64,000 bases of DNA from Clostridia bacterium (GTDB taxonomy: Bacteria; Bacillota; Clostridia; Oscillospirales; CAG-382), in assembly GCA_017399965.1 (NCBI GenBank), contig JAFQAP010000003.1, positions 40,028 through 104,027 on the forward strand. The letters are read 5' to 3'. Both the position numbers and the translations under genes were made by a program. Of this stretch, positions 1 through 64,000 are shown piece by piece (position 1 is the stretch's first letter; each line of letters begins with the position of its first letter). The notes under the pieces were generated by a model. It was not told where the DNA came from. It saw only the letters and a list, made by a program, of their open reading frames with translations, and made no database searches.

Positions 1-252
1 CAGAGTCATTAACCCCGAGTTGACAAAGCCTACGACCATAACCGTGGTGGCGGAGGAAGACTGGATAATGGCGGTTACACCCAAACCGGTGAAAAAGCCT
101 GCCAGTTTGCCGGAAGTGAGCTTACCGAGCATTGCCTGCAAAGAACCGCCCGCACGGCGTTCCAAAGCGTTGCCCATAACGTTCATACCGAACAAAAACA
201 GACATAATCCGCCCAACATCGTTAGCAAACTGAAAATGTTTTCTTGTGTCAT
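1..252 (-). CDS. Na/Pi cotransporter family protein, N-terminal 84 codons (gene runs off the left edge)
   Basis: Reverse-strand translation from ATG (252-250) reads MTQENIFSLLTMLGGLCLFLFGMNVMGNALERRAGGSLQAMLGKLTS...GVTAIIQSSSATTVMVVGFVNSGLMTL. This is the conserved first Na/Pi-cotransporter repeat (IQSSSATT). It is absent from the ORF track because no stop lies in the window. Confidence 0.8.
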   Translation of the reverse strand, partial: MTQENIFSLLTMLGGLCLFLFGMNVMGNALERRAGGSLQAMLGKLTSGKLAGFFTGLGVTAIIQSSSATTVMVVGFVNSGLMTL

Positions 253-359
253 TTTGTTTTTTTCTCCTTATATATATAAATGTTTTCCAATTTCCGCCAT
301 TTTAATAATAGCACAAAGAAAAAAGCATTTCAATTGGGAAAAAAGTAAAAGATAAAAGG

Positions 360-726
360 CGTTTTTTGTTTGTTTTTGGGTTTTTATACAGACATCGGTT
401 TGGTGCGAACAGCTTGCGGGATGACGGCGGGGTTCCCCGCAAAACCGCAGGTTTTGTGGGGTGCAGGCGGGGACGTCATCCCCTACGGTCTGCAAACAGC
501 CACGGCTGTTCGATAATCGTAGGGGACGATATCCCTATCGTCCCGCTAATAATTATATTTGTTTTTTGCTCCGCAAAAAACTACCGAAATTCCTCATTTA
601 GCGATGCGAAGCGTCGCGTCGCATTCCCGGGGTTCCCCGAAAACGCTATGCGTTTTTGGGGTGGGTTGCCGGGGTTCCCCGAAAACGCTATGCGTTTTTG
701 GGGTGGGTTCCTCATTCCTCATTTTA
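360..726. repeat. Composite hairpin-repeat island
   Basis: Contains CCCC-N8-loop-N8'-GGGG hairpins at 435-461, 635-661 and 677-703. A 42-nt unit is tandemly duplicated (627-668 / 669-710). Also has the TTTTTTGC-tcc-GCAAAAAA hairpin (about 562-580) and CATTCCT heptads. An inverted homolog lies at 4400-4620. Confidence 0.85.
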
Positions 727-727
727 T

Positions 728-756
728 TTGACATTTTAAGTCTTTCGTTGTATAAT
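728..756 (+). promoter_or_regulatory. Sigma-A-type promoter for the desulfurase-thiI operon
   Basis: TTGACA (728-733), 17-nt spacer, TATAAT (751-756), about 35 nt upstream of the ATG at 789. Confidence 0.5.
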
Positions 757-788
757 ATCTTGTTATTATTTTTTGAGGAAAAACAAAA

Positions 789-1889
789 ATGGCTGTATAC
801 TTCGATTACGCGGCGACGCACCCCACGGAAAAAGAAATAATAGAAAAAAGCTTTTTGTTTTGCGGTAATCCTTCCAGCCCGCACGGGTACGGAATTGAAG
901 CCCGCAAGGCGTTGGAAAACGTGCGCCGGGATCTGGCAAAGGTTTTGGGCTGTACTGCGGACGAGGTCTTCTTTACCTCCGGTGCCACAGAATCCAACAA
1001 TACGGCGATATTCGGTGTGTGCAAGGCGAAAAAGCGGTTTTCCAACCGTATCGTTACCGATGACAGCCAGCATCCCTCTGTGTCTGAGCCTATAAAGGCT
1101 TTGGAGCAGGAGGGCTGGGAGGTCGTACGTGTTTCTACAAAAAACGGCGTTCACGACCAAAAGGAGTTAAAAAACGCTTTTTCCGTTCCCGTAGCGCTGG
1201 CGTGCTTTATGTCGGTAAACAACGAAACGGGCGCAAGGTACGATATTAAAAAAATAAAAAAGATAATAGACACAAGCGGATGCGGCGCGCACCTGCATTT
1301 GGATGCGGTGCAGGGATTTATGAAATGCGACGTTACCTCCGATTACCGTCTGTGCGACAGTATTTCCGTTTCCGCCCACAAGATCGGCGGTTTTAAGGGA
1401 ACGGGAGCTTTGGTTATAAAGAAAAACGCAAAAATAAAGCCGCTTATTGTAGGCGGCGGTCAGGAAAAAGGGTTCAGAAGCGGGACGGAGAATATAAACG
1501 GCATACTCTCCTTCGGGGAAGCCTTAAAGCTGTATAACGCGGAAATGCTGCCCGCGGTGTATGATATGACACTTTCCGCCCTGAAAGAAGTGCCTTACCT
1601 GGAATTCAACCTGCCTTTGAGCAGATGTAACCATATAATATCCTGCATCGCCCGCGGGATAAGAAGCGAAACGCTTATCAACTTCCTGTCGTCAAACGGA
1701 GTATACTGCTCCGCTTCCTCCGCCTGCTCCGCGCGGGCGAAGGGAAACACGGTTTTGGAGGCATACGGTGTTAAACAAGAGGATGTTATCTATGCTCTGC
1801 GCATAAGTGTTTCCCCCAAGACTACCAAAGAAGAAATACTCACCTTAAAAGACGCTCTTTTGCAGGGCGGAGAAAGGCTTTTGAAATGA
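789..1889 (+). CDS. Cysteine desulfurase (NifS/IscS class V aminotransferase family)
   Basis: 366 aa. PLP-lysine context SVSAHKIGGFKGTGAL and C-terminal SSACSA active-site cysteine region. GAGGA RBS 9 nt upstream. ATGA overlap with thiI. Confidence 0.85.
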   Translation: MAVYFDYAATHPTEKEIIEKSFLFCGNPSSPHGYGIEARKALENVRRDLAKVLGCTADEVFFTSGATESNNTAIFGVCKAKKRFSNRIVTDDSQHPSVSEPIKALEQEGWEVVRVSTKNGVHDQKELKNAFSVPVALACFMSVNNETGARYDIKKIKKIIDTSGCGAHLHLDAVQGFMKCDVTSDYRLCDSISVSAHKIGGFKGTGALVIKKNAKIKPLIVGGGQEKGFRSGTENINGILSFGEALKLYNAEMLPAVYDMTLSALKEVPYLEFNLPLSRCNHIISCIARGIRSETLINFLSSNGVYCSASSACSARAKGNTVLEAYGVKQEDVIYALRISVSPKTTKEEILTLKDALLQGGERLLK

Positions 1890-3052
1890 AAGAGATAATT
1901 TTACTTAAATACGGCGAGCTGGTGCTTAAAGGGCTCAACCGTTCCACCTTTGTAGCTCTTGTTGAAAAGAACGTGCGCAAAAAATTAAAAGAGGTGGACG
2001 GTGAATTTACCCTTGAATATTCCCAGTCCACAATGTGTATCACTCCTTCCGACGACGCGGATATCGACACCGCATTCGAAAAAATGCTTACGGTTTTCGG
2101 CGTAGTGTCGGTCTGCCGCGGATATAAGTGCGAAAAGGATATAAACGACGTGCTTTCGGCGGTGCGTGAGCACGCGTTTGAGCTGGCGGGGGGCAAAAAG
2201 ACCTTTAAATGCAACGCAAAACGAAGCGATAAAAAATTCCCCTTGAAATCTCCCGAAATTGCCGCACTCTGCGGTGAGGTCATTTTGGATGAGGTGGGAG
2301 GAATTAAGGTTGACGTAAACCATCCCGAAGTTATCGTGACAGCGGAAATCCGCGATACCGCCGCATACGTTCACGGCAACGGCACCCGCGGCGCAGGGGG
2401 AATGCCTACGGGCAGCAGCGGAAGAGCGCTTCTGCTCCTTTCCGGCGGTATTGACAGCCCCGTTGCCGGATATATGATCGCAAAGAGGGGCGTAACTGTG
2501 GACGGGCTGTATTTCGATTCCCCGCCCTATACCTCGGATCTGGCTATGGAAAAGGTGACCACCCTTGCAAGACGGATAAAGGATTACACGGGCAGTATGT
2601 TTTTGAACGCCATAAGCGTTACGGAAATTCAGGAAGAGATTATGAAAAACTGCGAAGACAGAATGCTTACTCTCCTTCTCCGCCGTTTTATGATGCGCAT
2701 TTCCGATAGAATTGCCCACGAGTTCGGTCAGCAGGCGCTTATCACGGGTGAATCTCTCGGTCAGGTGGCTTCCCAGACCTTGGAAGCCCTTGCCGTTACC
2801 AATGCGGTGCCCACCCTCCCCGTGCTCCGTCCCTGTATCGGTATGGATAAGGTGGAGATAACCGATATCGCCCGCAAGATCGGCACTTTTGAAACTTCTA
2901 TCCTCCCCTACGAGGATTGCTGTACCGTATTCACACCCAAACATCCCCTCACCCGCCCCACCCTGGAGCAGATAGAGGAAGAAGAAAAGAAGCTGGATGT
3001 GGAAGGGCTTATACAGCGCGCCATAGAAACGAGAAGAGTAATAAAAATATAA
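1886..3052 (+). CDS. thiI: tRNA 4-thiouridine(8) synthase ThiI
   Basis: 388 aa. THUMP-like N-terminus and PP-loop motif LLSGGIDSPVAGYM. Translationally coupled to the desulfurase. Confidence 0.9.
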   Translation: MKEIILLKYGELVLKGLNRSTFVALVEKNVRKKLKEVDGEFTLEYSQSTMCITPSDDADIDTAFEKMLTVFGVVSVCRGYKCEKDINDVLSAVREHAFELAGGKKTFKCNAKRSDKKFPLKSPEIAALCGEVILDEVGGIKVDVNHPEVIVTAEIRDTAAYVHGNGTRGAGGMPTGSSGRALLLLSGGIDSPVAGYMIAKRGVTVDGLYFDSPPYTSDLAMEKVTTLARRIKDYTGSMFLNAISVTEIQEEIMKNCEDRMLTLLLRRFMMRISDRIAHEFGQQALITGESLGQVASQTLEALAVTNAVPTLPVLRPCIGMDKVEITDIARKIGTFETSILPYEDCCTVFTPKHPLTRPTLEQIEEEEKKLDVEGLIQRAIETRRVIKI

Positions 3053-3071
3053 AAAAACGGTAAAATAAGTA

Positions 3072-3101
3072 TTGACAAACCCTGCCCGAGTGTGATACAA
3101 T
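3072..3101 (+). promoter_or_regulatory. Promoter for tRNA-Gln
   Basis: TTGACA (3072-3077), 18-nt spacer, TACAAT (3096-3101). It is embedded in the inverted repeat cccgagt...actcggg. Confidence 0.5.
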
Positions 3102-3119
3102 ACTCGGGCACGGAAATAT

Positions 3120-3193
3120 AGCGGTATTGTGTAAAGGTAGCACAGCAGACTCTGACTCTGTATGTCTGGGTTCGAATCCTAGTACCGCTGCCA
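3120..3193 (+). tRNA. tRNA-Gln (anticodon CUG), CCA encoded
   Basis: Hand-folded cloverleaf. Acceptor AGCGGTA/TACCGCT, D stem GTGT/GCAC, anticodon stem GCAGA/TCTGT with loop CU-CUG-AC, T arm CTGGG-TTCGAAT-CCTAG, discriminator G, then CCA. Confidence 0.8.
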
Positions 3194-3194
3194 G

Positions 3195-3226
3195 AAAAAA
3201 CGACAAGTTTCGACTTGTCGTTTTTT
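3195..3226 (+). terminator. Rho-independent terminator after tRNA-Gln
   Basis: CGACAAGT-TTCG-ACTTGTCG stem-loop followed by TTTTTT. Confidence 0.8.
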
Positions 3227-3230
3227 CAAT

Positions 3231-3397
3231 TAAATCCGCCTTCTGCGGAATAAATCCACCTGTGGTGGATGAAATCGCTTTGCGATGAAATCTGCCTTGC
3301 GGCAGAAGATGGGCGGATTTGATTTCATCTGAAGCCGAAGGCTGAAGATTTCATCCGAGCTAAGCGAGGATTTCATCGTGCAACGCACGATTTCATT
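3231..3397. repeat. Repeat island with ATGAAAT / ATTTCAT words and small hairpins
   Basis: The left half uses (A/G)TGAAAT linkers and the right half uses GATTTCAT linkers. Hairpins between them include CCACC-tgt-GGTGG, CTGCC-ttgc-GGCAG and CGTGC-aac-GCACG. An outer pairing joins AAATCCGCC (about 3232) with GGCGGATTT (about 3312). Confidence 0.8.
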
Positions 3398-3441
3398 AAC
3401 ATTACTCGGGTTCGAAACCGTATTGCAAAACGCAAAAAATC

Positions 3442-3475
3442 TTTTTTATCCAAGCCAATCGGCTTGGATTTTTTC
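3442..3475. terminator. Bidirectional-looking terminator hairpin
   Basis: ATCCAAGCC-aatc-GGCTTGGAT flanked by an A-run and a T-run. Confidence 0.5.
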
Positions 3476-3587
3476 ATTTTCTGTAATAACCCAAACTCCC
3501 CGCGAAACCGACATCTTCAATTTCCTGCAAGTGAGTTGACTTTAAGTAAAAAATGTTATACACTTATAAAAAGGCGGTGAAGTGTAA

Positions 3588-4334
3588 TTGAAGATAGTAT
3601 TCTTTAAAAACGAGGAGCATTTTCATCCCCGTATCTCCTATACCTGGGATAACGCAGAGGGGATTGGCTTGAAAACAAAGCTTACAAAATATAAAAGCCT
3701 TTTGGTGTTTGCTTTTGCTGTTCCGTTACTTGTCTTCGTTGTTGTTAATTACGAAACGTTTAAAAGTAATCGGCTGTTGTTGCTCGCTGTTGCCTTTTTA
3801 ACCTTGCCCGTACACGAGATCTGCCACGCTCTTTTTTGTTGGGTAGCCGGTAAAAAGGTAGAAAGAATGTGCTTTTTTCCGTATAAACAGTTTATTACAA
3901 AGCCCACCGCCTACGTAAGACCTGCTTTTGACGTTTGGAAAAAGTATCAGGTAGTTCTGTTTAATTTGTTTCCGTTTATTATATTATCTGCGGTTCCTTC
4001 GGTTTTGGCAATTTTTTGCCCGCCTTTAAGAATGTGGCTTTTGTTGATCTCTTTGCTTAACCTCAGCACTTCGGTTTTCGACATTGTTTCTGTAATTCAT
4101 TATTTGCGTTTTCCCAAGGGGCTTCTTTACTTTTTGCATTTTACCCTGAAGGTTACAGATGCAAAAAAGCCCGTGACCATACATCGGATAGCGGTTACTC
4201 CGAAATTGGATAAGATTTATCATACCTGCTTTGTGTATTCCGAAAACGTTCTTACCGAAACGAAGAACGTTTACGACACCCCCGAAACCATTGCGATAAA
4301 ACAGGAGTTCAAAGAGCAATTTAATATGGAATAA
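3588..4334 (+). CDS. DUF3267-like membrane protein (putative zincin, HExxH)
   Basis: 248 aa with a TTG start and several TM helices. HEICH (HExxH) lies at a TM boundary, as in the DUF3267 family. The assignment is by motif only. Confidence 0.55.
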   Translation: MKIVFFKNEEHFHPRISYTWDNAEGIGLKTKLTKYKSLLVFAFAVPLLVFVVVNYETFKSNRLLLLAVAFLTLPVHEICHALFCWVAGKKVERMCFFPYKQFITKPTAYVRPAFDVWKKYQVVLFNLFPFIILSAVPSVLAIFCPPLRMWLLLISLLNLSTSVFDIVSVIHYLRFPKGLLYFLHFTLKVTDAKKPVTIHRIAVTPKLDKIYHTCFVYSENVLTETKNVYDTPETIAIKQEFKEQFNME

Positions 4335-4860
4335 TATATGTCGCTTGCGCGACGTGATATATTGCGTTCCGCAACGTGATATGCCTTCTCACGAATGCGT
4401 GATAATTATTAGCGGGATGACAAGGATTTACCCCACGAATGCTGTTCGCATTCGCAGGGACCCCAAATCGGACGTCATCCCCTACGATTATCGAACAGCC
4501 GTGGCAACTGCGTAGGGGACGTCGTCCCCGCCTGCACCCCACAAAACCTGCGGTTTTGCGGGGAACCCCGCCTGCACCCCACAAAACCTGCGGTTTTGCG
4601 GGGAACCCCGCCGACGTCCCGTAAACTGTATGCACAAACTGCCGTCCATGAGAACCCAAAGTCCGCACAGACAAGCGATGGTAAAAAATCACCACGAAGG
4701 GGTTATATAAATGAACGAGGTTGCGACAAATCGCAAATGATGTGGGCTATCACCCAACGATGTTACGCCTGCGGCGTAAACGATGTTGCGCTTCGCGCAA
4801 ACGGAATCGTAACCATTTGTTAGGTTCGATGATTTATAGTTGATTATTAACCGAAAGTAT
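4335..4860. repeat. Composite repeat island
   Basis: 4340-4412 has GTGATAT words plus hairpins (GTCGC-ttgc-GCGAC, TTGCG-ttc-CGCAA). 4400-4620 is an inverted homolog of 418-556, including a 40-nt tandem duplication (4528-4567 / 4568-4607). 4690-4850 has AACGATG words plus hairpins (TTACGCC-tgc-GGCGTAA, TTGCGC-ttc-GCGCAA). Confidence 0.85.
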
Positions 4861-4892
4861 GGTAAAATTGGATTTGAAAGGCGGTGTTTTCT

Positions 4893-5441
4893 ATGGAAAA
4901 AGTGATTATTACAAAAGCGGAAATAGAAAAGGATATTATCCACGCCATAAAGCATCCTGCCCGCACTCCCCGATGGTTGTATTTTGTGGGATATGCGGCA
5001 GTGTTCGTTGTGATGCTGGGAATAGCATTTTTGGAGAGTTACATAGGAAAAGCGGCGTTTTTTCTGCCCGCGGTGGTTTTGTTTGCCATCCTTTTACTGC
5101 CCTTAGTGAAATATGGTTTAAGGGACAGAAAAGCCGCCAAAGTTTCCATAGATAATTACGTTGTTAAAAAATCCGTGGTAAAGAAGAAAAAGCACGAAAA
5201 ATACGTTAAAATTTCAAAACGCAGAATTACCGTGGTGAATAACTACAATATTTTCTTTGAAAAAGAGCGTGTTTGGCGTATTCCCGATGAGCTTTATTGG
5301 TGGAGCGAAAAATGCTCTATGTCCGATATTTCGGTTTTTGAAAAGACCGAGCAGGGCGACGTTTTTTATACGGTCTGCGAAAAGAAAAGCGGTAAGATAG
5401 TTATGGCGTATAACACCGAAGTTTTTGAATACGAAGCATAA
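4893..5441 (+). CDS. Hypothetical membrane protein (2 predicted TM helices)
   Basis: 182 aa counted from the ATG at 4893, which has GAAAGGCGG about 10 nt upstream. The track start at 4884 is a GTG inside the RBS. No recognisable family. Confidence 0.5.
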   Translation: MEKVIITKAEIEKDIIHAIKHPARTPRWLYFVGYAAVFVVMLGIAFLESYIGKAAFFLPAVVLFAILLLPLVKYGLRDRKAAKVSIDNYVVKKSVVKKKKHEKYVKISKRRITVVNNYNIFFEKERVWRIPDELYWWSEKCSMSDISVFEKTEQGDVFYTVCEKKSGKIVMAYNTEVFEYEA

Positions 5442-5485
5442 ACCAAAGTCTGCGCTAAAAACGCAATAAAAAAAGAAGGAATCCG

Positions 5486-5692
5486 TTTGGCGTGATACTC
5501 TTAACGGAGTATCACGCCAGTTCTATTCGCCTTTGGCGAGTGATATTGCTACGCAGTGATATTCGGCTTGCGCCGAGTGTTATTCTCTTCGCGAGTTTAT
5601 GGGCGAATAGAATATCACTGTGAGGCGTAGACGAACAATATCACTGCTCGCAAGGGCAATATCACTCTTTGCGAAAGCAAAGAATATCACTC
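5486..5692. repeat. Repeat island with GTGATAT / ATATCAC words and hairpins
   Basis: The left half has GTGATAT(T) words and the right half has (A)ATATCAC words. Hairpins include GGCGTGATACTC...GAGTATCACGCC, TCGGC-ttgc-GCCGA and CTTTGC-gaaa-GCAAAG. A long-range pair joins TTCTATTCGCC with GGCGAATAGAA. Confidence 0.8.
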
Positions 5693-5696
5693 ATAG

Positions 5697-5760
5697 ACAG
5701 CAGAAAAAAGAGAGAGTCTTACGGAATTTTGCTTCCGAAGCACTCTCTCTTCTGTTTTTA
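5697..5760. terminator. Large bidirectional terminator-like hairpin
   Basis: CAGAAAAAAGAGAGAG...CTCTCTCTTCTG stem followed by TTTTT on the + strand and by a T-run on the - strand. It lies between convergent genes. Confidence 0.55.
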
Positions 5761-5854
5761 TTGCAAGTTTCGCATTTGTTTTACAAATGCATCGGGCTGC
5801 GCCCATACCCCTATCTTATTTCTCCGATAAGAACATCACGCTTTTTTGACATTT

Positions 5855-7372
5855 TTATTCCGATACGGTTGATTTTTTGGTTACGTAATCCTTTACAAGC
5901 TGGCGGAACTCCTCTTTATAGGGGTCTTGAGAAAGGTCCAATTTCTCCAATCCGGCGATAAGCTCGTCGAAATTTGCATCGCCCTTGTATTCGGATTCGC
6001 GGAGCAACAGCGCAAATTCCACAACGCCCGCCACAAAGGAATCGGTTTCGGTGGGAATTTCGTGGTATGCCGACGTCTTTATATCCAGAGTGAGTGTTTC
6101 GTCGGTATTTTCACTGCTTACGTTTTCGGTGGGCTTGTATTTTATAACCACCTGGGCAAGATTTTCCTGTGCCTTATGCGCTTTTTCTGTCAGCTTTATC
6201 TCGTACACCACGGTGACGGTGTGACCGCTGCCCAATTCCCCTGCATCTGTGGATTCGTCGTTAAACTGTTCCTCGGTAAGCAGTTTGTTTTCGTAGCCTA
6301 TCAGACGGTAACTTTCCACGTATTCGGGATTAAAGGTGATACCGGCTTTTACGTCCTTCGCCACGGTGACCATACTGCCGCCGATCTGTGTGACCAGCGC
6401 ACGGCGCGCTTCGGTCTGGGAATCAATGTAGCTGTAGGTACCGTTTCCGTTGAGAGCGAGAGTTTCCATGGTTTCGGATTTAAGATTGCCTCTGCCTACT
6501 CCGAACACCGAAAAATACACGCCGGATTCTCTTTTTTCGGATATAAGCTCTTTGAGCGCATCTACGTTGGTGATACCTACGTTAAAATCACCGTCGGTAG
6601 CTAAAATCACACGGTTGTTGCCGCCTTCGATAAAATATTTTTCCGCAAGGGAATAGGCGGCTCTTATTCCCTTACTGCCAGCGGTGCTTCCGCTTGCGGC
6701 AAGGTCTTCGATAATTGCGGTTATTTTTTGCTTTTCGTAACCGAAAGCGCCCTCCAAAACGATCCCTTCCTTGCCCGCATAAGTGACAATGGAAACACGG
6801 TCTTCGGGGTTAAGGTTTTCCGCAAGCATCATAAACGCGGATTGTACCAAGCCCAGCTTATCGGCAGAAAACATAGAGCCGCTTACATCAATAAGAAAGA
6901 CAAGGTTGTTTTTAACCGAGGTAAACTCCACCGCCTGCGCCGCCAAGCCTATGGTGAGAAGCTTGGTTTGGCTGTTGTAGGGTGTATCAAACACCGAAGA
7001 TGTGAGCGCAAGCACCGAACCGTCCTCGGGGGTGGCGTAATCGTAATCAAAATAATTGAGCATTTCCTCTACGCGCACAGCATCCTTGGGAATACTGTAT
7101 CCGTTTTTGATAAGACTGCGCAGATTGGGATAAGCCGCTGTGTTTGCATCAATGGAAAAATAACTGCTGTCCTGTTCGGTGGTTAAAACAAACTTGTTTT
7201 CAATAATTTCGGTGTAGGTCTCGCCGTTTTCGCCAAGCATTTCGTCTGCCAACGGGCTTCCGTTGGTGTAGTAACCGTCCATCGCATCGTAAGCCGGACT
7301 GCACGCCGCCGAAACCAACATAGCTGATAAAAGAACAAAAGCGAAAATAATTTTTGTTGCTTGTTTTTTCAT
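5855..7372 (-). CDS. von Willebrand factor type A domain lipoprotein (YfbK-like)
   Basis: 505 aa. Lipobox LVSAAC and MIDAS motif LIDVSGSM. The N- and C-terminal regions are typical of vWA/DUF3520 architecture. GGAGGG RBS. Confidence 0.75.
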   Translation of the reverse strand: MKKQATKIIFAFVLLSAMLVSAACSPAYDAMDGYYTNGSPLADEMLGENGETYTEIIENKFVLTTEQDSSYFSIDANTAAYPNLRSLIKNGYSIPKDAVRVEEMLNYFDYDYATPEDGSVLALTSSVFDTPYNSQTKLLTIGLAAQAVEFTSVKNNLVFLIDVSGSMFSADKLGLVQSAFMMLAENLNPEDRVSIVTYAGKEGIVLEGAFGYEKQKITAIIEDLAASGSTAGSKGIRAAYSLAEKYFIEGGNNRVILATDGDFNVGITNVDALKELISEKRESGVYFSVFGVGRGNLKSETMETLALNGNGTYSYIDSQTEARRALVTQIGGSMVTVAKDVKAGITFNPEYVESYRLIGYENKLLTEEQFNDESTDAGELGSGHTVTVVYEIKLTEKAHKAQENLAQVVIKYKPTENVSSENTDETLTLDIKTSAYHEIPTETDSFVAGVVEFALLLRESEYKGDANFDELIAGLEKLDLSQDPYKEEFRQLVKDYVTKKSTVSE

Positions 7373-7469
7373 TGTTTATCCCTCCTTGCCCTTATTTTAC
7401 CATTATAAATATATGTATGTCAATATTAATGCATAAAAATTTACATATATGAAAACTTATCGTAAAAAC

Positions 7470-7812
7470 TGCCGTCTGTAATAACCCAAAATCTGCATAG
7501 ACTATCGTCTATAGAACTCAAAGTTCGCACAAACAAGCGTCTGTAGAACTCAAAGTCTGCACAAACAAGCGATGGTAAAACGCTGGAGAAAAGGTCTTTC
7601 GCGAGCGGTAGCTGTAGTAATCTACAGCCAGCGAAGCGAAAGCCTTTAAAAAACGCAAAATAAAGATAAAAGAACTTCCGTAGATTTTTCTACGGAAGTT
7701 TTCCTTTAATTATGGGTGTTCGGCAGGAGCAAGCCCCTGCCCTACATTTGGAAACGCACTGAACAGAACGATTTATTTCTTGCGTTTTTGGTCTACAGTG
7801 CTTTTACCGAGC
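7470..7812 (-). repeat. Family-B composite repeat (about 300 nt), inverted orientation
   Basis: Reverse complement aligns with 37812-38070, 27013-27325 and 39005-39310. Shared modules are tgtaGGGC.GG...CC.GCC, CCGTAGA-aaaa-TCTACGG, GCTGTAGnnnnCTACAGC and cagcgttttaccatcgct. Confidence 0.85.
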
Positions 7813-7816
7813 GCAA

Positions 7817-8593
7817 TTATTTCTGCGCTGCAGAAATAATTGCATAGAAGTCGGGTGCTTTGAGAGACGCCCCGCCAATAAGTCCGCCGTCTACGTTGAC
7901 CTTGCCGAGAAGCTCGTCTGCATTCTTTGCGTTCATAGATCCGCCGTACTGAATGGTGGTAGCCTCTGCAACTGCGGAAGAATAGAGAGCAGCAACTACG
8001 TTTCTGATCACGTCGCAAACCTCGTCTGCCTGGTCGGATGTAGCGGTTTTGCCGGTACCGATCGCCCAAACGGGTTCGTAAGCGATGATAACGTTTTTCA
8101 TCTGTTCTTCGGTAACGCCGAGAAGTGCTACCTTGGTCTGGAGAGAAACGGTTTCATCGGTAATGCCCTGCTCGCGCTGTTCGAGAGTTTCGCCAACGCA
8201 GAGGATAACCTTAAGACCTGCTTCGAGAGCAGCCTTTGTGCGAAGATTTACGGTAACGTCAGTTTCGCCGAAGTACTGTCTTCTTTCGGAGTGGCCGATA
8301 ATAACGTATTCAACACCGATAGCGGTGAGCATGGAAGCAGAAATTTCGCCGGTATATGCGCCGCTTGCCGCAAAATGCACGTTTTCTGCGCCAACCTTGA
8401 TGGGAGAGCCCTTTGCAGCTTCCATAACGGGAACGAGATCTACGTAAGGAACGCAGGTAACGATCTCGCAACCGGATACGTCCTTGCCTTCGATCTCTGC
8501 TTTGATAGCGTTTATAAGTTCAACTGCTTCTGCAGGAGTTTTGTTCATTTTCCAGTTTCCTGCGATAACAGCTTTACGGGTAGCTTTGTTCAT
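7817..8593 (-). CDS. tpiA: Triose-phosphate isomerase
   Basis: 258 aa with the motifs AGNWKMN, IIGHSERR, YEPVWAIGTG and GGASL. Confidence 0.95.
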   Translation of the reverse strand: MNKATRKAVIAGNWKMNKTPAEAVELINAIKAEIEGKDVSGCEIVTCVPYVDLVPVMEAAKGSPIKVGAENVHFAASGAYTGEISASMLTAIGVEYVIIGHSERRQYFGETDVTVNLRTKAALEAGLKVILCVGETLEQREQGITDETVSLQTKVALLGVTEEQMKNVIIAYEPVWAIGTGKTATSDQADEVCDVIRNVVAALYSSAVAEATTIQYGGSMNAKNADELLGKVNVDGGLIGGASLKAPDFYAIISAAQK

Positions 8594-8628
8594 TGTAAAT
8601 ACTCCTAAATTATTTTACTTCGTAAGTT

Positions 8629-8770
8629 AATGAGGAATGAGGAACGAGGAACCCACCCCAAAAACGCATAGCGTTTTCGGGGAACCCCGGGAATGAGAAA
8701 CGAGAAACTATGGTTGATTTTTGCCCCAAGGGGCAAAAATCTTCCTTTTCTTTTCACTCTTCACTCTTCA
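8629..8770. repeat. Family-A island inside the pgk-tpiA intergenic space
   Basis: In order: AATGAGG heptads, the CCCC..GGGG hairpin (8656-8682, reverse form), GATTTTTG-CCCCaaGGGG-CAAAAATC (8716-8741), then TCACTCT heptads. The pgk stop codon (8768-8770) lies in the last heptad. Confidence 0.85.
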
Positions 8771-9973
8771 CTGCTTGTCGTTAAGACAAGCTATGCCGGG
8801 CAGTTCCAAACCTTCAAGAAATTCGAGGGATGCTCCGCCGCCGGTGGAAATGTGGGTGATCTTATCGCCGAAGCCGAGAGTCTGGCAAGCTGCTGCGGAA
8901 TCGCCGCCGCCTACGATAGTGATAGCGTCGGAATCTGCAAGCGCCTGTGCAACTGCCTTGGTGCCTACTGCGAGAGTGGGATTTTCAAATACGCCCATAG
9001 GTCCGTTCCAGATAACGGTCTTTGCGCTCATAACAGCGTTTGCAAACAGCTCTCTGGTTGCGGGACCGATATCAAGACCCTGCATATCCTCGGGGATAGC
9101 GTCTGCGGAAACGGTAACGGTTTCGATCTCTGCATCAATAGGATCGGGGAAGGATTTTGCGCAAACGGTGTCTACGGGGAGAAGAAGCTTTACGCCCTTT
9201 TCCTCTGCTTTTTTCATCATTTCTACGCAGTAATCGAGCTTGCTTTCGTCGAGCAGGGACTTACCGATACCCTTACCCTGAGCCTTGAGGAAGGTATATG
9301 CCATACCGCCGCCGATGATGAGAGTATCGACCTTTTCAAGCAGGTTGTTTATAACGTTAAGCTTATCGGAAACCTTTGCGCCGCCGAGAATAGCTACCAA
9401 AGGTCTGTCGGGATCGGCAAGAGCCTTACCCATAACGGTAATCTCTTTGTTTATAAGATATCCGCATACTGCAGGGAGGTAATCAGCTACACCTGCGGTG
9501 GAAGCGTGTGCTCTGTGTGCGGTACCAAAAGCATCGTTTACATAGATATCTGCCAAAGAAGCCAGCTTTTTGGCAAATTCGGGATTGTTCTTTTCCTCTT
9601 CTGCGTGGAAGCGAACATTCTCAAGCAGCATACATTCGCCTGCTTTGAGAGCTGCAGCCTTTGCAACTGCGTCTTCGCCTACAACGTCCTTTGCCAGAGC
9701 AACTTCGATACCGAGGCACTCGGAAAGGCGGGCTGCAACGGGAGCGAGAGTGTACTTCATGTTGAATTCACCCTTGGGTCTGCCAAGGTGGGAGCAAAGA
9801 ATTACTGCCGCGCCGTTTGCAAGGAGGTATTTGATGGTGGGAAGTGCGCCCTGAATACGGTTATCGTCTGTGATAACGCCGTCCTTAAGGGGTACGTTGA
9901 AATCGCAGCGAACAAGAACTTTTTTGCCCTGAACGCTGATATCCTCTACGGATTTCTTATTTACGTTGGTCAT
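8768..9973 (-). CDS. pgk: Phosphoglycerate kinase
   Basis: 401 aa from the ATG at 9973, with GAGGTG 7 nt upstream. The track start at 9982 is a GTG inside that RBS. Contains the motifs [10 protein letters not shown] and STGGGASLE. Confidence 0.95.
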
Positions 9974-10043
9974 TTTATTCACCTCATAAATTTATTTCTT
10001 TTCAATTAATTATCTTACCATATTATGCCGATAAATGCAAGAG

Positions 10044-11444
10044 TTATTTGAACTTTTCGGCTGTTTGTTCCATTTGCGCGTCCTGCCAGCGGATATATTT
10101 GCCCAGGTCTATATTATCCGTTACGGAAGTGGCAATAAGCTCTCTTCCCACGCTGTTTATATTGTACACGGATGAATACAGCTCGGTAAGGGGATAGTGA
10201 ACTGTGTTGAACACCTCATACATCATCACGGTGTTTGCGTTATCGGAGGAATTGTGGGTGATATAATATCTGTGCAGGGTGGGTTCTATCTCACGGGAGG
10301 CGAGGAGCCAGGCGGAAAGGACAAGTCCTGCGCTGTAGCTGTCTTCGTTTGCCTTGGGTACGGCGATGCAAAGCGCTTCTGTGACGGGGCTATAGTAGTT
10401 TTCCTGCTCGGCAGAGGTTTTGGGCATAGGGAGTATCTCCCAATCGAAGCCGTCTATTTTGTTTTCGCCTAAAAATTGGTTGAAATAGGTTACGCAAAAC
10501 AGCACCTTTTGGTCCAAAAATGCCTGTTTTGAATTTACGCCCGAGGATTCCGTAAGCTTTGTACTGCTTTCCATAAGCTTTTTGGCGGCGGCGGTGGCTT
10601 GCTTGCCCAGCTCGTAATCGAACTCCGCCTTCAACGGCTTGCCCATGGTTTCCCCAAAGTATTTAATTCCGGAACCGTTCCAGAATACGTTGGTAAGGCT
10701 CTTTGTGTCCAGCCCGATAGCTGTATAGCCGAATATATCTGTTTCTATATCTCCCGTAGGTTTGCCTGCCACGGTGGATACCGCATTTATATATTCAAAC
10801 ATCTTTTCAACGGTCCAGGTGCCGTCGTCAACGCAGTATGCGGGGTCACGCATACCTTTTGCCTTTATCAGATCTCGGTTTGCGTAAACCACAAGGGAGT
10901 TTTGCTGGGTAAAGTTAAAAGCGCCCGTAAGCATAAACAGAGAATTGTTTATAGTCTGCTCCTCGGCTTCGCCGTTCAGCGCCTTTGCCGCTTCGGAAAA
11001 ATAGGGCAGCGACCACATATTTGTAAACAGCCCGTTGACAGATGCCGTCGCACCGTCCTTGGAGGGCATAATTACGATATCGGGGCAGTTTTCCCCGCCA
11101 TCCATAGCTTTCTTTATTTCCGCAGCCGTCTTTTTTTCGATAACTATTGTGGTATCAAACTTATTTTCGATAGAATCTATACGTTCCTGCATAATTTTCT
11201 TTAATGCGGTGTCGTATGCATATGCGGGGTCTGCAACGGAAAGGTCGGTGGTCCATATAACCGTTTCGGCACCTTCAAACTGACCGTCAGGTAACACAGC
11301 CAGCGGATCTGCGGGCAACGACGATTCTTCTTTTTGCACGGTCGATGTTTCTTCGGATATATCTCCGCTTGTGTTTTGCGTTTCTCCTCCCGCGCAGGAC
11401 ACCAAAAGAATGCAGGAGAGAAGTATGGTAAATAGTTTCTTCAT
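10044..11444 (-). CDS. Putative extracellular solute-binding lipoprotein (orphan; no adjacent permease genes)
   Basis: 466 aa from MKKLFTILLSCILLVSCAGG (lipobox). The 35 upstream codons of the track ORF are translated repeat sequence. General resemblance to family-1 sugar-binding proteins only. Confidence 0.45.
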   Translation of the reverse strand: MKKLFTILLSCILLVSCAGGETQNTSGDISEETSTVQKEESSLPADPLAVLPDGQFEGAETVIWTTDLSVADPAYAYDTALKKIMQERIDSIENKFDTTIVIEKKTAAEIKKAMDGGENCPDIVIMPSKDGATASVNGLFTNMWSLPYFSEAAKALNGEAEEQTINNSLFMLTGAFNFTQQNSLVVYANRDLIKAKGMRDPAYCVDDGTWTVEKMFEYINAVSTVAGKPTGDIETDIFGYTAIGLDTKSLTNVFWNGSGIKYFGETMGKPLKAEFDYELGKQATAAAKKLMESSTKLTESSGVNSKQAFLDQKVLFCVTYFNQFLGENKIDGFDWEILPMPKTSAEQENYYSPVTEALCIAVPKANEDSYSAGLVLSAWLLASREIEPTLHRYYITHNSSDNANTVMMYEVFNTVHYPLTELYSSVYNINSVGRELIATSVTDNIDLGKYIRWQDAQMEQTAEKFK

Positions 11445-11460
11445 ATACACTCCGGTAATT

Positions 11461-11620
11461 GTTTCACGTGAAACAAAAAGAAGAGAAGAGAGAAGAGAGA
11501 AAAGAGAAAAGAAACGGAAGATTTTTGCCCGAAAGGCAAAAATCAACATTCATTCCTCGTTCCTCGTTCCTCATTCCTCATTCGTTTGCGCGAAGCGCAA
11601 ACGCTGTTTCACGTGAAACA
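11461..11620. repeat. Family-A island
   Basis: A GTTTCACGTGAAAC palindrome sits at both ends. Between them are a GA-rich arm, GATTTTTGCCcgaaaGGCAAAAATC (11520-11544), CATTCCT/CGTTCCT heptads and TTTGCGC-gaa-GCGCAAA. Confidence 0.85.
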
Positions 11621-11723
11621 TTGATTTTCTACCTATATAATATATTATAGTTGCTTCATAGTCAATGGCAAAAATGTAAACAAAAAGCCTTCCGCTAAGG
11701 AAGGCTGTGTTTGTATGGGGTGA

Positions 11724-12104
11724 TTATTCGGAAACGGTTTCGGAAACTGCGTCGGAAGCTTCTTTCTCGGTTTCGGAAACGTCCTTGGATTCATCAACTA
11801 CGGAAGTATCGGAAACTTCAACCTTGGAAGTTTCGTTTTTGGAAGTCTCGTCCTTGGGCTCGTACTGAGCAAAGAAGAGAGCGAGAACAGAAAGAGCGAA
11901 AACAACGCAAGCGATTATGGTGAGCTTGTTTATAAATGCTTCTTTGGAAGAAGACTTGTTGCGTTCATAATAAGAACCGCCGTTGCCGCCGGTGATAACA
12001 CCGGACATACCCTTTTTGCCGTTGTTGAAAAATGCGATAAGTACGATAACTGCCAGTGCGGCTACAAAAGCTATGATGCCGAGAGTCCAAGTAAGTGCGT
12101 TCAT
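11724..12104 (-). CDS. secG: Preprotein translocase subunit SecG with an acidic C-terminal extension
   Basis: 126 aa. Two TM helices are separated by a Gly-rich loop (GKKGMSGVITGGNGGSYY), as is typical of SecG. GGAGG RBS. Confidence 0.6.
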   Translation of the reverse strand: MNALTWTLGIIAFVAALAVIVLIAFFNNGKKGMSGVITGGNGGSYYERNKSSSKEAFINKLTIIACVVFALSVLALFFAQYEPKDETSKNETSKVEVSDTSVVDESKDVSETEKEASDAVSETVSE

Positions 12105-12279
12105 TTATATTTTCCTCCGAAAAGCCGTGAATTTACGGCTTGTTTTTCTTTTTTTATCTTGCCCTGCGTCCCTTTTCGGTGCGCAAACGGGCACTTTGGT
12201 ATCATAGCACAAACCCGAAGATTATGCAATACCTATGTAAAAAATTAATAAAATGTTCACAAATTATTAATATTTACCC

Positions 12280-13758
12280 TTATTCCTTTTTCTCTCTGCG
12301 GGCTTTAAGCTCTTTAAGTTTTTGCTCGTTCTTTGTATCGGAAACGTCTTTTTTAACCTTTTTGATAACTCTTACGGTAAATGCCGCCACGCAGTACAAA
12401 ACGTAAAGACCGATAAGCACCGCCACAACGGTGAGAATTGTTTTTGCCGTTTGGCTGAACAGCATTTTTTCTATTGTTTCAAAGAATTTTATTACGGTGT
12501 CGGTATCCACGTTGTCTGCTGCCAAAAGAGGCGTGGAGCCGATAACTATTCCGTTAAGTATATATTCCGCCATTCCCAAAGTTTCTCCTTTCGTAACCGG
12601 CGCTTTTACTGCGTAATGCTCTTTCCCGTCTTTACCTTGAATGGTGTAAACACGGTCTGTATCATAGGTGATCTTTACTTCCATTCCCGAAAGATCGTCT
12701 CCTATGTGGGTGATAGTCTGTATTTGCTTTTGTGCGCACACCACCAGATGGTCGGTGTTTCTGCCTTGCTCCAATAGAATTTCGTCCACCGCGTCCCCCG
12801 CGAGGCAGAGATTGACGTATGAATATCGGTTTTTTGCCCAGTTTACCAAGGTTTTTACGTCCGTATACGGGTTTTTTCCTTCATCGAAATACCGCACGCC
12901 TTCTTCGTCGTAAAGGTACATACAGCCGTCAAGCACCACTACTATGTAGGTAAGAGGTCCGTCCTCCACGCTGGTGGCAACGCAATAGTTTCCGGAAGCG
13001 AAAGCCTGCCCCGCAAAAAATCCTCTTGCGCCCTTCAGGGAGTTGCCGGGCATAATACGCTCGGAAAGCAGGTAATTACGGGTGTGAATGGTGCTTCCCT
13101 GCAAAACGTAATAGCCTGCGGCGGAGGAAATAAACAAATCGTATCTGTTATAAAACTGGGCGCAGATAAGCGCTACGTCCTTCGCCGTGGTGGCGTTGCC
13201 CATATCCCCTCTGCCCAAAGGCTCCTTGTAGCGTGTGTCTGTACAGCCGATAGATTCGGCGTATGCCGTCATTTCCTTGGCAAAATCGGCGTATTCTATC
13301 CCCTTTTTTTCGCAGTATGCGTAAATGAGAGGATTTATCGCATCGTTTGCCCAGGAAACACACGCCGCTTTTATAAGCTCTTCCACCTTAAAGGTGTTGC
13401 CCGCCTTAATGCCGATCATAGGTGTTGCGGGGTTTGTGGCTGCGCCGATATCCGTAAGATGCTCTTTTTTTACCGTGACCACCGTGTCAAGCCGGGTGGA
13501 AAACAGATCGTATATGAGTATAAGTGCGGTCATTTTTGCGCTGGTCGCCGCTTCCGCACGGGCATCGCCCTTGTAATCATAAACAAAAGTACCCGTCTGG
13601 GGGTTATATATTACCGCTTTGCAGTTTTCGTAAATAACCGGCTCGTCGCTTTCGGGCGCGGAAATATCGGATATTTCACCGCTTTCCTCCCCGAACACGG
13701 AAAAAGAGCAAAACAGCATGGCGGATATTAAAAATAAACATAAAAATATTTTTTTCAA
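12280..13758 (-). CDS. D-alanyl-D-alanine carboxypeptidase family (peptidase S11) with a C-terminal TM anchor
   Basis: 492 aa from the TTG at 13758 (AAGGAAG RBS 8 nt upstream; signal peptide LKKIFLCLFLISAMLF). SxxK motif SAKMTA. The other PBP5 motifs are less clear. Confidence 0.65.
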   Translation of the reverse strand: MKKIFLCLFLISAMLFCSFSVFGEESGEISDISAPESDEPVIYENCKAVIYNPQTGTFVYDYKGDARAEAATSAKMTALILIYDLFSTRLDTVVTVKKEHLTDIGAATNPATPMIGIKAGNTFKVEELIKAACVSWANDAINPLIYAYCEKKGIEYADFAKEMTAYAESIGCTDTRYKEPLGRGDMGNATTAKDVALICAQFYNRYDLFISSAAGYYVLQGSTIHTRNYLLSERIMPGNSLKGARGFFAGQAFASGNYCVATSVEDGPLTYIVVVLDGCMYLYDEEGVRYFDEGKNPYTDVKTLVNWAKNRYSYVNLCLAGDAVDEILLEQGRNTDHLVVCAQKQIQTITHIGDDLSGMEVKITYDTDRVYTIQGKDGKEHYAVKAPVTKGETLGMAEYILNGIVIGSTPLLAADNVDTDTVIKFFETIEKMLFSQTAKTILTVVAVLIGLYVLYCVAAFTVRVIKKVKKDVSDTKNEQKLKELKARREKKE

Positions 13759-13835
13759 GGTGTTTGCTTCCTTATAGTTATATATGTTCATTATACAAAA
13801 CCCAAGAGGAATTGTCAATATACAAAAGTATACAC

Positions 13836-13871
13836 AAGAAAACACCTTCGGTACTTGGTAACCGAAGGTGT
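13836..13871 (-). terminator. Rho-independent terminator
   Basis: ACACCTTCGGT...ACCGAAGGTGT stem followed by a T-run on the - strand, directly after the stop at 13878. Confidence 0.7.
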
Positions 13872-13877
13872 AACGCT

Positions 13878-14726
13878 TTATTCAATTATATTTTCAACAC
13901 CGAAGAGGGCGAGAAGCTCTGTTATACGGCCGCGGGTGGCAAGGGCATCGTTTTCGGGAGAAGATTCGTCGGGAATAAGGTTTGAATACATGTAGTTTCC
14001 GAAATCAAAATCATCGGGGTTGCCGAAATAGCCCATATAATACTTGTTTTTGTTGGGGTTTTCTTCTTTTCCGTCGGTAACAAGCAGGTCGGTTTTATCT
14101 TGGGCGCGTAAAACACCCAGATATCTTGCGTGGAATGCGGTTACGTTAAAATCCGCAATAACCTCGGCAGTAAAGGGCTGTTCCTCAAACACGGTGTTAT
14201 AAAAATTTTCTGACGTGCCGAAATCTGTTTCCAGCACCAAAACCAAGGAATTATCCGAAATACCGCCGTCGTATGAGATAAGCACCAGCGTTTCCTTGCC
14301 GCTTTCGTCTATGGCGAGAAAATACATCACATAAGGCTCTTTAGTGGAAAAAGACAAGGTGATATCGGTGTTTTTTATGTTTCTTTCGTCCTGCGCGACG
14401 CTGTCTGCGGGCGGGAGATCCCCCGGCACGGGCTCACCGGATGGCTCGGTCTGTGAGGGAACGCGCTTCCCCTCGAAGTTGTTTTCCGTAAGAAAACGGT
14501 ATATGCTGTTTTCGGGGCACACCCAGTCCTTGCTTACCCCGCCGTCCTCGGCAAAATAATCTATGGCGGGAACGGTAACGGAATTTTCATTCACGCTTTC
14601 TTCGGGTAAAGAAGTGCCCGAGCCGTTGTTGCCCGCATCGGGCAGCTTTGCGGGTTTGTTTGCCTGACAGGCGCAAAAGGTCAAAGTAAATGCAAAAATC
14701 AAAACCAAAATAACCGTTTTTTTCAT
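13878..14726 (-). CDS. Hypothetical lipoprotein
   Basis: 282 aa. Signal peptide plus lipobox FTLTFCAC. AAGGAG RBS. Confidence 0.7.
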   Translation of the reverse strand: MKKTVILVLIFAFTLTFCACQANKPAKLPDAGNNGSGTSLPEESVNENSVTVPAIDYFAEDGGVSKDWVCPENSIYRFLTENNFEGKRVPSQTEPSGEPVPGDLPPADSVAQDERNIKNTDITLSFSTKEPYVMYFLAIDESGKETLVLISYDGGISDNSLVLVLETDFGTSENFYNTVFEEQPFTAEVIADFNVTAFHARYLGVLRAQDKTDLLVTDGKEENPNKNKYYMGYFGNPDDFDFGNYMYSNLIPDESSPENDALATRGRITELLALFGVENIIE

Positions 14727-14821
14727 ATGTAAAACTCCTTTTCCGTCTTTTTCGGCTCGTCTGTGCCTACATTATATATACCGTCAAAAAAACCGTTTGG
14801 TTTCAAAAAAAGAAAAAGTTT

Positions 14822-14856
14822 TTTAAAAACAAAGCAGACACGAAGCCTGCTTTGTT
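14822..14856 (-). terminator. Rho-independent terminator
   Basis: CAAAGCAG...CTGCTTTG stem followed by TTTTT on the - strand. Confidence 0.65.
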
Positions 14857-14903
14857 GGTCGGGCAAATTTTAATACAAATAATGTTTAACCGACAATTGT
14901 TGC

Positions 14904-15560
14904 TTAGAAGTTTTTGCAAAGCGGACAATCGAACAGTCCTTCCTCTTCCATAGCGCTGTGGTCGCAGGGGATAAGTTCGAATTTTACATAGTATCCGCTT
15001 TTTTCTGCGTATTCGATCAACTTTTCTACGTCTGCGCCGGATAGATAACCGCAAAAAACTCTTACCCCGTCTTCGGCTCCTCTGACAGAAAAGGTTTGGA
15101 TCTCTAAAGGAATATTGCCTGCTTCGAGCCAATTACGGATCTCGTCCTCGTCTGCGAAATCGAATTTTGTTTCGACGGTTATTGTTGATTCATCGTACTT
15201 ATCAGCATAATATGCATACATTATCACGTGAATTAAAACTTCATACTTGCTGTGAGCATCGACAATGTCTTTAAAAACCGGACTGTAATTCGGATATTCG
15301 GGCCATTCGTTTGAATATGCGCCGCCTATACTATCACTGTGGAGAGGCCATCCTTTAAGAAAATCCCAATCTTCATCCATTCCCCAAGGCTCTATTGTTA
15401 TCAACACTTCGCTTTCCTGCGTAGAAACTTCTTCGGAAACATCGCTTATATTGCTTTCGCTTATATCCGCTTTACTCTCTTCGGGAGTATCACAGCCTGC
15501 AAACATAGCCGCAACCATAAGAAAACAAAGTAAAATGCTTGTAAATTTAATTAGTTTCAT
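14904..15560 (-). CDS. Lipoprotein paralog 1 (C-terminal CPLC)
   Basis: 218 aa starting MKLIKFTSILLCFLMVAAMFAGCDTPEESKADISE. Mature domain is homologous to 15611-16246. Ends FDCPLCKNF. Confidence 0.75.
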   Translation of the reverse strand: MKLIKFTSILLCFLMVAAMFAGCDTPEESKADISESNISDVSEEVSTQESEVLITIEPWGMDEDWDFLKGWPLHSDSIGGAYSNEWPEYPNYSPVFKDIVDAHSKYEVLIHVIMYAYYADKYDESTITVETKFDFADEDEIRNWLEAGNIPLEIQTFSVRGAEDGVRVFCGYLSGADVEKLIEYAEKSGYYVKFELIPCDHSAMEEEGLFDCPLCKNF

Positions 15561-15610
15561 ATAAACACTCCTTTCTAATTACGGTTTGTCCACAGGGCAA
15601 GACCGAAAAC

Positions 15611-16246
15611 TTAACACTTAGGGCAATCGAAGCTATTATCGTCTTCAACGCACCAAGATTCGGTGACATGGGAAAAATACAGATGATACCCGTACTCATT
15701 TCCGTACTCAATAAGTTTTTCTAAATCTTCAAAGGAAATGTAACCCAAAAAGCCGCTTACCTCTTTTTTATTGCCGTTAATATCTTTGATTTCGAAAGTT
15801 TGGTATTCAAACGGAATACCGCCTGCTTTCAACCAGCTTTGTATCTCTTCTATATCGCAGGGATCTTTTTCATTATCCGACCGGTACGGAATGTTATTTG
15901 GATCGGGGTAATAAGCCTGCAGAGCAACGTGAACCAACACGTCAACACCTTCATGTGATTCTATCGTATTATAAAAGGTGTTGCTGTAATTCTGATAAGG
16001 TTCCCACGTGTCGCCGTAACCGTCTGCAATATTGTTGTTGTGCCGCGGCCAGTCTTTAAGAAAATCCCAGTCGTAATCGGTTCCCCAAGGCTCGATTTTT
16101 TCCAACACTTCGCTTTCCTGCGCAGAAACTTCTTCGGAAACTTCGCTTATATCCGCTTTACTCTCTTCGGGAGTATCACAGCCTGCAAACATAGCCGTAA
16201 TCATAAGAAAACAAAGTAAAATGCTTGTGAATTTAATTAGTTTCAT
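15611..16246 (-). CDS. Lipoprotein paralog 2 (C-terminal CPKC)
   Basis: 211 aa. The signal/lipobox cassette is nearly identical to paralog 1. Shares IEPWG.D.DWDFLK.WP.H and LIEY...GY. Ends FDCPKC. Confidence 0.75.
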   Translation of the reverse strand: MKLIKFTSILLCFLMITAMFAGCDTPEESKADISEVSEEVSAQESEVLEKIEPWGTDYDWDFLKDWPRHNNNIADGYGDTWEPYQNYSNTFYNTIESHEGVDVLVHVALQAYYPDPNNIPYRSDNEKDPCDIEEIQSWLKAGGIPFEYQTFEIKDINGNKKEVSGFLGYISFEDLEKLIEYGNEYGYHLYFSHVTESWCVEDDNSFDCPKC

Positions 16247-16294
16247 ACATATTCACCTCTCTAATTACGGTCATCCCATCGGGTAGGATTGAGC

Positions 16295-16735
16295 TTATTG
16301 CGGTGCGGGCAACACATAATATTCGATATTGAATCTGTCAAGATCGGCGATAGTGACTTTTCCGTCTGCCATAGCTTCTTTTACGTTCTGGCTGGTTCCG
16401 TCCTCATATTCCACAATAATATATTTATGCATAGATGTATTTGAAAACGCATACTCATAGTTTTCATCTATATAAAATGTATCGAGCCCTTCGTCCCACA
16501 TAGTCTTCTCACCTCGTTTGTCGACAATAACAAACCCTAAACCCTCCGAAACTTCTACGGAACCTTCTTCAGATGTTTCTTCAGAAACGGTTTCGGATAC
16601 ATCTTCGGAGTTTTGCAAAAGAGAATCCTTTGAGGTTACGTCTGCTTTGCTTTCTTCGGGAGTATCGCATCCTGCAAAAACGGCAACAAGAAGAATAATG
16701 CAAAGCAAAATGCTTGTAAATTTAATTAGTTTCAT
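16295..16735 (-). CDS. Lipoprotein with the same signal cassette but an unrelated mature domain
   Basis: 146 aa starting MKLIKFTSILLCIILLVAVFAGCDTPEESKAD, followed by an acidic linker and a different C-terminal domain. Confidence 0.7.
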   Translation of the reverse strand: MKLIKFTSILLCIILLVAVFAGCDTPEESKADVTSKDSLLQNSEDVSETVSEETSEEGSVEVSEGLGFVIVDKRGEKTMWDEGLDTFYIDENYEYAFSNTSMHKYIIVEYEDGTSQNVKEAMADGKVTIADLDRFNIEYYVLPAPQ

Positions 16736-16967
16736 TTAAATACTCCTTTCCGGTTGCATATATAATACTTTTGAAACGGCAAAAAGGTTACATAAAAAAT
16801 TTTTTAAAAAACTTGGCACATTTATTTTACCATATTATTCCTACATTTTCAATTATGCAAAATTGCCGAATATACCGCGCCTTTTTTGTCGGGGTCCCCA
16901 AGAAGTCGCAGACTTCTTGGGGTGATTATGCAGGGAAAACAAAGGGCATTTTTATTTGTGTAAAAAT

Positions 16968-16996
16968 TTGACAAATGGGCGTTTACGTGGTATACT
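16968..16996 (+). promoter_or_regulatory. Strong sigma-A-type promoter
   Basis: TTGACA (16968-16973), 17-nt spacer, TGgTATACT extended -10 (16988-16996). Confidence 0.6.
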
Positions 16997-17031
16997 GTAT
17001 TCAAAAGAACAAATGTTCGGAAAGGAAAAGT

Positions 17032-17466
17032 ATGATAAAAGTAAACGTAAAAGTGTTTAAAGACCGTCTGGAAGCAGAAAAAACCCCCGTGATGCGGCTG
17101 TGCGGGGGAGAGGACGTATGTCTTGTTTTCTACGTGCCCGAGTTTTTGCGGGGGGAACACAAGTATTATCTGCGGTTTTCCACGGCGCAGCAGGCAAAAC
17201 GCGGGGGAATGTCGGTAACGGGAGAGATAGAATGTAAAAACGGTGTGATACTTTACTGTTTGCCCAAATCCCTTACGGAAACGGAAAATCTGGGAATACA
17301 GCTTTTGGCGGTAAACAAAAAAGAGCGGGTGTTTTCCCCGGTTTTAAAGGAAGGGCTTACTTTTTCGGAGGATCGCCCCTGCGGGCAAAGAAACGGAACA
17401 AAGACACTTTTTAATTTTTACGATATAAACGATTACGCGGCGAGGAAAGGGGAACTGCCGTTTTGA
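17032..17466 (+). CDS. Hypothetical protein (possibly phage-derived)
   Basis: 144 aa from MIKVNVKVF, with a GGAAAGGAAAAG RBS. No recognisable motif. The neighbours look prophage-like. Confidence 0.5.
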   Translation: MIKVNVKVFKDRLEAEKTPVMRLCGGEDVCLVFYVPEFLRGEHKYYLRFSTAQQAKRGGMSVTGEIECKNGVILYCLPKSLTETENLGIQLLAVNKKERVFSPVLKEGLTFSEDRPCGQRNGTKTLFNFYDINDYAARKGELPF

Positions 17467-17700
17467 ATGATGAATGAGGAAACACCGTCTGTAGCAGTAA
17501 AATCTAAAGGACGCGGAGCATTTGGATGCAGAAGCCTTTTTCGCGAGCGGGGAGCTGTAGTAACCTACTGCCTCCCGAGCGAAAATGGCTACAAAAACGC
17601 AAATAAAATAAAATTTTGAAGACGATTTTCGTCGGAAAAATTTTCACCTATTTTCTGTAATTAAAGCGGCGGAGGCAAGCCATCCGCCCTACAAACGGAA
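17467..17700 (-). repeat. Family-B composite repeat, inverted orientation, preceded by ATGATGAATGAGG words
   Basis: Reverse complement aligns with 39060-39300. Carries the GGCGGA...TCCGCC variant of the tgtaGGGCGG hairpin, plus GACGA-ttt-TCGTC. Confidence 0.85.
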
Positions 17701-17788
17701 GATAACTGCACGAAAATATTTATATGTTTTTGCGTTTTTGGTTCTGCGCCGAATGAACGCGTACATACAAAGAAAGGAAATTAATAAT

Positions 17789-18526
17789 ATGAACAACGAA
17801 ACATTTTGCGATACTCTGTGGGACATAGCAGAGGAATACAACACGGTATATATGAAGGGCGTTTTCGGCTCACCGGTAACGGAAGGGCTTATTTCCGCCA
17901 AGGCAAAGCAATACCCAAAGTGGTACACCAGTGAAAAACAAAAGTTTTTGCGTACTCTTATAGGCAAAAACTACTTCGGGTTCGATTGCGTGTGTCTGGT
18001 AAAGGGCATTGTCTGGGGCTGGGAAGGCAGGTCGGATAAAATCTACGGCGGTGCCGTTTACCGTTCCAACGGCCTGGAGGATCTTACCGTGGAGGGAATG
18101 CAGAGTATTTGCGGAGTTACAAAGAATTTTAACTCCCTGCAAAAAGGCGAGCTTTTATTTATGCCCGGCCACGTGGGAGTTTATCTGGGCGGAGGTCTGG
18201 CTTGCGAATGTACGCCCATTTGGGAAAACGGCGTGCAGATAACCGGCGTTAAAAACGTAGGCGCGCCTGCGGGCTATAATTCACGCACCTGGGTAAGCCA
18301 CGGAAAACTGCCCTATATCGCTTACGAGGAATCGAATATACTCGGGGATATCGACGGGGACGGGGAAGTGACCGCAAACGATTACAATATGGCGCGCAAC
18401 GCGGTCTTGGGAAAGATAACCCTTACTCAAGCCCAAATAAAACGAGGGGATATCGACGGTAACGGCAGGGTCGACGCCCGTGATTATCTGCTTATCCGCC
18501 GTATCTATTTAGGCACTTACTTTTAA
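17789..18526 (+). CDS. NlpC/P60 (C40) cell-wall hydrolase with a C-terminal type-I dockerin; no signal peptide
   Basis: 245 aa from MNNETF. Cys motif GFDCVCLVKG and His motif GHVGVYLGGG. Two dockerin repeats: DIDGDGEVTANDYNMARNAVLG and DIDGNGRVDARDYLLIRRIYLG. Confidence 0.75.
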   Translation: MNNETFCDTLWDIAEEYNTVYMKGVFGSPVTEGLISAKAKQYPKWYTSEKQKFLRTLIGKNYFGFDCVCLVKGIVWGWEGRSDKIYGGAVYRSNGLEDLTVEGMQSICGVTKNFNSLQKGELLFMPGHVGVYLGGGLACECTPIWENGVQITGVKNVGAPAGYNSRTWVSHGKLPYIAYEESNILGDIDGDGEVTANDYNMARNAVLGKITLTQAQIKRGDIDGNGRVDARDYLLIRRIYLGTYF

Positions 18527-18643
18527 TAAAAGAACATTTGTTCTAAAAACAGACGGAAAAATATGGTAGGGAAGAGGTTTCCCGATGGTAAAAGGTGTTT
18601 TTCTTTTACTATGAGCTGAAATTCGGAGGAAAACAGGCAAAAA

Positions 18644-19051
18644 TTGAACAAAAATTCGCACGCAAAGAATTTATTGCAAAAATACGCCGCAAACAAGGCG
18701 GCGCAGGAAAATTATAAATACGAAATGGATATGATAAACAGCAGGCTGTATTCGGGAGGGAGCGAAAAAACGGTAGTAGATATGATCGATGCAAAAGACC
18801 GCCTTATTGCCCGCACGCATAAGGCGGTAAAAGAAATAAAGCAGACCGAGGCGGCTATGCGCACTCTTTCGGAGTATCAAAGAGACCTGCTCACCGCCTT
18901 TTATATTTCCGGCGCCCACTCCTGCGCGGAATCTCTGGCAGAAAGATATAACGTGGAAAGGAGCACAATCTACAGGGACAAGGATAAAGCCCTCGCCCGC
19001 TTCGAATCCGCCCTCGCCGCAAGTAAAAAATGCAAAGCGGAGTTTTTCTAA
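18644..19051 (+). CDS. Sigma-70 region-4-like HTH protein (ArpU/RinA-type phage late regulator-like)
   Basis: 135 aa. The segment LSEYQRDLLTAFYISG...AESLAERYNVERSTIYRDKDKALARF is a region-4 HTH. The start (TTG, 14 nt after GGAGG) is uncertain. Confidence 0.45.
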   Translation: MNKNSHAKNLLQKYAANKAAQENYKYEMDMINSRLYSGGSEKTVVDMIDAKDRLIARTHKAVKEIKQTEAAMRTLSEYQRDLLTAFYISGAHSCAESLAERYNVERSTIYRDKDKALARFESALAASKKCKAEFF

Positions 19052-19111
19052 ACAAACCACAAAACTCGTGATATGTTCACGGGTTTTTAACAATTTGTGC
19101 CATTTTGCGTA

Positions 19112-19140
19112 TTGACAAGGTGTCTTTTGTGTGTTAGAAT
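19112..19140 (+). promoter_or_regulatory. Promoter preceding a roughly 340-nt structured leader
   Basis: TTGACA (19112-19117), 17-nt spacer, TGtTAGAAT (19132-19140). Confidence 0.5.
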
Positions 19141-19479
19141 GTGGATAGAAGAATCGTTCCTTCCGCACCAAAGAAATATTTTTTCAAAAAATATCATAAA
19201 ATTTTTAGAGGTTTTGCTTTTAAAGTTCATTAGTTAAATGAGAGGCAAAACCGATATAAAAATTTTTCAAACTTTTTTATAGACGTTTTGCCTGTTTTAA
19301 ACACTATATAGTGAAAGGGCAAAGAATAACCCTTTACTATATAAACGGGAGGAAACGTCTATGAAAAACAAACTGTCGGTTATTTTCCCCTTTGAATTTC
19401 CTCTGCTCTTGCGTTTTTAATGCCCCATACGGGGCAAAACAGTGAGTATTGTACGAAATTTTTAAAAGGAGAAATTGAC

Positions 19480-21885
19480 ATGAAAAGAAATATAAAAATA
19501 TTGTCCCTTTTGATGGCTGTCCTTTTGGCTTTTTCCATATTCCCCTTCAGTACCGCTTATGCTGTTGAAGGTACAGAAACGGTTGAAACGCGGCAGACCG
19601 AAGAATTTGCTTTACCCGATATTGTTCCCGAAGAAGAAGCAGTAGGACGTGGATATATCGGCAGAGTAAAGGAAGAAGAAAAAGATAATTACACATTTGT
19701 GTTTAAAGATTCGGAAAATATGCGCACAATGCGCGTATATTCTCACCCTGTAAAATATACGGATAAGGACGGAAACACAAAGGATATAACCCTTGATATA
19801 CAGTCCCGTCCGGGCGGCGGTTTTGAAACAAAGGATAACAGCATTAAGACTACCTTCGGCGCCAAGCTTTCCGACGGTATACGCCTTCAAAGCGAGGACG
19901 TGGATGTTAAGCTGATACCTGCAAATTCTCTTAACCAAGCCACCTTGTCCGAGGATAATAAAACCGTTTCTTATACACTGGATGAAAAGACTACCCTCGA
20001 ATATTCACTTACCTATACCGGATTTAAAGAGGATATAGTGGTAAACGAATATACGGGGCAAACGGAATATGAGTTTCTGCTGTATACAAACGGACTTACC
20101 GTAAAGGAAGAAATGGGTTCATACTACCTTGCGGATGAGCAAGGCAACAGAAAAGCGAATATAGGCGATATAATAATCTTTACCGCAGACGAGAGAAATA
20201 ATACTCTTGGTGAACTTTCCTGCATAGAGATTAAAGAAAACCAAATATACGGGCTCACCATTCACGTGGATGCGGAATATCTTAAAGACGAGAAAACAGT
20301 TTATCCCATAAGAATAGACCCGACATTGGAAGTAACAGGTACGGGAGCTATCGAGGATGTAACGGTTTATACGGGAACATCGTATTATTCGGGTGCTTTG
20401 GGAATATTGTATGTGGGAACTGCGGACGGAATGGCATATAGAGCTCTTATGCGGTTTCCTAACCTGAACATTTCTCATTTGCACGAAGACTATATAGCAA
20501 TTGCAACCATTGAATTACGTGATGTTATGTGTCAAGGTATACAAGTTCCCCTTCAATGCCATAGATACACCGCTTTGCCGGGAATGTGGTACGAAAGCGG
20601 GACTACTACATGGAACAGCGTGGGCGGTGATGCCTACGTAGGAGAGTTGTTAGACGAGCAAACAGTTTATTACGGAAATGGAAATGTGGCCGGTATATCG
20701 CAAAGGTACTCGTTTAATATAACTTCGTTGGCAAAAAAATGGGCGGAAAATACGCTGCATCCTGGAATGGGCGTTATTTTCAAGACTAGTGATGCTTTTG
20801 AAGACGCTGCGCCTACAAACACCGAAGACCGTCTTAAATATTTCGGTTCGTACAACAGAAGCGATTACCAACCAAGCTTGACTATTATATATTCAAATCC
20901 TTTTTCTGCAAGTAAATCGCACGTGCAGTATTATGATTCAAGCAGTGATCTGAAGAACAGAGCAAATTGTTACGGATTTGCGCTCAAAATGTTCTACGCA
21001 CCGGAAAATTATCCTTCATACTGGGGCAACTGTTACAAGCAACAACCCGGAGAGTTTTATGATAAAACCGGATCGACAACACTTTCAAACTATGATTATA
21101 CTTTTTCGATGATTTTGCCTTGTTCTGTACAATCTGTTCTAAATGCAGTAGTTCTTGATTTACAACAATTAGGCTATAGCGTTTTGTCATCAGCAAAATA
21201 CGATGATGCTTCAGAAATACCAAACGCAACCGAATATGCCGACAGAAGATTGATTCTGCTTGTTGTAGGCAGTGCAGATTATCATTTCTATATGCAAAAT
21301 GGTGATAACACATGGTCGCACAAACCGGGTAGCTCAAATGCTCGTTATACTTGTCGTGGCTTGTGCGGAAATGAAACCGAACTCACCAACAATAACATTT
21401 TAAGCCATATGACAGAAGGCGGGTATACCAACGATTATATATTTTTCTATGTAGATAAACCTGTGACATTGGATTACGCGCATCAAAATGGGACACACGA
21501 AACTTGCAAAAAGACAAGCACGTATTTGTTTGATGTTGCGGCTTCTTCTGAAGATGCTTTCAAACCTATAAACGGTTCTTCTATATCCGGACGAATTGAT
21601 TATCCCGGTGATCAGGATTGGTTTGGTTTGGTGATACTTGAGGAGAGAACCGTTACGGTCAATATAACAACTATTTCGGGTTCCGGAACCCCCGACCCGT
21701 ATACGTTAAAAGTGTTTTTGAAGAATCCCAGCGGAGTTTATGTGCTTGAGAAAACAATCACTACCGGAAGCGGAAGTTTTACATTTACAACAACCGGAGA
21801 CCATCAAGTGTATCGGTTATTAATAAGATCAGAGGGTCAAACTTCATATGAAGTGGTACGACGGTATTCCGTAACTATTTCATAA
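19480..21885 (+). CDS. Secreted multidomain protein: DNRLRE-like domain, putative Cys/His hydrolase module, C-terminal PPC (pre-peptidase C-terminal) domain
   Basis: 801 aa from MKRNIKILSLLMAVLLAFSIFPFSTAYA, with an AAAGGAG RBS. The segment YRALMRFPNLNISHL...ATIELRDV is DNRLRE-like. NCYGFAL with ADYHFYMQNGDNTWSHKPG gives a candidate Cys/His pair. GRIDYPGDQDWFGL is PPC-like. Confidence 0.6.
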   Translation: MKRNIKILSLLMAVLLAFSIFPFSTAYAVEGTETVETRQTEEFALPDIVPEEEAVGRGYIGRVKEEEKDNYTFVFKDSENMRTMRVYSHPVKYTDKDGNTKDITLDIQSRPGGGFETKDNSIKTTFGAKLSDGIRLQSEDVDVKLIPANSLNQATLSEDNKTVSYTLDEKTTLEYSLTYTGFKEDIVVNEYTGQTEYEFLLYTNGLTVKEEMGSYYLADEQGNRKANIGDIIIFTADERNNTLGELSCIEIKENQIYGLTIHVDAEYLKDEKTVYPIRIDPTLEVTGTGAIEDVTVYTGTSYYSGALGILYVGTADGMAYRALMRFPNLNISHLHEDYIAIATIELRDVMCQGIQVPLQCHRYTALPGMWYESGTTTWNSVGGDAYVGELLDEQTVYYGNGNVAGISQRYSFNITSLAKKWAENTLHPGMGVIFKTSDAFEDAAPTNTEDRLKYFGSYNRSDYQPSLTIIYSNPFSASKSHVQYYDSSSDLKNRANCYGFALKMFYAPENYPSYWGNCYKQQPGEFYDKTGSTTLSNYDYTFSMILPCSVQSVLNAVVLDLQQLGYSVLSSAKYDDASEIPNATEYADRRLILLVVGSADYHFYMQNGDNTWSHKPGSSNARYTCRGLCGNETELTNNNILSHMTEGGYTNDYIFFYVDKPVTLDYAHQNGTHETCKKTSTYLFDVAASSEDAFKPINGSSISGRIDYPGDQDWFGLVILEERTVTVNITTISGSGTPDPYTLKVFLKNPSGVYVLEKTITTGSGSFTFTTTGDHQVYRLLIRSEGQTSYEVVRRYSVTIS

Positions 21886-21915
21886 CGACAAACATCAATG
21901 AAAGGAGTCATTATA

Positions 21916-22587
21916 ATGAAGAAAAAAACGTTAATTATTATTGCTTTAATCCTTGCGGGCTGTATATTCCTTATGGGCGCGGGGTTGATTGTTGAAAATG
22001 AATTGAGCGAACCGGAAATGGTTTCCGGCACGCTTGATGAATTTAAACCTGAAAACGGAGTTCTTACGGTTGAAGATTTTTATGCTGCGGTGGAAAAAGC
22101 GGAAGCTATGTACAGAAGCGGTGATATGTATTTTGCAGATAAGAACGTTACCGTAAACAAAAATATTGTAAACAAAAACTGGAGCAACGTAACTGAAGAA
22201 GAATACGCGCAGTACAGACGCGATATCCTCTCTTGCGTGCTTAATATGTTTGTTTCTGATATGCCGGAAACACGATATCTTAATACAAGAGAGTTTTTCG
22301 GTGATGAATGGGAATATTTGAATACCGGTTATTGGGATTATTTGACCATTGTGCTCGCCAACGAAGACAACGGTAAATATGCGTCAGCCGAAGCGTGGTT
22401 TGAAGCGTACATTTCCGGAGAGATCGAAGGATGGATAACCGAGACCGAATATTCATTGTTTTTGTTCCAATACAACTTTGTTTCCGTTACAGATGGAAAC
22501 GGCAACGAATCCATTATATATCCTACTGCAGAGCAGACGGAAAACATCGAGGCAATACGCACAGCTAACGGACTTGTAACCGAATAA
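21916..22587 (+). CDS. N-terminally membrane-anchored hypothetical protein
   Basis: 223 aa from MKKKTLIIIALILAGCIFLMGAG, with AAAGGAG 8 nt upstream. Begins 30 nt after the preceding stop. Confidence 0.6.
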   Translation: MKKKTLIIIALILAGCIFLMGAGLIVENELSEPEMVSGTLDEFKPENGVLTVEDFYAAVEKAEAMYRSGDMYFADKNVTVNKNIVNKNWSNVTEEEYAQYRRDILSCVLNMFVSDMPETRYLNTREFFGDEWEYLNTGYWDYLTIVLANEDNGKYASAEAWFEAYISGEIEGWITETEYSLFLFQYNFVSVTDGNGNESIIYPTAEQTENIEAIRTANGLVTE

Positions 22588-22665
22588 ATAACACCCCGAC
22601 ACCTGTACACACGCGATAGTAAAAAACGAGTCTGTTTTTTGGTGACGGCATCAACTATATACAAG

Positions 22666-22697
22666 AAAATCTCCCCGAAATATCGGGGAGATTTTTA
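22666..22697. terminator. Bidirectional rho-independent terminator
   Basis: AAATCTCCCCGA-aata-TCGGGGAGATTT with flanking A and T runs, between convergent genes. Confidence 0.8.
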
Positions 22698-22705
22698 ATG
22701 TGTTA

Positions 22706-23107
22706 TTATTTCTTATCTTTGAATATCCAGAATTTTTGCAGGAAATAGGACACGACGAAGAAGGCGATATCCACGGGGACGCGGACGACGATAGGGGTGA
22801 GCACTTCGCCGATATCCACCACCTCGGAAAGAAAGTGGGTGGCTTCCGCAGATGCGATCATCAAAGCTAATTGAAGCACGAAAAATTTTATTACAGCATT
22901 CGTAACCTTTTCGTTTTTGCTGAACACCATCTGGCGGTTAATAATGAAGTTTGGTATGCAGATTATAAGACGGGCTACGTAGTAAAGAGCGCGCACCGCC
23001 GCATCGTCCACCCAGATAAGAATGAGCAGATCGTACAGCAAAAACTCCGCAAGCCACGCAATGAATGAGGAAAGGGAGAAACGCAGAATTTGTAAAAATT
23101 GCTTCAT
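22706..23107 (-). CDS. GtrA family membrane protein
   Basis: 133 aa with four TM helices and a GtrA-like N-terminus (FSLSSFIAWLAEFLLY). GGGAGGAA RBS. Confidence 0.7.
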   Translation of the reverse strand: MKQFLQILRFSLSSFIAWLAEFLLYDLLILIWVDDAAVRALYYVARLIICIPNFIINRQMVFSKNEKVTNAVIKFFVLQLALMIASAEATHFLSEVVDIGEVLTPIVVRVPVDIAFFVVSYFLQKFWIFKDKK

Positions 23108-23124
23108 GGTTCCTCCCTTTGGTA

Positions 23125-23244
23125 TTGATGAATGAGAAATGATGAATGTTGAATGATGAAAGATGAATGATGAATGATGGTTGATTTTTGTTCTGCGAAC
23201 AAAAATCTTCCGAAATTTCTCATTCCTCGTTCCTCATTCCTCAT
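23125..23244. repeat. Family-A island
   Basis: In order: ATGAATG/AATGAGA heptads, GATTTTTG-TTCtgcGAA-CAAAAATC (23183-23207), then CATTCCT heptads that end directly against the glyQS stop (23245-23247). Confidence 0.85.
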
Positions 23245-24642
23245 TTAAAACTTAAGTCTTTCGGAAATGTAATTTTTAACTTCACCGATAGGCATTCTCA
23301 CGCTTTCCATAGTATCGCGGTCGCGTACGGTCACGCAGCCGTCCTCAACGGATTCGAAATCGTATACCACGCAGAAGGGAGTACCGATCTCGTCCTGTCT
23401 GCGGTAACGCTTGCCGATACTGCCGGCTTCGTCATATTCGCACATAAAATCGGAGCAAAGGTCATAGTATATCTCTTTTGCCTGCTCGCCCAGCTTCTTG
23501 GAAAGGGGAAGCACCGCGCACTTATAGGGTGCGAGAGCAGGGTGGAGACGGAGTACGTAACGGATATCTTCTTTTCCGTCTTTAGAAAGATCTTCCTCGT
23601 CGTAAGCATCAACAAGGAAAGCAAGCAGAACTCTGTCTGCGCCCAGAGAGGGTTCGATAACGTAAGGCACGTATTTTTCGCCATTTTCGGGGTCGAAATA
23701 CGAAAGATCCTCGCCGGAATGGGCAGAATGTGCCTTAAGGTCGAAATCCGTTCTGGAAGCAACGCCCCACAGCTCGCCCCATCCGAAGGGGAACATAAAC
23801 TCAAAGTCGGTGGTAGCGTTGGAATAGTGAGCCAGTTCCTTGGGGTCGTGGTCACGCATACGGATATTTTCGGGGTTTATGCCCAGATTTACAAGCCAGT
23901 TATAGCAATAATCCTTCCAGTATACGAACCAATCAAGCTCGGTGCCGGGCTTGCAGAAGAATTCCAATTCCATCTGCTCGAATTCACGGATACGGAAAAT
24001 AAAGTTGCCGGGGGTGATCTCGTTTCTGAAGGATTTGCCGACCTGCGCAACACCGAAGGGAACCTTGCGGCGGGTGGTACGCTGAATGTTCTTGAAGTTT
24101 ACAAAGATGCCCTGCGCGGTTTCGGGACGGAGGTATACCTCTGCCTGGCTGTCCTCGGTAACGCCCTGGAAGGTCTTGAACATCATATTAAACTTGCGGA
24201 TGGGAGTAAAATCGCACTTGCCGCAGGTGCAGGTAACGCCCTTTTCAACGATATAATTGTACATTTCGTCGTTGGACATACCGTCAACGTGCATTTCGAT
24301 ACCGTTTTCTTTGTTCCATTTTTCAATAAGCTGGTCTGCACGGTGGCGCATTTTACAGCTCTTGCAGTCGATAAGAGGATCGTTGAAGTTAACAACGTGT
24401 CCCGATGCAACCCAGGTCTCTCTGTTCATAAGAATAGCGGAATCCAAGCCTACGTTGTATCTGCTTTCCTGCACGAACTTTTTCATCCAGGCGCGCTTGA
24501 TGTTGTTTTTAAGCTCTACGCCCAAAGGGCCGTAGTCCCAGGCGTTTGCCAGACCGCCGTATATTTCGCTGCCGCTGTAAACAAATCCTCTGTTTTTACA
24601 AAAGGCAACGATCTTTTCCATTGTTTTTTCGTTGTTGTTCAT
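23245..24642 (-). CDS. glyQS: Glycine--tRNA ligase (dimeric class II, GlyQS)
   Basis: 465 aa from [20 protein letters not shown], with a GGGAGAAAG RBS. Class II motifs and a C-terminal anticodon-binding domain. The track N-terminus (24714) runs through the promoter. Confidence 0.95.
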
Positions 24643-24685
24643 ATATCTTTCTCCCGATAAAAAGATGTTTTTCATATTCCAACAT

Positions 24686-24714
24686 ATAGTATCACAAATT
24701 AAAACGGATGTCAA
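24686..24714 (-). promoter_or_regulatory. glyQS promoter (leader too short for a T-box)
   Basis: On the - strand: TTGACA (24714-24709), 17-nt spacer, TACTAT (24691-24686). It lies about 45 nt from the ATG. Confidence 0.55.
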
Positions 24715-24720
24715 GAAAAA

Positions 24721-24842
24721 CGATGAACTAAAGAAAACGATGAACTATAAACTATGAACTATGAACTTCGGTAGCTTTTTTCGCGTTTTACGCGAAAAAA
24801 GGTTTCCATTAGTTCCTCGTTCCTCGTTCCTCGTTCATAGTT
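24721..24842. repeat. Repeat island with ATGAACT / GTTCAT and CGTTCCT words
   Basis: In order: ATGAACT heptads x4, the hairpin TTTTTTCGCG-tttta-CGCGAAAAAA, CCTCGTT heptads, then GTTCATAG. Confidence 0.8.
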
Positions 24843-24871
24843 AAAAAAGCTCCGATATTTCGGAGCTTTTT
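24843..24871 (-). terminator. Rho-independent terminator after the ABC gene
   Basis: AGCTCCG-aaatat-CGGAGCT stem followed by TTTTTT on the - strand. Confidence 0.8.
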
Positions 24872-24874
24872 GTG

Positions 24875-27004
24875 TTATTGCATTTTTGACATCTTTCGCT
24901 GGGCGAGGACGAGCTTTGAATACCGTCCGCCGGATTTCATCAGCTCTTCGTGGGTGCCGATCTCCTCCACTGTGCCTTTTTCCAGCACCACCAGCTTTGT
25001 GGAGTTTCGCAAAGTGGAAAGGCGGTGGGCTATGGCTATTGTGGTGCGGTTTTTGGAAAGTGCCTGCACCGCATCCTGCACCATTTTTTCCGTTTCCGTA
25101 TCCAGAGAAGCGGTGGCTTCGTCAAGAATAAGTATCTTCGGGTCACGGAGCACGGCGCGGGCAATGGCGATACGCTGTTTTTCGCCGCCGGAGAGGGAGG
25201 AGCCCCGCTCGCTTATATAGGTGTTATACCCATCGGGCAGGCGCATAATGAAATTGTGTGCGTTTGCCAGCTTTGCGGCGTTTATAACCTCTTCTGCCGT
25301 ACAGTCCGGCTTTGCGTATGCGATATTATCGTACACCGTGCCGCGGAACAGATAGGTTTCCTGCAGTACCACGCCGATATGGGAACGGAGTGAATGCTGG
25401 GAATAATCTTTTATATCCTTTCCGTCTATGGTAAGAGTTCCTCCCGTAAGATCGTAAAGGCGCATTATAAGGTTTATCATAGTGGACTTACCTACGCCGG
25501 ACCTGCCGACAATACCCACCATTTCACCCTTGCTTATATCCACGGAAACGTCCTTAAGCACGTTTTCGTAGGAATTATAGCCGAAATAAGCGTTTTTAAA
25601 GGAAATATTACCTTCTATATCCCCTTCGATACAGTCCTCTTTATCTGCGATCTCCGGCTCTTCGTCGATGATCTCGAACACCTTTGACATACTTGTAAAA
25701 GCTCTTGTAAGTCTGCGGGGCATATTGGACATCCAGCGTAAAGGACCGTAGATCATAGAAACGTAGGAAAGCACCAACGCCATATCGCCCAGTCCTATCT
25801 CGTTGCCCAAAAGCATACTGCCCAGAATATATATGGCGGCGTAGTTGCCCAAAGAAAGCACAAAATCCGCCACGGGCATTGTAAGGTTCCAGATAAGCTC
25901 GTTGCGCACGGAAATATCCCTGAACTTGCGCGCCGCTTTTTCAAACCGTTTTTTCTCGTATTCCTCGGCGCCGAACACCTTTACCACACGGATACCCGAA
26001 AAGATATCGTGCAAAGCGGTGCCGCCCTCGGAGTTTGCCTGCCATTGTGCGCCGTACAGACGGTGGGTGTACTTCATAAGCACACGGAACACGATAAGCA
26101 TAAAAGGCACGGGCAAAAGGATAACCAAAGCAAGCATAGGGTTCATAACAAGCAGTATTACCGTAACTGCCGCAAATATGAGCACCTGCTGTACAAGTGC
26201 GGGCAGATCGTTTACCAGCACGTCGCGGAGCACCTGAGTGTCCTCGGTGACACGGTTTATAAGCTCACCTGCGGTACGGCGGGAAACCCCTGCAAGAGAA
26301 AGCTTTTGTATGGCTTGGTACACGGTCTTACGCAGGTCGGTAAGCAGTCCCGTAGATGCCTTTACCACCAAGGCACTGCGCAGCACGGATAAAAGAGCGC
26401 TTAAGATTCCCGTTCCCGCCATAGCGAGAACAAGGGTAATAAAGCCGTAAAACACCTTGCTTTCCGAGGTGTTGATGCCCTCTGCGGTAATATAATCGTT
26501 TATAAGGGTACGGCTTATGCCGGGTGCGATCATAGAAACCGCGGAAATGGCAAAAACCGCAAGCAGAGAAAGCAGTATGGGCAGGATATAGGGCTTTACA
26601 AAAGGCAGCAGTCTGCGAAGCAGCAGAGTTTTATCTACGCAATGGGGGCAGGAAACAGACCCCGGCGCAAACCGTCTGCCGCATTTTTCGCAGTAACGCT
26701 TTGAATAGGGGTCGGCTTCGCCCACGCCTCTGCCCTCTATAAAAGAGGTAAGACGCTTTGCCGCAGATTGCAGCTCCGCAGAAACGGACATATCCCCGCG
26801 GCATATTTCCGTTACGCCGTCACGGGAAGTTCCCTCAATGGCGCAGCAGCCGAAATAGGGGATATAGCGTATCTCCGTGAACTCTGTCATATCATAGAAG
26901 GTATCGCCCTTTTCGCTGTGCAGACAAAGGGTGTTTCCCTCCATGGTTCCGATGCCGTTTATTCGATTGTTGTTAAAGTCAAGGTTGAATTTTAGTAAAG
27001 TCAT
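24875..27004 (-). CDS. ABC transporter, fused permease/ATPase, with an N-terminal extra domain plus zinc ribbon
   Basis: About 709 aa if the start is MTLLKF (27004). The start is uncertain because the track start at 27031 lies in a repeat copy. Contains CEKCGRRF...CPHC, six TM helices, Walker A GRSGVGKST, signature LSGGEKQR and Walker B ILILDEAT. Confidence 0.85.
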   Translation of the reverse strand: MTLLKFNLDFNNNRINGIGTMEGNTLCLHSEKGDTFYDMTEFTEIRYIPYFGCCAIEGTSRDGVTEICRGDMSVSAELQSAAKRLTSFIEGRGVGEADPYSKRYCEKCGRRFAPGSVSCPHCVDKTLLLRRLLPFVKPYILPILLSLLAVFAISAVSMIAPGISRTLINDYITAEGINTSESKVFYGFITLVLAMAGTGILSALLSVLRSALVVKASTGLLTDLRKTVYQAIQKLSLAGVSRRTAGELINRVTEDTQVLRDVLVNDLPALVQQVLIFAAVTVILLVMNPMLALVILLPVPFMLIVFRVLMKYTHRLYGAQWQANSEGGTALHDIFSGIRVVKVFGAEEYEKKRFEKAARKFRDISVRNELIWNLTMPVADFVLSLGNYAAIYILGSMLLGNEIGLGDMALVLSYVSMIYGPLRWMSNMPRRLTRAFTSMSKVFEIIDEEPEIADKEDCIEGDIEGNISFKNAYFGYNSYENVLKDVSVDISKGEMVGIVGRSGVGKSTMINLIMRLYDLTGGTLTIDGKDIKDYSQHSLRSHIGVVLQETYLFRGTVYDNIAYAKPDCTAEEVINAAKLANAHNFIMRLPDGYNTYISERGSSLSGGEKQRIAIARAVLRDPKILILDEATASLDTETEKMVQDAVQALSKNRTTIAIAHRLSTLRNSTKLVVLEKGTVEEIGTHEELMKSGGRYSKLVLAQRKMSKMQ

Positions 27005-27426
27005 AAAAAATACCAATGGGAGCGCGTTCATTCGGCGCAGAACTAAAAACGCAAAAATTATAAATAGTTCTGTTTAGCGAATCTCCACAATGTAGGGCGG
27101 GGGTTTACTCCCGCCGCTCTAATAACACATTAATAGGTAAAAAATTTTCCGACGAAAATCGTCTTTAAAATTTTATTTTATTTGCGTTTTTATAGAAGCT
27201 TTTACTTCGCTAGCTGTAGATTACTACAGCACGCTCGTAAAAGACTTCTTCTGCATCCAAATGCTCCGCGTCCTTCAGATTTTGAGAACTACAGCCGGTA
27301 GATTTCGAAGAAATTAATCAATAGTTTTTTGCATTTTTGCAAAAAACTTACCGAAATTTCTCATTCCCGGGGTTCCCCGAAAACGCTATGCGTTTTTGGG
27401 GTGGGTTCCTCATTCCTCATTCATCA
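27005..27426 (+). repeat. Family-B composite repeat (27013-27325) followed by a family-A island (27325-27426), inside the ABC cluster
   Basis: Aligns with 39005-39310. Followed by TTTTTTGCA-ttt-TGCAAAAAA, the CCCC..GGGG hairpin (27375-27401) and CATTCCT/CATTCAT heptads that abut the stop at 27427. Confidence 0.85.
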
Positions 27427-27993
27427 TTACAAATATAATTCCAGTTTCCTGAAGCTCTTACGGTCAAGTGCCAGATAATCCTTGATCTCATACCTATTAC
27501 CGTCCACGTCGGTGAGGATAAGTCGGTTCCCGCCCACCTTGGCGATATTTCTGTATGTATCGTGCATAGAAAAGGACAATTTTCCCATATCGCTGTCTGT
27601 TTCCCAATATGTATAGCCGAACTTTGCGGAAACCGTGTTTATTTTTGATATAACGGGGCAAAAATACTTGCGCTTTAATTCTGCCCGTATAATTTCCGCC
27701 GCTTCTTCGGGCAGGGCGGAAATATCCTTTATCATACCGTATTCCTTGCCGTCTTTATCCAGAACGGAAATAAATTTATCGGGCATATCGTAGGGGAAGG
27801 CGCGGTGCAAAAACACTCTGCCCAGATCCTGCCAGACAGGTGTGTTATCCGCTTCGCCTTCTTCGGAAAGATCGTCCTTTCCAACGGGGGGCATAAACGC
27901 CTTTAAGCCGATAAGCCCGCCTTTGGTTAAGTAAAACTCCGCATTTTCTGCGGTAAAATATGTGGTTTCGGTTATTCCGTTCAAATTTTTCAC
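27427..27993 (-). CDS. DUF1854-like protein (ABC-transporter-associated)
   Basis: 188 aa. Overlaps the upstream ABC gene by 4 nt. The pattern RAFPYD...ISVLDKDGKEYGMI...DVDGNRYEI...LDRKSFRKLE resembles my recollection of DUF1854. Confidence 0.55.
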   Translation of the reverse strand: MKNLNGITETTYFTAENAEFYLTKGGLIGLKAFMPPVGKDDLSEEGEADNTPVWQDLGRVFLHRAFPYDMPDKFISVLDKDGKEYGMIKDISALPEEAAEIIRAELKRKYFCPVISKINTVSAKFGYTYWETDSDMGKLSFSMHDTYRNIAKVGGNRLILTDVDGNRYEIKDYLALDRKSFRKLELYL

Positions 27994-30272
27994 TCCTCTA
28001 TACCGATAGTTTTGAGTGCTTCCGCCTGCATCTTGTAAAGCTTGTAATAAACTCCCTTTGCCTTAAGCAGTTCGGTAGCCGTGCCTTTTTCCGGCATTTT
28101 TCCGTTTTCCACCACTACAAGGAAATCCGCATCTCTGAGTGTGGAAAGTCTGTGTGCTATCATTATGGTGGTGCGTCCCTTGGCAAGACGGGTGAGGGAT
28201 GCCTGTATCTGTCTTTCCGTCTGGGTGTCCATGGCGGCGGTGGCTTCGTCAAGAATAAGTATCTTCGGATCTCTCAGCACAGCGCGGGCGATGGATATTC
28301 TTTGCTTTTCGCCGCCGGAAAGGTCTTTTCCGCCCAAGCCCACCATAGTTTCGTACCCTTCGGGGTATTTTATGATAAACTGATGTGCGGACGCTATCCG
28401 CGCCGCTTCCATAACCTCTTCGTCGGTAGCGTCGGGACGGGCATAGCGTATGTTTTCCTTAATGGTGCCGCGGAACAGATATGTTTCCTGAGAAACTATA
28501 GCCACGTTTTCACGCAGGGACTTAAAGGAGATATCCTTTACGTTTATTCCGTCTATGTATATTCCGCCTTCGTTAACGTCATAAAGACGGGTGAGCAGGT
28601 TTACCAGAGTGGATTTGCCCGCACCTGTTTTACCTACTATACCTACCGTCTTTCCCGCAGGGACATCGAAGGAAATTTTATCGATAACAACACGGTTTTC
28701 TTCGTATGAGAACACCACGTTATCAAACTTGACGTCCCCCTTTACGTCGGTAAGGGAAACGGCATTTTCCGCTTCGCGCACCTCGGGCACGGAATCTTTA
28801 ATTTCAAAAAGTCTTTGCATTGCGTTAAGACATTCGCTCCACCAGTTGGAAACGTCGGCAAAAAACTGCAAAGGTCCGGTAATAAGCCCGAAATATGCGA
28901 TAAAAGCAGAAAGCGCGGCGTAATCCATATTACCGGTCCGGTTCATTACCTGCCATCCGCCTACGCCCCATACCACGTAAAGCCCTGCCTGAAGCAAAAA
29001 GCCTATTAAAGGATAGGACTTTGCGGAAAGCATACCTGCCTCCGCCACAGTTTCCGCATGGGCGCGGTTGCGTTTATCAAACCGCTTGCTCTCCTCGTTT
29101 TCACGGGAGAAGGATTTTACCACACGCATACCGTTAAGAACGTCGGATATAAGGGAATTGAGCGCTCTTCTTCTCGCCCAGTTCCGCGCCCATAGCTTAT
29201 CAAAGGCGAGGAACAGATATTTATATGCAAAAAAGAATACGGGAACCGTTATAAACGAAAACAAAGTAAGCAGAGGGTTTGCCGCCAGCATTACACCCAT
29301 TACGCAAAGCAGGGTAAGGATGTTTGTTACAAGATAGGGGAACCCATCGCAGAAAAACCAATAAAGTGTTGTGGCGTCCCCGTTTACCTGTGTCATAAGT
29401 CCGCCTGTCTGGCGGGAGGTAAAGAAGGAAAGGGAAAGCTTGTTTATGTTTTCGAAAATAAGCATTTTAAGGTCATAAGTGACCTGCGCCGCCGTGCGGG
29501 AGGATAGCGTGCCCACAACAAGGTTTACTATAAGGAAAGCGATGCGCACACCGATGATAAGCAGTACCACGGTGCCGATCATTCCGTACATACTGCCCCC
29601 TTCTTCCAAAACCTCTCCGTAAAGGAGCTGGTTGGAAACGTAGGGCACCGCCACGGAAAGAGCAGAGGACGCCAAAAACGCCACCATAAGCAAAAGCACA
29701 AAGCCCTTGTATCTTGAGAAAAGAGATACCATTTTTTTAATAAGCTTGGTTTTTTCAAGACATTTCGGGCATACTTTTCTTTGCTGGTCGGGGTATCGCA
29801 TACCGCACTTGGGGCAGAATTTTTCTTTGCTGCGCTCGTCGGCGTGCTTTTCTTCGTCTATCTTTCCGTCTTTTTTAAGTTCCTTTATGCAGGCGCAGAT
29901 AACGTTTGCTTCGTGCTTGCAGGCAGAGGAAACGTCAAAAAGAGGAACGGTATCGTTTCCGAACACCGCGGTAACGCGGGCTGTGGATATAAGCAGTTCT
30001 GTTTGGGGATCACTCATATCCGCGATCGTATATTCCCGTTTATCAAAGCAATCAAACCGCTGAACTCTTTTTCTTCCCTGCTTTTGCAGTATAAGTACTC
30101 CTTCGGCAACGTAAAGCTTTTCGGCGGTAAGCACCACAAAGGTGTCCGCCTTTATGCCGGGAAACGCCATATCGGAACGCATTACCGCCAAAGCAGAGGA
30201 AATATCTATATCGTTTTGTTCAAAAAATGCCAAAGCGGAAGATGGCAGTTCGCATAATTTAAGCATTTGCAA
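27990..30272 (-). CDS. ABC transporter, fused permease/ATPase, with an N-terminal extra domain plus zinc ribbon
   Basis: 760 aa. N-terminal roughly 150-aa domain, then CPKCGMRY...CPKC, a TM domain, Walker A GKTGAGKST, signature LSGGEKQR and ILILDEAT. Confidence 0.9.
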   Translation of the reverse strand: MQMLKLCELPSSALAFFEQNDIDISSALAVMRSDMAFPGIKADTFVVLTAEKLYVAEGVLILQKQGRKRVQRFDCFDKREYTIADMSDPQTELLISTARVTAVFGNDTVPLFDVSSACKHEANVICACIKELKKDGKIDEEKHADERSKEKFCPKCGMRYPDQQRKVCPKCLEKTKLIKKMVSLFSRYKGFVLLLMVAFLASSALSVAVPYVSNQLLYGEVLEEGGSMYGMIGTVVLLIIGVRIAFLIVNLVVGTLSSRTAAQVTYDLKMLIFENINKLSLSFFTSRQTGGLMTQVNGDATTLYWFFCDGFPYLVTNILTLLCVMGVMLAANPLLTLFSFITVPVFFFAYKYLFLAFDKLWARNWARRRALNSLISDVLNGMRVVKSFSRENEESKRFDKRNRAHAETVAEAGMLSAKSYPLIGFLLQAGLYVVWGVGGWQVMNRTGNMDYAALSAFIAYFGLITGPLQFFADVSNWWSECLNAMQRLFEIKDSVPEVREAENAVSLTDVKGDVKFDNVVFSYEENRVVIDKISFDVPAGKTVGIVGKTGAGKSTLVNLLTRLYDVNEGGIYIDGINVKDISFKSLRENVAIVSQETYLFRGTIKENIRYARPDATDEEVMEAARIASAHQFIIKYPEGYETMVGLGGKDLSGGEKQRISIARAVLRDPKILILDEATAAMDTQTERQIQASLTRLAKGRTTIMIAHRLSTLRDADFLVVVENGKMPEKGTATELLKAKGVYYKLYKMQAEALKTIGIEE

Positions 30273-30535
30273 ATAAATCCTTCCGGAAAAAAATCATCTG
30301 TTTCAAGATACCACAAATATGCGGAAAATACAATAGTTTTTACACATTTTTACGGTAAACTTAAGGTTGAAAACAATTAACGCGCAGAGTGAAAAACCGT
30401 TGACGTATCAACAAAAACCGAAAAAAACGAAAAAATTATTACAAAGTTGTAATATTTGAATAGCGATACACAATTTGTTCTTGATTTTCCCCTTTTGGTG
30501 TGATAAACTAATTTAATCAACGGAGGTGTTTCCAA

Positions 30536-31657
30536 ATGGCAAAAATCGCAATACTCGGCTTCGGCGTGGTAGGTCAGGGCGTATACGAGGTTTTAAATAC
30601 CAATTCCCGTCTTATAACCGCCCGCACGGGAGAAGAGTTTATTATAAAACGCATACTGGATAAAAGAGTTTTCCCCAACCATCCTTTGGGGGACAGAGTA
30701 ACGGCAGATCTTAACGATATACTTAACGATACGGAAATTTCCGTAGTTGCGGAGACTATGGGCGGCACTTCCCCCGCTTATGAATTTTCCCTTGCTCTTA
30801 TCCGCGCAGGCAAAAGCGTGGTCACCTCCAACAAAGCGGTGGTTGAAAAGCACGGAAAAGAGCTTTGCGCAGAGGCGGCAAAACACGGCGTGGCATATCT
30901 TTACGAAGCTTCCGCAGGCGGCGGAATTCCCGTAATACATCCTATTCTCCACTGTCTTGCAGGTAACGATATTCAAAAGGTGTGCGGTATACTTAACGGC
31001 ACCACCAATTATATACTCACAAAAATGCGGGACGAGGGCCTTTCCTTTGATACCGCTTTAAAGCAGGCGCAGGCACTCGGCTATGCGGAGGCGGACCCTA
31101 CGGCAGACGTTTCCGGCGCAGATGCGGCGCGTAAAATATGCATATTGGCGTCCCTTGCCTTTAATACCCATATCGCACTGGAAAACGTATCCGTTATGCA
31201 GGGTATCGAGGACGTGACGGAAGAAGACGTTATCAAAGCGGAAAAGCGGGGATACGCCGTAAAGCTTATCGGCTTCGGTGAAAAAACGGGAGATACCGCG
31301 CGGCTGTTCGTTGCCCCCTGTCTTGTAAGCAAAAAGACGGTGCTGGGCATAACCGATGACGTTATCAACGCCGTTTCCGTTTACGGCGATTGCGTGGGCG
31401 GAGTGACCTTCCGCGGCAGAGGCGCAGGCGGAAAAGCCACCGCGTCCGCCGTTGTTTCGGATATTCTTGAAGCACACAGCGGCAAATATGTTAAAGAATA
31501 TAAAAACGAAAAAGTATCCTTCCTCAACGTGAACGAAGGAAAGGATATGCTGTATATACCCGAAACCGACGAATTTATACAGCCCGATACGCTGGAAAAT
31601 CAGTTGAAGGCTGTAGGAAGTAAGAAGTATTATAGGGTAGTTGAGATAGCGGAATGA
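30536..31657 (+). CDS. hom: Homoserine dehydrogenase (no obvious C-terminal ACT domain)
   Basis: 373 aa with the motifs ILGFGVVGQG, VVTSNKA, EASAGGGIP, GILNGTTNYIL and GYAEADPTADVSGADAARK. Confidence 0.9.
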   Translation: MAKIAILGFGVVGQGVYEVLNTNSRLITARTGEEFIIKRILDKRVFPNHPLGDRVTADLNDILNDTEISVVAETMGGTSPAYEFSLALIRAGKSVVTSNKAVVEKHGKELCAEAAKHGVAYLYEASAGGGIPVIHPILHCLAGNDIQKVCGILNGTTNYILTKMRDEGLSFDTALKQAQALGYAEADPTADVSGADAARKICILASLAFNTHIALENVSVMQGIEDVTEEDVIKAEKRGYAVKLIGFGEKTGDTARLFVAPCLVSKKTVLGITDDVINAVSVYGDCVGGVTFRGRGAGGKATASAVVSDILEAHSGKYVKEYKNEKVSFLNVNEGKDMLYIPETDEFIQPDTLENQLKAVGSKKYYRVVEIAE

Positions 31658-31775
31658 GGAAGGAGGAATGAGGAATGAGGAATTACGGAAGATTTTTGTT
31701 CTGTGAACAAAAATCAACCATCATTCATCATTTAGCATCGCGTTCGCGATGCGTCGCATTCATCATTTCTCATTG
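31652..31775. repeat. Family-A island
   Basis: The hom stop TGA (31655-31657) lies inside the first AATGAGG word. Followed by GATTTTTG-TTCtgtGAA-CAAAAATC (31691-31715), CATTCAT heptads and GCATCGC-gttc-GCGATGC. Confidence 0.85.
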
Positions 31776-31798
31776 TTTTTTGTTTTTCCCTTGAAAAA

Positions 31799-31828
31799 CA
31801 AAAAACCGAATGCAAAATGCATTCGGTT
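31799..31828 (-). terminator. Rho-independent terminator after tRNA-Glu
   Basis: AACCGAATGCA-tttt-GCATTCGGTT stem followed by a T-run on the - strand. Confidence 0.75.
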
Positions 31829-31903
31829 TGGTGACCCGTAGGGGAGTCGAACCCCTGCCTTCGCCGTGAGAGGGCGACGTCTTGACCACTTGACTAACAG
31901 GCC
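31829..31903 (-). tRNA. tRNA-Glu (anticodon CUC), CCA encoded
   Basis: The - strand reads GGCCTGTTAGTCAAGTGGTCAAGACGTCGCCCTCTCACGGCGAAGGCAGGGGTTCGACTCCCCTACGGGTCACCA, close to Firmicute tRNA-Glu. Anticodon loop CT-CTC-AC. An upstream TTGACA-17-TAATAT promoter lies at about 31910-31945. Confidence 0.85.
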
Positions 31904-31980
31904 TCGCAAAGCATATATTACCACAGCCTGCTTTGAATGTCAATAGTTTTTTAATTATGGAAGGGAGGAAAATTTAAAGA

Positions 31981-33111
31981 ATGCTTCCTAAGGAACCGTA
32001 TAAAAAAATACTTGTTGCCGCAGCGTACGTGCTTATCGGCGCGGCGCTTGCTTTCGTGTTTGTAAAATATCTGGCAGGGGTATTGCTTCCCTTTATTATC
32101 GCATACGTACTTGCCGTGCTTTTACATCCTTTGGTAAATCTGGTTTGTAAAAAAACAAAAATTCCCCGTATAATAACCGTAATACTCACGGTCGTAGTCA
32201 CTGTGGGAGTTGTGGGCGTATTGCTTTATCTGGTCGTCCACCGCGTTTACAACGAAATCACCTCCCTTTACCAGACCGTAAGCAATATACTTACGGAAAT
32301 GAAAAACAACCCCGATTACGCTGTAGAGATAATAGATACGATAAACGGCTACGTTCCTTTTGTGGATTTCCGCGAACAGCTTATGGAGATATGGGAGAAT
32401 ATCGACGTATACGTAACCACGTTTGCAACCACTCTGGTGACCGACCTTAACGGCATTATTATCCCTGCCATAAACGCTATAATGAACACCGTGCCTCCCG
32501 TGCTTGTGGGCACCATAATCACCATAGTTGCTTTCTATTATTTTCTTGCCCAGTATCACCGGATAAACAATGCGGTGGTAAGCGTGTTCCCCAAAGTGGT
32601 GGGCGAGCATCTTGTGGCTATTAAAAGACAGCTTGTAAGCGCCGTGTTTATGTTTATAAAGGCTTACGGCGTTATAATGATGATAACCTTTATGGAAGCC
32701 TTTGTGGGATTCACCATCCTGGGTGTAGAGTATGCGTTCTTGATGGCTGTTCTCACCGCCGTAGTTGATATTATGCCTATTCTTGGCACAGGTGCCGTGG
32801 TTATTCCCTGGGGCGTATTCGAGATCATACGCGGTAATTATTTTATCGGTATCGGTCTTTTGGTGCTGTATGCCATCATCACCGTGGTGCGCCAGTTCCT
32901 TGAGCCCAAGATCGTGGGAAAGAGCGTGGGTCTTCACCCCCTGCTTGCGCTGGTATCAATGTACGTCGGCTTAAAATTATTGGGCGTTGTGGGACTTTTC
33001 GGGTTCCCCATAGCTTTGGTTATCTACAACAGATTGCGCGAAGAAGGATTTTTCAAATTCAAGCCCCATCCTTCTGAGCCCGCACAGGAAACAGCAAATA
33101 CGGACAAATAA
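31981..33111 (+). CDS. ytvI: AI-2E/PerM family membrane protein, YtvI-like (sporulation integral membrane protein)
   Basis: 376 aa with a polytopic membrane profile. The C-terminal motifs PILGTGAVVIPW and EPKIVGKSVGLHPL are typical of AI-2E/YtvI. Confidence 0.55.
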   Translation: MLPKEPYKKILVAAAYVLIGAALAFVFVKYLAGVLLPFIIAYVLAVLLHPLVNLVCKKTKIPRIITVILTVVVTVGVVGVLLYLVVHRVYNEITSLYQTVSNILTEMKNNPDYAVEIIDTINGYVPFVDFREQLMEIWENIDVYVTTFATTLVTDLNGIIIPAINAIMNTVPPVLVGTIITIVAFYYFLAQYHRINNAVVSVFPKVVGEHLVAIKRQLVSAVFMFIKAYGVIMMITFMEAFVGFTILGVEYAFLMAVLTAVVDIMPILGTGAVVIPWGVFEIIRGNYFIGIGLLVLYAIITVVRQFLEPKIVGKSVGLHPLLALVSMYVGLKLLGVVGLFGFPIALVIYNRLREEGFFKFKPHPSEPAQETANTDK

Positions 33112-33151
33112 TTGCCCGCAAATATAAAAACGAAATATAAGGAGAAAAAAC

Positions 33152-34474
33152 ATGAAAAAGTTTATTTCCGTAAGTCTGGTGCTTATGCTGGTTCTCACAA
33201 GCCTGCTTGTTATCAGCACCTCCGCCGCAGAGGCTGACAGTATAGTTCATTCTCTGCTTCCCGCCGAAGACGATACAAACGGCAAGGTTACGGTTAACAA
33301 CTGCGAGTACACCTGCAATGCAGACGGCTCTGTTACCTTTACCGTTACCGGCGCAGGCGCAAGCGTTAATGTTGTATATGCAGAAGGCGCTACCGTTTGG
33401 GCAGGCGATGCGTTTAACGTAAGAGAAGGCGCATACGTTGTATTCGATTACGGCTCTGCAGACGGCGCAACTCTCGGTCAGTCCACTCAGGCTCACTACA
33501 CCCGTAAGGATAAAGAAGCAAACGGCACTGTAGCAGACCTCTGGCTTACCTCCATGCAGACTATGACCAATTATCAGAAGGCATCCGGCGATGGATACGG
33601 CATCTGGTCTTTGGGCGATTACCTTGTAACCGAAAAGGGCGATGCAGGCATTTTCGAGGATAATATGCACCGCTTTACCTCTCTTGAGCTTTACATAGAA
33701 GGTCCCGTAGGTTCTTCCGTAACCGTATACCGCTTCTACGTTGGTACCGCAGACGCTGTTGAAGGTCTGGGCTCCGTACGTCCCGAAGCAAAGGAACCCG
33801 AAGTAAGCGAACCCGAAGAAAGCGAACCCGCAGTAGAGGTTGAAATTCCCGAAGGCGCGATCAACCTGGGCAGAGTTCCCGTTAACACCAGCATCAGTAC
33901 CGGCTCTACCACCGTTGTTTCCGACCCTGCAATTATGCACAATTATAACGTAAAGTGGACCTCCTGCGCACTGCTCAGACCCACCGAAAACGAAAACGAA
34001 TATTCCGTTGTTGCTACCAAGTGGCTTGACGGCGTTGATACCTTCCTCTTTGAGGAAGCTAAAGAAGGCGATATCGTTCTTTCCGTTCACGGTGACGATA
34101 CCGTTGCAGGCTCTCAGGCAAACAAAGATGCTCTTACCGCACTTCCCGCAGGAAGCATTGTTACCCTTATCGGTTATGATTTTGAAAAGCTTACCGCCGC
34201 AGACGATGCAGTAGTATTCTTTGTTCCCGGCACCGCAGGCACCGATGAATCCGAACCCGAAGCAAGCGAAGAGCCCTCCGAAGAACCCTCCGAAGAGCCC
34301 TCCAAGGATGAGTCTGCTCCCGTTGCAAACAACTCCGAAGATGAATCTACCCCCGCCTCCGGCGAAGAGACCAATGTTATCGGCACCGGTCTTATTATCG
34401 GTATAGTTGCAGGCGTAGTTGCAGTTGCTGTAATAGTAGTTGTAGTTATCGTTGTCGTTAAAAAGAAGAAATAA
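33152..34474 (+). CDS. Secreted hypothetical protein with an acidic Pro/Glu linker and a C-terminal TM anchor
   Basis: 440 aa. Signal peptide MKKFISVSLVLMLVLTSLLVISTSAAEA, AAGGAG RBS, SEPEASEEPSEEPSEEPS linker and a C-terminal hydrophobic helix plus KKKK. The 508-aa antisense ORF was rejected. Confidence 0.7.
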   Translation: MKKFISVSLVLMLVLTSLLVISTSAAEADSIVHSLLPAEDDTNGKVTVNNCEYTCNADGSVTFTVTGAGASVNVVYAEGATVWAGDAFNVREGAYVVFDYGSADGATLGQSTQAHYTRKDKEANGTVADLWLTSMQTMTNYQKASGDGYGIWSLGDYLVTEKGDAGIFEDNMHRFTSLELYIEGPVGSSVTVYRFYVGTADAVEGLGSVRPEAKEPEVSEPEESEPAVEVEIPEGAINLGRVPVNTSISTGSTTVVSDPAIMHNYNVKWTSCALLRPTENENEYSVVATKWLDGVDTFLFEEAKEGDIVLSVHGDDTVAGSQANKDALTALPAGSIVTLIGYDFEKLTAADDAVVFFVPGTAGTDESEPEASEEPSEEPSEEPSKDESAPVANNSEDESTPASGEETNVIGTGLIIGIVAGVVAVAVIVVVVIVVVKKKK

Positions 34475-34484
34475 CAAATAACAT

Positions 34485-34514
34485 AAAAAGCTCCGAGTGA
34501 TCGGAGCTTTTTTA
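34485..34514 (+). terminator. Rho-independent terminator
   Basis: AAAAAGCTCCGA-gtga-TCGGAGCTTTTT followed by a T-run. Confidence 0.8.
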
Positions 34515-34516
34515 TT

Positions 34517-34667
34517 AGTGAAGAGAGACGAGAGAAAAGAGAAGAGAAACGGAAGATTTTTGCAAAGCGTTGCAAAAATCAACATTCATTCCTCATTCCT
34601 CATTCCTCATTCCCGGGGTTCCCCGAAAACGCCATGCGTTTTTGGGGTGGGTTCCTCATTCCTCATT
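34517..34667 (+). repeat. Family-A island
   Basis: In order: a GA-rich arm, GATTTTTG-CAAagcgTTG-CAAAAATC (34555-34580), CATTCCT heptads, the CCCC..GGGG hairpin with a CAT loop (34621-34647), then CCTCATT. The stop of the - strand gene (34663-34665) lies in the last heptad. Confidence 0.85.
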
Positions 34668-35415
34668 TGCTTTTCTTCTTATCCATAAAATACCATGGTA
34701 GATATGCGAGCACAAACAGCGTGGTCACCGCCGCCATCATCACGGCGAAGCGGAGCGCGAAATTGGGAGGAAGGATATCGAGTATCGAGGGGGTATCCTC
34801 GGGGCGCGCCATAAACAGATAGTTTGCGCCGGGGCCTATAATACGGTTTGCCGCAAAGGCAACGGCGGTAAGCACTCCCAACAGCCCGTAGGCTTTAAAA
34901 GCGCCTTTTACCGTGGGGCGCATCTTATGTACGAACACCATATAGAATACGGAAACGTAACCCAGCGTGTGCTCCAGCCAGAACTGGTAGTATCTGAAGC
35001 GGGTGGGACCGGTAAACGAAATTACCGTGGGAGTTATGAGAGCGAATACAGACCCTGCAAACAGCCAGAAATATACTATATCAAAAAGGCTTTGGCTTTT
35101 GCCGATAACCATAAAGCTGCAAAAAACGACCGCCCAGCCGCACACGGTGATGGGGAGATGGTCCACGGGGTTGGGATCCAGCGAAGGAATGCCCACAAGC
35201 CGCCAGTAATAGGACATTTCGGAAATTATAAGCATAAACGCAAGGGTATAGCGGAATGCTTTTTCATGCTTGCACGCCTGTATTTTATCCTTAAACCGCC
35301 ATATAAGCAAAATTACTCCCACGGCGATAAGTATGGGAAGAAAATGGGCAAGAGAAAAGTTTGCAAATTCCTCTGTTTCCCCTTTTCCGAAAAAGTAATT
35401 AAAAAATTCCTTCAT
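34663..35415 (-). CDS. Integral membrane protein, TIGR02206/YwaF-like
   Basis: 250 aa with about 7 TM helices. The N-terminus FSLAHFLPILIAVGVILLIW resembles the YwaF family. GGAGGA RBS. Confidence 0.5.
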   Translation of the reverse strand: MKEFFNYFFGKGETEEFANFSLAHFLPILIAVGVILLIWRFKDKIQACKHEKAFRYTLAFMLIISEMSYYWRLVGIPSLDPNPVDHLPITVCGWAVVFCSFMVIGKSQSLFDIVYFWLFAGSVFALITPTVISFTGPTRFRYYQFWLEHTLGYVSVFYMVFVHKMRPTVKGAFKAYGLLGVLTAVAFAANRIIGPGANYLFMARPEDTPSILDILPPNFALRFAVMMAAVTTLFVLAYLPWYFMDKKKSK

Positions 35416-35485
35416 ATTCAGGCTTCCTCCACCGTTTATATATAAACTATATCACATACAAAGGGGAAAAGCAATATTTTGTTGA

Positions 35486-35606
35486 AAATGAGGAACCCGT
35501 TTCGGGAGAGAAGAGATAAGAGAGAAAAGAGAAAAGATTTTTGCAAAGCGTTGCAAAAATCAACCATCATTCCTCATTCATCATTCCTCATTCATCATTC
35601 CTCATT
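35486..35606 (+). repeat. Family-A island (same hairpin core as 34555-34580)
   Basis: In order: an AATGAGG word, a GA-rich arm, GATTTTTG-CAAagcgTTG-CAAAAATC (35536-35561), then CATTCCT/CATTCAT heptads abutting the stop at 35606-35608. Confidence 0.85.
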
Positions 35607-36037
35607 TATCTTTTCTTTGCCGCTTTCTTTATTATATCCGCTTTTGTCTGCTTTTTTCCTGCGGCGATGTATCCTCCCAGCAAAGGGGCAAGCGCCGCCG
35701 CAAGGGGAGGGAGCACACGGGCGAGCAGGTTTTCGCTTTCGGGGAAAAAGGCGCATAATACCCCCAGCAAAACAAGGGTAGTCACTGCGGCGTAAACTCC
35801 GCTTATTAATGCGCCCCCCAGCTTTACCGCCAAAAATCCCCCTGCCATACCGCCCAAACCTATGGCTATACACGCTGCGGTAAGGATATGGGAAGCGGGG
35901 TCTGCACTTCCCGCAAACGCCGCCGCAAGACACAGCATTAACAAAACAGATACAAAGGGCACGGCAACACCGCCGATAAGTCCGCCCAACAGAGGGTTTA
36001 AGGTGAGTTTATTTTCTTTTTTCATCTTTGCGCACAT
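35606..36037 (-). CDS. Small Gly-rich membrane protein (TIGR04086/YrzE-like)
   Basis: 143 aa (or 139 aa from MKKENK at 36025). Three to four Gly/Ala-rich TM helices. Confidence 0.4.
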   Translation of the reverse strand: MCAKMKKENKLTLNPLLGGLIGGVAVPFVSVLLMLCLAAAFAGSADPASHILTAACIAIGLGGMAGGFLAVKLGGALISGVYAAVTTLVLLGVLCAFFPESENLLARVLPPLAAALAPLLGGYIAAGKKQTKADIIKKAAKKR

Positions 36038-36074
36038 CTCCTTTTTTAATATAGATATGCGCGCACTCTTTTAA

Positions 36075-36995
36075 TTATTCCGTAAGCCCCCGCAAAAGAG
36101 AAGAGTATTCTCCGTAAAGCGCGGTAAAATCCATAGCGGAAGAATATATTTTTTCCAAATCTCTGTGGTATTCCGCCGCTTCCCTAAAGGCTTTCCGCGC
36201 CAAAGCATATGCCTGCGACGCCGCTTCAAGCCCTTCGGGGTCTCCGTTTTCTCTTTCTGCGGAAATATAAATATTTTTTCCGTGGAAATACACACCGTTA
36301 AAGCGGTCGCTGTGAGTCGGGTGGGGGGAAAGCGTCATCCTCTCGTTTTGCTTTGTGCCCAAAAGAACGATCTCCTCAAGCACATCCTCCTCTACACATA
36401 CCGTGCTTTCCGCTTGGGGAAATGCGTTGCACAGCACGGTTCCTTTTCCCGTAAATGCGGCGGAAACACGGTAATCCGCCGTGCCCTTTAAGGATGATAA
36501 AATGCGGGCATTAAAAAGCTCCTCCGCTTTTTCCCCGCCTTTTTGCATAATTTTACCTGCCCGTTCCGCCGATACGGCGGAGCTTATATATCCGTACCCC
36601 CGTTTATAGCACTCCGATTTTTTGCGGGAAAGTGAAATTATCCCCTCTCTGTCAAGCTTTTTTGTGTCTATAAACCTGCCCGTATCAAAAAGTATCTCCT
36701 TTGCCAAGGGGTATTTCGGCTCCAGCACGTGGGGGGAAGTGCCGTCCGCAATACCTGTTTTTAACTCAGGCAGATATATTCCGTCAAGGGATGCGGGGTC
36801 GGAAGAGCAGAGTATCCGCCACACCTGGTACCCCAAGTTTTCGCAATCGGATGCAAGTTTTTTCATCAAAGTGGATTTTCCGCTTCCCGGCGTGCCTTTA
36901 ATAATATACAGCCGCTTCGCATCGGAAAAATATCTCTCCAGATACCCGATAAATCCTTTCTCCGTGTTTACTCCCGCAAAAAATTCTGTGTTCAT
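36075..36995 (-). CDS. Uncharacterised P-loop NTPase (PRK06851-like family)
   Basis: 306 aa with FFAGVNTEKGF, Walker A IIKGTPGSGKSTLMKK and CSSDPASLDGIYLPELKTGIADGTSPHVLEP. GGGAGGAA RBS. Confidence 0.6.
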   Translation of the reverse strand: MNTEFFAGVNTEKGFIGYLERYFSDAKRLYIIKGTPGSGKSTLMKKLASDCENLGYQVWRILCSSDPASLDGIYLPELKTGIADGTSPHVLEPKYPLAKEILFDTGRFIDTKKLDREGIISLSRKKSECYKRGYGYISSAVSAERAGKIMQKGGEKAEELFNARILSSLKGTADYRVSAAFTGKGTVLCNAFPQAESTVCVEEDVLEEIVLLGTKQNERMTLSPHPTHSDRFNGVYFHGKNIYISAERENGDPEGLEAASQAYALARKAFREAAEYHRDLEKIYSSAMDFTALYGEYSSLLRGLTE

Positions 36996-37079
36996 ATATT
37001 CCTCCCGTGGTTGACATTATTAAAAACCCGTTATATACTGTTATTAATAATATGTTTCTGAAAGGTAGTTTGCCAAAAA

Positions 37080-37811
37080 ATGAAAGCTTTAATACTTGCA
37101 GGCGGTAAAGGAAAACGTCTGGGCAGCGATATAACCCATATTCCCAAGGTAATGCGCAAGGCTTTGGGCAAGCCTCTGCTGGGCTACGTGCTGGAATATA
37201 CGGATTTTATCCCCGAAAAAGATAAGGTCATTCTGGTCGGCTACGAAAAACAGGCGGTTATGGATGCGTTCCCCTCATATTCCTTCGCCGTTCAGGAGGA
37301 GCAAAAGGGCACGGGCCACGCGGTTATGTGCGCCGCACCGCATTTTGAGGGATACGACGGGGATATTCTTGTCATAAACGGAGATATGCCCTTGCTTAAA
37401 AGAGAAAGCGTGCTTGCTCTTTTGGATCACCACAAGGAAACGGGTGCGGATTGTACCATACTCACCTTCGTGGCAAAGGGTAATATCCCTCCCTTCGGGC
37501 ATATAATACGTACCGTTTCCGGTTCCGTGGCGGGAATTGTGGAGCACAAGGACGCAAGCGATACTCAAAAGCTCATTCCCGAACTTAACGGCGGTATATA
37601 TATGTTTGACAGCAAAAAGCTGTTCTCCGTCCTTTCCCGCATAACTCCCAGCCCCGTAACGGGTGAATATTATCTTACCGATGTGCCCAAGCTTATGCTC
37701 GCCGAAGGATATAAGGTGGAGGGCTTTATCCTCCCCGATGAAACCGAGCTGGCGGGAGTAAATACGGAAGAGGATCTGAGAGAAGTAGAAAGAATATTAG
37801 GCGCTCGGTAA
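37080..37811 (+). CDS. Sugar-phosphate nucleotidyltransferase (GlmU N-terminal-domain-like)
   Basis: 243 aa with MKALILAGGKGKRL, QEEQKGTGHAV and VINGDMPL. A TTGACA-17-TATACT promoter lies at 37012-37039. Confidence 0.75.
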   Translation: MKALILAGGKGKRLGSDITHIPKVMRKALGKPLLGYVLEYTDFIPEKDKVILVGYEKQAVMDAFPSYSFAVQEEQKGTGHAVMCAAPHFEGYDGDILVINGDMPLLKRESVLALLDHHKETGADCTILTFVAKGNIPPFGHIIRTVSGSVAGIVEHKDASDTQKLIPELNGGIYMFDSKKLFSVLSRITPSPVTGEYYLTDVPKLMLAEGYKVEGFILPDETELAGVNTEEDLREVERILGAR

Positions 37812-38195
37812 AACACTGTAGATCGAAACGCAACGTGTTTAGAAGTTTTACTGCAGCAATTTCCCAAATGTAGGGCGGGTGGCTTGCCCCCGCCGTACCA
37901 TTTACCAAATAAGGTAAAAATTCCGTAGAAAAATCTACGGAATTTTCTTTTTTATTGCGTTTCTACGCATTTTCGCTTCGCTGGCTGTAGAATACTACAG
38001 CTCCCGCTTGCGAAAAAGCGTTCTACAGCGTTTTACCATCGCTTTCGCTCGGTTTTCTGCAGACATTACGTATCAAAAACAATTACACGGTTTTTTGCAC
38101 CGCAAAAAACTACCGAAGTTTCTTGTTTCTCGTTTCTCGTTCCTCGTTGCGGGGTCCCCAAAAATGCGGATGCATTTTTCGGGGTGCCCCTTGCT
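37812..38195 (+). repeat. Family-B composite repeat (37812-38070) followed by a family-A-type island (38070-38195)
   Basis: Contains tgtaGGGCGGG...CCCGCC, CCGTAGA-aaaa-TCTACGG and GCTGTAGaatACTACAGC. Followed by TTTTTTGC-acc-GCAAAAAA, GTTTCTC/GTTCCTC heptads and the CCCC-AAAAATGC..GCATTTTT-GGGG variant (38156-38184). Confidence 0.85.
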
Positions 38196-38265
38196 CCCGC
38201 CGCGAACTGTTTGCGCCAAATTACCGTCTTTTGCGTTTATTCTTTGTTTATACTTGCTGCACAAA

Positions 38266-38299
38266 CAATTCTCCCCGAGTGTTCGGGGAGAATATTTTT
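38266..38299 (+). terminator. Rho-independent terminator upstream of the OLE promoter
   Basis: ATTCTCCCCGA-gtgt-TCGGGGAGAAT stem followed by ATTTTT. Confidence 0.75.
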
Positions 38300-38341
38300 G
38301 CATTTGTTGAATAAAAACATGCATAAAAACCAAAAAACCCC

Positions 38342-38369
38342 TTGAATTTATGCAAAACTGTGTTATAAT
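38342..38369 (+). promoter_or_regulatory. Promoter of the large ncRNA
   Basis: TTGAAT (38342-38347), 16-nt spacer, TGtTATAAT (38361-38369). Confidence 0.55.
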
Positions 38370-38375
38370 GAATAG

Positions 38376-38995
38376 GCGATGGCGCAGTATTCTAGTTAGC
38401 GCGGCGTTTTTGAAGGCGTGCCTAAAAATACGTCAAACGGCAGATCGATGAAGCTCCTGGTGTTTGCTTTGTACGCCCAGTTCAGGGTGGATGCTGGGAG
38501 AGTGGACTGTGGGCGCACCCCAACGGCATGGGGCGGCTAACCCACTTTCCTTTGAGGCTTTTTCTTCGTGGCGGACCTTAACACATGGAAAAGGGGGCTA
38601 CGGGATTAAGATTAAACCTATCACGCGGTACGACCATTACAGATGCTGTGGATAGATGTAGCCGGCTTTGAGTGGGTCATGGCGGATAACGTTCATGTCG
38701 GGATGAGATTAGCTACCGAACCTCGAATAAATCGCGTTTGAAATCATGCCTGCAAAAGAAGATAAGAAAACGTTTTGCGCTATGGCGGAAAACGCCTAGA
38801 CTGTTATCGTGGCAGATAAACACGTATGGGCACGGTGCGGATTACAGTGCGGACTCATAGGCAATCAAGTCGCGGAACCGGTAACGCTCCGCCTCGGTCT
38901 TTAATGGGGAACCCCTTCATCGGCGACGAGAAGGAGACCGCGGGGAAATCCTACTTGACCGTAAGCCGCAAGGTCTACGTACCGTGCCGCCATTA
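38376..38995 (+). ncRNA. ole: OLE (ornate, large, extremophilic) RNA candidate
   Basis: About 620 nt with no credible ORF and no repeat-family content. It is richer in G+C than the surrounding spacers and has many local helices. It has its own promoter and lies upstream of a 4-TM oapA-like gene followed by dxs-tlyA-nadK-argR-recN, which is the classic OLE synteny. The ends are approximate. Confidence 0.65.
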
Positions 38996-38996
38996 T

Positions 38997-39310
38997 TCAA
39001 AAAGCCATTGGGAGCGCGTTCATTCGGCGCAGAACCAAAAACGCAAAAAATAATATATAGTTCTGTTTAGTTATTTTCCGAATGTAGGGCGGGTGGCTTG
39101 CCCCCGCCGTTTTAATAGTAGATTATAAGGTAAAAATTTTTCCGACGAAAATCGTCTACAAAATTTTATTTTATTTGCGTTTTTGTAGCCGTTTTCGCTC
39201 GGGAGGCAGTAGATTACTACAGCTCCCCGCTCGCGAAAAAGGCTTCTGCTTCCAAATGCTCCGCGCCCTTCAGACTTTTTGTTCTACAGCCATTACATAT
39301 CAAAAACACT
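38997..39310 (+). repeat. Family-B composite repeat between OLE and oapA
   Basis: Aligns nearly end to end with 27013-27325. Confidence 0.85.
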
Positions 39311-39332
39311 TATTTAAATTTTAGGATATAAA

Positions 39333-39899
39333 ATGAAAAACATTAAAGAAAAATCCAAACGCCGTGCGCGGCGGATATGGATCACCTTTGCATTTATATT
39401 CAGCTTTTTTATGACCGCCCTCCTCTCCCTTATGTCGGGCGAGGCGTTGGAGGATCTTCCCGTTTGGGCAGCGCTGGCGGTGCTGCTTATCTTTATTTTG
39501 CTGGGCATTGTGTTCGATATGATCGGACTTGCGGTCACCACGGCGGATATTTCCGCTTTTAACGCAATGGCGGCAAAAAAAGACCCCGTGGGAAAGCGGG
39601 CTGTATGGCTTATCGCCAATGCGGAAAAGGTGTCCTCCTTTTGCAACGATATAGTGGGTGATATTTGCGGTGTCGTTTCCGGTGCTTCGGCGGCTTCCAT
39701 TGCGGTGGTGCTGTTTTCCCGGCTTGATTACGAGCTGTCGTTTTGGCTTACGCTGTCTCTCACGGCGCTGGTTTCCTCCATCACTGTGGGAGGAAAGGCG
39801 CTGGGCAAGCGTATAGGTATGGATAAAAGCAGGGAAATAACCCTTTTTGTTGCAAAGGTGCTTTGCATATTCACAAAAAAAGAGAGAAAGAAACAGTAA
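39333..39899 (+). CDS. oapA: OLE-associated membrane protein OapA-like (4 TM helices)
   Basis: 188 aa with a basic N-terminus, four predicted TM helices and DIVGD in TM3. Located between the ncRNA and dxs. Confidence 0.6.
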   Translation: MKNIKEKSKRRARRIWITFAFIFSFFMTALLSLMSGEALEDLPVWAALAVLLIFILLGIVFDMIGLAVTTADISAFNAMAAKKDPVGKRAVWLIANAEKVSSFCNDIVGDICGVVSGASAASIAVVLFSRLDYELSFWLTLSLTALVSSITVGGKALGKRIGMDKSREITLFVAKVLCIFTKKERKKQ

Positions 39900-39900
39900 A

Positions 39901-41730
39901 ATGATACTTGAAACGGTTTTTTCACCGGCAGACGTAAAAAAACTGCCCCCCGAACAATTAAAGATACTGGCGGCGGAGATCCGTTCCGAGCTTATTAACG
40001 TAACTGCGGCAAACGGCGGGCATCTTGCCTCCAATCTGGGTGCGGTAGAGCTTACTATCGCCCTTCACCGTGTTTTCGATTGCCCCGAGGACAGGATCAT
40101 TTTTGACGTAAGCCACCAGAGCTACGTTCACAAAATGCTTACGGGCAGACGGCAGTTTATGCATACTCTCCGCAAATACGGAGGACTTTCCGGCTTCCAG
40201 AAACGGTCGGAGAGCAAAGCCGACCCCTTCGGCTCCGGTCACTCTTCCACCTCTATCTCTGCGGCGGCAGGCTTTGCGGCGGCAGATAAGATCGCAGGAA
40301 GAAAAAATATTACCGTTGCCGTTATAGGCGACGGAGCCTTAACGGGCGGTATGGCTTACGAAGCGTTAAACAACTGCGCTTTGTACGATAATATGGTAAT
40401 TATTCTTAACGATAACGGGATGTCCATATCTCCCAACGTGGGAGCCACATCCAAGCTCCTTTCCCGTATCCGTGTAAGTAAAAAATATTTCGGCTTCAAG
40501 CGGTTTGTTTACAAAGCCTTTATGGCTGTACCCGGTATCGGCAAAGGCTTGGTAAATATGGCTGTCGGCTTTAAAAACTGGGCAAAGCGCCATCTTGTTC
40601 ACGAAAATCTTTTCGAGCAAATGGGAATGCACTATTTCGGCCCTCTTGACGGACACAATATCTCCGCTATGGAGGACGTGCTGCGCGAAGCCAGGGAGGA
40701 CGGAAAATGCTCTGTTGTCCACGTTTGCACCAAAAAGGGCAACGGATACGCCCCTTCAGAGAAAAATCCCGCATTTTTCCACGGCGTTTCGGGGTTTGAC
40801 AGAGAGACGGGCACGGTTAAAGAGGGCGGAAAAAGCTATTCAAGCGTGTTCGGGGATACTCTTACACGCCTCGCATATATGGACAAGCGTATATGCGCAG
40901 TCACCGCCGCGATGGAATACGGCACGGGACTTGCACCCTTTGCAAAAGCCTTTCCGGAAAGATTTTTTGACGTGGGCATAGCCGAAGAACACGCAATGAC
41001 CTTTTCCGCAGGTCTGGCGGCAGGGGGAATGAAGCCTGTTTTTGCGGTTTATTCCACCTTTTCACAAAGAGCGTACGACCAGCTTATACACGACGTAGCC
41101 CTGCAAAACCTTCCCGTTGTCATAGCGCTTGACAGAGCGGGCATCGTAGGGTCGGACGGACCTACCCACCACGGTATGTTCGATATGGCGTACCTTAATT
41201 CCATCCCCAACGTAACGGTATGGTCCCCTTATACCGAAACCGAATTAAAGGTGTGCTTAAAGCGGGCGCTGGATCTTGATTCTCCTTCCGTGGTGCGCTA
41301 CCCCAGAGGAAACGTGCCCGAGGGAAAATCCGTTTCCGATATAGATTATGCCGTAACGGATTTCGGACAGAGCGAATTTATATACACTGTCCTCATAACT
41401 ACGGGCAGTGAAACGGCAGAGGCGTACCGCGCTTGCGAGATCGCCCACGCCAACGGAACAAACGTCCGTCTTATCCGTCTTATTCGGGTAAAGCCTTTGC
41501 CCGATATTACCCACCTTATTAAAAACGCCCGTGTTATCGTAACGGCGGAGGAGGGTATGAAAAAAGGCGGCTTGGGTGAAAGTATTGCCGCTATGTGTGC
41601 GCAAAAACAGCTCCGTGCCCGTGTTACCGTGTGCGGTGCGGATGACTTCCTGCCCCACGGAGATACGGATGTGCTCCGCTCCATAGCGGGGATAGATTCC
41701 ACCTCCCTTGCACAGAAATTATGCGAATAG
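39901..41730 (+). CDS. dxs: 1-deoxy-D-xylulose-5-phosphate synthase
   Basis: 609 aa from MILETVFSPADVKKL (ATG 2 nt after the oapA stop). Contains GHLASNLG, the ThDP motif GDGALTGGMAYEALNN, and DRAG(I)VG.DGPTHHG. Confidence 0.95.
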   Translation: MILETVFSPADVKKLPPEQLKILAAEIRSELINVTAANGGHLASNLGAVELTIALHRVFDCPEDRIIFDVSHQSYVHKMLTGRRQFMHTLRKYGGLSGFQKRSESKADPFGSGHSSTSISAAAGFAAADKIAGRKNITVAVIGDGALTGGMAYEALNNCALYDNMVIILNDNGMSISPNVGATSKLLSRIRVSKKYFGFKRFVYKAFMAVPGIGKGLVNMAVGFKNWAKRHLVHENLFEQMGMHYFGPLDGHNISAMEDVLREAREDGKCSVVHVCTKKGNGYAPSEKNPAFFHGVSGFDRETGTVKEGGKSYSSVFGDTLTRLAYMDKRICAVTAAMEYGTGLAPFAKAFPERFFDVGIAEEHAMTFSAGLAAGGMKPVFAVYSTFSQRAYDQLIHDVALQNLPVVIALDRAGIVGSDGPTHHGMFDMAYLNSIPNVTVWSPYTETELKVCLKRALDLDSPSVVRYPRGNVPEGKSVSDIDYAVTDFGQSEFIYTVLITTGSETAEAYRACEIAHANGTNVRLIRLIRVKPLPDITHLIKNARVIVTAEEGMKKGGLGESIAAMCAQKQLRARVTVCGADDFLPHGDTDVLRSIAGIDSTSLAQKLCE

Positions 41731-42449
41731 ACCTTTATTTAGTGGAAAAGGGCTTGGCGCCCAGCCGCAGTAAAGCAAAAGAATATATAGATTCCGGCAG
41801 AGTTTTTTTAAACGGTGCACCCGTTAAAAAAGCGGGTGCGGAGGTTACGGGATGTGAGGAAATTAAGGTTTCCGACCCGGATAAATTCGTGTCCCGCGCA
41901 GGCAGAAAATTAGAAGCCGCTTTGGATATCTTCGGTATCGACGTTACCGGCTTGACCGCTCTTGACCTTGGTGCGTCCACAGGGGGATTTACAGATTGCC
42001 TCCTGCAGAGAGGGGCGTGCCGTGTTATCGCTCTGGACGTGGGAAGAGATCAGCTTGATGAACGTCTGCGGAAAGACACACGTGTTTTTGTAATGGAAAA
42101 CACAAACGCACGGGATATTCACCCCGAGCACCTGCCCTTTTTACCGGATATCGTTACCACAGACCTTTCTTTTATTTCCCAGACTCTTGTTTATCCCGCA
42201 GTTGCGCGGGTGCTTGAAAAGGGGTACTTTATATCCCTTGTAAAGCCCCAGTTTGAAGCGGGGAGAGAGAATATCGGCAAGGGCGGTATCGTAAAGGACA
42301 AAGACGGAAAGATAAAAGAAGCGGTGTTTGAAAAAATAAAAAACGAAGCGTTAAAAAACGGATTTTCTTTAATAAAAACCGCCCCTTCACCCATAGTGGG
42401 AGGGGACGGAAACACAGAATATCTGGCACTTTTTGAAAGGAGTGTTTAA
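41721..42449 (+). CDS. tlyA: TlyA family rRNA 2'-O-methyltransferase
   Basis: 242 aa. S4-like N-terminus (RIDLYLVEKGLAPSRSKAKEYI) and an FtsJ-type SAM motif DLGASTGGFTD. Confidence 0.85.
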   Translation: MRIDLYLVEKGLAPSRSKAKEYIDSGRVFLNGAPVKKAGAEVTGCEEIKVSDPDKFVSRAGRKLEAALDIFGIDVTGLTALDLGASTGGFTDCLLQRGACRVIALDVGRDQLDERLRKDTRVFVMENTNARDIHPEHLPFLPDIVTTDLSFISQTLVYPAVARVLEKGYFISLVKPQFEAGRENIGKGGIVKDKDGKIKEAVFEKIKNEALKNGFSLIKTAPSPIVGGDGNTEYLALFERSV

Positions 42450-43238
42450 ATGAAACGGGTTCAGCTCCTTGTAAATACGTTAAAGCCGGAAGCCCAGTAT
42501 ACCGCCATGAAGGCGGGGGACGTTCTGGCGCAATGCGGTATGACGGTTACCGAAAAAAATCCCGAAGCCATTATTTCTATCGGCGGGGACGGAACCGTGC
42601 TCCGTGCCGCGTCCATCGCCGCAAGAGCCGATATTCCCATTGTGGGCATAAACTGCGGCACGCTGGGATATCTGAACGATATCGAAGCGGACGAAACCGA
42701 GCTTTTGCGGAAATTAAAGACCGATGATTACACCGTGGATGAGCTTATGCTCCTTGCCGTCACCCTTCACAGAAAGGACGGAAGCCAGGAAGAATTTTTG
42801 GTGCTTAACGAGGTGCTGTTCTCCCGCGGGGCATCTCCCCGTATAGCAGACATACATTTGTATTCCGACGGTGTTCACGTTTCCGATTATTCGGCAGACG
42901 GGCTCATCTTTTCCACCCCTACGGGAAGCACGGCATATTCCCTTTCCGCAGGAGGACCTATTATACATCCCAGCCTTGAATCCATTACCGTTACTCCCGT
43001 TTGCCCCCATCCCACCGCATCTACAAGAGCAATAGTTTTCCCCGCCGACAGTATGCTTATGGTGGCGGCAGAGGTAAGAGGCGGCGAAAATGCCTGCATT
43101 ACCGTGGATTCCGCACCTCCCGTGGCGTTTTGTGCGGGAGATTACGCAGTCATCCGCAAGAGCGAGCGGCATACAAAAATAGCCCGTATCAAGAACCGAA
43201 ACTTCTATTCGGTCGTCCATAAAAAATTCAACGTTTGA
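42450..43238 (+). CDS. nadK: NAD kinase
   Basis: 262 aa with the motifs GGDGTVLRA, NCGTLGYL and STPTGSTAYSLSAGGPI. Confidence 0.9.
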   Translation: MKRVQLLVNTLKPEAQYTAMKAGDVLAQCGMTVTEKNPEAIISIGGDGTVLRAASIAARADIPIVGINCGTLGYLNDIEADETELLRKLKTDDYTVDELMLLAVTLHRKDGSQEEFLVLNEVLFSRGASPRIADIHLYSDGVHVSDYSADGLIFSTPTGSTAYSLSAGGPIIHPSLESITVTPVCPHPTASTRAIVFPADSMLMVAAEVRGGENACITVDSAPPVAFCAGDYAVIRKSERHTKIARIKNRNFYSVVHKKFNV

Positions 43239-43253
43239 AAGGAAGCGGCGTAA

Positions 43254-43712
43254 ATGAAGATAAAAAGACAAACAAAAATAATGGAGCTTATAAAAACTCG
43301 GGACGTAGACACCCAAGAGGAGCTGTTGTTGCTGCTTCGCGCTGCCGGATTTGAATGTACCCAAGCCACCGTATCCAGAGATATACGTGAGCTTAAAATA
43401 GTAAAGGCTTCCAACGGAAAGGGCGGATACCGCTACGTTTCCGCAACCCTGCCCACCTCCGAGCATATTGCCACCAAGTTTGCAAAAATACTTGCAGACA
43501 CGGTAAAGAGCGTGGATCAGGCAATGAATCTGGTGGTGCTCCGCACCTATATGGCAATGGCATCTGCCGCCTGCATCACTATAGACGCTATGAATTTCGA
43601 AGGAATTCTGGGCTCTATCGCAGGGGACGATACCATAGTTTTAATTACCAAAAACGAGGAAGATGCCCACCGTATCTGCGTAAAATTAAAGGAACAGATC
43701 GGCGCGGCGTAA
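43254..43712 (+). CDS. argR: Arginine repressor
   Basis: 152 aa. Winged-helix N-terminus (QEELLLLLRAAGFECTQATVSRDIREL) and C-terminal GSIAGDDTI. Confidence 0.9.
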   Translation: MKIKRQTKIMELIKTRDVDTQEELLLLLRAAGFECTQATVSRDIRELKIVKASNGKGGYRYVSATLPTSEHIATKFAKILADTVKSVDQAMNLVVLRTYMAMASAACITIDAMNFEGILGSIAGDDTIVLITKNEEDAHRICVKLKEQIGAA

Positions 43713-43721
43713 AAAACAGAT

Positions 43722-45386
43722 ATGCTTTTTTCACTACATATCCGCTGCGTTGCACTTATTAAGGAATTGGATATAGACCTTTCCGAAGGGCTTACCGTCT
43801 TTACGGGTGAAACGGGCGCAGGCAAAAGTATTATCATAGATTCAATAGCCCTGCTTTGCGGCGCACGGAGCGATAAAAGTATTATCCGCACCGGAGAAGA
43901 CAGCGCCGAGGTGGAGGGTGTTTTCGGTATGCTTTCTTCCGATGTGGTAAAGGCGCTGGAAAAAGAAGAGGTGTACCCCGATGAAGAGGGAAACCTGTTC
44001 CTTACCCGCCGTATCACCGCCGACGGCAGAAGTGTTTCCCGCATAAACGGCAGAGTTGTGCCCGTGGGCAAGCTCCGTGCCGTTTCAGCGTATCTTTTGG
44101 ATATTCACGGTCAGCAGGATACCACCCGTCTTGCAGACGAGAGCATACATCCCGCCCTTTTGGATCTGTATGCGGATAATAAGGCGGAAAAGGAAGAGTA
44201 TTTAAAAGCCTACCGCGTTTACACCGCTTTGCGCAAGGAAAAGCAGGCGCTTCTGGAGGATATGGAAAACACGGAGGAAAAGAAGGATTTTCTTTCCTAC
44301 CGTCTTAAAGAGCTCCGCCGCGCAAAGCTTAAAGCGGGGGAGGAAGAAGAGCTTACCGCAAAGCGGAATATGCTTGTAAACCGCGAAAAGATAGTGGTTT
44401 CCGCAAGAAACGCATATTATGCGCTGTATGAAAAAGACGAATCCGCCGCATATCTTATCTCGATGGCGGAAAACGCTCTCTCCGCCCTTTCGGATTATGC
44501 GGAGGAAGCAAAAGAGCTTTCCCAAAGGCTTGAAAGCGTGCGGTTGGAAATAGAAGATATTGCAGATACCGTGGTGTCTTATGCAGACGACCCCGAAGGC
44601 GACCCTCAGTCCGCTTTGGACAATATAGAAGCCCGCCTTTCTCTTATATCCTCTCTCCGACGTAAATACCGCACGGATGAATCGGGGCTTATTGCTCTGC
44701 TTGAAGAAACCGAAAACGAGCTTAACAGTATAGAAAACAGCGTCTTCCGTAAGGAGGATATAGAAAAAGAGCTTATTAAAGCGGAAAAAGAGGCTTCCGA
44801 AAAGGCATACGCCTTGTATACCACCCGCGCACGCGCCGCAAAGGAAATGGAAAAACAGATAAAGGATATCCTTTCCGCTCTGGATATGCCCGGAGTGACC
44901 TTTGTGACCGAGTTTGAAAAAACGCCTCTTTCCCCTTTGGGTACGGAAAAAGCAAGGTTTTTAATATCCGCCAACCCGGGAGAAGAGCCTCGTCCCGTGG
45001 CAAAAATAGCATCGGGCGGGGAATGTGCCCGTATAATGCTGGCGGTAAAGAGCGTCCTTGCAAACGCAGAGAATATCGGTACAATGATATTCGACGAGGT
45101 GGATACGGGTATTTCGGGCGCAACCAGCTCCCGTATCGGTATGCGTCTTAAGGCTCTGGCGGGAACGGACAAGCAGGTCATCTGCGTTACCCACTCCGCC
45201 CAGATAGCCGCTTTGGCAAAAAATCATTTACTCATTTCAAAAAGCGCATCCTTCGGCAGAACAGAGACCCACGTCCGCCCTCTTCACGGCGAAAGCCGCG
45301 TAAAAGAGGTGGCGCGTATTATGGGAGGCATAGAGCCCGGGGAAGAAATAATAAACGCAGCAAGAACAATGATAAAAAACCCGTGA
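43722..45386 (+). CDS. recN: DNA repair protein RecN
   Basis: 554 aa with Walker A TGETGAGKSIIIDS, coiled-coil middle, and C-terminal SGGECARIMLA and IFDEVDTGISG. Confidence 0.95.
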   Translation: MLFSLHIRCVALIKELDIDLSEGLTVFTGETGAGKSIIIDSIALLCGARSDKSIIRTGEDSAEVEGVFGMLSSDVVKALEKEEVYPDEEGNLFLTRRITADGRSVSRINGRVVPVGKLRAVSAYLLDIHGQQDTTRLADESIHPALLDLYADNKAEKEEYLKAYRVYTALRKEKQALLEDMENTEEKKDFLSYRLKELRRAKLKAGEEEELTAKRNMLVNREKIVVSARNAYYALYEKDESAAYLISMAENALSALSDYAEEAKELSQRLESVRLEIEDIADTVVSYADDPEGDPQSALDNIEARLSLISSLRRKYRTDESGLIALLEETENELNSIENSVFRKEDIEKELIKAEKEASEKAYALYTTRARAAKEMEKQIKDILSALDMPGVTFVTEFEKTPLSPLGTEKARFLISANPGEEPRPVAKIASGGECARIMLAVKSVLANAENIGTMIFDEVDTGISGATSSRIGMRLKALAGTDKQVICVTHSAQIAALAKNHLLISKSASFGRTETHVRPLHGESRVKEVARIMGGIEPGEEIINAARTMIKNP

Positions 45387-45404
45387 TACAATCACGGGTT
45401 TTTT
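45374..45404 (+). terminator. Rho-independent terminator overlapping the recN stop
   Basis: ACCCGTGA-tacaa-TCACGGGT stem followed by TTTTTT. Confidence 0.8.
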
Positions 45405-45528
45405 GAATGAGGAATGAGGAATGCGCCGCGTTGCTTCGCACCGCTAAATGAGGAATTTCGGAAGATTTTTGTTCGTTACGAACAAAAATCAACCATCATT
45501 TCTCATTCATCATTCATCATTCCTCATT
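45405..45528 (+). repeat. Family-A island
   Basis: In order: AATGAGG heptads, the aatgCGCCGC...GCTAAATGA module, GATTTTTG-TTCGttaCGAA-CAAAAATC (45464-45490), then CATTTCT/CATTCAT/CATTCCT heptads. Confidence 0.85.
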
Positions 45529-45559
45529 AAAAAATGCCGCCAAAAAGGCGGCGTTTTTT
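45529..45559. terminator. Bidirectional terminator hairpin
   Basis: AAAAAATGCCGCC-aaaaa-GGCGGCGTTTTTT. Confidence 0.75.
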
Positions 45560-46682
45560 ATTCCGGAATACTGAAGTCACTATGCGTCATCATATCGTAC
45601 AGCTTATACTGACCGTCAACTTCGTGGAAATAGAGGGAAAGGTCTATATATTCGTACTGTTCGCGGGCGTTGCCTCTTATGGCGTGCCAGGTATATTTTA
45701 CTCTGCAGGAGAACACGCCGTCGGCGTATTCGTAAAATTCAAAGGTCTGTTCATCTAAAAATTCACATTCGTTGTGTGCGTGAACGTAGAAGTTTTCCAG
45801 AGTTCTTATTTTTTCGTAAAGGTCGCTTTTGGGGTCGATATAAGGCTTAACACCGTTAAATGTACCGCACGCCTGCGCAAACTTTGCGTAATTTACGGAA
45901 AACGCAAGGGCAATTTCGGAATAAAGCTCCTTTAATTCCTCGTTGTAGTTTACGGTTGCCCGGAACACTCCGTTTTCGTCCTTTGTTACGGTGCAGGGTG
46001 CGCCGTATTTATCGGTCACGGTAATATTTTCGGTTTTATACAACAGACCGTCCAGAACGTATGTGGAATATTTTATTCCTTGGGTCGGGTCGCCGTTGTG
46101 GAAAACTCTGTCCGGCATATGGGCGCAGGATTCTGTTTCCGTAACCTCGGTAACGCAGCTTTTGTCAAGGGTGTATCCGTTAACAGTAACCGTCGCATCG
46201 GAGGGCGCGATTATCTTTACGGAAACCGTTTCCACCTTGTAAAAGAATTCGTATCCCCCCATAGTGTATATAGAGTTGCCGTATTCCGTTTTTTCGCCTG
46301 AATTCACCACGGTAAACTGGGCAAACTTGTATTTACCTGCGCTTACCACGTATTTAAACACGTCACCGGTAATAGAACCGCTTGCCGCTTCGTTATAGGT
46401 TATTTCACCGCCGCCGATCTGGTCGGTAACGTATTTTATAAGGTCTTCCTTCGTTTCCGCGGGAGAAACGTTAAAAGGGTTGGTTTCTATAAGCGCCTCT
46501 ATATCGAGGTTTTTGAAATATGTGTCAAACACCTGCTCAGCCACGTACTTGGGACGGGTGGATTCATAATCCGCCATCCAGCTTTTTAAAAGTCCCAGTC
46601 CGTATGCCACACAGCATACGCCTACCAGCACAAGCAAAGCAAGAATGGTATAAAAATACGGGAAACGCTTTGTTTTTTCCAT
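45558..46682 (-). CDS. N-terminally membrane-anchored hypothetical extracellular protein
   Basis: 374 aa with one TM helix (FYTILALLVLVGVCCVAYGLGLL). GGGGGA RBS. Starts 4 nt after the upstream stop. Confidence 0.65.
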   Translation of the reverse strand: MEKTKRFPYFYTILALLVLVGVCCVAYGLGLLKSWMADYESTRPKYVAEQVFDTYFKNLDIEALIETNPFNVSPAETKEDLIKYVTDQIGGGEITYNEAASGSITGDVFKYVVSAGKYKFAQFTVVNSGEKTEYGNSIYTMGGYEFFYKVETVSVKIIAPSDATVTVNGYTLDKSCVTEVTETESCAHMPDRVFHNGDPTQGIKYSTYVLDGLLYKTENITVTDKYGAPCTVTKDENGVFRATVNYNEELKELYSEIALAFSVNYAKFAQACGTFNGVKPYIDPKSDLYEKIRTLENFYVHAHNECEFLDEQTFEFYEYADGVFSCRVKYTWHAIRGNAREQYEYIDLSLYFHEVDGQYKLYDMMTHSDFSIPE

Positions 46683-46685
46683 TTT

Positions 46686-47825
46686 TTATTCCCCCTTGTC
46701 CTTTGCTACCACAAAATAGGTGGGCATTGTTCTGGGCGGTATAAACGCCTTGTATTTGTTTACTATACCCTGAAGCTGGTATTGGTCCAGAGCGGATTCG
46801 TCTATATGATAACGGGATATGTAGTTATCGAAATACATAAGCGAAGACGTACCGCCGTCCAGCATACCCGCAACAACTGCGCCTTGGGAAACCAGCAGAT
46901 CTATAATATCGTTTCTGGAAGCGCCTATACTTGCGGCGCTGCGTCCGTCCGTAACCACCAAAAGCATGGTTCCGTCCGCCCGCTGACCGATAGCCGTTCT
47001 CTGTGCCGCGCCTACGTTGCCTTCGCTGTAATGCAGCTGAACCTTGCCGTTTTCGTTGGTTATAAGCACGTTTCCGTTCTGGAAGCAAACGCCGTCCCGT
47101 ATCTTAAGCTCTTCCGCTTCTTTTTTGGTCATACCTTCTTTAACGATAAGACGGTCGTTTTCGTCAATACCGATAAACGTCAGGCGTATGCCGTCATCCC
47201 ACACGCACTGGTTTTGGGAATATGTTATTCCCAAAGGGATATTTCCGGGGCTGGAGCCGTTATCGGGAAATCCGCCTGCGTTGATAACCACGTGGGCATC
47301 GTATTTTTGGGCTATTTTAAATATAGTCATGCCTTGGGGCGCAACTCCCATATTATCGCATACACCCACAAACACGCGGGAAGGGTCTTTTACCACGGTC
47401 AGATATGCGCGGTAGGTAGAGCCCTGCAAAAACTCAAGCCGCACTCCTTCGGGGTAATCTGCCCATTCGTCGTATTCCTCGCCGCCGCCGATATCCGTGC
47501 CTTCGGGGGGCTTGGGCTTGAAATCGTTAATGTCTATTTCGGTAACGGTTACTTTTTCGCTGTTTGCCATTATTTCGTTAATGGTATCATCATCCAAAAA
47601 CAGACCGGGAAGCCATTTTGTGGCAGACGCCTGCTTTGCGGAAAGAACCAGCATATCTCTCAAAGAAGGGCTGGGACCGTTGGCAAGGGTAAGTCCCAGC
47701 GCGTACACGCTTCCCACAAGGAAAAGCAGTATGACCAGCAGGGTTATAAGGGTTCGGCGCACCACCAGCCAAAAGGTCTTGACCGCCTTGGAACGCTCTT
47801 TTTTCTCTTTGTTTCTTTTTATCAT
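46686..47825 (-). CDS. Phosphodiester glycosidase family protein (DUF2233/NAGPA-like), membrane-anchored
   Basis: 379 aa from MIKRNKE, with an ATGA overlap with the upstream stop. Contains INAGGF, RTAIGQRADGTMLLVVTDGR and GMLDGGTSS. Confidence 0.7.
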   Translation of the reverse strand: MIKRNKEKKERSKAVKTFWLVVRRTLITLLVILLFLVGSVYALGLTLANGPSPSLRDMLVLSAKQASATKWLPGLFLDDDTINEIMANSEKVTVTEIDINDFKPKPPEGTDIGGGEEYDEWADYPEGVRLEFLQGSTYRAYLTVVKDPSRVFVGVCDNMGVAPQGMTIFKIAQKYDAHVVINAGGFPDNGSSPGNIPLGITYSQNQCVWDDGIRLTFIGIDENDRLIVKEGMTKKEAEELKIRDGVCFQNGNVLITNENGKVQLHYSEGNVGAAQRTAIGQRADGTMLLVVTDGRSAASIGASRNDIIDLLVSQGAVVAGMLDGGTSSLMYFDNYISRYHIDESALDQYQLQGIVNKYKAFIPPRTMPTYFVVAKDKGE

Positions 47826-48919
47826 TTTTTCTTTTTTCCTCCGAACACCCACTCACGCTGCAGAGTAAAGCTGAGTATAAACAGCACGGTATCCACCGCC
47901 GCTTTTATAAGGGTGATAACGATCTCTTTTGTGCCGTTGGGCAGTAATATGGTTATTCCGCCTACGGATGCGCCGGAAATAAGCATTATAAGTATTACCA
48001 GCACGTAATATTTAAGCATTGTGTGCTTTGCGCCCGTCTTCTTTGCAAAAACAAGACGGCTGTTTACAAAATAGTTGTAAAGGGAAGATATAATTCTTGC
48101 CGCTGCGGTACAGCAGGCGGTGCATATAAACTTTGCCTCTGCCGTTTCTGAAAACTTGGATAAAAACAAAAAAGAAAACAGAGTAAACAAGGCAAGGTCA
48201 ATAGCCGTTGCGGAAAGGGAAGAAAACGCATATCCGAATATCTGCTTATAGATCATAAAAGAATCTTTTAAAGGGTTAAAATGGGATGTTTTGTTTTCTT
48301 CTATGTAAACCGTTTCAATGGAATTTTCTGCAAAGGGTATGCCGTTATCCTTCAAGGCAAGCAGCATATTCGTTTCGTATTCAAATCTGTCCCCCTTAAC
48401 AGCCATAAGAATGTCTAAAAATTCTATGGGGATAGCGCGGAGTCCCGTCTGGGTATCGGTTATCCGTATTCCGCACAGATATTTGAATACAAAAGCGGTC
48501 ATCTTGTTGCCGAAAACGCTTCTTGCGGGGATACCGGGCAGGTTGAAATTACGTGCGCCCAAAATAATTTTGTTTTCCCCCAGCATACGCATTGCGCAGG
48601 AAAGCACGTCTTCGGGGCGGTGCTGTCCGTCCCCGTCCACCGTCACCACGCCCAAAGCCTCGGGGCGTGTTTTTTTAACGTATGCAAAGGCGGTTTTAAG
48701 TCCCGCGCCCTTGCCGCGGTTTATCCAATGGTTTATTACGGTACAGCAGGGGTACTCTTCGGGGGAAGGGAAGTTTTGCTCGCACTCCGTTTTGCTTCCG
48801 TCGTTTATTATAACAATATCTGTAAATCCCGCATCCATAAGCCCCTGAACCGTCTTTTTCAGTTTTTCATCAGGGTTGAGAGAGGGTATAATTACGGTTA
48901 TCTTTGAGATAGAAGACAT
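47822..48919 (-). CDS. Glycosyltransferase family 2 fused to a C-terminal GtrA-like membrane domain
   Basis: 365 aa with VIIPSLNPDEKL, IVIINDGS and TVDGDGQH (DxD). The C-terminal four TM helices resemble GtrA. Confidence 0.8.
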   Translation of the reverse strand: MSSISKITVIIPSLNPDEKLKKTVQGLMDAGFTDIVIINDGSKTECEQNFPSPEEYPCCTVINHWINRGKGAGLKTAFAYVKKTRPEALGVVTVDGDGQHRPEDVLSCAMRMLGENKIILGARNFNLPGIPARSVFGNKMTAFVFKYLCGIRITDTQTGLRAIPIEFLDILMAVKGDRFEYETNMLLALKDNGIPFAENSIETVYIEENKTSHFNPLKDSFMIYKQIFGYAFSSLSATAIDLALFTLFSFLFLSKFSETAEAKFICTACCTAAARIISSLYNYFVNSRLVFAKKTGAKHTMLKYYVLVILIMLISGASVGGITILLPNGTKEIVITLIKAAVDTVLFILSFTLQREWVFGGKKKK

Positions 48920-48937
48920 AAGTTTTCTCCTTTATTT

Positions 48938-49070
48938 AATGAGGAATGATGAATGCGACGCGATGCAAAGCATCGCTAAATGATGAATGATGGAAACCTT
49001 TTTCACGCTTCGCGTGAAAAAGCTACCGAAATTCCTCATTCCTCATTCCTCATTCCTCATTTTCATCATT
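48938..49070. repeat. Family-A island
   Basis: In order: AATGAGG/AATGATG heptads, GCGATGC-aaa-GCATCGC, CTTTTTCACGC-ttc-GCGTGAAAAAG, then CATTCCT heptads. The pyrR stop (49066-49068) lies in the last word. Confidence 0.85.
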
Positions 49071-49608
49071 CCAGCCCTGCGGGCTCTAATATTGCTACTT
49101 CCGTTTTTCCGTCCAATTCTTTGACACGCACCGCAATTTTTTCTTTGCGGGAGGTGGGCACGTTTTTACCCACGTAATCGGCACGTATGGGCAACTCTCT
49201 GTGGCCTCTGTCAATAAGGGCGGCAAGGCGTATGGCGGCAGGTCTTCCGCAAAGCATTACCGCCTCAATGGCGGCGCGTACCGTTCTGCCGGTGTATAAA
49301 ACGTCGTCCACCAGCACCACCGTCTTTCCTTCCACCGCAGTCTTTAAAGGGGTTTTTTCGGTCTTGCGTATGTTTCCGTTATCATCCCGGAAGGGGGAAA
49401 CGTCCAGCTCCTCCACGGAAACCTCTACCCCGTAGGAGTTTTTTATACGCATGGCTATTCGGTTTGCAAGGGGAAGCCCTCTGCGGCGTATACCCACAAG
49501 GCATATGGAGGATATGTCCTCGTTTTTTTCCACTATCTCGTGGCTTATGCGGGTGAGCGAGCGTTCCAGTGCCTGCTCGTCCAGCAGTATGGTCTTTTCT
49601 CTGTACAT
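49066..49608 (-). CDS. pyrR: Bifunctional pyr operon regulator / uracil phosphoribosyltransferase PyrR
   Basis: 180 aa. PRPP motif VVLVDDVLYTGRTVRAA and IDRGHRELPI. Confidence 0.9.
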   Translation of the reverse strand: MYREKTILLDEQALERSLTRISHEIVEKNEDISSICLVGIRRRGLPLANRIAMRIKNSYGVEVSVEELDVSPFRDDNGNIRKTEKTPLKTAVEGKTVVLVDDVLYTGRTVRAAIEAVMLCGRPAAIRLAALIDRGHRELPIRADYVGKNVPTSRKEKIAVRVKELDGKTEVAILEPAGLE

Positions 49609-49786
49609 ATATTCCGCCTTTAAGGTATATAATTTTACTTCATAACAGATATTATACTGTTTTTTTAATATAAGTCAACACATTTCTTACATATTAATAA
49701 TTAATTAACAGCTATTTTCGTTGACAAACGAGGGCTTTTGTAATATAATATTATATCTGTAAAATGCGGAAGGAGGCGTTTTCGTT

Positions 49787-50575
49787 TTGGGCAGATGTGT
49801 TTTTGTAACATCCTTTAAAGGCGGTGTGGGAAAAAGCTTTGTTTCCGCCAATCTTGCGGGTGCATTAACAAATCTGGGCAAAAAAGTTCTTGTTGCGGAC
49901 GGGGACTTAGGTATGCGCAGTATGGATATCCTGCTGGGCTGTGAAAACGCTTCGCTTTTTGATATCAAGGACGTTATATCCGGCGCTTGTCCCGTGGAAA
50001 AAGCGATAATTAAAGCAGAAAAAGCCGGCTTTCCCGATTTCATTCCCGCACCCCAGACCTATGACGGATCTACGCTGGATAAAGAGCGCACCCACGCATT
50101 GTTTACATACCTTAAAAGCGTGTACGATTACGTGCTTATAGATTCCTCTGCGGAATATTCGCCCTATTATTCGCTTCTTGCATCCTGCGCGGATACGGCG
50201 GTCATCGTTACCGCCCATCAGTCCACGGCGGTGCGTGCGGCAGAAAAAACCGCATCGCTTCTTGCAAAGGAAGGGTTAAAGGAGCAATATCTGGTAATAA
50301 ATATGTTCCGCAAAAAAGAAGCGGAAAAAGGCTTGCTGCCCGACCCTGCGGATATTATCCTGAATTCCGCCGTACCTCTTTTGGGAATTGTCCCTTGGGA
50401 TAAAAATGCGGCGACAGAGGCGGAAAAGGGCGGAATTGCTTTTTGCAGCCGCAAAGGCAAAGCATATTCCTTTGAAGCGGCGGCAATAAATATAGCCTAC
50501 CGTCTGTGCGGAAACGAGGTTCCCTTGTTTAAAGGGGTTTACCGCACCTTAAGAAGAAAATTCTATCTTAAATAA
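49787..50575 (+). CDS. MinD/ParA-family P-loop ATPase (MinD-like; no minC or minE nearby)
   Basis: 262 aa with a TTG start 9 nt after GGAAGGAGG. Deviant Walker A SFKGGVGKS and DGDLGMRSMD. Confidence 0.7.
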   Translation: MGRCVFVTSFKGGVGKSFVSANLAGALTNLGKKVLVADGDLGMRSMDILLGCENASLFDIKDVISGACPVEKAIIKAEKAGFPDFIPAPQTYDGSTLDKERTHALFTYLKSVYDYVLIDSSAEYSPYYSLLASCADTAVIVTAHQSTAVRAAEKTASLLAKEGLKEQYLVINMFRKKEAEKGLLPDPADIILNSAVPLLGIVPWDKNAATEAEKGGIAFCSRKGKAYSFEAAAINIAYRLCGNEVPLFKGVYRTLRRKFYLK

Positions 50576-50610
50576 TAAAATATTAAAGGCAAGAAAGGAC
50601 GATTATTATT

Positions 50611-51009
50611 ATGGAAATAGCAATTATCGCCAACGATAAGAAAAAAGAGCTTATCACCGAATTCTGCATAGCATATTGCGGAGTGCTTGCCAAGCACAAC
50701 ATCTGTGCAACAGCTACGACAGGAAAATACATAAGCGAAGCAACGGGACTCAAAGTTACCCGTATGCTTGCAGGCTCTCACGGCGGAGCAGAGCAGATCG
50801 CTGCCCGTATAGCGTATAACGAGATCGACCTGGTTATCTTCCTGCGCGACCCCAATACGGATGCAGAGTATATAGATACCACGCTTCAGGTCATCCGTCT
50901 GTGCGATAGCCATAACATCCCCGTTGCAACCAATATCGCAACTGCGGAGGCGCTTATTCTGGCGCTCGGCAGAGGAGACCTTGATTGGAGAGAGATTCAG
51001 AGAAAATGA
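50611..51009 (+). CDS. mgsA: Methylglyoxal synthase
   Basis: 132 aa. Contains IAIIANDKKKEL, ATATTGKYI and GSHGGAEQIAA. The stop TGA lies inside the first AATGAGG word of the next island. Confidence 0.85.
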   Translation: MEIAIIANDKKKELITEFCIAYCGVLAKHNICATATTGKYISEATGLKVTRMLAGSHGGAEQIAARIAYNEIDLVIFLRDPNTDAEYIDTTLQVIRLCDSHNIPVATNIATAEALILALGRGDLDWREIQRK

Positions 51010-51105
51010 GGAATGATAAATGATAAATGATGAATGATGGTTGATTTTTGTTCGCAGAACAAAAATCTTCCGTAATTTCTCATTCCTCATTCCTCATTCA
51101 TCATT
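51004..51105 (-). repeat. Family-A island (inverted relative to 52389-52515)
   Basis: In order: AATGAGG/AATGATA/AATGATG heptads, ATGGTT, GATTTTTG-TTCgcaGAA-CAAAAATC (51043-51067), CTTCCG, then CATTCCT/CATTCAT heptads. Confidence 0.85.
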
Positions 51106-51128
51106 AATTTTTACGGAGTAAAAATTCT

Positions 51129-52388
51129 ATGGAACAAATAAAAAAACCTCGGGGAACACTTGATATTCTTCCCGAGCAGACTGCCGCCTGGCAGTATATC
51201 GAAAAAATAATACGCAAAAAGTGTCTTGAATACGGCTTCGGCGAGATACGCTTCCCCACCTTTGAAGCTACCGAGCTGTTCTCCCGCGGTGTGGGCGATA
51301 CTACCGACGTGGTGCAAAAGGAAATGTACACCTTTAAGGATAGGGACGACCGCAGTCTGTCCTTGCGTCCGGAGGGAACGGCGTGCGTTGTCCGCAGTAT
51401 GCTGGAAAACGGTCTTTACGCAGGCGCAATGCCCTTAAAGCTGTATTATCTTACCAATTTCTTCCGCTACGAAAAGCCCCAGGCAGGCAGAAGCAGAGAG
51501 TTTTTCCAGTTCGGAACAGAGCTGTTCGGCTCCGAATCCCCTGCGGCGGATGCAACGGTCATCTCCCTTGCATACAGCGTGTTCAAGGAATTGGGACTTA
51601 ATAATGTGGTGCTTCACATAAATTCCGTGGGCTGTCCCGGCTGCCGTCCCAAATACAGAGAAGCACTTGTTGAATATCTTGGCGGATACACGGAGGGTCT
51701 TTGCCCCACCTGTCTTGAAAGACTGGGCAAAAATCCCCTTCGCGTGCTGGATTGCAAATCTCCCGTATGCTCGGAAATAGCAAAAAACGCACCCAAGACC
51801 ACACAGCACCTTTGCGAGGATTGCGAACAGCATCTTAAAGCGCTTACGGATATTCTTGATGCATCGGGAATTCCTTACGTTATAGATTCGGGTATCGTAA
51901 GAGGCTTGGATTATTACACCGGCACGGTGTTTGAGTTTATAGATGAACGTATCGGCGCCCAGTCCACCGTTTGCGGCGGCGGCAGATACGACGGACTCGT
52001 TTCCCAGCTTGGCGGACCGCAGATGTCGGGCGTAGGCTTTGGTATGGGTATTACCCGTCTTATCGCCTGCCTTGAAACGGAGAATTTGTTAAAGAGCGTG
52101 GATACCGCACCGGATATCTATCTTGCTCCCGCGGAAAAGAGCGTGTATGCAAAAGTATTTACTCTTTGCGAACAGCTCCGCGCTATGGGTATAAAGGCGG
52201 AAACCGACCTTTGCTCCCGCAGTATAAAAGCGCAAATGAAATATGCGGATAAAATTCACGCCCGCTTTACAGCCGTTATCGGCGGAACAGAGACGGAAAC
52301 CGGCGTAGTTACGGTCAAGAATATGCAAGACGGCGGCAGGGCGGAAGTCGCACTTACGGCGGCAGACATTGCTAACGCAATAAAATAA
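51129..52388 (+). CDS. hisS: Histidine--tRNA ligase
   Basis: 419 aa. Class II motifs (RFPTFE, FRYEKPQAGRSREF, GGGRYDGL) and a C-terminal anticodon-binding domain. Confidence 0.95.
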   Translation: MEQIKKPRGTLDILPEQTAAWQYIEKIIRKKCLEYGFGEIRFPTFEATELFSRGVGDTTDVVQKEMYTFKDRDDRSLSLRPEGTACVVRSMLENGLYAGAMPLKLYYLTNFFRYEKPQAGRSREFFQFGTELFGSESPAADATVISLAYSVFKELGLNNVVLHINSVGCPGCRPKYREALVEYLGGYTEGLCPTCLERLGKNPLRVLDCKSPVCSEIAKNAPKTTQHLCEDCEQHLKALTDILDASGIPYVIDSGIVRGLDYYTGTVFEFIDERIGAQSTVCGGGRYDGLVSQLGGPQMSGVGFGMGITRLIACLETENLLKSVDTAPDIYLAPAEKSVYAKVFTLCEQLRAMGIKAETDLCSRSIKAQMKYADKIHARFTAVIGGTETETGVVTVKNMQDGGRAEVALTAADIANAIK

Positions 52389-52515
52389 ATGAGGAATGAG
52401 GAATGCGACGCTCTTGCAAGCAAGAGCTAAATGAGGAATTTCGGAAGATTTTTGTTCGCAGAACAAAAATCAACCATCATTCATCATTCATCATTCATCA
52501 TTTCTCATTCCTAAT
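52389..52515 (+). repeat. Family-A island between hisS and aspS
   Basis: In order: AATGAGG heptads, GCTCTTGC-aa-GCAAGAGC, CGGAAG, GATTTTTG-TTCgcaGAA-CAAAAATC (52447-52471), AACCAT, then CATTCAT heptads. Confidence 0.85.
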
Positions 52516-52552
52516 TCTTCACTATACTTTGAAAGAAGGCAAAATTAAAACC

Positions 52553-54334
52553 ATGGCAGAATTACTTGGAAATTCAAAAAGAACTCACTATTGCGGTGAG
52601 TTTACTATACAAAACGCAGGCGAACGCGCATGCGTAATGGGCTGGTGTCAAAGACAGCGTGACCTTGGCTCGCTTATATTTATCGACTTGCGTGACAGAA
52701 GCGGCATCGTTCAGCTGGCTTTTGACGAAAACACCGAAAAGGATATTTTTGATAAAGCTTTCGGTATAAGAAGCGAATACGTGCTCTGCGCATCCGGCGT
52801 GGTAAGAGAGCGCTCCTCCAAAAATCCCCAGATACCTACGGGTGATATCGAAATAGCGGTAGACGAATTAAAGGTTCTCTCCGTATCCCAGACAACACCC
52901 TTTGAAATAACCGAAAACTCCCGCGCTAACGAGGAGCTCCGCTTAAAGCACCGTTATCTCGACCTGCGCCGTCCCGATCTGATGCAAAATCTGCTGTTCA
53001 GACACAAGGTTGCCAAGGTCACCAGAGATTATTTCGATGAAAACGGCTTTGTGGAAATAGAAACTCCCATTCTTATCCGCTCCACTCCCGAAGGTGCGCG
53101 TGACTATCTCGTTCCCAGCCGTATCAGAAAAGGCTCCTTCTACGCTCTGCCCCAATCCCCCCAGCTGTATAAGCAGCTTTCCATGGTTGCGGGCTTTGAC
53201 AGATATATGCAGATCGCCCGCTGCTTCCGTGATGAAGACCTGCGCGCAGACAGACAGCCCGAATTCACCCAGATCGACTTTGAAATGTCCTTCGTTCAGA
53301 TGGAGGACGTGCTTAACGTCGGCGAAGGATATATCCGCCGTGTATTCAAGGAGACCTTGGACGTGGACGTGCCCGAGATACCCCGTTATACCTACCGTGA
53401 ATGTATGAACCGTTACGGCAGCGATAAGCCGGATATGCGCTTCGGTATGGAGATCGTCGATATTTCCGATATAGTTAAGGGCTGTGATTTTTCCGTGTTC
53501 ACCTCTGCGGTAGCTGCAGGCGGCAGCGTCAGAGGTATAAACTGCAAGGGCTATGCGGAAAAGCTTACCCGTAAAGAGATAGACAAGCTTACCGAGTACG
53601 CAAAGGGATGCGGCGCAAAGGGACTTGCTTGGATAAAGAGAGTCGGCGGAAACGTAACCTGCTCTTTCGGCAAGTTTATGACAGAGGACGAGCTTAACTG
53701 CATCTGCACCCGCCTTGATTGTACCGACGGCGACGTGGCATTTATTATAGCAGATACCAACGATAACGCGGTTCTTACCCAGCTTGGCCAGCTCCGTGTA
53801 GAGGCGGCAAACAGACTGGACGTTCCCAGAGAGGGCTACAGCTTCCTTTGGGTAGTGGAATTCCCCTTCTTTGAAAAGGATGCGGAAACCGGCGAATGGA
53901 TGGCAATGCACCACCCCTTTACCGCGCCGCTTGACGAATGTCTGCCTTATCTTGAAACGGATAAAGGCTCGGTCCGCGCAAAGGCGTACGACCTTGTGCT
54001 TAACGGTATCGAACTTTCCTCCGGCTCTATCCGTATAACCGACCCCGCTTTGCAGGCGACGATCTTCCGTCTGCTGGGTCTTTCCGACGAAGAGGCACAG
54101 CAAAAGTTCGGCTATCTGCTGGACGCATTCAAATACGGCGCACCTCCCCACGGCGGTATGGCGCTGGGTCTGGACAGACTTGTAATGCAAATGCTGGGCG
54201 CTCCCACCTTGCGTGACGTTGTGGCGTTCCCCAAGGTATCCAACGCATCCGAGCTTATGACAGACTGCCCTGCCGAAGTACCTGCACAGGCACTTGCGGA
54301 TCTGGGTATAAGTATAGACAAACAGGAGAAATAA
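52553..54334 (+). CDS. aspS: Aspartate--tRNA ligase
   Basis: 593 aa from MAELLGNSKRTHYCGEF. The 50 upstream track codons are translated repeat sequence. Contains an OB fold, FRDEDLRADRQPEFTQ, and GGMALGLDR. Confidence 0.95.
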   Translation: MAELLGNSKRTHYCGEFTIQNAGERACVMGWCQRQRDLGSLIFIDLRDRSGIVQLAFDENTEKDIFDKAFGIRSEYVLCASGVVRERSSKNPQIPTGDIEIAVDELKVLSVSQTTPFEITENSRANEELRLKHRYLDLRRPDLMQNLLFRHKVAKVTRDYFDENGFVEIETPILIRSTPEGARDYLVPSRIRKGSFYALPQSPQLYKQLSMVAGFDRYMQIARCFRDEDLRADRQPEFTQIDFEMSFVQMEDVLNVGEGYIRRVFKETLDVDVPEIPRYTYRECMNRYGSDKPDMRFGMEIVDISDIVKGCDFSVFTSAVAAGGSVRGINCKGYAEKLTRKEIDKLTEYAKGCGAKGLAWIKRVGGNVTCSFGKFMTEDELNCICTRLDCTDGDVAFIIADTNDNAVLTQLGQLRVEAANRLDVPREGYSFLWVVEFPFFEKDAETGEWMAMHHPFTAPLDECLPYLETDKGSVRAKAYDLVLNGIELSSGSIRITDPALQATIFRLLGLSDEEAQQKFGYLLDAFKYGAPPHGGMALGLDRLVMQMLGAPTLRDVVAFPKVSNASELMTDCPAEVPAQALADLGISIDKQEK

Positions 54335-54337
54335 CCG

Positions 54338-55324
54338 ATGATCGAGATAATCGACGTTTACAAGAATTTTGGCGATAAGCAGGCGGTAAAGGGCGTTACC
54401 TTTAACGTAGAAGAAGGGGAGATAATGGGCTTCCTGGGCCCCAACGGCGCGGGAAAGACTACTACCCTTAATATACTTACCGGCTATCTTTCCGCATCCT
54501 CCGGCACCTGCCGTATCGACGGGGTGGATATACTTGAAAACCCCGTGGAAGCAAAGAGAAAGATAGGCTTCCTTCCCGAACAGCCTCCTCTTTACGTGGA
54601 TATGACGGTAAAGGAATACCTTTCCTTTGTGTACCAGCTTAAAAAATGCTCACTTCCCAAGGATGCACACCTTAAAGAGGTTTGCGAGGTCGTAAAGATA
54701 ACCGATGTATTCAACCGCAAAATAAAGAACCTTTCCAAAGGCTACCGTCAGCGTGTGGGCATTGCTCAGGCGCTTATCGGAAACCCCAAGGTGCTTATAT
54801 TTGACGAACCTACCGTCGGTCTTGACCCCAAGCAGATAATAGAGATCCGTAACCTTATCCGAGTTCTGGGTAAACAGCATACGGTTATCCTTTCCACCCA
54901 CATACTTCCCGAAGTTCAGGCGGTGTGCGACCGCATAGTTGTTATCAACAAGGGCGAAATAGTGGCAAACGAGCGCACTCAGGACCTTATCAACGCGGTA
55001 GACGGCTCCCGTAAGCTGGTTGCAAAAATTGTCGGTCCCGAAAACGACGTGCTTAAAGCGGTTAAAGCTCTTCCCGGCGTAAAATACGCAGAGGTTTTGG
55101 GCAAACGGGATACCGATTCCACCAGTTATCTTATCGAATCCGAGGATAAAATAGATATCCGCAAGCCTTTGTTTGCGCTTATAGCAAGAAACGGCTGGTA
55201 TCTTATCGGACTTGAAGGAATGGAATTAAACCTTGAGGATATCTTTATCCGTCTTACGGAAAAGAGAAAAGAAAAAGAAATACGCAAGACTGTAAAAAGA
55301 GTAAGAAAGGCAGGGGAAGAATAA
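54338..55324 (+). CDS. ABC transporter ATP-binding protein (GldA-like)
   Basis: 328 aa with Walker A GPNGAGKTT, signature LSKGYRQR and LIFDEPTVGLD. Confidence 0.9.
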   Translation: MIEIIDVYKNFGDKQAVKGVTFNVEEGEIMGFLGPNGAGKTTTLNILTGYLSASSGTCRIDGVDILENPVEAKRKIGFLPEQPPLYVDMTVKEYLSFVYQLKKCSLPKDAHLKEVCEVVKITDVFNRKIKNLSKGYRQRVGIAQALIGNPKVLIFDEPTVGLDPKQIIEIRNLIRVLGKQHTVILSTHILPEVQAVCDRIVVINKGEIVANERTQDLINAVDGSRKLVAKIVGPENDVLKAVKALPGVKYAEVLGKRDTDSTSYLIESEDKIDIRKPLFALIARNGWYLIGLEGMELNLEDIFIRLTEKRKEKEIRKTVKRVRKAGEE

Positions 55325-56031
55325 TGTGGGCTATATATTGCCGTGAGCTCCGCTCATATTTCACAACGCCGATAGGCTATGTGTTTGCGGGAATGTTCCT
55401 TGCCGTTTCCGGCGCGCTGTTCTCCGCAACAGTACTGCTTCAGGCGGACACTTCTATGATGTCTATGTACTTTTTAAGCCTGATGTTCGTTTTTGCAATA
55501 CTCATTCCCTTGCTTACAATGAAGCTTTTTGCAGACGAGCGCCGCACCAAGTCCGAGCAGATACTTCTTACCGCCCCCATTTCTCTGGGCGCAATGGTAA
55601 TTGCAAAGTTCCTTTCCGCGCTTACCGTTTTTGCCGCAGTTCTGGGCGTAAATTCCTTTAACTTCTATTTGCTTTATATATACGGCAATCCTTCTTTGTC
55701 TTATATATTCCTTAATGTGCTCACTCTGTTCCTTATCGGCGCAGCGTTTATCGCAGTGGGCGTGTTCATTTCCTCCCTTACCGAAAGCCAGCTCAACGCC
55801 GCTATCGGTTCTATGGGACTTATAGTAGTAATTCTTTTGCTGGGCGTACTTGTAAACTCCATTCCCGTTGAATGGATGCGCAGTATCATACGTTGGTTTT
55901 CCTTTATAGACAGATACGCCACCATGTCCTCCGGCATACTGGATCTCAGCGCAGTAGTATACTTTATAAGCTTTACGGCAGTATTCCTTTTCCTTACTGT
56001 CCGCGTATACGAAAAGCGCCGTTGGTCATAA
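55324..56031 (+). CDS. ABC-2 type permease (GldF-like)
   Basis: 235 aa with six TM helices. TAATG overlap with the ATPase gene. Confidence 0.8.
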   Translation: MWAIYCRELRSYFTTPIGYVFAGMFLAVSGALFSATVLLQADTSMMSMYFLSLMFVFAILIPLLTMKLFADERRTKSEQILLTAPISLGAMVIAKFLSALTVFAAVLGVNSFNFYLLYIYGNPSLSYIFLNVLTLFLIGAAFIAVGVFISSLTESQLNAAIGSMGLIVVILLLGVLVNSIPVEWMRSIIRWFSFIDRYATMSSGILDLSAVVYFISFTAVFLFLTVRVYEKRRWS

Positions 56032-56045
56032 GGAGGTAATACACA

Positions 56046-57566
56046 ATGGCAAACAACAATAAAAAGAAAATGTCCTTCGGTGAAGTGATAAAGAGCAAAA
56101 AGTTCAGATACGGTTCTCTTTCCGTAGTGTTCACCGCAGTAACTCTGGCGTTTATTATCGGTATAAACCTTATTATCACCGCCCTTAACGCAACCCACAT
56201 TTTTTCTATAGATATGACAGCGGAAGAGTTTTATTCTATCGGTGATGAAACCGTGGAATATCTTGAAGGCTTGGGCGATGATTTTGAGATCACCGTTCAC
56301 TTCTGCACCGCCCGCGACAGACTTGAAGAATACGAGCAGACGGGCTACAACTATTTCCGTATGGTACACGAAACGGTGCTTGCCTTTGCGGAAAAATTCC
56401 CCGATAATATCGAAGTTGCGTATTTCGACGTAACTACAGACCCCAAATACGTAAACGATATAAAGCATTATACCCAGACCACACTTACCGCAAGCAATAT
56501 TATCGTAGAAGGCAAATACCATACCCGTGTCCTTAATTTTGACGCATTCTTTATGGTAGCCGAATCCGATGGCTCCCTTTACGCTTACAACGGCGAATCC
56601 AGAATGGTTTCCGCTATAACACAATGCTCTATCAAGGAGCCTTATACCGTTCTGTTTACTCAGGGACACGGAGAGACCGTATCCAAAAATCTGGTTTCTC
56701 TGTTCCAGGATGCAGGCTTTGCCACACAGAGCATAGATCTTTCCTCCGCAACCGACGAGGAGCTGGAGGAAGCCTTCAAAAACGCACGTATAATGGTTAT
56801 GTGCGATCCTCAGAAGGACTTGGCGGGCTACGATAAAAACAACCCCAACAAAGACGACGAAACAGATATTATAAACAAATTTTTAGGCGGCAACCGCGCA
56901 CTTATGGTGTTTGTGGATGCTTCTACGCCCGATCTTCCCAACCTGCGTGAATATTTGAGCGAGGTTTGGGGCTTGGATTACGAGCCGAACAATATCCTTG
57001 CAGACCAGACCCATTCTCTTATGCTCAACAAGAATAATATTCTTGCCCGTCCTGCAGGAGAAACGGGCACTATCGCCGCACAGCTTCACATCTCCTTTGC
57101 AGACGATACGGATATAAAAACGGTGTTTGACGATACCGTAAAGCTGGTAACCGGCAAGGCGGCAAACGGCGCGTCCGTAGCCACCTCCTTTACCTCCTTC
57201 AACACCGCCACGGATAAAAACGGCGTTTCGGGAGAGTTCCCCATATTCAGCATATCCACCGTTATGGAATATGACGATACCAACGCCGCACAATATCAGT
57301 ACGTAACCCTTTGCGGAAGTACGGAATTTGTATCCGATGCAAGCCTTTCCGCCCAGTACGGCAACCGCGAGGTTATCGAAGCGGCGGCAAGAATGATGTC
57401 CACCGAGCGTATTTCCCCCGATATCGATTATAAGGTATTTGCGGATACAGCCCTTTCCCTTGAGACCGGCGAAGCAAAAACACTTTCCGTTATAGTTATC
57501 GCCGTAGCTCCCCTTATAATTCTGGTACTGGGTGTCGGTGTTTATATTAAGAGGAGACACCTGTAA
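56046..57566 (+). CDS. GldG-like ABC-associated protein (N- and C-terminal TM anchors)
   Basis: 506 aa. TM helices at both ends around a large extracytoplasmic domain. Position and size fit the GldG family. Confidence 0.6.
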   Translation: MANNNKKKMSFGEVIKSKKFRYGSLSVVFTAVTLAFIIGINLIITALNATHIFSIDMTAEEFYSIGDETVEYLEGLGDDFEITVHFCTARDRLEEYEQTGYNYFRMVHETVLAFAEKFPDNIEVAYFDVTTDPKYVNDIKHYTQTTLTASNIIVEGKYHTRVLNFDAFFMVAESDGSLYAYNGESRMVSAITQCSIKEPYTVLFTQGHGETVSKNLVSLFQDAGFATQSIDLSSATDEELEEAFKNARIMVMCDPQKDLAGYDKNNPNKDDETDIINKFLGGNRALMVFVDASTPDLPNLREYLSEVWGLDYEPNNILADQTHSLMLNKNNILARPAGETGTIAAQLHISFADDTDIKTVFDDTVKLVTGKAANGASVATSFTSFNTATDKNGVSGEFPIFSISTVMEYDDTNAAQYQYVTLCGSTEFVSDASLSAQYGNREVIEAAARMMSTERISPDIDYKVFADTALSLETGEAKTLSVIVIAVAPLIILVLGVGVYIKRRHL

Positions 57567-60032
57567 ATGAAGCGCAACGAAATTATTTATACAGATGCCG
57601 AAACCTTTACTCCCGAAGAGGAAAAGGATGAAGGTATAACTGCGGAAAGATCCACCTTTGCATCTGCGGGGGCGGAAAACCGTAAAGCCAAAAAAACAAC
57701 AAACAAGCAGACCGTAACGGTCGTCGTGTGCCTGCTTGTTGCCGCCGCCCTGCTTATCGGAGGATATTTTATATTCCTTCACGAACCTGCAACGGATGTG
57801 GAGGAAGATCCTTTTTATCTTCTTTCCGCAGAGGGAAAAGACGCTTTGGAGGATATCTCCGGCACCATCTCCTTTAAGGATAAAGAAGATGCACTCCTCG
57901 CAGATAAAACCGCAAGCGTGGTATATAAATTCGCCGTTAAGGTTGCGGATTGCGGCAAGATAAAGATAAAAACGGGCACGGGCAGCGAATTTTGCACCGT
58001 TTCCGCAAACGGCAACACCGTTTCCTTTAAAAAGGAAGAGTTTTTCCGCTTCCTTGAGGATGAAATTCCCTACGCTTTTGACGGGGAGAATATGTTTGTA
58101 AACTCTTTCCTTTCCCTTTGCGGCAAAGAAAAGATAGAAATTTCTCTCCGTGCCATGAACGGATACGATACCGACGGCGACGTGGTAACCACCACTGGTA
58201 AGCCCTTTATGTATCCTTCCATTACCAGAAGCGACGTTTCTTCCATTACCGTTAAAAACAAAAACACCACCTTTAAGGTTTACAGAGAAAGCAAATCTTC
58301 TTCCAATTTCTTTATCGAAGGTGCGGAGGGCGTTCAGCTCAACGCAGAAGCTTTCTCATATCTGGTGGTAAACGCCACCTATACCTGCGCGGAAGGCAAG
58401 CTTGCAAACCCCAAGGATTTCTCCCAGTACGGACTTGATGGGGACGGCTCCACCGCAAAGGTGACAGTCAAGACCAATCAAGGGGATACTCACGTGCTTA
58501 TAATAGGGGATAAGGATTCCTCCGGCGCATACAATTACGCACGCTACGAGGGCAAGCCCCACGTATATCTCCTTCTCGCTTCCGATATTGAATCCACCTT
58601 TGCCGCAGGAGGCGAAACCTTCCTTACCGCAAATCTGGTTTATTCTATTCCGGATACAAACGCTATCTATTCCATAGATAAAATGTCTATGTACTTCCGC
58701 GATCTGGACCAGACACTTACCATCCGTCTGCGCCGCGCTATGTCCGCTTCCTCCAATCTGGTGCTTTCCAATACGGAAGCAGACGTGGCAACTCTCCTTT
58801 CCGACCTTAAGCGTGCTCCCGCACCTTATTCGGACTGGACAAATCAAGCCGCGTTTATCGGCATCGGCTCCAAGGACGAAGAGGCTATACAGATAGCGAT
58901 CTCTCTTAACCGTGTTGCGGAAAACGGCAAGTACAGCATAAAGCTTCCTTTGGTAAGAGACGAAAGCAAGGGCGCATACCTGCCCGAAGATATTAAGATA
59001 TGGATATATACCGACGGTGAAAACTTCAACGAAGTAGACGCGGTTATGCCCGAAAGCTTAAGCACCCAAAAGGACGGCTCGTACGTTATCCACACCATTT
59101 CCTTTGAAAGCGAAAAGCCCATTCAGTACGTGCGTATTGATTTTGAGGGATACGATTCCAAAAAGATGCTGGTTACCGATGAGATACGTGTAATGGCAGA
59201 TAAATTGGATGCCAACCCCGCAGATGCGTTTATCGGACTCTGGATGATCACTACCGATGAATTTATCCCCGAAAACCGTAACTACGCCTACGTAAACACC
59301 ACCGCATACGTTGAATATCTTATGTCCGTATGTACCTTGGTGGGTGATGAGGTGGTCAAGTTCGGTATAGAGGAAATGGACCTTACCGAATACGGTCTCG
59401 GCAAGAACGAAAAGGGCGAAGGAACCGACCCTGCTTTGACTATCCACTACGTTTACGGCGCATACACTATGGATATCCTTCTTTCCGACCCGTTGGAGGA
59501 TGGATCCCGTTACGCCGCTTCTATGATAACCACTCTGGATTCTGACGGAGAAGAAGTTAAGTTTGTCAATCCCTATATCGCAAAGGTGCATCTTGAAACT
59601 GCGCCCTGGATGGAATGGGAACCTCTGGATTTCGTAAGCTCCTCTCTGCTGTATATGTATATTGACGACGTTAATGAAATGAAGTTCACCTATGACGGCG
59701 AAAGCTATAATTTCATTATCGGCAAGGACGAAGCAGGTATCGCACAGTCTGTAACCTGCAACGGCAAAGAAATTAATATGGACGAGTTCAGACAGTTCTA
59801 TATTAAGGTTATCAACGTATCCCGCGAGGGAGAATTTAAGCAAGGCGATGAAACGGGCAGCGAAATGCTGCGTATCAACCTTGTGAGCGAAACCAAAACA
59901 GACGAGATAGTGTTCTACCGTGTAACCTCCACCAAGGCTTACTATACCATAGACGGTGCAGGCGGTTATTACACACTCACCTACGAAGTTTCACAGCTTT
60001 TGGATAAGCTGGAAGAAATTATAGGTAAATAA
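57567..60032 (+). CDS. Large N-terminally anchored protein, DUF4340-like
   Basis: 821 aa. One TM helix (VVVCLLVAAALLIGGYFIF) followed by a beta-rich extracytoplasmic region. DUF4340 proteins typically follow gldG-like genes. The assignment is by context. Confidence 0.5.
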   Translation: MKRNEIIYTDAETFTPEEEKDEGITAERSTFASAGAENRKAKKTTNKQTVTVVVCLLVAAALLIGGYFIFLHEPATDVEEDPFYLLSAEGKDALEDISGTISFKDKEDALLADKTASVVYKFAVKVADCGKIKIKTGTGSEFCTVSANGNTVSFKKEEFFRFLEDEIPYAFDGENMFVNSFLSLCGKEKIEISLRAMNGYDTDGDVVTTTGKPFMYPSITRSDVSSITVKNKNTTFKVYRESKSSSNFFIEGAEGVQLNAEAFSYLVVNATYTCAEGKLANPKDFSQYGLDGDGSTAKVTVKTNQGDTHVLIIGDKDSSGAYNYARYEGKPHVYLLLASDIESTFAAGGETFLTANLVYSIPDTNAIYSIDKMSMYFRDLDQTLTIRLRRAMSASSNLVLSNTEADVATLLSDLKRAPAPYSDWTNQAAFIGIGSKDEEAIQIAISLNRVAENGKYSIKLPLVRDESKGAYLPEDIKIWIYTDGENFNEVDAVMPESLSTQKDGSYVIHTISFESEKPIQYVRIDFEGYDSKKMLVTDEIRVMADKLDANPADAFIGLWMITTDEFIPENRNYAYVNTTAYVEYLMSVCTLVGDEVVKFGIEEMDLTEYGLGKNEKGEGTDPALTIHYVYGAYTMDILLSDPLEDGSRYAASMITTLDSDGEEVKFVNPYIAKVHLETAPWMEWEPLDFVSSSLLYMYIDDVNEMKFTYDGESYNFIIGKDEAGIAQSVTCNGKEINMDEFRQFYIKVINVSREGEFKQGDETGSEMLRINLVSETKTDEIVFYRVTSTKAYYTIDGAGGYYTLTYEVSQLLDKLEEIIGK

Positions 60033-60034
60033 AT

Positions 60035-60745
60035 ATGAAAAAGAGTTTACTTTGTCTTGTTTTGGCTCTTTCTCTGTTGCTTTGCGCCTGCTCCGGCGCA
60101 GACGAAACGCTTATCACCCCCGTTACCCAAAGCTTTAAGGATTTCGGCACCGCAGACTACGGCTTTTCTTTAAGAATAGAGCTGGGCGGAAGAACCTGTG
60201 TCCTGCTTGCTTCCGGAAACATCTCTATGGACGAAAACTCAAAGCAAATGACGGGTGAGATAGAAGAAACCCTTATGGGCGATAATATCGGTATAATGCA
60301 GGTAGAGTGGAAAAACGGCACCATGAAAACCGACGGGATCGAAGAAAAGCTTACTTGGGAAGAGATGAGAAGCTCTCTCATATATGCACATCCTTTGGTG
60401 TTTGATTCGGAGCAGGTGAAATCCGCAGAAAAAACCACTACCATTGCAGGAACTTTGTACCGCCACTATGTTAAGGATAATTCCCAAAACAAACTGCTTT
60501 ACTCCCTGCTGGGCTCCGCTTTGCCGGAGGTTTGCGGTGTGGTAAGCGTTGTGGAGGATGAAACCGAATTTAAGGATATAGTGTGCGAATACACCTTGGA
60601 TAAAGAAGGAAACCCTGCAGGATACTCTGTTTCCTTTACCGTTATTTATCAGGATACTCCTCCGTACGTGCCCGGTGTTAACCAGGATAAGGATAAATAC
60701 ACCGTGGAAGTTGACGTGGAGTTCCGCGCAAATTATAATAACTGA
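60035..60745 (+). CDS. Hypothetical lipoprotein
   Basis: 236 aa with lipobox LLLCACSG. Starts 2 nt after the preceding stop. Confidence 0.7.
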   Translation: MKKSLLCLVLALSLLLCACSGADETLITPVTQSFKDFGTADYGFSLRIELGGRTCVLLASGNISMDENSKQMTGEIEETLMGDNIGIMQVEWKNGTMKTDGIEEKLTWEEMRSSLIYAHPLVFDSEQVKSAEKTTTIAGTLYRHYVKDNSQNKLLYSLLGSALPEVCGVVSVVEDETEFKDIVCEYTLDKEGNPAGYSVSFTVIYQDTPPYVPGVNQDKDKYTVEVDVEFRANYNN

Positions 60746-60749
60746 ATAT

Positions 60750-60845
60750 CATTTTACGGGGTGCTGTATAATATATATACGGCTGAGAATATACCCGATG
60801 AACCTGTCAGATAATACTGTTGAAGGGAGAAGACGTGTAAAAAAC
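60750..60845 (+). promoter_or_regulatory. TPP (THI-box) riboswitch aptamer
   Basis: Reads acGGGGTGC...GCTGAGA..ACCCgaTGAACCTGtcaGATAATACtgttGAAGGGA, which matches the THI-box consensus blocks. Upstream of thiT. Confidence 0.85.
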
Positions 60846-60866
60846 GTCAAAATGGTAAAAAATTAT

Positions 60867-60904
60867 CGGCTTGTTCTGCAAAAATATAGAACAAGCCGTT
60901 TTTT
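60867..60904 (+). terminator. Riboswitch expression-platform terminator
   Basis: CGGCTTGTTCT...AGAACAAGCCG stem followed by TTTTTT. Confidence 0.8.
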
Positions 60905-60977
60905 ATCGGGGTCCCCGAGAAGCCGTTAGGCTTCTTGGGGTGATTTGACGAGATAAATCCACGTCGTAATTTTAAAA

Positions 60978-61523
60978 ATGAACAAAAAACTTAAAGAACG
61001 CTTATTGATCGTTTGCGAGTGCGGTATAACCGTAGCTCTCGCTCTGGCGCTTTGTCCGCTGGAATTGGATTTCGCTTGGCTTCAGGGCGGCGGAATCGAC
61101 ATACTTATGGTGCCTCTGGTAATCCTTGCTTTGCGCCGCGGCGCAGGATGGGGTATCGCCACGGGAGCCACCTTCGGTATTTTAAAATATCTGCTTTGGT
61201 CTTCCGGCGGATACGGAATACCCTCAATTTTACTGGATTACGTTTTGGCATACGCCGCTGTTGGAACAGCAGGTTTCTTTAAAAAAGGCATCACAGGCAC
61301 AGCCGTTGCAACGGGAGTGCGCTTTATCGTGCACTTTATAAGCGGTGTAACCATATACGCTATCACAGCTTCGGAAACGGTGTACGGTATCACCACCGCT
61401 TCCCCCTTTATATACTCTATTGTATATAACGCGCCCTACGTTTTGGCAAACGGTATAATTTGCGCGGTAATAGTTGTATTGCTCGAAAAACCTATGAGCA
61501 AAATACCAAAGAATTTCAAGTAA
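60978..61523 (+). CDS. thiT: ECF transporter S component for thiamine (ThiT)
   Basis: 181 aa with six TM helices, directly downstream of the TPP riboswitch. Confidence 0.75.
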   Translation: MNKKLKERLLIVCECGITVALALALCPLELDFAWLQGGGIDILMVPLVILALRRGAGWGIATGATFGILKYLLWSSGGYGIPSILLDYVLAYAAVGTAGFFKKGITGTAVATGVRFIVHFISGVTIYAITASETVYGITTASPFIYSIVYNAPYVLANGIICAVIVVLLEKPMSKIPKNFK

Positions 61524-61544
61524 AGATTCTTTAGCAAGCAGGAT

Positions 61545-61578
61545 ACAAAAAACTCCCGAAAACATCGGGAGTTTTTTA
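61545..61578. terminator. Bidirectional rho-independent terminator
   Basis: AAAAAACTCCCGA-aaaca-TCGGGAGTTTTTT between convergent genes. Confidence 0.8.
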
Positions 61579-61616
61579 ATGATAAATGATGAATGATGAA
61601 TGAGGAATTTCTCATT

Positions 61617-62246
61617 CTATTCAGCTTTAGGTAATGACCATTTAAACCTTGCCGCAAGAAAGCGTATTACGATAATAACCACTGCGGAAACCGACATCGC
61701 CGCGGTTGCGCCCAGAGGTTTCCAAAGCAAAGCACAAAGAACTGCTCCCGCAAGGGATGCGGATGCGTATATGTGCTTTACGAATATGTAAGGCGTGTTG
61801 CCTGCCATCATATCACGGAGCAGACCGCCGCCCACACCGGTAACAACGCCCACAAACACCAGCAGAAACAGGTTTTCACCGTGTCCCGTGCCGATAGCGG
61901 TGCGTATACCCATTACCGTAAAGATGCCCAGCCCCACAGAATCGGTTATAAGCAAAAATATATCAAAAACTCTTGGATTTTTGCCTGCCAGCCTTCGTAC
62001 CGCGGGGATAAAGGTAAGTATTCCCGTGGCAACGGCAACCAGAGCGTAAACGGGGTTTCTGAACGTCATCGGCGGTGTATTGCCCAACACGATATCCCGT
62101 ATCGCCCCGCCGCCCACGGCTGTCACAACGGCGAGTATCACCACGCCGAAAATATCCATTTTCTTTTTGAGCCCGGTAATTGCGCCGGAAATGGCGAAAG
62201 CCACCGTGCCGAAAAGCTCAAAAACAAAGGCGAGCGTTTCTATCAT
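61617..62246 (-). CDS. TRIC/UPF0126 family membrane protein (YadS-like)
   Basis: 209 aa. Two UPF0126 repeats with GTVAFAISGA..G and GGG.IRD / GGGLLRD motifs. Confidence 0.8.
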   Translation of the reverse strand: MIETLAFVFELFGTVAFAISGAITGLKKKMDIFGVVILAVVTAVGGGAIRDIVLGNTPPMTFRNPVYALVAVATGILTFIPAVRRLAGKNPRVFDIFLLITDSVGLGIFTVMGIRTAIGTGHGENLFLLVFVGVVTGVGGGLLRDMMAGNTPYIFVKHIYASASLAGAVLCALLWKPLGATAAMSVSAVVIIVIRFLAARFKWSLPKAE

Positions 62247-63451
62247 TATTTGTTAAGTCCTTCAACTACCTCTGCGGTATCACGGGCGATAACCAGCTCT
62301 TCGTTGGTGGCGATAACCAGAATTTTCACCTTGCTGTCAGCAGCGGAAACGTCTGCGGGAACGGGAAGATCACGGTAGTTAAGGTTCTTGTCCTCGTCCA
62401 TCTTCACGCCCAAAAATTCCATATCCGCACAAACTTCGCTTCTTACTCTCGCGTCGTTTTCGCCGATACCAGCGGTGAAGACAAGGCAATCCAGACCGTT
62501 CATAGCAGCCGCATAAGAACCGATAAACTTCTTTATCTCGTAAGTGAGAATATCGGAAGCAAGATTTGCTCTCTCGTTGCCCTCAGCCTGCGCTTTGCGG
62601 AGGTTACGCATATCGGAGGATACGCCGGAAACGCCCAGCAGACCGCACTTTTTGTTCATCCAGTTGCCCATTTCGTTAGCGGGAATGTTCTCTGCTTCCA
62701 TAATATAGGGAACGATAGCGGGGTCGATGGCGCCGCAGCGAGAGCCCATAATAATACCGTCAAGAGGAGTAAAGCCCATGCTGGTATCCATACATTTGCC
62801 GCCTCTTACCGCGGAAATGGAAGAACCGTTACCGATATGGCAGGTGACTATCTTGCTGTCTTCCTTGCCCAGATACTCGTTTGCGATAGCGGAAACGTAT
62901 CTGTGGGAGGTGCCGTGGAAACCGTAACGGCGGATATTATATTTTTCTGCTACTTCGTATGCGATAGGATAAGTATATGCCTTGGCGGGCATAGTGGAAT
63001 GGAAAGCGGTGTCGATAACCAGCACCTGAGGAACGGTGGGCATAACCTCTTCACAGCCCTGAATACCCTCAAGATGTCCCTTGGTGTGAAGGGGAGCGAT
63101 GGTAAGACACTTGCGCAGGTCTGCCTTGGATTGCTCGGTAACCAAGGTGGGCTTGGTGAGCCAAGGACCGCCGTGCACTACGCGGTGACCTACAGCGCCG
63201 ATCATATCGATACTCTCGATACATCCTGCTTCTTTATCCACAAGCGTTTCAAGTACTTTTTTAATAGCGTCCGCGTGGGTGGGGAAGGGAGTGGGAGTGG
63301 CGGTCTTTTCTTTTCCGATCACCTGATGCTCCAGCACACCGTCGATACCGATACGGTCCGCATTACCTTTTGCCAAAAGTTTTTCGCCCTCCATATCAAA
63401 AAGCTGATACTTGAGGGAAGAGCTTCCTGCGTTTACGACAAGAATATACAT
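62246..63451 (-). CDS. ackA: Acetate kinase
   Basis: 401 aa with ILVVNAGSSSLKYQLF, HRVVHGG and GFHGTSH. TAATG overlap with the downstream gene. Confidence 0.95.
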   Translation of the reverse strand: MYILVVNAGSSSLKYQLFDMEGEKLLAKGNADRIGIDGVLEHQVIGKEKTATPTPFPTHADAIKKVLETLVDKEAGCIESIDMIGAVGHRVVHGGPWLTKPTLVTEQSKADLRKCLTIAPLHTKGHLEGIQGCEEVMPTVPQVLVIDTAFHSTMPAKAYTYPIAYEVAEKYNIRRYGFHGTSHRYVSAIANEYLGKEDSKIVTCHIGNGSSISAVRGGKCMDTSMGFTPLDGIIMGSRCGAIDPAIVPYIMEAENIPANEMGNWMNKKCGLLGVSGVSSDMRNLRKAQAEGNERANLASDILTYEIKKFIGSYAAAMNGLDCLVFTAGIGENDARVRSEVCADMEFLGVKMDEDKNLNYRDLPVPADVSAADSKVKILVIATNEELVIARDTAEVVEGLNK

Positions 63452-63468
63452 TGTTCATTTCTCCTTGC

Positions 63469-63497
63469 TTGACATTTTGATTATTTTTCATTATACT
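63469..63497 (+). promoter_or_regulatory. Promoter for tmcAL
   Basis: TTGACA (63469-63474), 17-nt spacer, TATACT (63492-63497). Confidence 0.55.
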
Positions 63498-63527
63498 ACC
63501 GTTAGAAAATAAATGCAAGGGATTTTT

Positions 63528-64000
63528 ATGGAAAGATTAAAAGGAACTGCCGCTATTATATGCGAATTCAACCCCTTTCACTTCGGCCACAAGCATTTGG
63601 CGCAAGAATCACATAAATTATACCCCGTGGTTTTCGGAATTATGAGCGGAAATCTGGTCCAGCGGGGCATAAACGCCTGCGCGGATAAATATTTCCGTGC
63701 CGCCGCCGCTGTGGAATGCGGGTTTGACGGAGTGCTGGAACTGCCTTTTCCTTTCTCCTCTCTTTCTGCCCGTGATTTCGCCCGTGCGGGCGTGCATATA
63801 GCGGAAGAAGCGGGGTTTGAAGCGCTTATCTTCGGCGCAGAGGATAAAGACGCCGTGCTGGAGGCAAAGGAAATCGTCTGCTCCGCGGATTTTGAGGAAA
63901 GAATAACCGCCCGTATAAAAGAGCAAAAAAATCTTTCCTATCCAAAAGCGGCAGAGCAGGTGCTGGCAGAGGACATGGGAGGGGAAACCGCCCGCCTTCT
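63528..64000 (+). CDS. tmcAL: tRNA(Met) cytidine acetate ligase TmcAL (YlbM/UPF0348 family), N-terminal part; runs off the right edge
   Basis: Translation reads MERLKGTAAIICEFNPFHFGHKHLAQES...IMSGNLVQRG. The EFNPFH.GH nucleotidyltransferase motif is present. No stop lies in the window. Confidence 0.75.
   Translation, partial: MERLKGTAAIICEFNPFHFGHKHLAQESHKLYPVVFGIMSGNLVQRGINACADKYFRAAAAVECGFDGVLELPFPFSSLSARDFARAGVHIAEEAGFEALIFGAEDKDAVLEAKEIVCSADFEERITARIKEQKNLSYPKAAEQVLAEDMGGETARL

Follow-up and report, generated by a model that had tools for sequence, protein, structure and literature searches.

Tagged intergenic hairpins with strain-variable contents in an uncultured Clostridia genome: a possible REP-type family

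Tagged hairpins and their composites

The window, a 64,000-nucleotide stretch of a contig from a Clostridia bacterium, contains 14 hairpins, all perfect, that follow the pattern N-T5/6-GC core-loop-core'-A5/6-N'. All are intergenic; the window has 37 spacers of at least 40 bp, and 14 of these hold one. Our coverage of this genome consisted of the ~64 kb window and ~6 kb past its end. The original prediction had described nine GATTTTTG-core-CAAAAATC hairpins, and an exact-match search of the window returned exactly these nine, with the same positions and cores, while 100 dinucleotide-preserving shuffles yielded no exact match. The nine copies are therefore real, but as a family they are incomplete: five further hairpins, at 561, 24775, 27323, 38090 and 48998, have the common tag and surroundings with other stems. 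The original prediction missed these sibling types, along with the heptamer arrays, the conserved tag and the fact that hairpins are swapped at fixed sites. The wider tagged family, of which the GATTTTTG hairpins form one subtype, has the following members in the window.

561-581, minus strand: sibling hairpin GTTTTTTGC-gga-GCAAAAAAC, GGTAG tag, then Q, two P modules and heptamers (to ~723)
8716-8741, minus strand: tagged hairpin of the GATTTTTG type, tag-strand core CCCC-tt-GGGG, pgk-tpiA spacer
11520-11544, plus strand: tagged hairpin, core CC-cgaaa-GG, in the spacer between secG and the gene at 10044-11444, between two TGTTTCACGTGAAACA palindromes
23183-23207, minus strand: tagged hairpin, tag-strand core TTC-gca-GAA, between a class II aaRS gene and a GtrA-like gene
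24775-24801, plus strand: sibling hairpin CTTTTTTCGCGT-ttt-ACGCGAAAAAAG, GGTAG tag, within arrays at 24736-24836
27323-27348, minus strand: sibling hairpin AGTTTTTTGCA-aaaa-TGCAAAAAACT, GGTA tag, then a P module and heptamers (to ~27428)
31691-31715, plus strand: tagged hairpin, core TTC-tgt-GAA, between hom and tRNA-Glu
34555-34580, plus strand: tagged hairpin, core CAA-agcg-TTG, downstream of a TMEM164-like gene and adjoining a terminator
35536-35561, plus strand: the same hairpin as at 34555, here preceded by a degenerate AAAAG tag; located upstream of the TMEM164-like gene
38090-38110, minus strand: sibling hairpin GTTTTTTGC-ggt-GCAAAAAAC, GGTAG tag, then GTTTCTC heptamers, just upstream of the OLE RNA
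45464-45490, plus strand: tagged hairpin, core TTCG-tta-CGAA, between two convergent terminators, downstream of a RecN-like SMC ATPase gene (recN)
48998-49022, minus strand: sibling hairpin CTTTTTCACGC-gaa-GCGTGAAAAAG, GGTAG tag, within arrays (~48985-49061)
51043-51067, minus strand: tagged hairpin, tag-strand core TTC-tgc-GAA, mgsA-hisS spacer
52447-52471, plus strand: tagged hairpin, core TTC-gca-GAA, hisS-aspS spacer

Each unit is a perfect palindrome of 9-13 bp with a T5-6 tract in the 5′ arm, an A5-6 tract in the 3′ arm and a variable G+C core. The window hairpins carry a 5′ tag, cGG(A/T)AG, and ..CCAT is usual on the 3′ side. For the GATTTTTG subtype, the asymmetric flanks described earlier held for most copies: GGAA precedes the hairpin in eight of nine (GGAAG with the first G of the stem), the exception being AAAA at 35536, and AACCAT is found on the other side in seven of nine, with AACATT at 11520 and 34555.

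The hairpins are nearly always bracketed by 7-nt tandem arrays, purine-rich on one side and pyrimidine-rich on the other, and other palindromic modules are often present too. Each hairpin forms the apex of a 100-150-bp composite in which the purine-rich arrays lie 5′ of it and the pyrimidine-rich ones 3′ of it. A tagged hairpin is present in 12 of the 13 spacers that have a 7-periodic run of at least 21 nt. Composites with TTC cores each fold into one long hairpin (z = -4.6 to -8.3). The composites, to which no strand is assigned, are these.

8627-8775, around 8716: heptamer arrays, P module and hairpin
11476-11604, around 11520: AGAGAAG arrays, hairpin, TCATTCC arrays and R palindrome
23124-23248, around 23183: one long hairpin fold (DNA z = -4.6)
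31651-31774, around 31691: Q side hairpin (DNA z = -8.3)
34518-34668, around 34555: P module
35486-35608: around 35536
45404-45530, around 45464: Q side hairpin (DNA z = -7.9)
51003-51105, around 51043: DNA z = -5.9
52389-52521, around 52447: DNA z = -7.2
61578-61612: joined heptamer arrays with no apex hairpin, a site at which strain L139 (97% identical) carries a GCTTTTTGCAC hairpin

When 31 distinct hairpins were aligned, the GG.A of the tag and the T and A tracts were invariant. Paired cells made up 91% of this alignment, compared with 82% in shuffles and 44-56% when partner columns were slid. Five pairs had changed on both sides, and the covariation score was 0.287 versus 0.143 (reached by 0 of 500 shuffles). 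A tag-anchored search across relatives that allowed mismatches recovered ~41 hairpins with ~445 pairs, among which there were no G·T pairs and no mismatches. The number of distinct stems is at least 17.

Elements keep fixed intergenic sites while their contents change fast between close strains

At a given site, the elements of close strains diverge far more than the DNA around them. Strain L139 is 97.3% identical to the window in hisS at the nucleotide level and 98.3% identical in a neutral spacer, yet all four shared sites differ in hairpin type, core, orientation or presence. Compared with L124, whose hisS is 90.5% identical, window positions 52389-52495 match in reverse complement at 106 of 107 positions, an element inverted in place. 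At the mgsA-hisS site the same two strains differ in the apex hairpin with the left array conserved, and at the 48998 site there is a swap in the opposite sense. The secG, pgk-tpiA, mgsA-hisS and 31691 sites likewise vary in orientation from strain to strain. In more distant relatives (L147, L137 and L134) the sites are empty or the elements absent, and six assemblies obtained independently for one related strain are identical. We found no target-site duplication and no clean excision footprint. An appearance of fast turnover in place could also arise if homologous recombination between diverged lineages reshuffled old spacer alleles.

The original prediction also held that adjacent copies carry identical or most similar cores. 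The pairs with identical cores, 34555/35536 (981 bp) and 51043/52447 (1404 bp), are indeed the two physically closest, and permuting cores over positions gave p = 0.003 for summed distance and p = 0.056 for rank adjacency alone. The claimed similarity of 8716 and 11520 is weak, its basis being an edit distance of 3. Overall, core similarity and distance are not correlated among the window copies (Mantel r = 0.01). If loop orientation is ignored, the 23183 core is the same as that of 51043/52447 despite a separation of 28 kb. The hairpins flanking hisS are identical in the window strain only, with L139, L124 and L140 each carrying two different hairpins there. The same is true of those flanking the TMEM164-like gene, where the two sites of L133 are occupied by TTCcgtGAA and GTTTTTTGCggcGCAAAAAAC. 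Because relatives carry differing hairpins at both pairs of sites, neighbour identity is strain-specific. Local copying or conversion is supported by these two cases, both of which are confined to the window strain.

Loop orientation was likewise said to be uncoupled from the flanks, and both comparisons behind this were confirmed: 51043 and 23183 have the same flank orientation with loops gca and tgc, while 51043 and 52447 have opposite flanks with the same loop. Read on the tag strand, TTC stems carry gca at three sites versus tgc, tgt or cgt at five, GCAC stems in L133 have loops agcc and ggct, and three genomes each contain a pair of hairpins identical on one strand with tags on opposite sides. 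The flip/flop proposal stands insofar as, relative to the tag, both loop orientations are seen, but no loop-only flip was seen at any orthologous site of the compared strains. The clearly documented event is larger, the inversion of a whole 107-bp element in which the loop turns with its flanks. The uncoupling would be explained equally well by hairpin extrusion and resolution or by copying of just the hairpin between copies of opposite orientation. We consider it rather unlikely that the loop orientations are old, separately amplified sub-lineages or point-mutation variants whose loops never flip. The GTTTTTTGC type, which shows no flips (gga, ggt and ggc all have one orientation), is consistent with such a history, as is the behaviour of loops at orthologous sites, including the joint turning at hisS-aspS. 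However, the loops gca and tgc, each present at two to three independent sites, are exact reverse complements with a different base at every one of the three positions, and agcc and ggct in L133 are likewise exact reverse complements; by rough estimate, chance matches of this kind have probabilities of ~1/64 and ~1/256, respectively. Taken together, the two patterns of neighbour identity and loop orientation hold moderately, and the interpretation placed on them is partly supported.

Candidate explanations for the elements

Hairpin orientation is balanced, 6:6 with respect to transcription and 7:7 with respect to the plus strand. We found no promoter-like or terminator-like site inside the elements, and an Rfam search of the elements gave no family match. 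On the best explanation, constraint acts at the DNA level or is imposed by the generation of palindromes, and is not the kind that a strand-specific RNA would show. Copies inside operons (pgk-tpiA and hisS-aspS) must be transcribed, the structure is strongly conserved with compensatory changes, and AATGAGG / CCTCATT units hold SD-like and anti-SD-like cores, all of which could be expected of strand-specific functional RNAs, whether regulators, sRNAs or SD / anti-SD sponges of GAGG / CCTC heptamers. Such a role is nonetheless improbable given the 6:6 orientation, the flips between strains at the same site, the lack of G·U among ~445 pairs, the position of copies 34555 and 45464 beyond the terminators of convergent genes, the other heptamers (AACTATG, GTGAAGA, AGAGAAG) that have no SD-like core, and the Rfam result. 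For transcribed elements, such as those of the pgk-tpiA and hisS-aspS spacers, a stable RNA hairpin is likely a side effect, as for REPs. It is equally improbable that the composites are invertons, in which a site-specific invertase flips the segment between inverted heptamer arrays and thereby changes expression of neighbouring genes. The 106/107 inversion between strains, the strain-dependent orientation at four further sites and the mutually inverted arrays of the TTC-core subfamily fit that scheme. Against it, the elements have no internal promoter-like site, inversion alters only a few bases because the element is nearly palindromic, no recombinase was found among the ~40 window proteins scanned, the six assemblies of one strain are identical, and contents are swapped as well as flipped.

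A role as host-used DNA sites, for nucleoid proteins, gyrase or chromosome organisation, has been proposed for BIMEs. Selection would then keep the elements at fixed spacers, with sequence turnover incidental. Conserved occupancy with variable contents, T-tract/A-tract geometry that is invariant across all stem types, and an array purine/pyrimidine bias that switches at the hairpin on both strands all agree with this role, which we regard as doubtful: relatives at 70-86% protein identity have the same spacers with no elements and no visible replacement, and the binding protein is putative. The role is also compatible with, and not exclusive of, a selfish repeat.

We favor, with a probability of roughly 0.55, a GTAG/GAAG-tagged, lineage-specific REP-type family with fast recombinational turnover in an uncultured, OLE-RNA-bearing lineage of gut Clostridia. 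Turnover probably occurs by copy-replacement at fixed intergenic sites. We hypothesize that ectopic gene conversion or template switching swaps the apex hairpins, with shared heptamer arrays and palindromic stems providing the homology, and that the same recombination process could invert whole elements between inverted arrays, make neighbors 1-1.5 kb apart identical, and leave the loop facing either way with respect to the tag. The elements may be cut and copied by a REP-associated tyrosine transposase (RAYT). The hisS-aspS spacer of L126 contains a frameshifted remnant of such a gene (NF047646, E = 7e-12), a lead only, since it falls below the NCBIfam cut-off (45 vs 80 bits), has no Pfam match and is not flanked by family hairpins. 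One tblastn with this remnant as the query revealed no RAYT or other HUH gene in the window.

Comparison with known systems

The closest known systems are the GTAG-tagged REP superfamily (Di Nocera 2013, PMC3733652) and the perfect-palindrome TnpA-REP/RAYT group (PMC8266576). REPs are palindromes of 20-40 bp whose stems and loops measure 6-13 bp and 2-3 nt in many families; they bear a terminal GTAG tag, and their sub-families differ by complementary changes in the stem (PMC3733652). One group consists of perfect palindromes that follow a conserved motif and are recognised by TnpA-REP (Corneloup 2021, PMC8266576). The window family resembles these in its 21-28-bp palindromes, 9-13-bp stems and 2-6-nt loops, its dense extragenic distribution in both orientations with strain-specific contents, its conserved motif at one hairpin foot (GGTAG in the GTTTTTTGC and CTTTTTTCGCG types) and its sub-families with complementary stem changes. 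It differs in that the tag of the GATTTTTG subtype is GAAG rather than GTAG, outside the published degeneracy (GYAG, GYRG, GTRG, GTMG; PMC3733652), and that every stem has a fixed T5-6 / A5-6 tract. Classical REPs often include G·T pairs, which are absent here, and are arranged as BIMEs of alternating REPs or as REP dimers, whereas here a single hairpin is embedded in 7-nt arrays. The host is a Clostridia lineage, while the text of PMC3733652 mentions neither Firmicutes nor Clostridia. The RAYT link of the window family comes from one pseudogene in a relative.

BIMEs alternate oppositely oriented REPs with fixed linkers, and pneumococcal BOX elements have the order boxA-(boxB)n-boxC. Like these, the elements are modular intergenic mosaics of a palindromic unit and short conserved modules, some in tandem, with strain-variable content, although their repeated modules are 7-nt arrays placed symmetrically around one apex hairpin. 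Loop inversion between perfect inverted repeats occurs in chloroplast small inversions and in parvovirus ITR flip/flop, and template switching underlies quasipalindrome mutagenesis. Shared with these systems are a short asymmetric loop found in both orientations and perfect arms kept complementary by templated copying, but the documented event here, inferred from strain comparison, is a 107-bp whole-element inversion rather than a loop-only flip. Finally, cyanobacterial STRR and Xanthomonas/Nostoc GGGAATC-type arrays are intergenic tandem heptamers (Rehm 2015, PMC4692102). As in those arrays, tandem 7-nt units are confined to spacers, inverted array pairs occur, and close relatives differ widely in array length and sequence at corresponding sites (PMC4692102). 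Unlike the window arrays, which are A/G-rich versus C/T-rich and almost always come with a hairpin (12/13 spacers), those arrays are G-rich and lack a tagged apex hairpin.

Tagged hairpins in intergenic spacers

A search of the window with the pattern GATTTTTG-N(9-11)-CAAAAATC recovered the nine hairpins of the original prediction and no others, at the positions and with the cores it had named, and 100 dinucleotide-preserving shuffles gave none. The flank asymmetry that it described was recovered as well, 8 of the 9 copies being preceded by GGAA and 7 of the 9 followed by AACCAT. A perfect-hairpin scan added five hairpins with different stems, referred to here as siblings, bringing the total to 14.

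Tagged hairpins in the window, by position
8716, 11520, 23183, 31691, 34555, 35536, 45464, 51043 and 52447: GATTTTTG-core-CAAAAATC hairpins
561 and 38090: sibling hairpin GTTTTTTGC (perfect-hairpin scan)
27323: sibling hairpin AGTTTTTTGCA (perfect-hairpin scan)
24775: sibling hairpin CTTTTTTCGCGT (perfect-hairpin scan)
48998: sibling hairpin CTTTTTCACGC (perfect-hairpin scan)

When each of the 14 is read on a single strand, the motif cGG(A/T)AG abuts the 5′ side of the stem; we call this motif the tag and the strand on which it is read the tag strand. The tag is GGTAG in the five siblings and their relatives and GGAAG in 8 of the 9 GATTTTTG copies (it is degenerate at 35536), GGAAG being borne by GCTTTTTGCAC hairpins too, and most of the 14 have ..CCAT on the 3′ side. 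Stems measure 9 to 13 bp and loops 2 to 6 nt, for a whole unit of 21 to 28 bp. Of the window's 37 spacers that are 40 bp or longer, 14 contain one of these hairpins, and none of the hairpins lies inside a gene after gene-start correction; the part of this genome covered was the ~64 kb window and ~6 kb beyond its end. They are found in operon spacers (pgk-tpiA, mgsA-hisS and hisS-aspS), at gene starts and beyond convergent terminators, among other contexts. Scored against the direction of transcription the tag strand is split 6:6, and scored against the + strand 7:7.

The elements mislead gene callers: the public aspS gene call and mechanical ORFs traverse them (52403-52552 and 11445-11549), with true starts at ~52553 for the over-extended aspS and at 11444. 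They also break assemblies, the contigs of close relatives being short around these genes. Elsewhere the window holds a full-length OLE RNA (38363-39009, + strand, 386 bits) with a tagged hairpin and GTTTCTC heptamers (38090-38148) just upstream, a gene for a dockerin protein, a TPP riboswitch (60747-60845) upstream of a thiT-like gene, and a Gut-1 RNA match (5518-5588) barely over its gathering score (51.4 vs 50 bits). The hisS gene has no T-box leader (51106-51126). A small hairpin, AATTTTTAC-gga-GTAAAAATT, which relatives keep through compensatory changes, has the gene's Shine-Dalgarno sequence, GGAG, in its loop.

For comparison we used MAGs and contigs of uncultured Clostridia at graded distances from the window, found through homologues of HisS, the TMEM164-like protein and the carboxypeptidase.

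Relatives, with identity to the window
L139: HisS 98% (amino acid; hisS 97.3% nucleotide)
L124: HisS 95%
L133: TMEM164-like 95%
L140-145: HisS 93%
L125: HisS 88%
L136: carboxypeptidase 86%
L147: HisS 86%
L126: HisS 83%
L134: TMEM164-like 77%
L137: carboxypeptidase 70%

Seven short contigs with family members were added, one viral (L146) and six metagenomic; the latter, from a 23-base pattern scan, supplied new cores but not enough copies to test distance or orientation genome-wide. The viral contig, classed as such in IMG/VR and from a higher-GC organism (GC 54%), carries GGAAG-GATTTTTGCCaaaGGCAAAAATC with symmetric TAGTGAA arrays at 7150-7400. The bare hairpin pattern, run against the genome collection, gave at least ~120 chance matches in unrelated taxa, and among the matches listed one locus (L008) alone is a vague look-alike.

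A tag-anchored, mismatch-tolerant search of the window and relatives yielded ~41 distinct hairpins built on at least 17 different stems, with neither G·T pairs nor mismatches among their ~445 stem pairs. Aligned with MAFFT, 31 distinct sequences read on the tag strand show no variation in the tag's GG.A (G2, G3, A5) or in the T/A tracts. Paired cells make up 91.2% in the named structure, against 82.2% in shuffles and 44-56% with partner columns slid; changes on both sides occur at five pairs, and the covariation score of 0.287 (0.143 in shuffles) was reached by 0 of 500 shuffles. Perfect Watson-Crick pairing, a strand-symmetric design and random orientation together point to a palindrome at the DNA level, or to palindromes generated by templating, and away from a strand-specific RNA.

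Heptamer arrays and companion palindromes

All nine GATTTTTG copies are placed between tandem 7-nt arrays, purine-rich on the 5′ side (AATGAGG, AATGATG, AGAGAAG, GTGAAGA) and pyrimidine-rich on the 3′ side (ATTCCTC, ATTCATC), an order that is true on either strand because the layout is symmetric. To the left of the nine copies purines make up a fraction of 0.5-1.0, and to their right 0.17-0.38. The association extends to the wider family: in the window a 7-nt periodicity runs for 21 nt or more in 13 spacers, and 12 of these contain a tagged hairpin. Composites (hairpin, arrays and any accompanying modules) with a TTC core fold as one hairpin of 105-135 nt, with DNA z of -4.6 to -8.3, and AGAGAAG-flanked composites fold more weakly (z -2.4 to -4.5). 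Three palindromic modules, P, Q and R, accompany the hairpins.

Companion modules in the window
627-709, 8650-8695, 27366-27407 and 34614-34655: P module, CCGGGGTTCCCCGAAAACGC.ATGCGTTTTTGGGGTGGGTT
599-622, 31733-31758, 45423-45447 and 52406-52431: Q module, TTA + variable 8-bp stem + GTCGC
R module: GTTTGCGCGAAGCGCAAAC palindrome

The P module is a second repeat family, always located to the side of the hairpin where the pyrimidine array lies, with compensatory core changes in relatives and, at stem position 5, a conserved G·T that reads as A·C on the opposite strand; a P-like pair lies at 4526-4612. The Q module has conserved ends and a covarying stem, and it occurs in either arm of a composite in mirror orientation. 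Upstream of the gene at 10044-11444, the 11520 element is flanked by two perfect 16-bp TGTTTCACGTGAAACA palindromes (11460-11475 and 11605-11620). This pair looks like a paired operator. It is kept both in L136 and in L137, which lacks the element and has a unique spacer of 37 bp between the two palindromes.

Site contents among close relatives

Occupancy of orthologous sites is conserved and their contents are not. L139 differs from the window at 4 of the 4 sites that they have in common, against a background of 97.3% identity in hisS, ~95% at same-amino-acid third codon positions and 98.3% in non-element spacer.

Sites common to the window and L139
48998 site: window, CTTTTTCACGC hairpin, tag strand -; L139, GATTTTTG-CCaagGG, tag strand +
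mgsA-hisS site: window, GATTTTTG-TTC, tag strand -; L139, CTTTTTTCGCGT, tag strand +
hisS-aspS site: window, core TTCgcaGAA; L139, core CGttttgCG
thiT downstream site: window (61578-61612), arrays directly joined, no apex hairpin; L139 (15201-15339), arrays with a GCTTTTTGCAC hairpin

The difference downstream of thiT may reflect excision or gain of a hairpin. In the 3′ half of the hisS-aspS spacer, L139 (6091-6234) is closer to the more distant L125 (11260-11405; 88% HisS) than to the window, which suggests recombination across the spacer between diverged lineages. Compared with L124, the window has the same left array at mgsA-hisS and only the apex hairpin and junctions are changed, while at the 48998 site the hairpin swap runs in the reverse direction. 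The hisS-aspS site shows an in-place inversion: once reverse-complemented, window 52389-52495 agrees with L124 at 106 of 107 positions, the specific Q stem included, in a background where hisS is 90.5% identical. L136 has the segment between the two TGTTTCACGTGAAACA palindromes reversed in order and orientation and with a different core, an inversion for which the palindromes may have served as inverted repeats, and its pgk-tpiA element is unlike that of the window in both type and orientation. At the sites of the window's two identical CAAagcgTTG hairpins, L133 has TTCcgtGAA and GTTTTTTGCggcGCAAAAAAC. More distant loci have empty sites or lack the elements (L147, L137, L134) or keep one degenerate copy (L126). 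Six assemblies of one strain, a 93% relative, come from different samples and show no difference in either spacer; over the timescale sampled, therefore, a clone keeps its elements stably.

The original prediction held that neighbouring copies share cores through local spread or conversion. The two identical-core pairs are indeed the two physically nearest pairs, 981 and 1404 bp apart (core permutation p = 0.003 for summed distance, 0.056 for rank adjacency). Core similarity among the window copies shows no overall correlation with distance (Mantel r = 0.01, not significant), and the local effect is confined to pairs within 1.5 kb. Since the paired sites flanking hisS and the TMEM164-like gene differ in every relative examined, the identity of neighbours is specific to the window strain; it fits short-range copying or conversion, in two cases only, and the prediction is supported in part.

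The same prediction proposed a flip/flop of the loop, uncoupled from the flanks. This too is supported in part, first by the loops of the TTC stems.

TTC-stem loops, read on the tag strand
gca: 23183; 52447 (= L124:11335); L136:2772
tgc: 51043; L124:1796
tgt: 31691; L124:7849 (= L140:103)
cgt: L133:764

Exact reverse-complement loops are present in both the TTC and the GCAC stem classes, the GCAC stems of L133 having loops agcc and ggct, and the window, L124 and L133 each have one pair that is identical on one strand with tags on opposite sides. These comparisons support a loop uncoupled from the tag. Against flipping as the cause, the GTTTTTTGC type has one loop orientation and no orthologous site differs by a loop flip alone. 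Loop inversion via the perfect arms, hairpin-only conversion between opposed copies, and nested inversions would each fit the uncoupling in these data; among the documented events, swaps of hairpins and inversion of a whole element dominate.

Mechanism and relation to known repeat families

A lead to the machinery comes from L126, where the hisS-aspS spacer is occupied by a frameshifted gene remnant that matches the REP-associated tyrosine transposases (RAYT; 11333-11800, NCBIfam NF047646, E = 7e-12, 45 bits vs a cut-off of 80). Relatives carry hairpin elements at this site, and the remnant itself is not hairpin-flanked. It has no Pfam match, and its only hit in a PDB sequence search is TnpA-REP at E = 0.3; tblastn found no RAYT homologue in the window or fetched loci, and a scan found no relative in viral contigs. 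We infer that recombination or template switching, with arrays and stems as homology, could exchange the hairpins with or without a RAYT. Taken further, these gut Clostridia may have an active hairpin-directed ssDNA recombination system, RAYT-like or of another kind, which would recognise GG(A/T)AG plus the T5/A5 palindrome, replace apex hairpins, invert elements and copy hairpins to neighbours, the 7-nt arrays being made or expanded by the same process. We consider this tentative, with roughly one chance in four of being right. If true, strains ~3% apart differ at nearly every site through fast action at fixed intergenic sites, and Firmicutes have a REP system whose architecture is new and whose turnover rate can be measured.

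Several other element classes were considered. A BIME would have alternating REPs with conserved linkers, whereas each composite here has one tagged hairpin flanked by 7-nt arrays and P/Q/R palindromes. Inverted arrays would suit a MITE, yet they are inverted in the TTC-core subfamily only, no target-site duplication is seen, and alignment of the empty sites in L147 and L137 shows no clean insertion. As for an inverton, strains differ in the orientation of an element, yet the elements have no promoter-like site, the scanned proteins include no recombinase and the six same-strain assemblies are homogeneous. An intrinsic terminator is contradicted by the order of the runs, which is opposite to a terminator's: on either strand the T run precedes the core and the A run follows it. 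A scan for promoter-like or terminator-like sites found none in the elements. No element matched an Rfam family at gathering score, the sub-threshold hits being only eukaryotic miRNA/snoRNA long-hairpin models (E = 0.3-0.8), and integron attC and CRISPR readings were ruled out on anatomy.

REP-type repeats have been studied almost wholly in Proteobacteria, and their mode of spread is unsettled. This lineage of uncultured gut Clostridia offers a REP-like family of tagged, perfect palindromes, and its close strains are strikingly different in contents at fixed sites. Because it combines that family with a graded public MAG series, in which the same sites have swapped, inverted, copied or absent units, and with clear local homogenisation, REP turnover rate and tract structure are directly measurable from existing metagenomes. 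A full-text literature search with the heptamer strings, and for heptamers and Clostridia repeats, returned nothing describing this repeat family; inverted-pair heptamer arrays that are strongly strain-variable and of unknown function are described in Xanthomonas and Nostoc (PMC4692102).

REPs are palindromes of 20-40 bp with stems of 6-13 bp, loops of 2-3 nt in many families, a terminal GTAG motif (variants GYAG, GYRG, GTRG, GTMG) and sub-families with complementary stem changes (PMC3733652), and one group consists of perfect palindromes after a conserved motif, processed by TnpA-REP (PMC8266576). Like members of the GTAG superfamily, the window hairpins are short stem-loops with stem and total length within the published range, and they are extragenic and dense; with their relatives they form complementary-stem sub-families (at least 17 stems) and, like TnpA-REP-processed REPs, are perfect palindromes with a conserved motif in front. 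The siblings bear GGTAG, whereas the GAAG in the GGAAG of the GATTTTTG and GCTTTTTGCAC hairpins is absent from the published variants. Also unlike REPs, their stems have no G·T pairs and each has a fixed T5-6 / A5-6 tract, the host is a lineage of Clostridia (Firmicutes are unmentioned in the text of PMC3733652), and in place of REP dimers or BIMEs a single hairpin tops heptamer arrays. The hairpins are REP-type repeats, in a novel form with an unusual heptamer-array scaffold.

Follow-up and report, generated by a model that had tools for sequence, protein, structure and literature searches.

Family B, a probable REP-containing mosaic repeat with a conserved long-range fold in the genomes of ruminant-gut Clostridia

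With regard to the 64,000-nt stretch of clostridial DNA studied here (the window), the question arises what kind of genetic entity is represented by family B, a composite, hairpin-rich element of about 300 nt that a first-pass annotation had recognized at five loci. Blastn searches of the window with three of the copies as well as nhmmer profiles built from the copies recovered exactly these five loci as one repeat family, and no further match above noise was obtained with the profiles in the window. The copies are 72-89% identical to each other with pairwise E-values between 1e-13 and 1e-97, i.e., far beyond chance. The window itself is 100% identical to ENA metagenome scaffold XIEF21-1_SAMN15829892_METAG-scaffold_554 (82,410 bp), and its GC skew is flat throughout.

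Two of the limits assigned originally required correction (Table 1). The 37.8-kb copy, described as partial, is complete, and the 17-kb copy, thought to end at 17700, extends about 65 nt further. The single order of modules postulated for the five copies was found throughout, and it remains constant in 20 copies from the window and its relatives, as in the fixed-order REP mosaics known as BIMEs. Judged by eye on the sequences, no open reading frame is common to the copies, just as had been claimed. The suspicion that the 27-kb copy provides the apparent upstream start codon of an ABC transporter ORF was also correct: read as its reverse complement, CGCGTTCAT, a motif of the element itself that is found in every subfamily-1 copy, gives the ATG at 27031, and the element therefore supplies this start codon. 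The tail of the 7.7-kb copy consists of three tandem 32-nt units (7470-7560) that repeat GTTCTACAG.

Table 1. Family-B copies in the window and their structural modules; the reference copy is the one at 39 kb.
Feature	Position	Strand	Remarks
Family-B copy, 7.7 kb, subfamily 2	7470..7823	-	core 7561-7812; begins 3 nt past tpiA stop codon (blastn, nhmmer)
Family-B copy, 17 kb, subfamily 1	17483..17767	-	antisense between two + strand genes (blastn, nhmmer)
Family-B copy, 27 kb, subfamily 1	27013..27320	+	core 27021-27278, then tail; antisense between two genes of an ABC-transporter operon (blastn, nhmmer, Pfam context)
Family-B copy, 37.8 kb, subfamily 2, full length	37800..38087	+	5' CGGTAA gives ispD stop codon, 37809-37811 (nhmmer)
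Family-B copy, 39 kb, subfamily 1	38996..39312	+	between OLE RNA 3' end and oapA (blastn, nhmmer)
Closing stem P0/P1, 5' strand (GCGCGTTCATTCGGC-GCAGAAC), reference copy	39013..39035	+	pairs with 39244-39273 (MFE folds, pair counts)
P1/P0, 3' strand (TTCTGC..CCAAATGCTCCGCGC), reference copy	39244..39273	+	MFE folds, pair counts
P2, 5' strand (AAAAACGCAAAAAA), reference copy	39037..39050	+	pairs with TTTGCGTTTTT at 39174-39184 (MFE folds)
H2 REP module, 7.7-kb copy	7722..7745	-	GGCAGG/CCTGCC variant
H2 REP module, 17-kb copy	17668..17692	-	GGCGGA/TCCGCC variant
H2 REP module, 27-kb copy	27092..27115	+	
H2 REP module, 37.8-kb copy	37870..37894	+	
H2 REP module, 39-kb copy	39084..39108	+	GTAG-tagged GC-rich hairpin
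H3, weak subfamily-1 form (AAAATTTT..GACGA-aaa-TCGTC..AAAATTTT)	39132..39167	+	
H3, strong subfamily-2 form	37916..37946	+	13-bp stem then T-run; terminator-like on both strands
H3, strong subfamily-2 form	7673..7702	-	terminator-like; between tpiA and promoter of next gene
D2, tip GCAGTAG-ATTA-CTACAGC	39185..39244	+	basal 4-6 bp differ among copies yet stay complementary

When 19 copies were folded independently (unconstrained MFE), nearly all of them adopted the same architecture, and RNAalifold agreed. According to these computed folds, the core of about 250 nt constitutes one nested structure in which a closing stem, P0/P1, surrounds two domains. Domain 1 consists of stem P2, which encloses the GTAG-tagged GGGCGGG hairpin H2 and the A/T-flanked A-loop hairpin H3, while domain 2 (D2) is a 60-nt hairpin with the tip GC[A/T]GTAG-nnnn-CTACAGC. 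The 3' tail of 40-90 nt holds additional copies of GTTCTACAG. Fold z-scores amount to -4.3 for the plus strand and -5.1 for the minus strand. Rather than dissolving into a row of independent small hairpins, an outcome that the first-pass annotation had considered, the element is a single nested fold with long-range stems.

The P0/P1 partner of the 5' end is located about 215 nt downstream, and P0/P1 doubles as a terminal inverted repeat. In P1, G[C/T]AGAA pairs with TTCT[G/A]C. P0 exists in three unrelated versions, each of them self-complementary, namely GCGCG..CATTCGG with CCAAATG..CGCGC in subfamily 1, GGTAAAAC with GTTTTACC in subfamily 2 and AACTG with CAGTT in two relatives from outside the window (loci L014 and L009). 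P2 is likewise a long-range stem that joins AAAAACGCAAA with TTTGCGTTTTT, aaaaacgcaaa lying opposite tttgcgttttt. Several elements of the original module list find their place in this scheme. The stretch tttgcgttttt is present as described, but it is the 3' strand of P2 and not a module of its own. The same applies to cagcgttttacc, which had been listed as a module restricted to the 7.7- and 37.8-kb copies: it does occur there, base-paired to ggtaaaacactg from the 5' end of the same copies, as the 3' strand of the closing stem P0/P1 in its subfamily-2 version. A local pairing of CAGAAC with GTTCTG was not confirmed, the nearby GTTCTG neither covarying nor retaining this pairing from copy to copy; CAGAAC has its conserved partner in the P1 strand TTCTGC about 215 nt downstream. 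Nor do point compensations connect the two forms of the A-loop hairpin. Both derive, by different indels, from a longer hairpin, TTCCGTAGACGAAAATCGCCTACGGAA, that is intact in the relatives L007, L004 and L013.

Covariation was assessed on a MAFFT alignment of 16 copies with 39 pairs placed by hand in P1, H2, outer H3 and D2, while P2 and P0 were examined by anchored extraction. In this set of 39 pairs, 96.1% of the cells contain standard pairs, and changes on both sides affect 12 pairs and 56 cells. The covariation score was 0.266 vs. 0.106 in shuffles, none of 500 reaching the observed value, and slid-partner controls stayed at or below 0.077. At least 10 different complementary versions exist for the base of D2, with AU, GC, UA and CG all occurring at one pair, and P2 compensations in the relatives comprise exchanges between A:T and G:C as well as GCGAA/TTCGC in L007. 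The stem variants reported originally for H2 were verified with pairing kept in each case, GGCGGG/CCCGCC in the 27-, 37.8- and 39-kb copies and the variants given in Table 1 in the other two. The fold is conserved via many pair-preserving changes. In this respect the first-pass annotation was right about the differences between copies; on the other hand, much of what resembles compensation looks like the swapping of whole hairpin modules.

Which of the two strands folds cannot be called from energies or G-U counts. In 15 of 16 copies, the folding energy of the reverse strand is lower by about 9 kcal/mol; its shuffles are lower by an equal amount, so that the difference is a composition effect. 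G-U pairs number 66 on the plus strand vs. 101 on the minus strand among about 1400 pairs, and the consensus pairs contain 5 G-U vs. about 8 A-C; the sense strand is not favoured by G-U usage.

Particular attention was paid to H2. REPs are small palindromic repeats that are usually spread by RAYT enzymes. In all 16 of 16 copies, H2 is an imperfect palindrome measuring 24-25 nt; its stem has 8 pairs and in some cases a bulged T, the folding energy is -13 to -16 kcal/mol, and an unpaired TGTAG precedes the stem in every copy, i.e., the hairpin carries the GTAG tag. A search for the exact H2 pattern matched at least 120 metagenome contigs from the human gut and other environments, in flanks unrelated to family B, and a family-B profile run on those contigs matched the H2 positions only. 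Among the contigs listed (at least 120), we counted 202 GTAGGGCRG sites; close neighbours are inverted in 36 of 56 cases and the GTAG-to-GTAG spacing peaks at 65-77 nt, which is the layout of a REPIN. Homologues of RAYT-type tyrosine transposases were detected by tblastn in 11 of the 120 loci listed. In locus L065, two H2-type hairpins in inverted orientation flank the RAYT gene, seven lie 3' of the RAYT gene in L062, and in several loci an H2-type hairpin is located inside the RAYT ORF, where it is translated as GRGLAPAE. The best family for the ORFs of L065 and L062 is NCBIfam REP_Tyr_transpos (68-70 bits, E about 1e-19), with scores below the equivalog cut-off of 80. Judged by pattern and genomic neighbourhood, H2 is to be assigned to a widespread family of GTAG-tagged REPs that elsewhere stand alone or as inverted doublets, and its features fit the published GTAG REP definition as well as the association with RAYT genes (Nunvar 2010, PMC2817692; Di Nocera 2013, PMC3733652; Bertels & Rainey 2011, PMC3116915). 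Within the lineage that bears family B, 21 of 25 H2-type sites fall inside the element, none was found outside family B in the window, and GTAG/CTAC is enriched 5.3-fold inside family B. As H2 would thus not be private to family B but stem from a widespread REP family, the element appears to be of a known kind, the REP-containing mosaic repeats.

The enzyme that might act on family B was sought in the same lineage. The 64-kb window contains no transposase of any kind, RAYT included. In the related locus L011, OLE RNA and a family-B copy lie on either side of a RAYT-like ORF of 196 aa (REP_Tyr_transpos, 59 bits; Y1_Tnp at cut-off), and the only RAYT seen in the lineage is that of L011, L016-L018, L029 and L030. 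In L016, L017 and L030, the same RAYT gene is flanked on both sides by repeat family A, which consists of purine-rich 7-nt repeat arms around TTTTTGC-nnnn-GCAAAAA and is partly GTAG-tagged on the other strand. The RAYT ORF itself carries two GTAG hairpins of the D type, translated as VGTGV[P/L]DRP and RTPVPTG, that are not H2-type. Family B as the cognate repeat of the L011 RAYT was rejected on account of the family-A flanks of that gene in L016, L017 and L030; the family-B copy next to it in L011 merely follows its stop codon, as at other genes. With a window free of RAYT and a lineage RAYT associated with family A and D-type hairpins, we can therefore only infer an enzyme acting on family B.

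A two-anchor pattern, composed of the start of H2 and the tip of D2, retrieved 15 further loci in five metagenome-assembled genomes of ruminant-gut Clostridia/Oscillospiraceae; two of the 15 loci share synteny and 85-89% identity with the window. The same pattern had no match in the metagenome contig collection nor in viral contigs, so that the full composite appears to be limited to a narrow clade. Blastn searches in distant mode did not yield a family-B match in plasmid and phage collections either. Among the related loci, the sister strains L020, L021, L022 and L026, with flanks that share 96-98% identity with the window, lack the 39-kb copy (segment 38996-39284). In these strains, 175 nt of families A and C fill the space from the OLE end, CGCCATTA, to TACAGCCATTACATATC in place of the 290-nt family-B copy, i.e., the polymorphism at this site is a replacement by other repeats and not simple presence or absence. 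A 7-nt sequence, GCCATTA, borders the strain-variable segment at 39 kb on either side, but in L020 it borders the alternative insert too. Target-site duplications were found neither at the core nor at the tail ends of the copies, and there was no clean empty site among the loci examined. The site in L012 that is orthologous to that of the 17-kb copy is occupied by other repeats and an inverted fragment of the family-B 5' end, the L003 site is not syntenic upstream, and tpiA together with the dockerin gene was found only on contigs identical to the window.

Exchange is also evident within the copies. A family-C element resides inside the H2 loop of the 37.8-kb orthologue in L020 and inside D2 in L002, L005 and L015, and the nearest neighbours of a copy change from module to module. 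Between the 7.7-kb copy and its positional orthologue in L012, identity is 75-80% in spite of flanks with 94-99% identity (tpiA 93.6%, downstream promoter region about 99%), and the nearest relative of the 7.7-kb copy is the non-orthologous copy of L001 (84%). The 39-kb copy, on the other hand, shares 89.5% identity with its same-site counterpart in L011, compared with 61-62% identity at four-fold sites between those species. On the evidence of these alignments, the copies appear as recombinant mosaics with nested insertions. The pattern fits lineages that are kept similar by selection on the element or on the host in combination with copies that recombine; neutral decay in place does not fit. 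Families A, C and D as well as the tail module were all observed abutting or nested in family B.

Family B is probably a new family of a known type of selfish or semi-domesticated intergenic DNA and not a new class of RNA gene. More specifically, it would be a non-coding interspersed structured mosaic repeat, similar to BIME, BOX and bcr elements, into which one GTAG REP has been incorporated. When Rfam 15 was searched with covariance models, as suggested by the first-pass annotation, no family reached the gathering score, and a relaxed threshold of E<10 added nothing beyond chance-level hits with at most 25 bits. A second suggestion of the annotation, a search for terminal inverted repeats and target-site duplications, turned up repeats of 18-26 nt but no duplications. 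Since one or more of the defining features of each class fail or stay unproven, family B is not a strict member of the REP, BIME, REPIN, MITE or IS200-derived class. Regularly spaced, alternating REPs as in a BIME are not found, each element containing one H2, and H2 is a singlet where a REPIN has two inverted REPs with GTAG outermost. The subfamily-2 P1 arms CTGTAGAAC/GTTCTACAG alone mimic the latter layout, while subfamily 1 has GCAG/CTGC. As to an origin from IS200/IS605 (PATE), which would entail one constant tetra- or pentanucleotide 5' of the left end and ends without terminal inverted repeats, 5' flanks differ among the copies and terminal inverted repeats are present. Speaking against the mosaic-repeat reading are, besides the single REP that neither alternates as in a BIME nor forms an inverted pair as in a REPIN, the family-A flanks and D-type hairpins of the lineage RAYT, and the fact that neither a target-site duplication nor a clean empty site nor, in the window, a transposase was found.

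If family B is indeed a mosaic repeat, the simplest explanation for the conservation of its fold would be that copying or recombination requires the element to fold as single-stranded DNA, a requirement that has been argued for REPINs (PMC3116915). The most plausible mobilizer would be a RAYT/IS200-like tyrosine transposase that recognizes GTAG-tagged hairpins. Upon read-through from the upstream gene, the same fold would form in the 3' UTR, where H2 and H3 could serve as a 3'-end barrier or terminator; REP, ERIC and SPRITE elements are precedents for such a side effect (PMC3733652, PMC3184786). The core of family B typically begins 6-28 nt past the stop codon of a gene in the same orientation. 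REPs are mostly located downstream of genes (PMC3733652), and the fold of bcr1 is maintained by compensatory changes, SPRITE and BOX being similar (PMC3184786).

The alternative that survives best holds that family B is primarily a structured RNA selected by the host, either a cis-acting 3'-UTR module (stabilizer, terminator or translation-coupled switch) or a multi-copy small RNA that was duplicated to gene ends, its mobility being without a current role. We regard this as rather unlikely. It draws on the strong covariation, on conserved loops and junctions beside variable yet complementary stems, on a G-T wobble at pair 209:228 that is kept in 12 of 16 copies, and on position: in 13 of 19 copies, a long ORF in the same orientation ends 6-28 nt ahead of P1 (nested family-C insertions discounted). 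The stop codons of tpiA and ispD lie 3 nt ahead of the 7.7-kb copy and inside the 37.8-kb copy, respectively, and the 39-kb copy begins at the 3' end of OLE RNA. The 89.5% identity of the latter to its L011 counterpart against 61-62% at four-fold sites would also fit purifying selection. On the other hand, at least three copies, those at 17 and 27 kb and probably that of L008, are antisense to their neighbouring genes, the 39-kb copy is missing in strains with nearly identical flanks, the 7.7-kb positional orthologue has changed more rapidly than the flanking sequences and is pieced together from other copies, and smaller repeats insert into H2 and D2. Neither a conserved promoter ahead of the copies nor a strand asymmetry in G-U usage was found.

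H3 bears on this alternative as well as on the mosaic-repeat reading. In subfamily 2, it resembles a terminator, with a stem of 12-14 bp followed by a T-run, and a pattern scan for terminators flags it in the 37.8- and 7.7-kb copies but not in those at 27, 17 and 39 kb; in the 7.7-kb copy, it is situated between tpiA and the near-consensus promoter of the next gene. This predicted terminator agrees with a host-selected RNA, with the complication that a transcript terminated at H3 would be unable to form P2, D2 and P1. The predicted weak H3 of subfamily 1 is located between OLE and oapA, where read-through would be needed, or inside operons. On the mosaic-repeat reading, the strong form may mark the ends of transcription units and the weak form sites where read-through is required.

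A more far-reaching version, in which the 250-nt fold is a device used by the host as RNA or single-stranded DNA, appears quite improbable to us. It would be a portable 3'-end module placed 6-28 nt past stop codons, in which the terminating ribosome opens the closing stem, the strong or weak H3 sets termination vs. read-through and the REP has been co-opted; if true, uncultured gut Clostridia would possess large structured regulatory RNAs of a new class.

It is very unlikely that family B is a classical MITE, i.e., an internally deleted derivative of an insertion sequence that a DDE transposase recognizing P0/P1 would mobilize in trans, even though its ends carry terminal inverted repeats (in subfamily 2 about 18 nt, GGTAAAACRCTGTAGAAC; in subfamily 1 about 26 nt, imperfect), and the element is shorter than 400 nt, intergenic and polymorphic between strains. 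One inner core is combined with three unrelated outer repeats, which is unexpected for ends bound by one transposase, the structural constraint of the interior extends well past the ends, and the tail contains additional copies of the right end. Moreover, a target-site duplication was seen neither at the core nor at the tail boundary, and no parent element was encountered in about 850 kb of examined loci (8-kb loci around matches). A retron-like RNA with P0/P1 as a1/a2, domain 1 as msr, the long hairpin as msd and a reverse transcriptase elsewhere is scarcely credible, since the agreement is one of overall shape only (a terminal duplex, two or three hairpins and then a long hairpin with a variable stem), the retrons known are single-copy and adjoin their own reverse transcriptase while family B is multi-copy, with five copies in the window, at ordinary gene ends, no ORF with a reverse-transcriptase YxDD motif in matching context exists within the 64 kb and no unpaired G is conserved after the 5' strand of P0/P1.

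Good descriptions of REP/RAYT systems and mosaic repeats come mainly from Proteobacteria. With family B, we probably see a REP from a widespread family of gut bacteria built into a larger, covarying long-range fold in uncultured ruminant-gut Clostridia, a concrete case of how REPs become parts of larger structured units and one that allows asking whether selection on a fold acts on the element, through copying, or on the host, through a function in the 3' UTR. There are practical consequences as well. Family B breaks metagenome assemblies in that contigs end inside the element, several of them within or beside the 39-kb copy, and it creates false starts and stops of ORFs, as is evident from the ispD stop codon and the upstream ATG of the ABC transporter ORF. 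Family B is located on both sides of the OLE RNA gene, and it should therefore be masked when these genomes are annotated.

To our knowledge, a covarying single long-range fold of the non-REP modules is not a described property of BIMEs. In other respects family B resembles the enterobacterial BIMEs, as an ordered mosaic of a REP and short motifs that exists in several variants and is intergenic, often at the 3' ends of genes; REPs in BIMEs alternate in orientation, in contrast to the one REP of family B. The GTAG REPs (Nunvar 2010, PMC2817692; Di Nocera 2013, PMC3733652; Bertels & Rainey 2011, PMC3116915) share with family B the GC-rich palindrome with a 5' GTAG, the occurrence in metagenome contigs of a hairpin identical to H2 alone, as inverted doublets and beside or inside RAYT-like genes, and the position mostly just 3' of coding regions, one copy even giving a stop codon. 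Unlike them, H2 in the lineage that bears family B is almost confined to the 300-nt composite and a singlet, not a doublet, and family A flanks the known RAYT of this lineage, which bears D-type hairpins. BOX from Streptococcus pneumoniae and bcr1 from the Bacillus cereus group are, like family B, modular Gram-positive intergenic repeats of 150-600 nt with paired ends and stable folding that are often co-transcribed with the upstream gene, with compensatory changes in the case of bcr1 (PMC3184786). Family B differs from both in that it lacks sequence similarity to them and contains a GTAG REP, and bcr1 is flanked by 5-bp direct repeats that were not seen at family B. Finally, H3 of subfamily 2 with its T-run resembles pneumococcal SPRITE elements and intrinsic terminators, being terminator-like and positioned at gene 3' ends; in contrast to these, it is one module of a far larger fold and weak in subfamily 1.

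The spacer between the OLE RNA gene and oapA is a hot spot. In the window it holds a copy of family B, the mosaic repeat of about 300 nt; sister strains have families A and C there, and the related loci L011, L018 and L029 carry a membrane ORF together with a gene for a REP-associated tyrosine transposase (RAYT). The OLE RNA gene has a promoter-like site of its own at 38342-38369 and is bracketed by family-B copies, one on each side.

Positions of RNA genes, repeats and hairpins (window coordinates unless a locus is named)
Feature	Position	Strand	Remark
OLE RNA gene	38363-39009	+	Rfam RF01071, 386 bits
oapA	39333-39899		3' of the OLE RNA gene, followed by dxs
Family A	561-599, 8730, 11533, 23131-23250, 24793, 27328-27366, 31653-31753, 34525-34623, 35506-35618, 38090-38153, 45399-45533, 48931-49066, 51005-51110, 52388-52528		at least 13 copies
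Family C	428-463, 628-705, 4530-4610, 8654-8689, 16889-16924, 27368-27403, 34614-34649, 38150-38190, 60907-60942
Family D, window	477-486 (-), 519-528 (+), 4476-4485 (-), 4512-4521 (+)
Family D, elsewhere	L018 about 4690-4730; L029 about 270-300
RAYT-embedded hairpins	L011 1510-1545 and 1745-1775; L098, L086, L043		proteins P0002-P0112
Gut-1 RNA match	5518-5588	+	51.4 bits, barely over the threshold of 50
TPP riboswitch	60747-60845	+	54.8, at the threshold of 54.3
tRNA genes	3120-3190 (+), 31832-31903 (-)

ORF ends are affected by the B element. The stop codon of ispD (37809-37811) falls within the 37.8-kb copy, at its 5' end. Reading CGCGTTCAT of B in reverse complement gives the ATG at 27031 of an ABC transporter ORF, and further in-frame ATGs follow at 27004 and 26944. 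The two ABC transporter genes flanking the 27-kb copy, between which a DUF1854 gene is located, are paralogues; a 122-nt segment with 79% identity is common to both (25075-25196 vs 28202-28323). Repeats of 114-147 nt with 71-88% identity, spaced about 490-700 nt, are present at 15338-16777 and span three neighbouring minus-strand ORFs (14904-15560, 15611-16246 and 16295-16735) that look like tandem paralogous genes.

Isolated fragments of B occur at 4651-4700 (-), where a piece of the closing stem and 3' tail (P0-3'/tail, TTTTACCATCGCTTGTCTGTGCGGACTTTGGGTTCT) forms part of the 4.6-kb mosaic, and 3' of the 37.8-kb copy at 38150-38260 (+), where a family-C copy is fused to the 3' half of H2, the GTAG-tagged GGGCGGG hairpin (cttgctcccgccg). 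At the matching site of L018 the hairpin is intact. Family C itself, a hairpin of 36-46 nt (GGGGTTCCCCG-AAAACGC..GCGTTTT-TGGGGTG), inserts into other repeats: its host is family A in the window, the H2 loop of B in sister-strain locus L020, and the long second-domain hairpin of B (D2) in L002, L005 and L015.

Family A, which adjoins several B copies at their 3' ends, consists of a TTTTTGC-nnnn-GCAAAAA hairpin between arms of 7-nt repeats (AATGAGG / CCTCATT), often with CTACC, i.e., GTAG on the opposite strand, 3' of the hairpin. It is likely the cognate repeat of the RAYT transposase in L016, L017 and L030, since it is found there on both sides of the transposase gene.

A second type of GTAG-tagged hairpin, GTAGGGGAYG..CGTCCC, constitutes family D, whose window sites are located within two repeat mosaics (380-560 and 4420-4700). 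In L018, family D is also present 3' of the RAYT stop codon, and in L029 it takes the place of H2 after a B-like 5' part. GTAG hairpins are furthermore found at conserved positions within the coding sequence of the RAYT genes themselves. In one RAYT clade the embedded hairpins are of the D type and encode VGTGV[P/L]DRP where they lie in sense and RTPVPTG where they lie in antisense orientation. Another clade has an embedded H2-type hairpin, translated as GRGLAPAE. The type of embedded hairpin may mark the cognate repeat of each RAYT enzyme.

Follow-up and report, generated by a model that had tools for sequence, protein, structure and literature searches.

Evidence for a full-length OLE RNA gene directly upstream of oapA in an uncultured gut Eubacteriales bacterium

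The stretch of DNA analyzed here (64,000 nucleotides, hereafter the window) contains a region of about 650 nt without a called gene, which lies upstream of the gene for a 188-aa membrane protein. A sequence-only reading had proposed an OLE RNA candidate at this position on the grounds of size, lack of coding capacity and gene neighborhood. OLE RNA is well known as a large, highly structured transcript without coding function that occurs in anaerobic Gram-positive bacteria. The question raised by this locus is whether it holds such an RNA, intact and full-length, or rather a leader of the downstream genes, a relic, or small coding sequences.

A covariance-model scan with Rfam RF01071 (gathering score 50) was performed on a 4-kb segment and on the whole 64-kb window. 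The model matched positions 38363-39009 of the plus strand with 386.5 bits; the match is not truncated and runs from model position 1 to 616 of 616. E-values of 3.3e-111 (4-kb scan) and 5.2e-110 (whole window) exclude a chance match. Two extents are distinguished:

38363..39009, plus strand: extent of the RF01071 match, with a few unpaired flanking bases at either end, those at the 5' end overlapping the -10 box of the promoter
38378..38994, plus strand: structured core of the OLE RNA, 617 nt, from closing-helix strand to closing-helix strand in an alignment of 26 sequences

The closing helix joins 38378-38383 (GAUGGC) to 38989-38994 (GCCAUU), and the core is therefore 617 nt long, in good agreement with the earlier estimate of about 620 nt ending at 38995. 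The search with RF01071, which the sequence-only reading had itself named as the way to check its OLE call, thus gave a significant match from end to end, far above the gathering score. The region had also been described as free of repeats; indeed, none of the members of the dispersed repeat families of the window falls within 38363-39009. We conclude that 38378-38994 on the plus strand is almost certainly a full-length OLE (ornate, large, extremophilic) RNA gene of an uncultured gut Eubacteriales bacterium. It is an ordinary full-length member of an already known RNA family.

The surroundings of the 5' end and the open reading frames within the region were annotated as follows:

38268..38293, plus strand: terminator-like hairpin from the terminator scan, an 11-bp stem followed by AUUUUU, upstream of the ole promoter
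38342..38369, plus strand: ole promoter, TTGAAT, 16-nt spacer and extended -10 box TGtTATAAT (10 of 12 matches, TG present)
38464-38655, plus strand: open reading frame of 63 aa with a TTG start, from the ORF listing
38826-39053, plus strand: open reading frame of 75 aa with an ATG start, from the ORF listing

The terminator-like hairpin separates the upstream NTP-transferase gene from ole and folds with -22.7 kcal/mol (z = -5.8), a value that none of 200 shuffled sequences reached. The promoter, which had been recognized before as TTGAAT-16-TG-n-TATAAT and is present in this form, was the sole sigma-70-like site found by a promoter scan of 37800-40000. With the -10 box ending at 38369, transcription is predicted to start at about 38376-38377, 1-2 bases 5' of helix P1. 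An equivalent -35/-10 pair was observed right 5' of OLE in the strains L002-L004, in the sister species L007 and in most of the remoter relatives.

Could the region encode one or two small proteins instead? The frames of 63 and 75 codons do exist, and they are the only plus-strand ORFs of at least 50 codons between the promoter and 39333. However, reading the bases in front of both starts revealed no Shine-Dalgarno sequence, and the shorter frame begins with TTG. Neither position, frame nor extent is kept among the 25 homologous RNAs; in L007 the shorter frame is reduced to 47 aa, and it is absent elsewhere, while the 75-aa ORF extends beyond OLE into a strain-variable repeat spacer. Moreover, the substitutions keep the RNA pairs and not the codons. 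We give the coding explanation practically no chance. The earlier description of the region as non-coding, with two frames lacking a ribosome-binding site, was thus borne out, and nothing points to a translated product.

Relatives of the locus were collected through the 188-aa protein, for which 2427 homologues were found at E <= 0.001. Most of these are unnamed metagenome proteins; the few with labels are assigned to Clostridia, Ruminococcaceae or Oscillospiraceae, or mis-named "CBS domain containing-hemolysin-like". A scan with one genome per GTDB species gave 80 loci; of those tested for OLE, 28 had sufficient upstream DNA. All 28 carried a full-length OLE RNA directly 5' of the homologue and on the same strand (327-558 bits). 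The window RNA and 25 RNAs from related loci were combined in a structural alignment of 26 OLE RNAs. The consensus structure contains 151 pairs. Compensatory changes on both sides were seen at least once in 105 of these, the long-range closing helices among them, and the covariation term amounts to -31.9 kcal/mol. The closing helix itself (alignment columns 17-22 with 729-734) covaries, as AU, GC, UA and CG were all seen. About 150 columns are invariant and about 70 more are conserved at 90% or above. The conserved OLE blocks GCAGUAUYCUAGU, CUAAAA, AUCGAUGAAG, GCCCA, GCUGGG, GGCAU, GUAGCC, UGCAAAA, GGAAA, CCUAG, GGAUU and GGGAAA are all found in the window RNA, which, according to the covariance-model alignment, makes the consensus pairs except for a few distal mismatches.

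The bit score of the window RNA (386) is lower than that of the more typical Clostridia OLEs compared (440-558), and this could be taken as a sign of a decaying, non-functional relic. The several non-canonical pairs of the covariance-model alignment, with mismatches in the distal parts of P7 and P9, and a C-C mismatch in P13 would fit such a view. However, the whole clade scores within 355-402 bits, the highly conserved blocks are all intact, and so are the promoter and oapA; in L001-L004 neither frameshifts nor deletions were seen in OLE or oapA. The comparison with the sister species L007 also speaks against decay. Whereas the OLE core of the window is 94.3% identical to that of L007, oapA DNA is only 79.3% identical (OapA protein, 90%), and 82 of the 111 differences in oapA are at third codon positions. 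The difference points to purifying selection on the RNA, which is thus more constrained than the synonymous sites of the adjacent oapA. Compensatory change is visible even between these two loci, as the pair formed by alignment columns 616 and 621 has changed from G-C to A-U. Loop insertions and a divergent distal P9, rather than decay, account for the lower score of the clade, and a relic is extremely unlikely. The elements that have been assigned functions in other OLE RNAs were annotated as follows:

38391..38396, plus strand: UCUAGU block with the CUAG palindrome, in P2, pairing with CCUAG near 38807-38811
38415..38434, plus strand: hairpin with the loop CUAAAAAU at 38422-38429; CUAAAA in 26 of 26 sequences
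38444..38453, plus strand: AUCGAUGAAG block, nearly unchanged across the alignment
38710..38715, plus strand: terminal loop L9.3, self-complementary UAGCUA with AGCU core
38872..38892, plus strand: P13 hairpin, 5-bp lower stem, bulged A at 38877, GNRA tetraloop GUAA at 38881-38884

OapA is described as binding palindromes that lie within or close to P2 and P4a (PMC12265935). In the UCUAGU block, columns C30, T31, A32, G33 and T34 are invariant, and columns 30-34 pair with 491-495; the CUAG in P2 is a candidate for the first of these OapA-binding palindromes. The palindrome AUCGAU at 38444-38449, in the P4a region, is a second candidate. The J4a/5 bases of OLE form a k-turn that is bound by OapC (PMC9723947, PMC12286853). 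The window RNA has both the AUCGAUGAAG block (J4a/5) and the GCUGGGAG block, from which the predicted OapC k-turn at the foot of P5 would be built.

Two further elements concern dimerization. In the OLE dimer, bridge B1 is an A-A intermolecular contact of the A-rich L4, and the symmetric kissing loop L9.3 (bridge B3) alternates among GGCC, GAUC and AGCU (PMC12286853). The stem of the hairpin 38415-38434 covaries (columns 56-60 with 69-73), and with its CUAAAAAU loop this hairpin probably corresponds to the A-rich L4 that makes bridge B1. All 9 sequences of this clade have UAGCUA in L9.3; the commoner GGCC occurs in 13 further sequences, and L065 has GUCGAC. Judged from the sequence, the elements of both dimer bridges are thus in place. 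OapB binds P13 in Halalkalibacterium halodurans and requires the GNRA loop and a single-base bulge (PMC7936274). Due to the C-C mismatch (38878 with 38887), only 2 bp remain in the upper stem of P13 of the window RNA; binding of OapB is thus plausible rather than certain, and it may be weaker or altered.

The identity of the 188-aa protein bears directly on the locus, as it had been described as a four-TM protein and proposed to be OapA.

39333..39899, plus strand: oapA, 188-aa membrane protein, AGGA 8 nt 5' of the ATG; PF01595

The single Pfam family matched was PF01595 (CNNM), with a borderline score of 28.8 bits (cut-off 28.4), and the same scan found neither CBS nor CorC domains. NCBIfam models gave no match, nor did a sequence search against all PDB chains with E up to 10. 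A DxxxD motif is present as D106-IVG-D110, with D106, G109 and D110 invariant in 23 of 23 aligned homologues. The AlphaFold model (pLDDT 80.7) has four long helices at residues 2-40, 44-70, 97-128 and 133-164; by Kyte-Doolittle analysis strong hydrophobic cores lie at about 14-36, 44-70 and 107-129, and the fourth helix is more amphipathic. With this model as query, the top six hits of a fold search against the PDB belonged to MtCorB (7m1t, 7m1u), an archaeal CNNM protein, and to the transmembrane domain of CorC (7cff, 7cfg), with probabilities of 0.93-1.0 and a TM-score of about 0.5. Hallmarks of OapA are a small size (about 190 aa) with four transmembrane helices, a DxxxD motif, which is missing from CNNM domains, and a distant likeness to CNNM proteins that lacks the CBS and CorC parts, CorB 7M1U being the top match of H. 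halodurans OapA (PMC11332333; Fernando & Breaker 2024). Sequence motif and modelled fold, together with the OLE RNA 5' of the gene in 28 of 28 loci, support the proposal that the protein is OapA, and it behaves as a member of that family. The Mg2+ transporters of the CNNM/CorB/CorC/MpfA type (DUF21, PF01595) share with it PF01595, weakly matched here, and the predicted fold, which is nearest to the transmembrane domains of MtCorB and CorC. In contrast to these, the 188-aa protein has no CBS-pair/CorC_HlyC part, carries DxxxD, possesses a fourth long helix and accompanies OLE in every locus tested; these features point to OapA and not to an MpfA-type transporter. On the minus strand, a sub-threshold Rfam match to sraL (39352-39473; 27.6 bits, threshold 39) runs antisense within the oapA coding sequence and was set aside as chance.

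Downstream of oapA the genes follow in close succession:

39901..41730, plus strand: dxs, TIGR00204 with 642.7 bits, beginning 1 nt past the oapA stop
41721..42449, plus strand: tlyA-family rRNA 2'-O-methyltransferase, TIGR00478 with 217 bits, S4 and FtsJ domains, 10-nt overlap with dxs
42450..43238, plus strand: nadK (NAD kinase), by Pfam and NCBIfam, beginning at the base after the tlyA stop
43254..43712, plus strand: argR (arginine repressor), by Pfam and NCBIfam
43722..45386, plus strand: recN, the last gene of the cluster, TIGR00634 with 496 bits

Pfam and NCBIfam confirmed the genes that the sequence-only reading had placed after the 188-aa gene, from dxs through tlyA, nadK and argR to recN. 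From oapA to recN the gaps are 1, -10, 0, 15 and 9 nt, which is tight packing, and recN is followed by repeats and then by a convergent gene. Adjacency of dxs to OLE has been described (PMC10898510), and among the papers covered by a literature search none lists dxs and recN together with OLE. The genes of other OLE partners were sought by greedy ORF calling and a Pfam scan of ten mostly small ORFs of the window: no KOW or L7Ae protein was found that would point to oapB or oapC, nor was bS21, and the scan gave SecG, GtrA, DUF1854, a dockerin protein, PRTase and ThiT-like proteins. The genes oapB and oapC are normally unlinked to ole.

Between ole and oapA lies a spacer of 323 nt in the window and in L001, most of which is taken up by a repeat:

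39015..39322, plus strand: copy of a dispersed intergenic repeat, outside OLE, found by repeat comparison within the window
39088..39108, plus strand: G+C-rich hairpin within the repeat, followed by GUUUUAAU; weak and terminator-like in the terminator scan

The repeat resembles 17499-17761, in inverted orientation, over 151 nt at 95% and 126 nt at 81%, and 27053-27327 at 77% and 75%; a partial copy lies 5' of ole at 37859-38005. It was also considered as a MITE-like element, a notion that was rejected since the search for terminal inverted repeats gave internal ones only, e.g., CAAAAACGCAAAAAA with TTATTTGCGTTTTTG. The spacer measures 208 nt in L002-L004, contigs from other samples whose OapA is identical and whose spacer consists of another, unrelated repeat belonging to the heptamer-and-hairpin class, and 41 nt, free of repeats, in the sister species L007; among relatives it reaches about 460 nt. 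The hairpin at 39088-39108 recurs at 37870-37894 and 17668-17692. Its folding energy of -15.6 kcal/mol is not significant against shuffled sequences (z = -1.3), and it may at most attenuate read-through into oapA.

A second promoter was sought in the 323-nt spacer, and neither the scan nor inspection by eye gave one with acceptable -35 and -10 boxes. Because there is no other promoter-like site before oapA, because only 41 nt separate the two genes in L007, and because the ole promoter is the sole promoter common to the arrangements with 323, 208 and 41 nt, it most likely drives the whole operon from ole to recN. In H. halodurans the ole cluster is likewise transcribed as one polycistronic RNA (PMC12265935). 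The same observations, namely OLE on the operon strand without a second promoter-like site before oapA, the short gap in L007, a following hairpin that is at best a weak terminator, and the polycistronic cluster of H. halodurans, would also be expected if the region were a cis-acting 5' leader of the oapA-dxs-recN operon, riboswitch-like or an attenuator, rather than a stable trans-acting RNA. However, with 617 nt and about 150 conserved pairs the RNA exceeds any known leader by far. The spacer varies from 41 to 323 nt in this lineage, and up to about 460 nt in relatives, while OLE remains undisturbed, which argues against a position-dependent expression platform. In addition, OLE RNAs have been shown experimentally to be highly abundant and to form a membrane ribonucleoprotein with OapA, OapB and OapC (PMC12265935, PMC9723947). 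We therefore consider a leader very improbable and retain the reading as a trans-acting OLE RNA.

Compared with the full-length OLE of H. halodurans, the window RNA shows the same organization: it matches RF01071 end to end and has P2, L4, the k-turn region, L5, L6, P12-P15 and the closing helix, with oapA immediately 3' and dxs, tlyA, nadK, argR and recN as neighbors. It is slightly longer than the H. halodurans type owing to insertions in the terminal loops of the P7/P8 region and one variable hairpin, has AGCU instead of GGCC in L9.3 and the C-C mismatch in P13, and is separated from oapA by the repeat of about 300 nt. Whereas the H. halodurans ole lies in a polycistronic cluster, ole in the window heads its transcription unit and has its own promoter at P1. 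The H. halodurans cluster also includes upstream genes such as xseA, xseB and ispA; these are absent from the window locus.

The OLE homodimer of Clostridium acetobutylicum, known from cryo-EM (Kretsch et al. 2025, PMC12286853), has bridge elements that are present by sequence in the window RNA as well: an A-rich L4 (CUAAAAAU in the window), conserved loops L5 and L6, and a self-complementary L9.3. For the window RNA dimerization is a prediction; its AGCU is among the covarying alternatives given by the authors. OLE RNAs of the variant 1 and variant 2 types, from the gut bacteria TANB77 and RF39, have P7, P8 and P9 short or missing and often lack the OapB site (PMC11332333). Like the window OLE, they come from uncultured gut Bacillota with metagenome-assembled genomes only. 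In contrast to them, the window RNA keeps P7, P8, P9 and a bulged, GNRA-capped P13 and exceeds the consensus length, and it is therefore of the full-length type and not a variant.

A mechanism can be carried over from work on the OLE RNAs of H. halodurans and C. acetobutylicum (PMC12265935, PMC11332333, PMC7936274, PMC9723947, PMC12286853). By analogy, the window RNA would fold and homodimerize through the A-rich L4 and the self-complementary L9.3 (UAGCUA), and the dimer would dock via the CUAG and AUCGAU palindromes onto the CNNM-like OapA, so that a ribonucleoprotein anchored in the membrane results. Further likely partners are OapB, bound at P13, and OapC, bound at the k-turn next to P5. 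The RNA could be freed from the operon transcript by processing, or be enriched by partial termination at the hairpin 39088-39108, and the particle would then aid adaptation to stress, for instance to alcohols, cold, excess Mg2+ or poor carbon sources. A more speculative extension, which we regard as rather unlikely, is that two unrelated repeats were independently inserted at the ole-oapA junction within this one species. If a sufficient fraction of transcripts ended at the hairpin, the amount of OLE RNA relative to OapA and operon mRNA would have shifted in the window strain; separately, the C-C mismatch in P13 might have weakened or abolished the dependence on OapB. If the shift were real, strains with different spacers would be a natural experiment on how the OLE particle obtains its stoichiometry.

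Metagenome-assembled genomes labelled Eubacteriales, Clostridia or Oscillospiraceae are the nearest records, and several derive from the gut of yak, roe deer, goat and sheep; the host therefore probably lives in the ruminant gut. Its place in the Bacillota (Eubacteriales within Clostridia), judged from the relative L007 with its 90%-identical OapA, is in line with the range of OLE among anaerobic and extremophilic Bacillota. The dockerin protein encoded in the window fits the lifestyle of fiber-degrading gut Clostridia.

The practical value lies in annotation: a 650-nt stretch without a called gene is ole and need not be searched for ORFs, and any Rfam-based annotation would label it as such. 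As a member of its family the window OLE adds little that is new, being a full-length OLE with oapA and dxs to recN in uncultured Eubacteriales, and its local peculiarities (the promoter at P1, the AGCU loop, the P13 mismatch and the strain-variable spacer repeats) are minor. It does represent another lineage with the AGCU dimer kissing loop, and it shows that the ole-oapA spacer tolerates the insertion of repeats. As OLE ranks among the largest and most strongly conserved non-coding RNAs of bacteria, each well-defined member adds comparative data.

The length of the spacer between the OLE RNA gene (ole) and oapA, which encodes the membrane protein partner of the RNA, varied between strains. 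While it measured 323 nt in the window (39010-39332) and in contig L001, a spacer of 208 nt, made of a different, heptamer-based repeat class, was observed in three contigs encoding an identical OapA (L002, 5665-5872; L003, 5628-5835; L004, 4349-4556). In the sister species (L007) the spacer was 41 nt long (1166-1206) and contained no repeat. Insertions appear to have occurred repeatedly at the ole-oapA junction.

The spacer in the window was occupied by an intergenic repeat some 270-300 nt long. This repeat is dispersed, and at least three further copies of it were detected in the window.

Copies of the spacer repeat in the window
17499-17761, further copy, inverted
27053-27327, further copy
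37859-38005, further copy
39015-39322, copy in the ole-oapA spacer

A G+C hairpin (GTAGGGCGGGTGGCTTGCCCCCGCC) and internal inverted repeats (CAAAAACGCAAAAAA / TTATTTGCGTTTTTG) were conserved in this repeat, and the hairpin stem of the copy at 17668-17692 carried a compensatory change from G-C to A-T. A search for terminal inverted repeats gave no clean ones, and the spacer repeat was therefore left unclassified.

The second, heptamer-based class was very abundant, with at least 12 intergenic sites in the window. In this class, hairpins (for example CAAAAATC...GATTTTTG and CGGGGTTCCCCGAAAACGC...GCGTTTTTGGGGTG) are bordered by consecutive 7-nt units with the sequence TTCCTCA, TTCATCA or the complement of these. 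The class gives rise to many spurious ORFs with 'HSSFLI' peptides.

Example sites of the heptamer repeat class
8636-8784, heptamer repeat
23131-23250, heptamer repeat
27356-27421, heptamer repeat
34525-34667, heptamer repeat
35506-35618, heptamer repeat
38090-38153, heptamer repeat
45399-45533, heptamer repeat
48931-49066, heptamer repeat
51005-51110, heptamer repeat
52388-52528, heptamer repeat

One copy of this class lies a short distance upstream of the region with the ole promoter. In L003, the neighborhood upstream of ole (1-4980) was wholly unlike that of the window (34663-38340) even though oapA was identical, and contained genes for a U32 peptidase, for RadC and for a GDSL lipase carrying a dockerin. 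Between the two sequences, the breakpoint sits just before the ole promoter, a position that fits a transcription unit beginning at ole.

Variation was also observed within related OLE RNAs. The L9.3 kissing loop of the L065 RNA (2270-2888) is GUCGAC, a palindrome outside the set quoted from Kretsch et al. (2025; PMC12286853), namely GGCC, GAUC and AGCU. The distal P9.3 hairpin was entirely missing in L019 (2264-2853) and L044 (2027-2624), and probably also in L022 (1612-2236), yet all three RNAs still matched full-length (355-375 bits).

Further RNA matches, two of them barely exceeding their gathering scores, and a thiamine transporter gene downstream of the riboswitch were identified in the window.

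Other RNA matches and the transporter gene
3120-3190, plus strand, tRNA gene (Rfam tRNA, 60.7 bits)
5518-5588, plus strand, borderline Rfam match to Gut-1 RNA (RF01706; 51.4 bits, gathering score 50)
31832-31903, minus strand, tRNA gene (Rfam tRNA, 65.5 bits)
60747-60845, plus strand, TPP riboswitch (RF00059; 54.8 bits, gathering score 54.3)
60978-61523, plus strand, ThiT/YuaJ-type thiamine transporter gene

Two long ORFs on opposite strands overlapped almost completely (33152-34474, plus strand, 440 aa; 33059-34585, minus strand, 508 aa). The plus-strand ORF is the called gene in public contig L001, and the one on the minus strand probably represents an artefact. Three tandem paralogous genes (14904-16735, minus strand; 218, 211 and 146 aa), which explain the direct-repeat families D3 and D13, share a signal-peptide-like N terminus (MKLIKFTSILLC...AGCDTPEESKAD), and their products look like lipoproteins. 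A protein encoded at 17738-18526 (plus strand) carries a type I dockerin domain at its C terminus, suggesting a cellulosome-type, fibre-degrading lifestyle, which fits a ruminant-gut origin.
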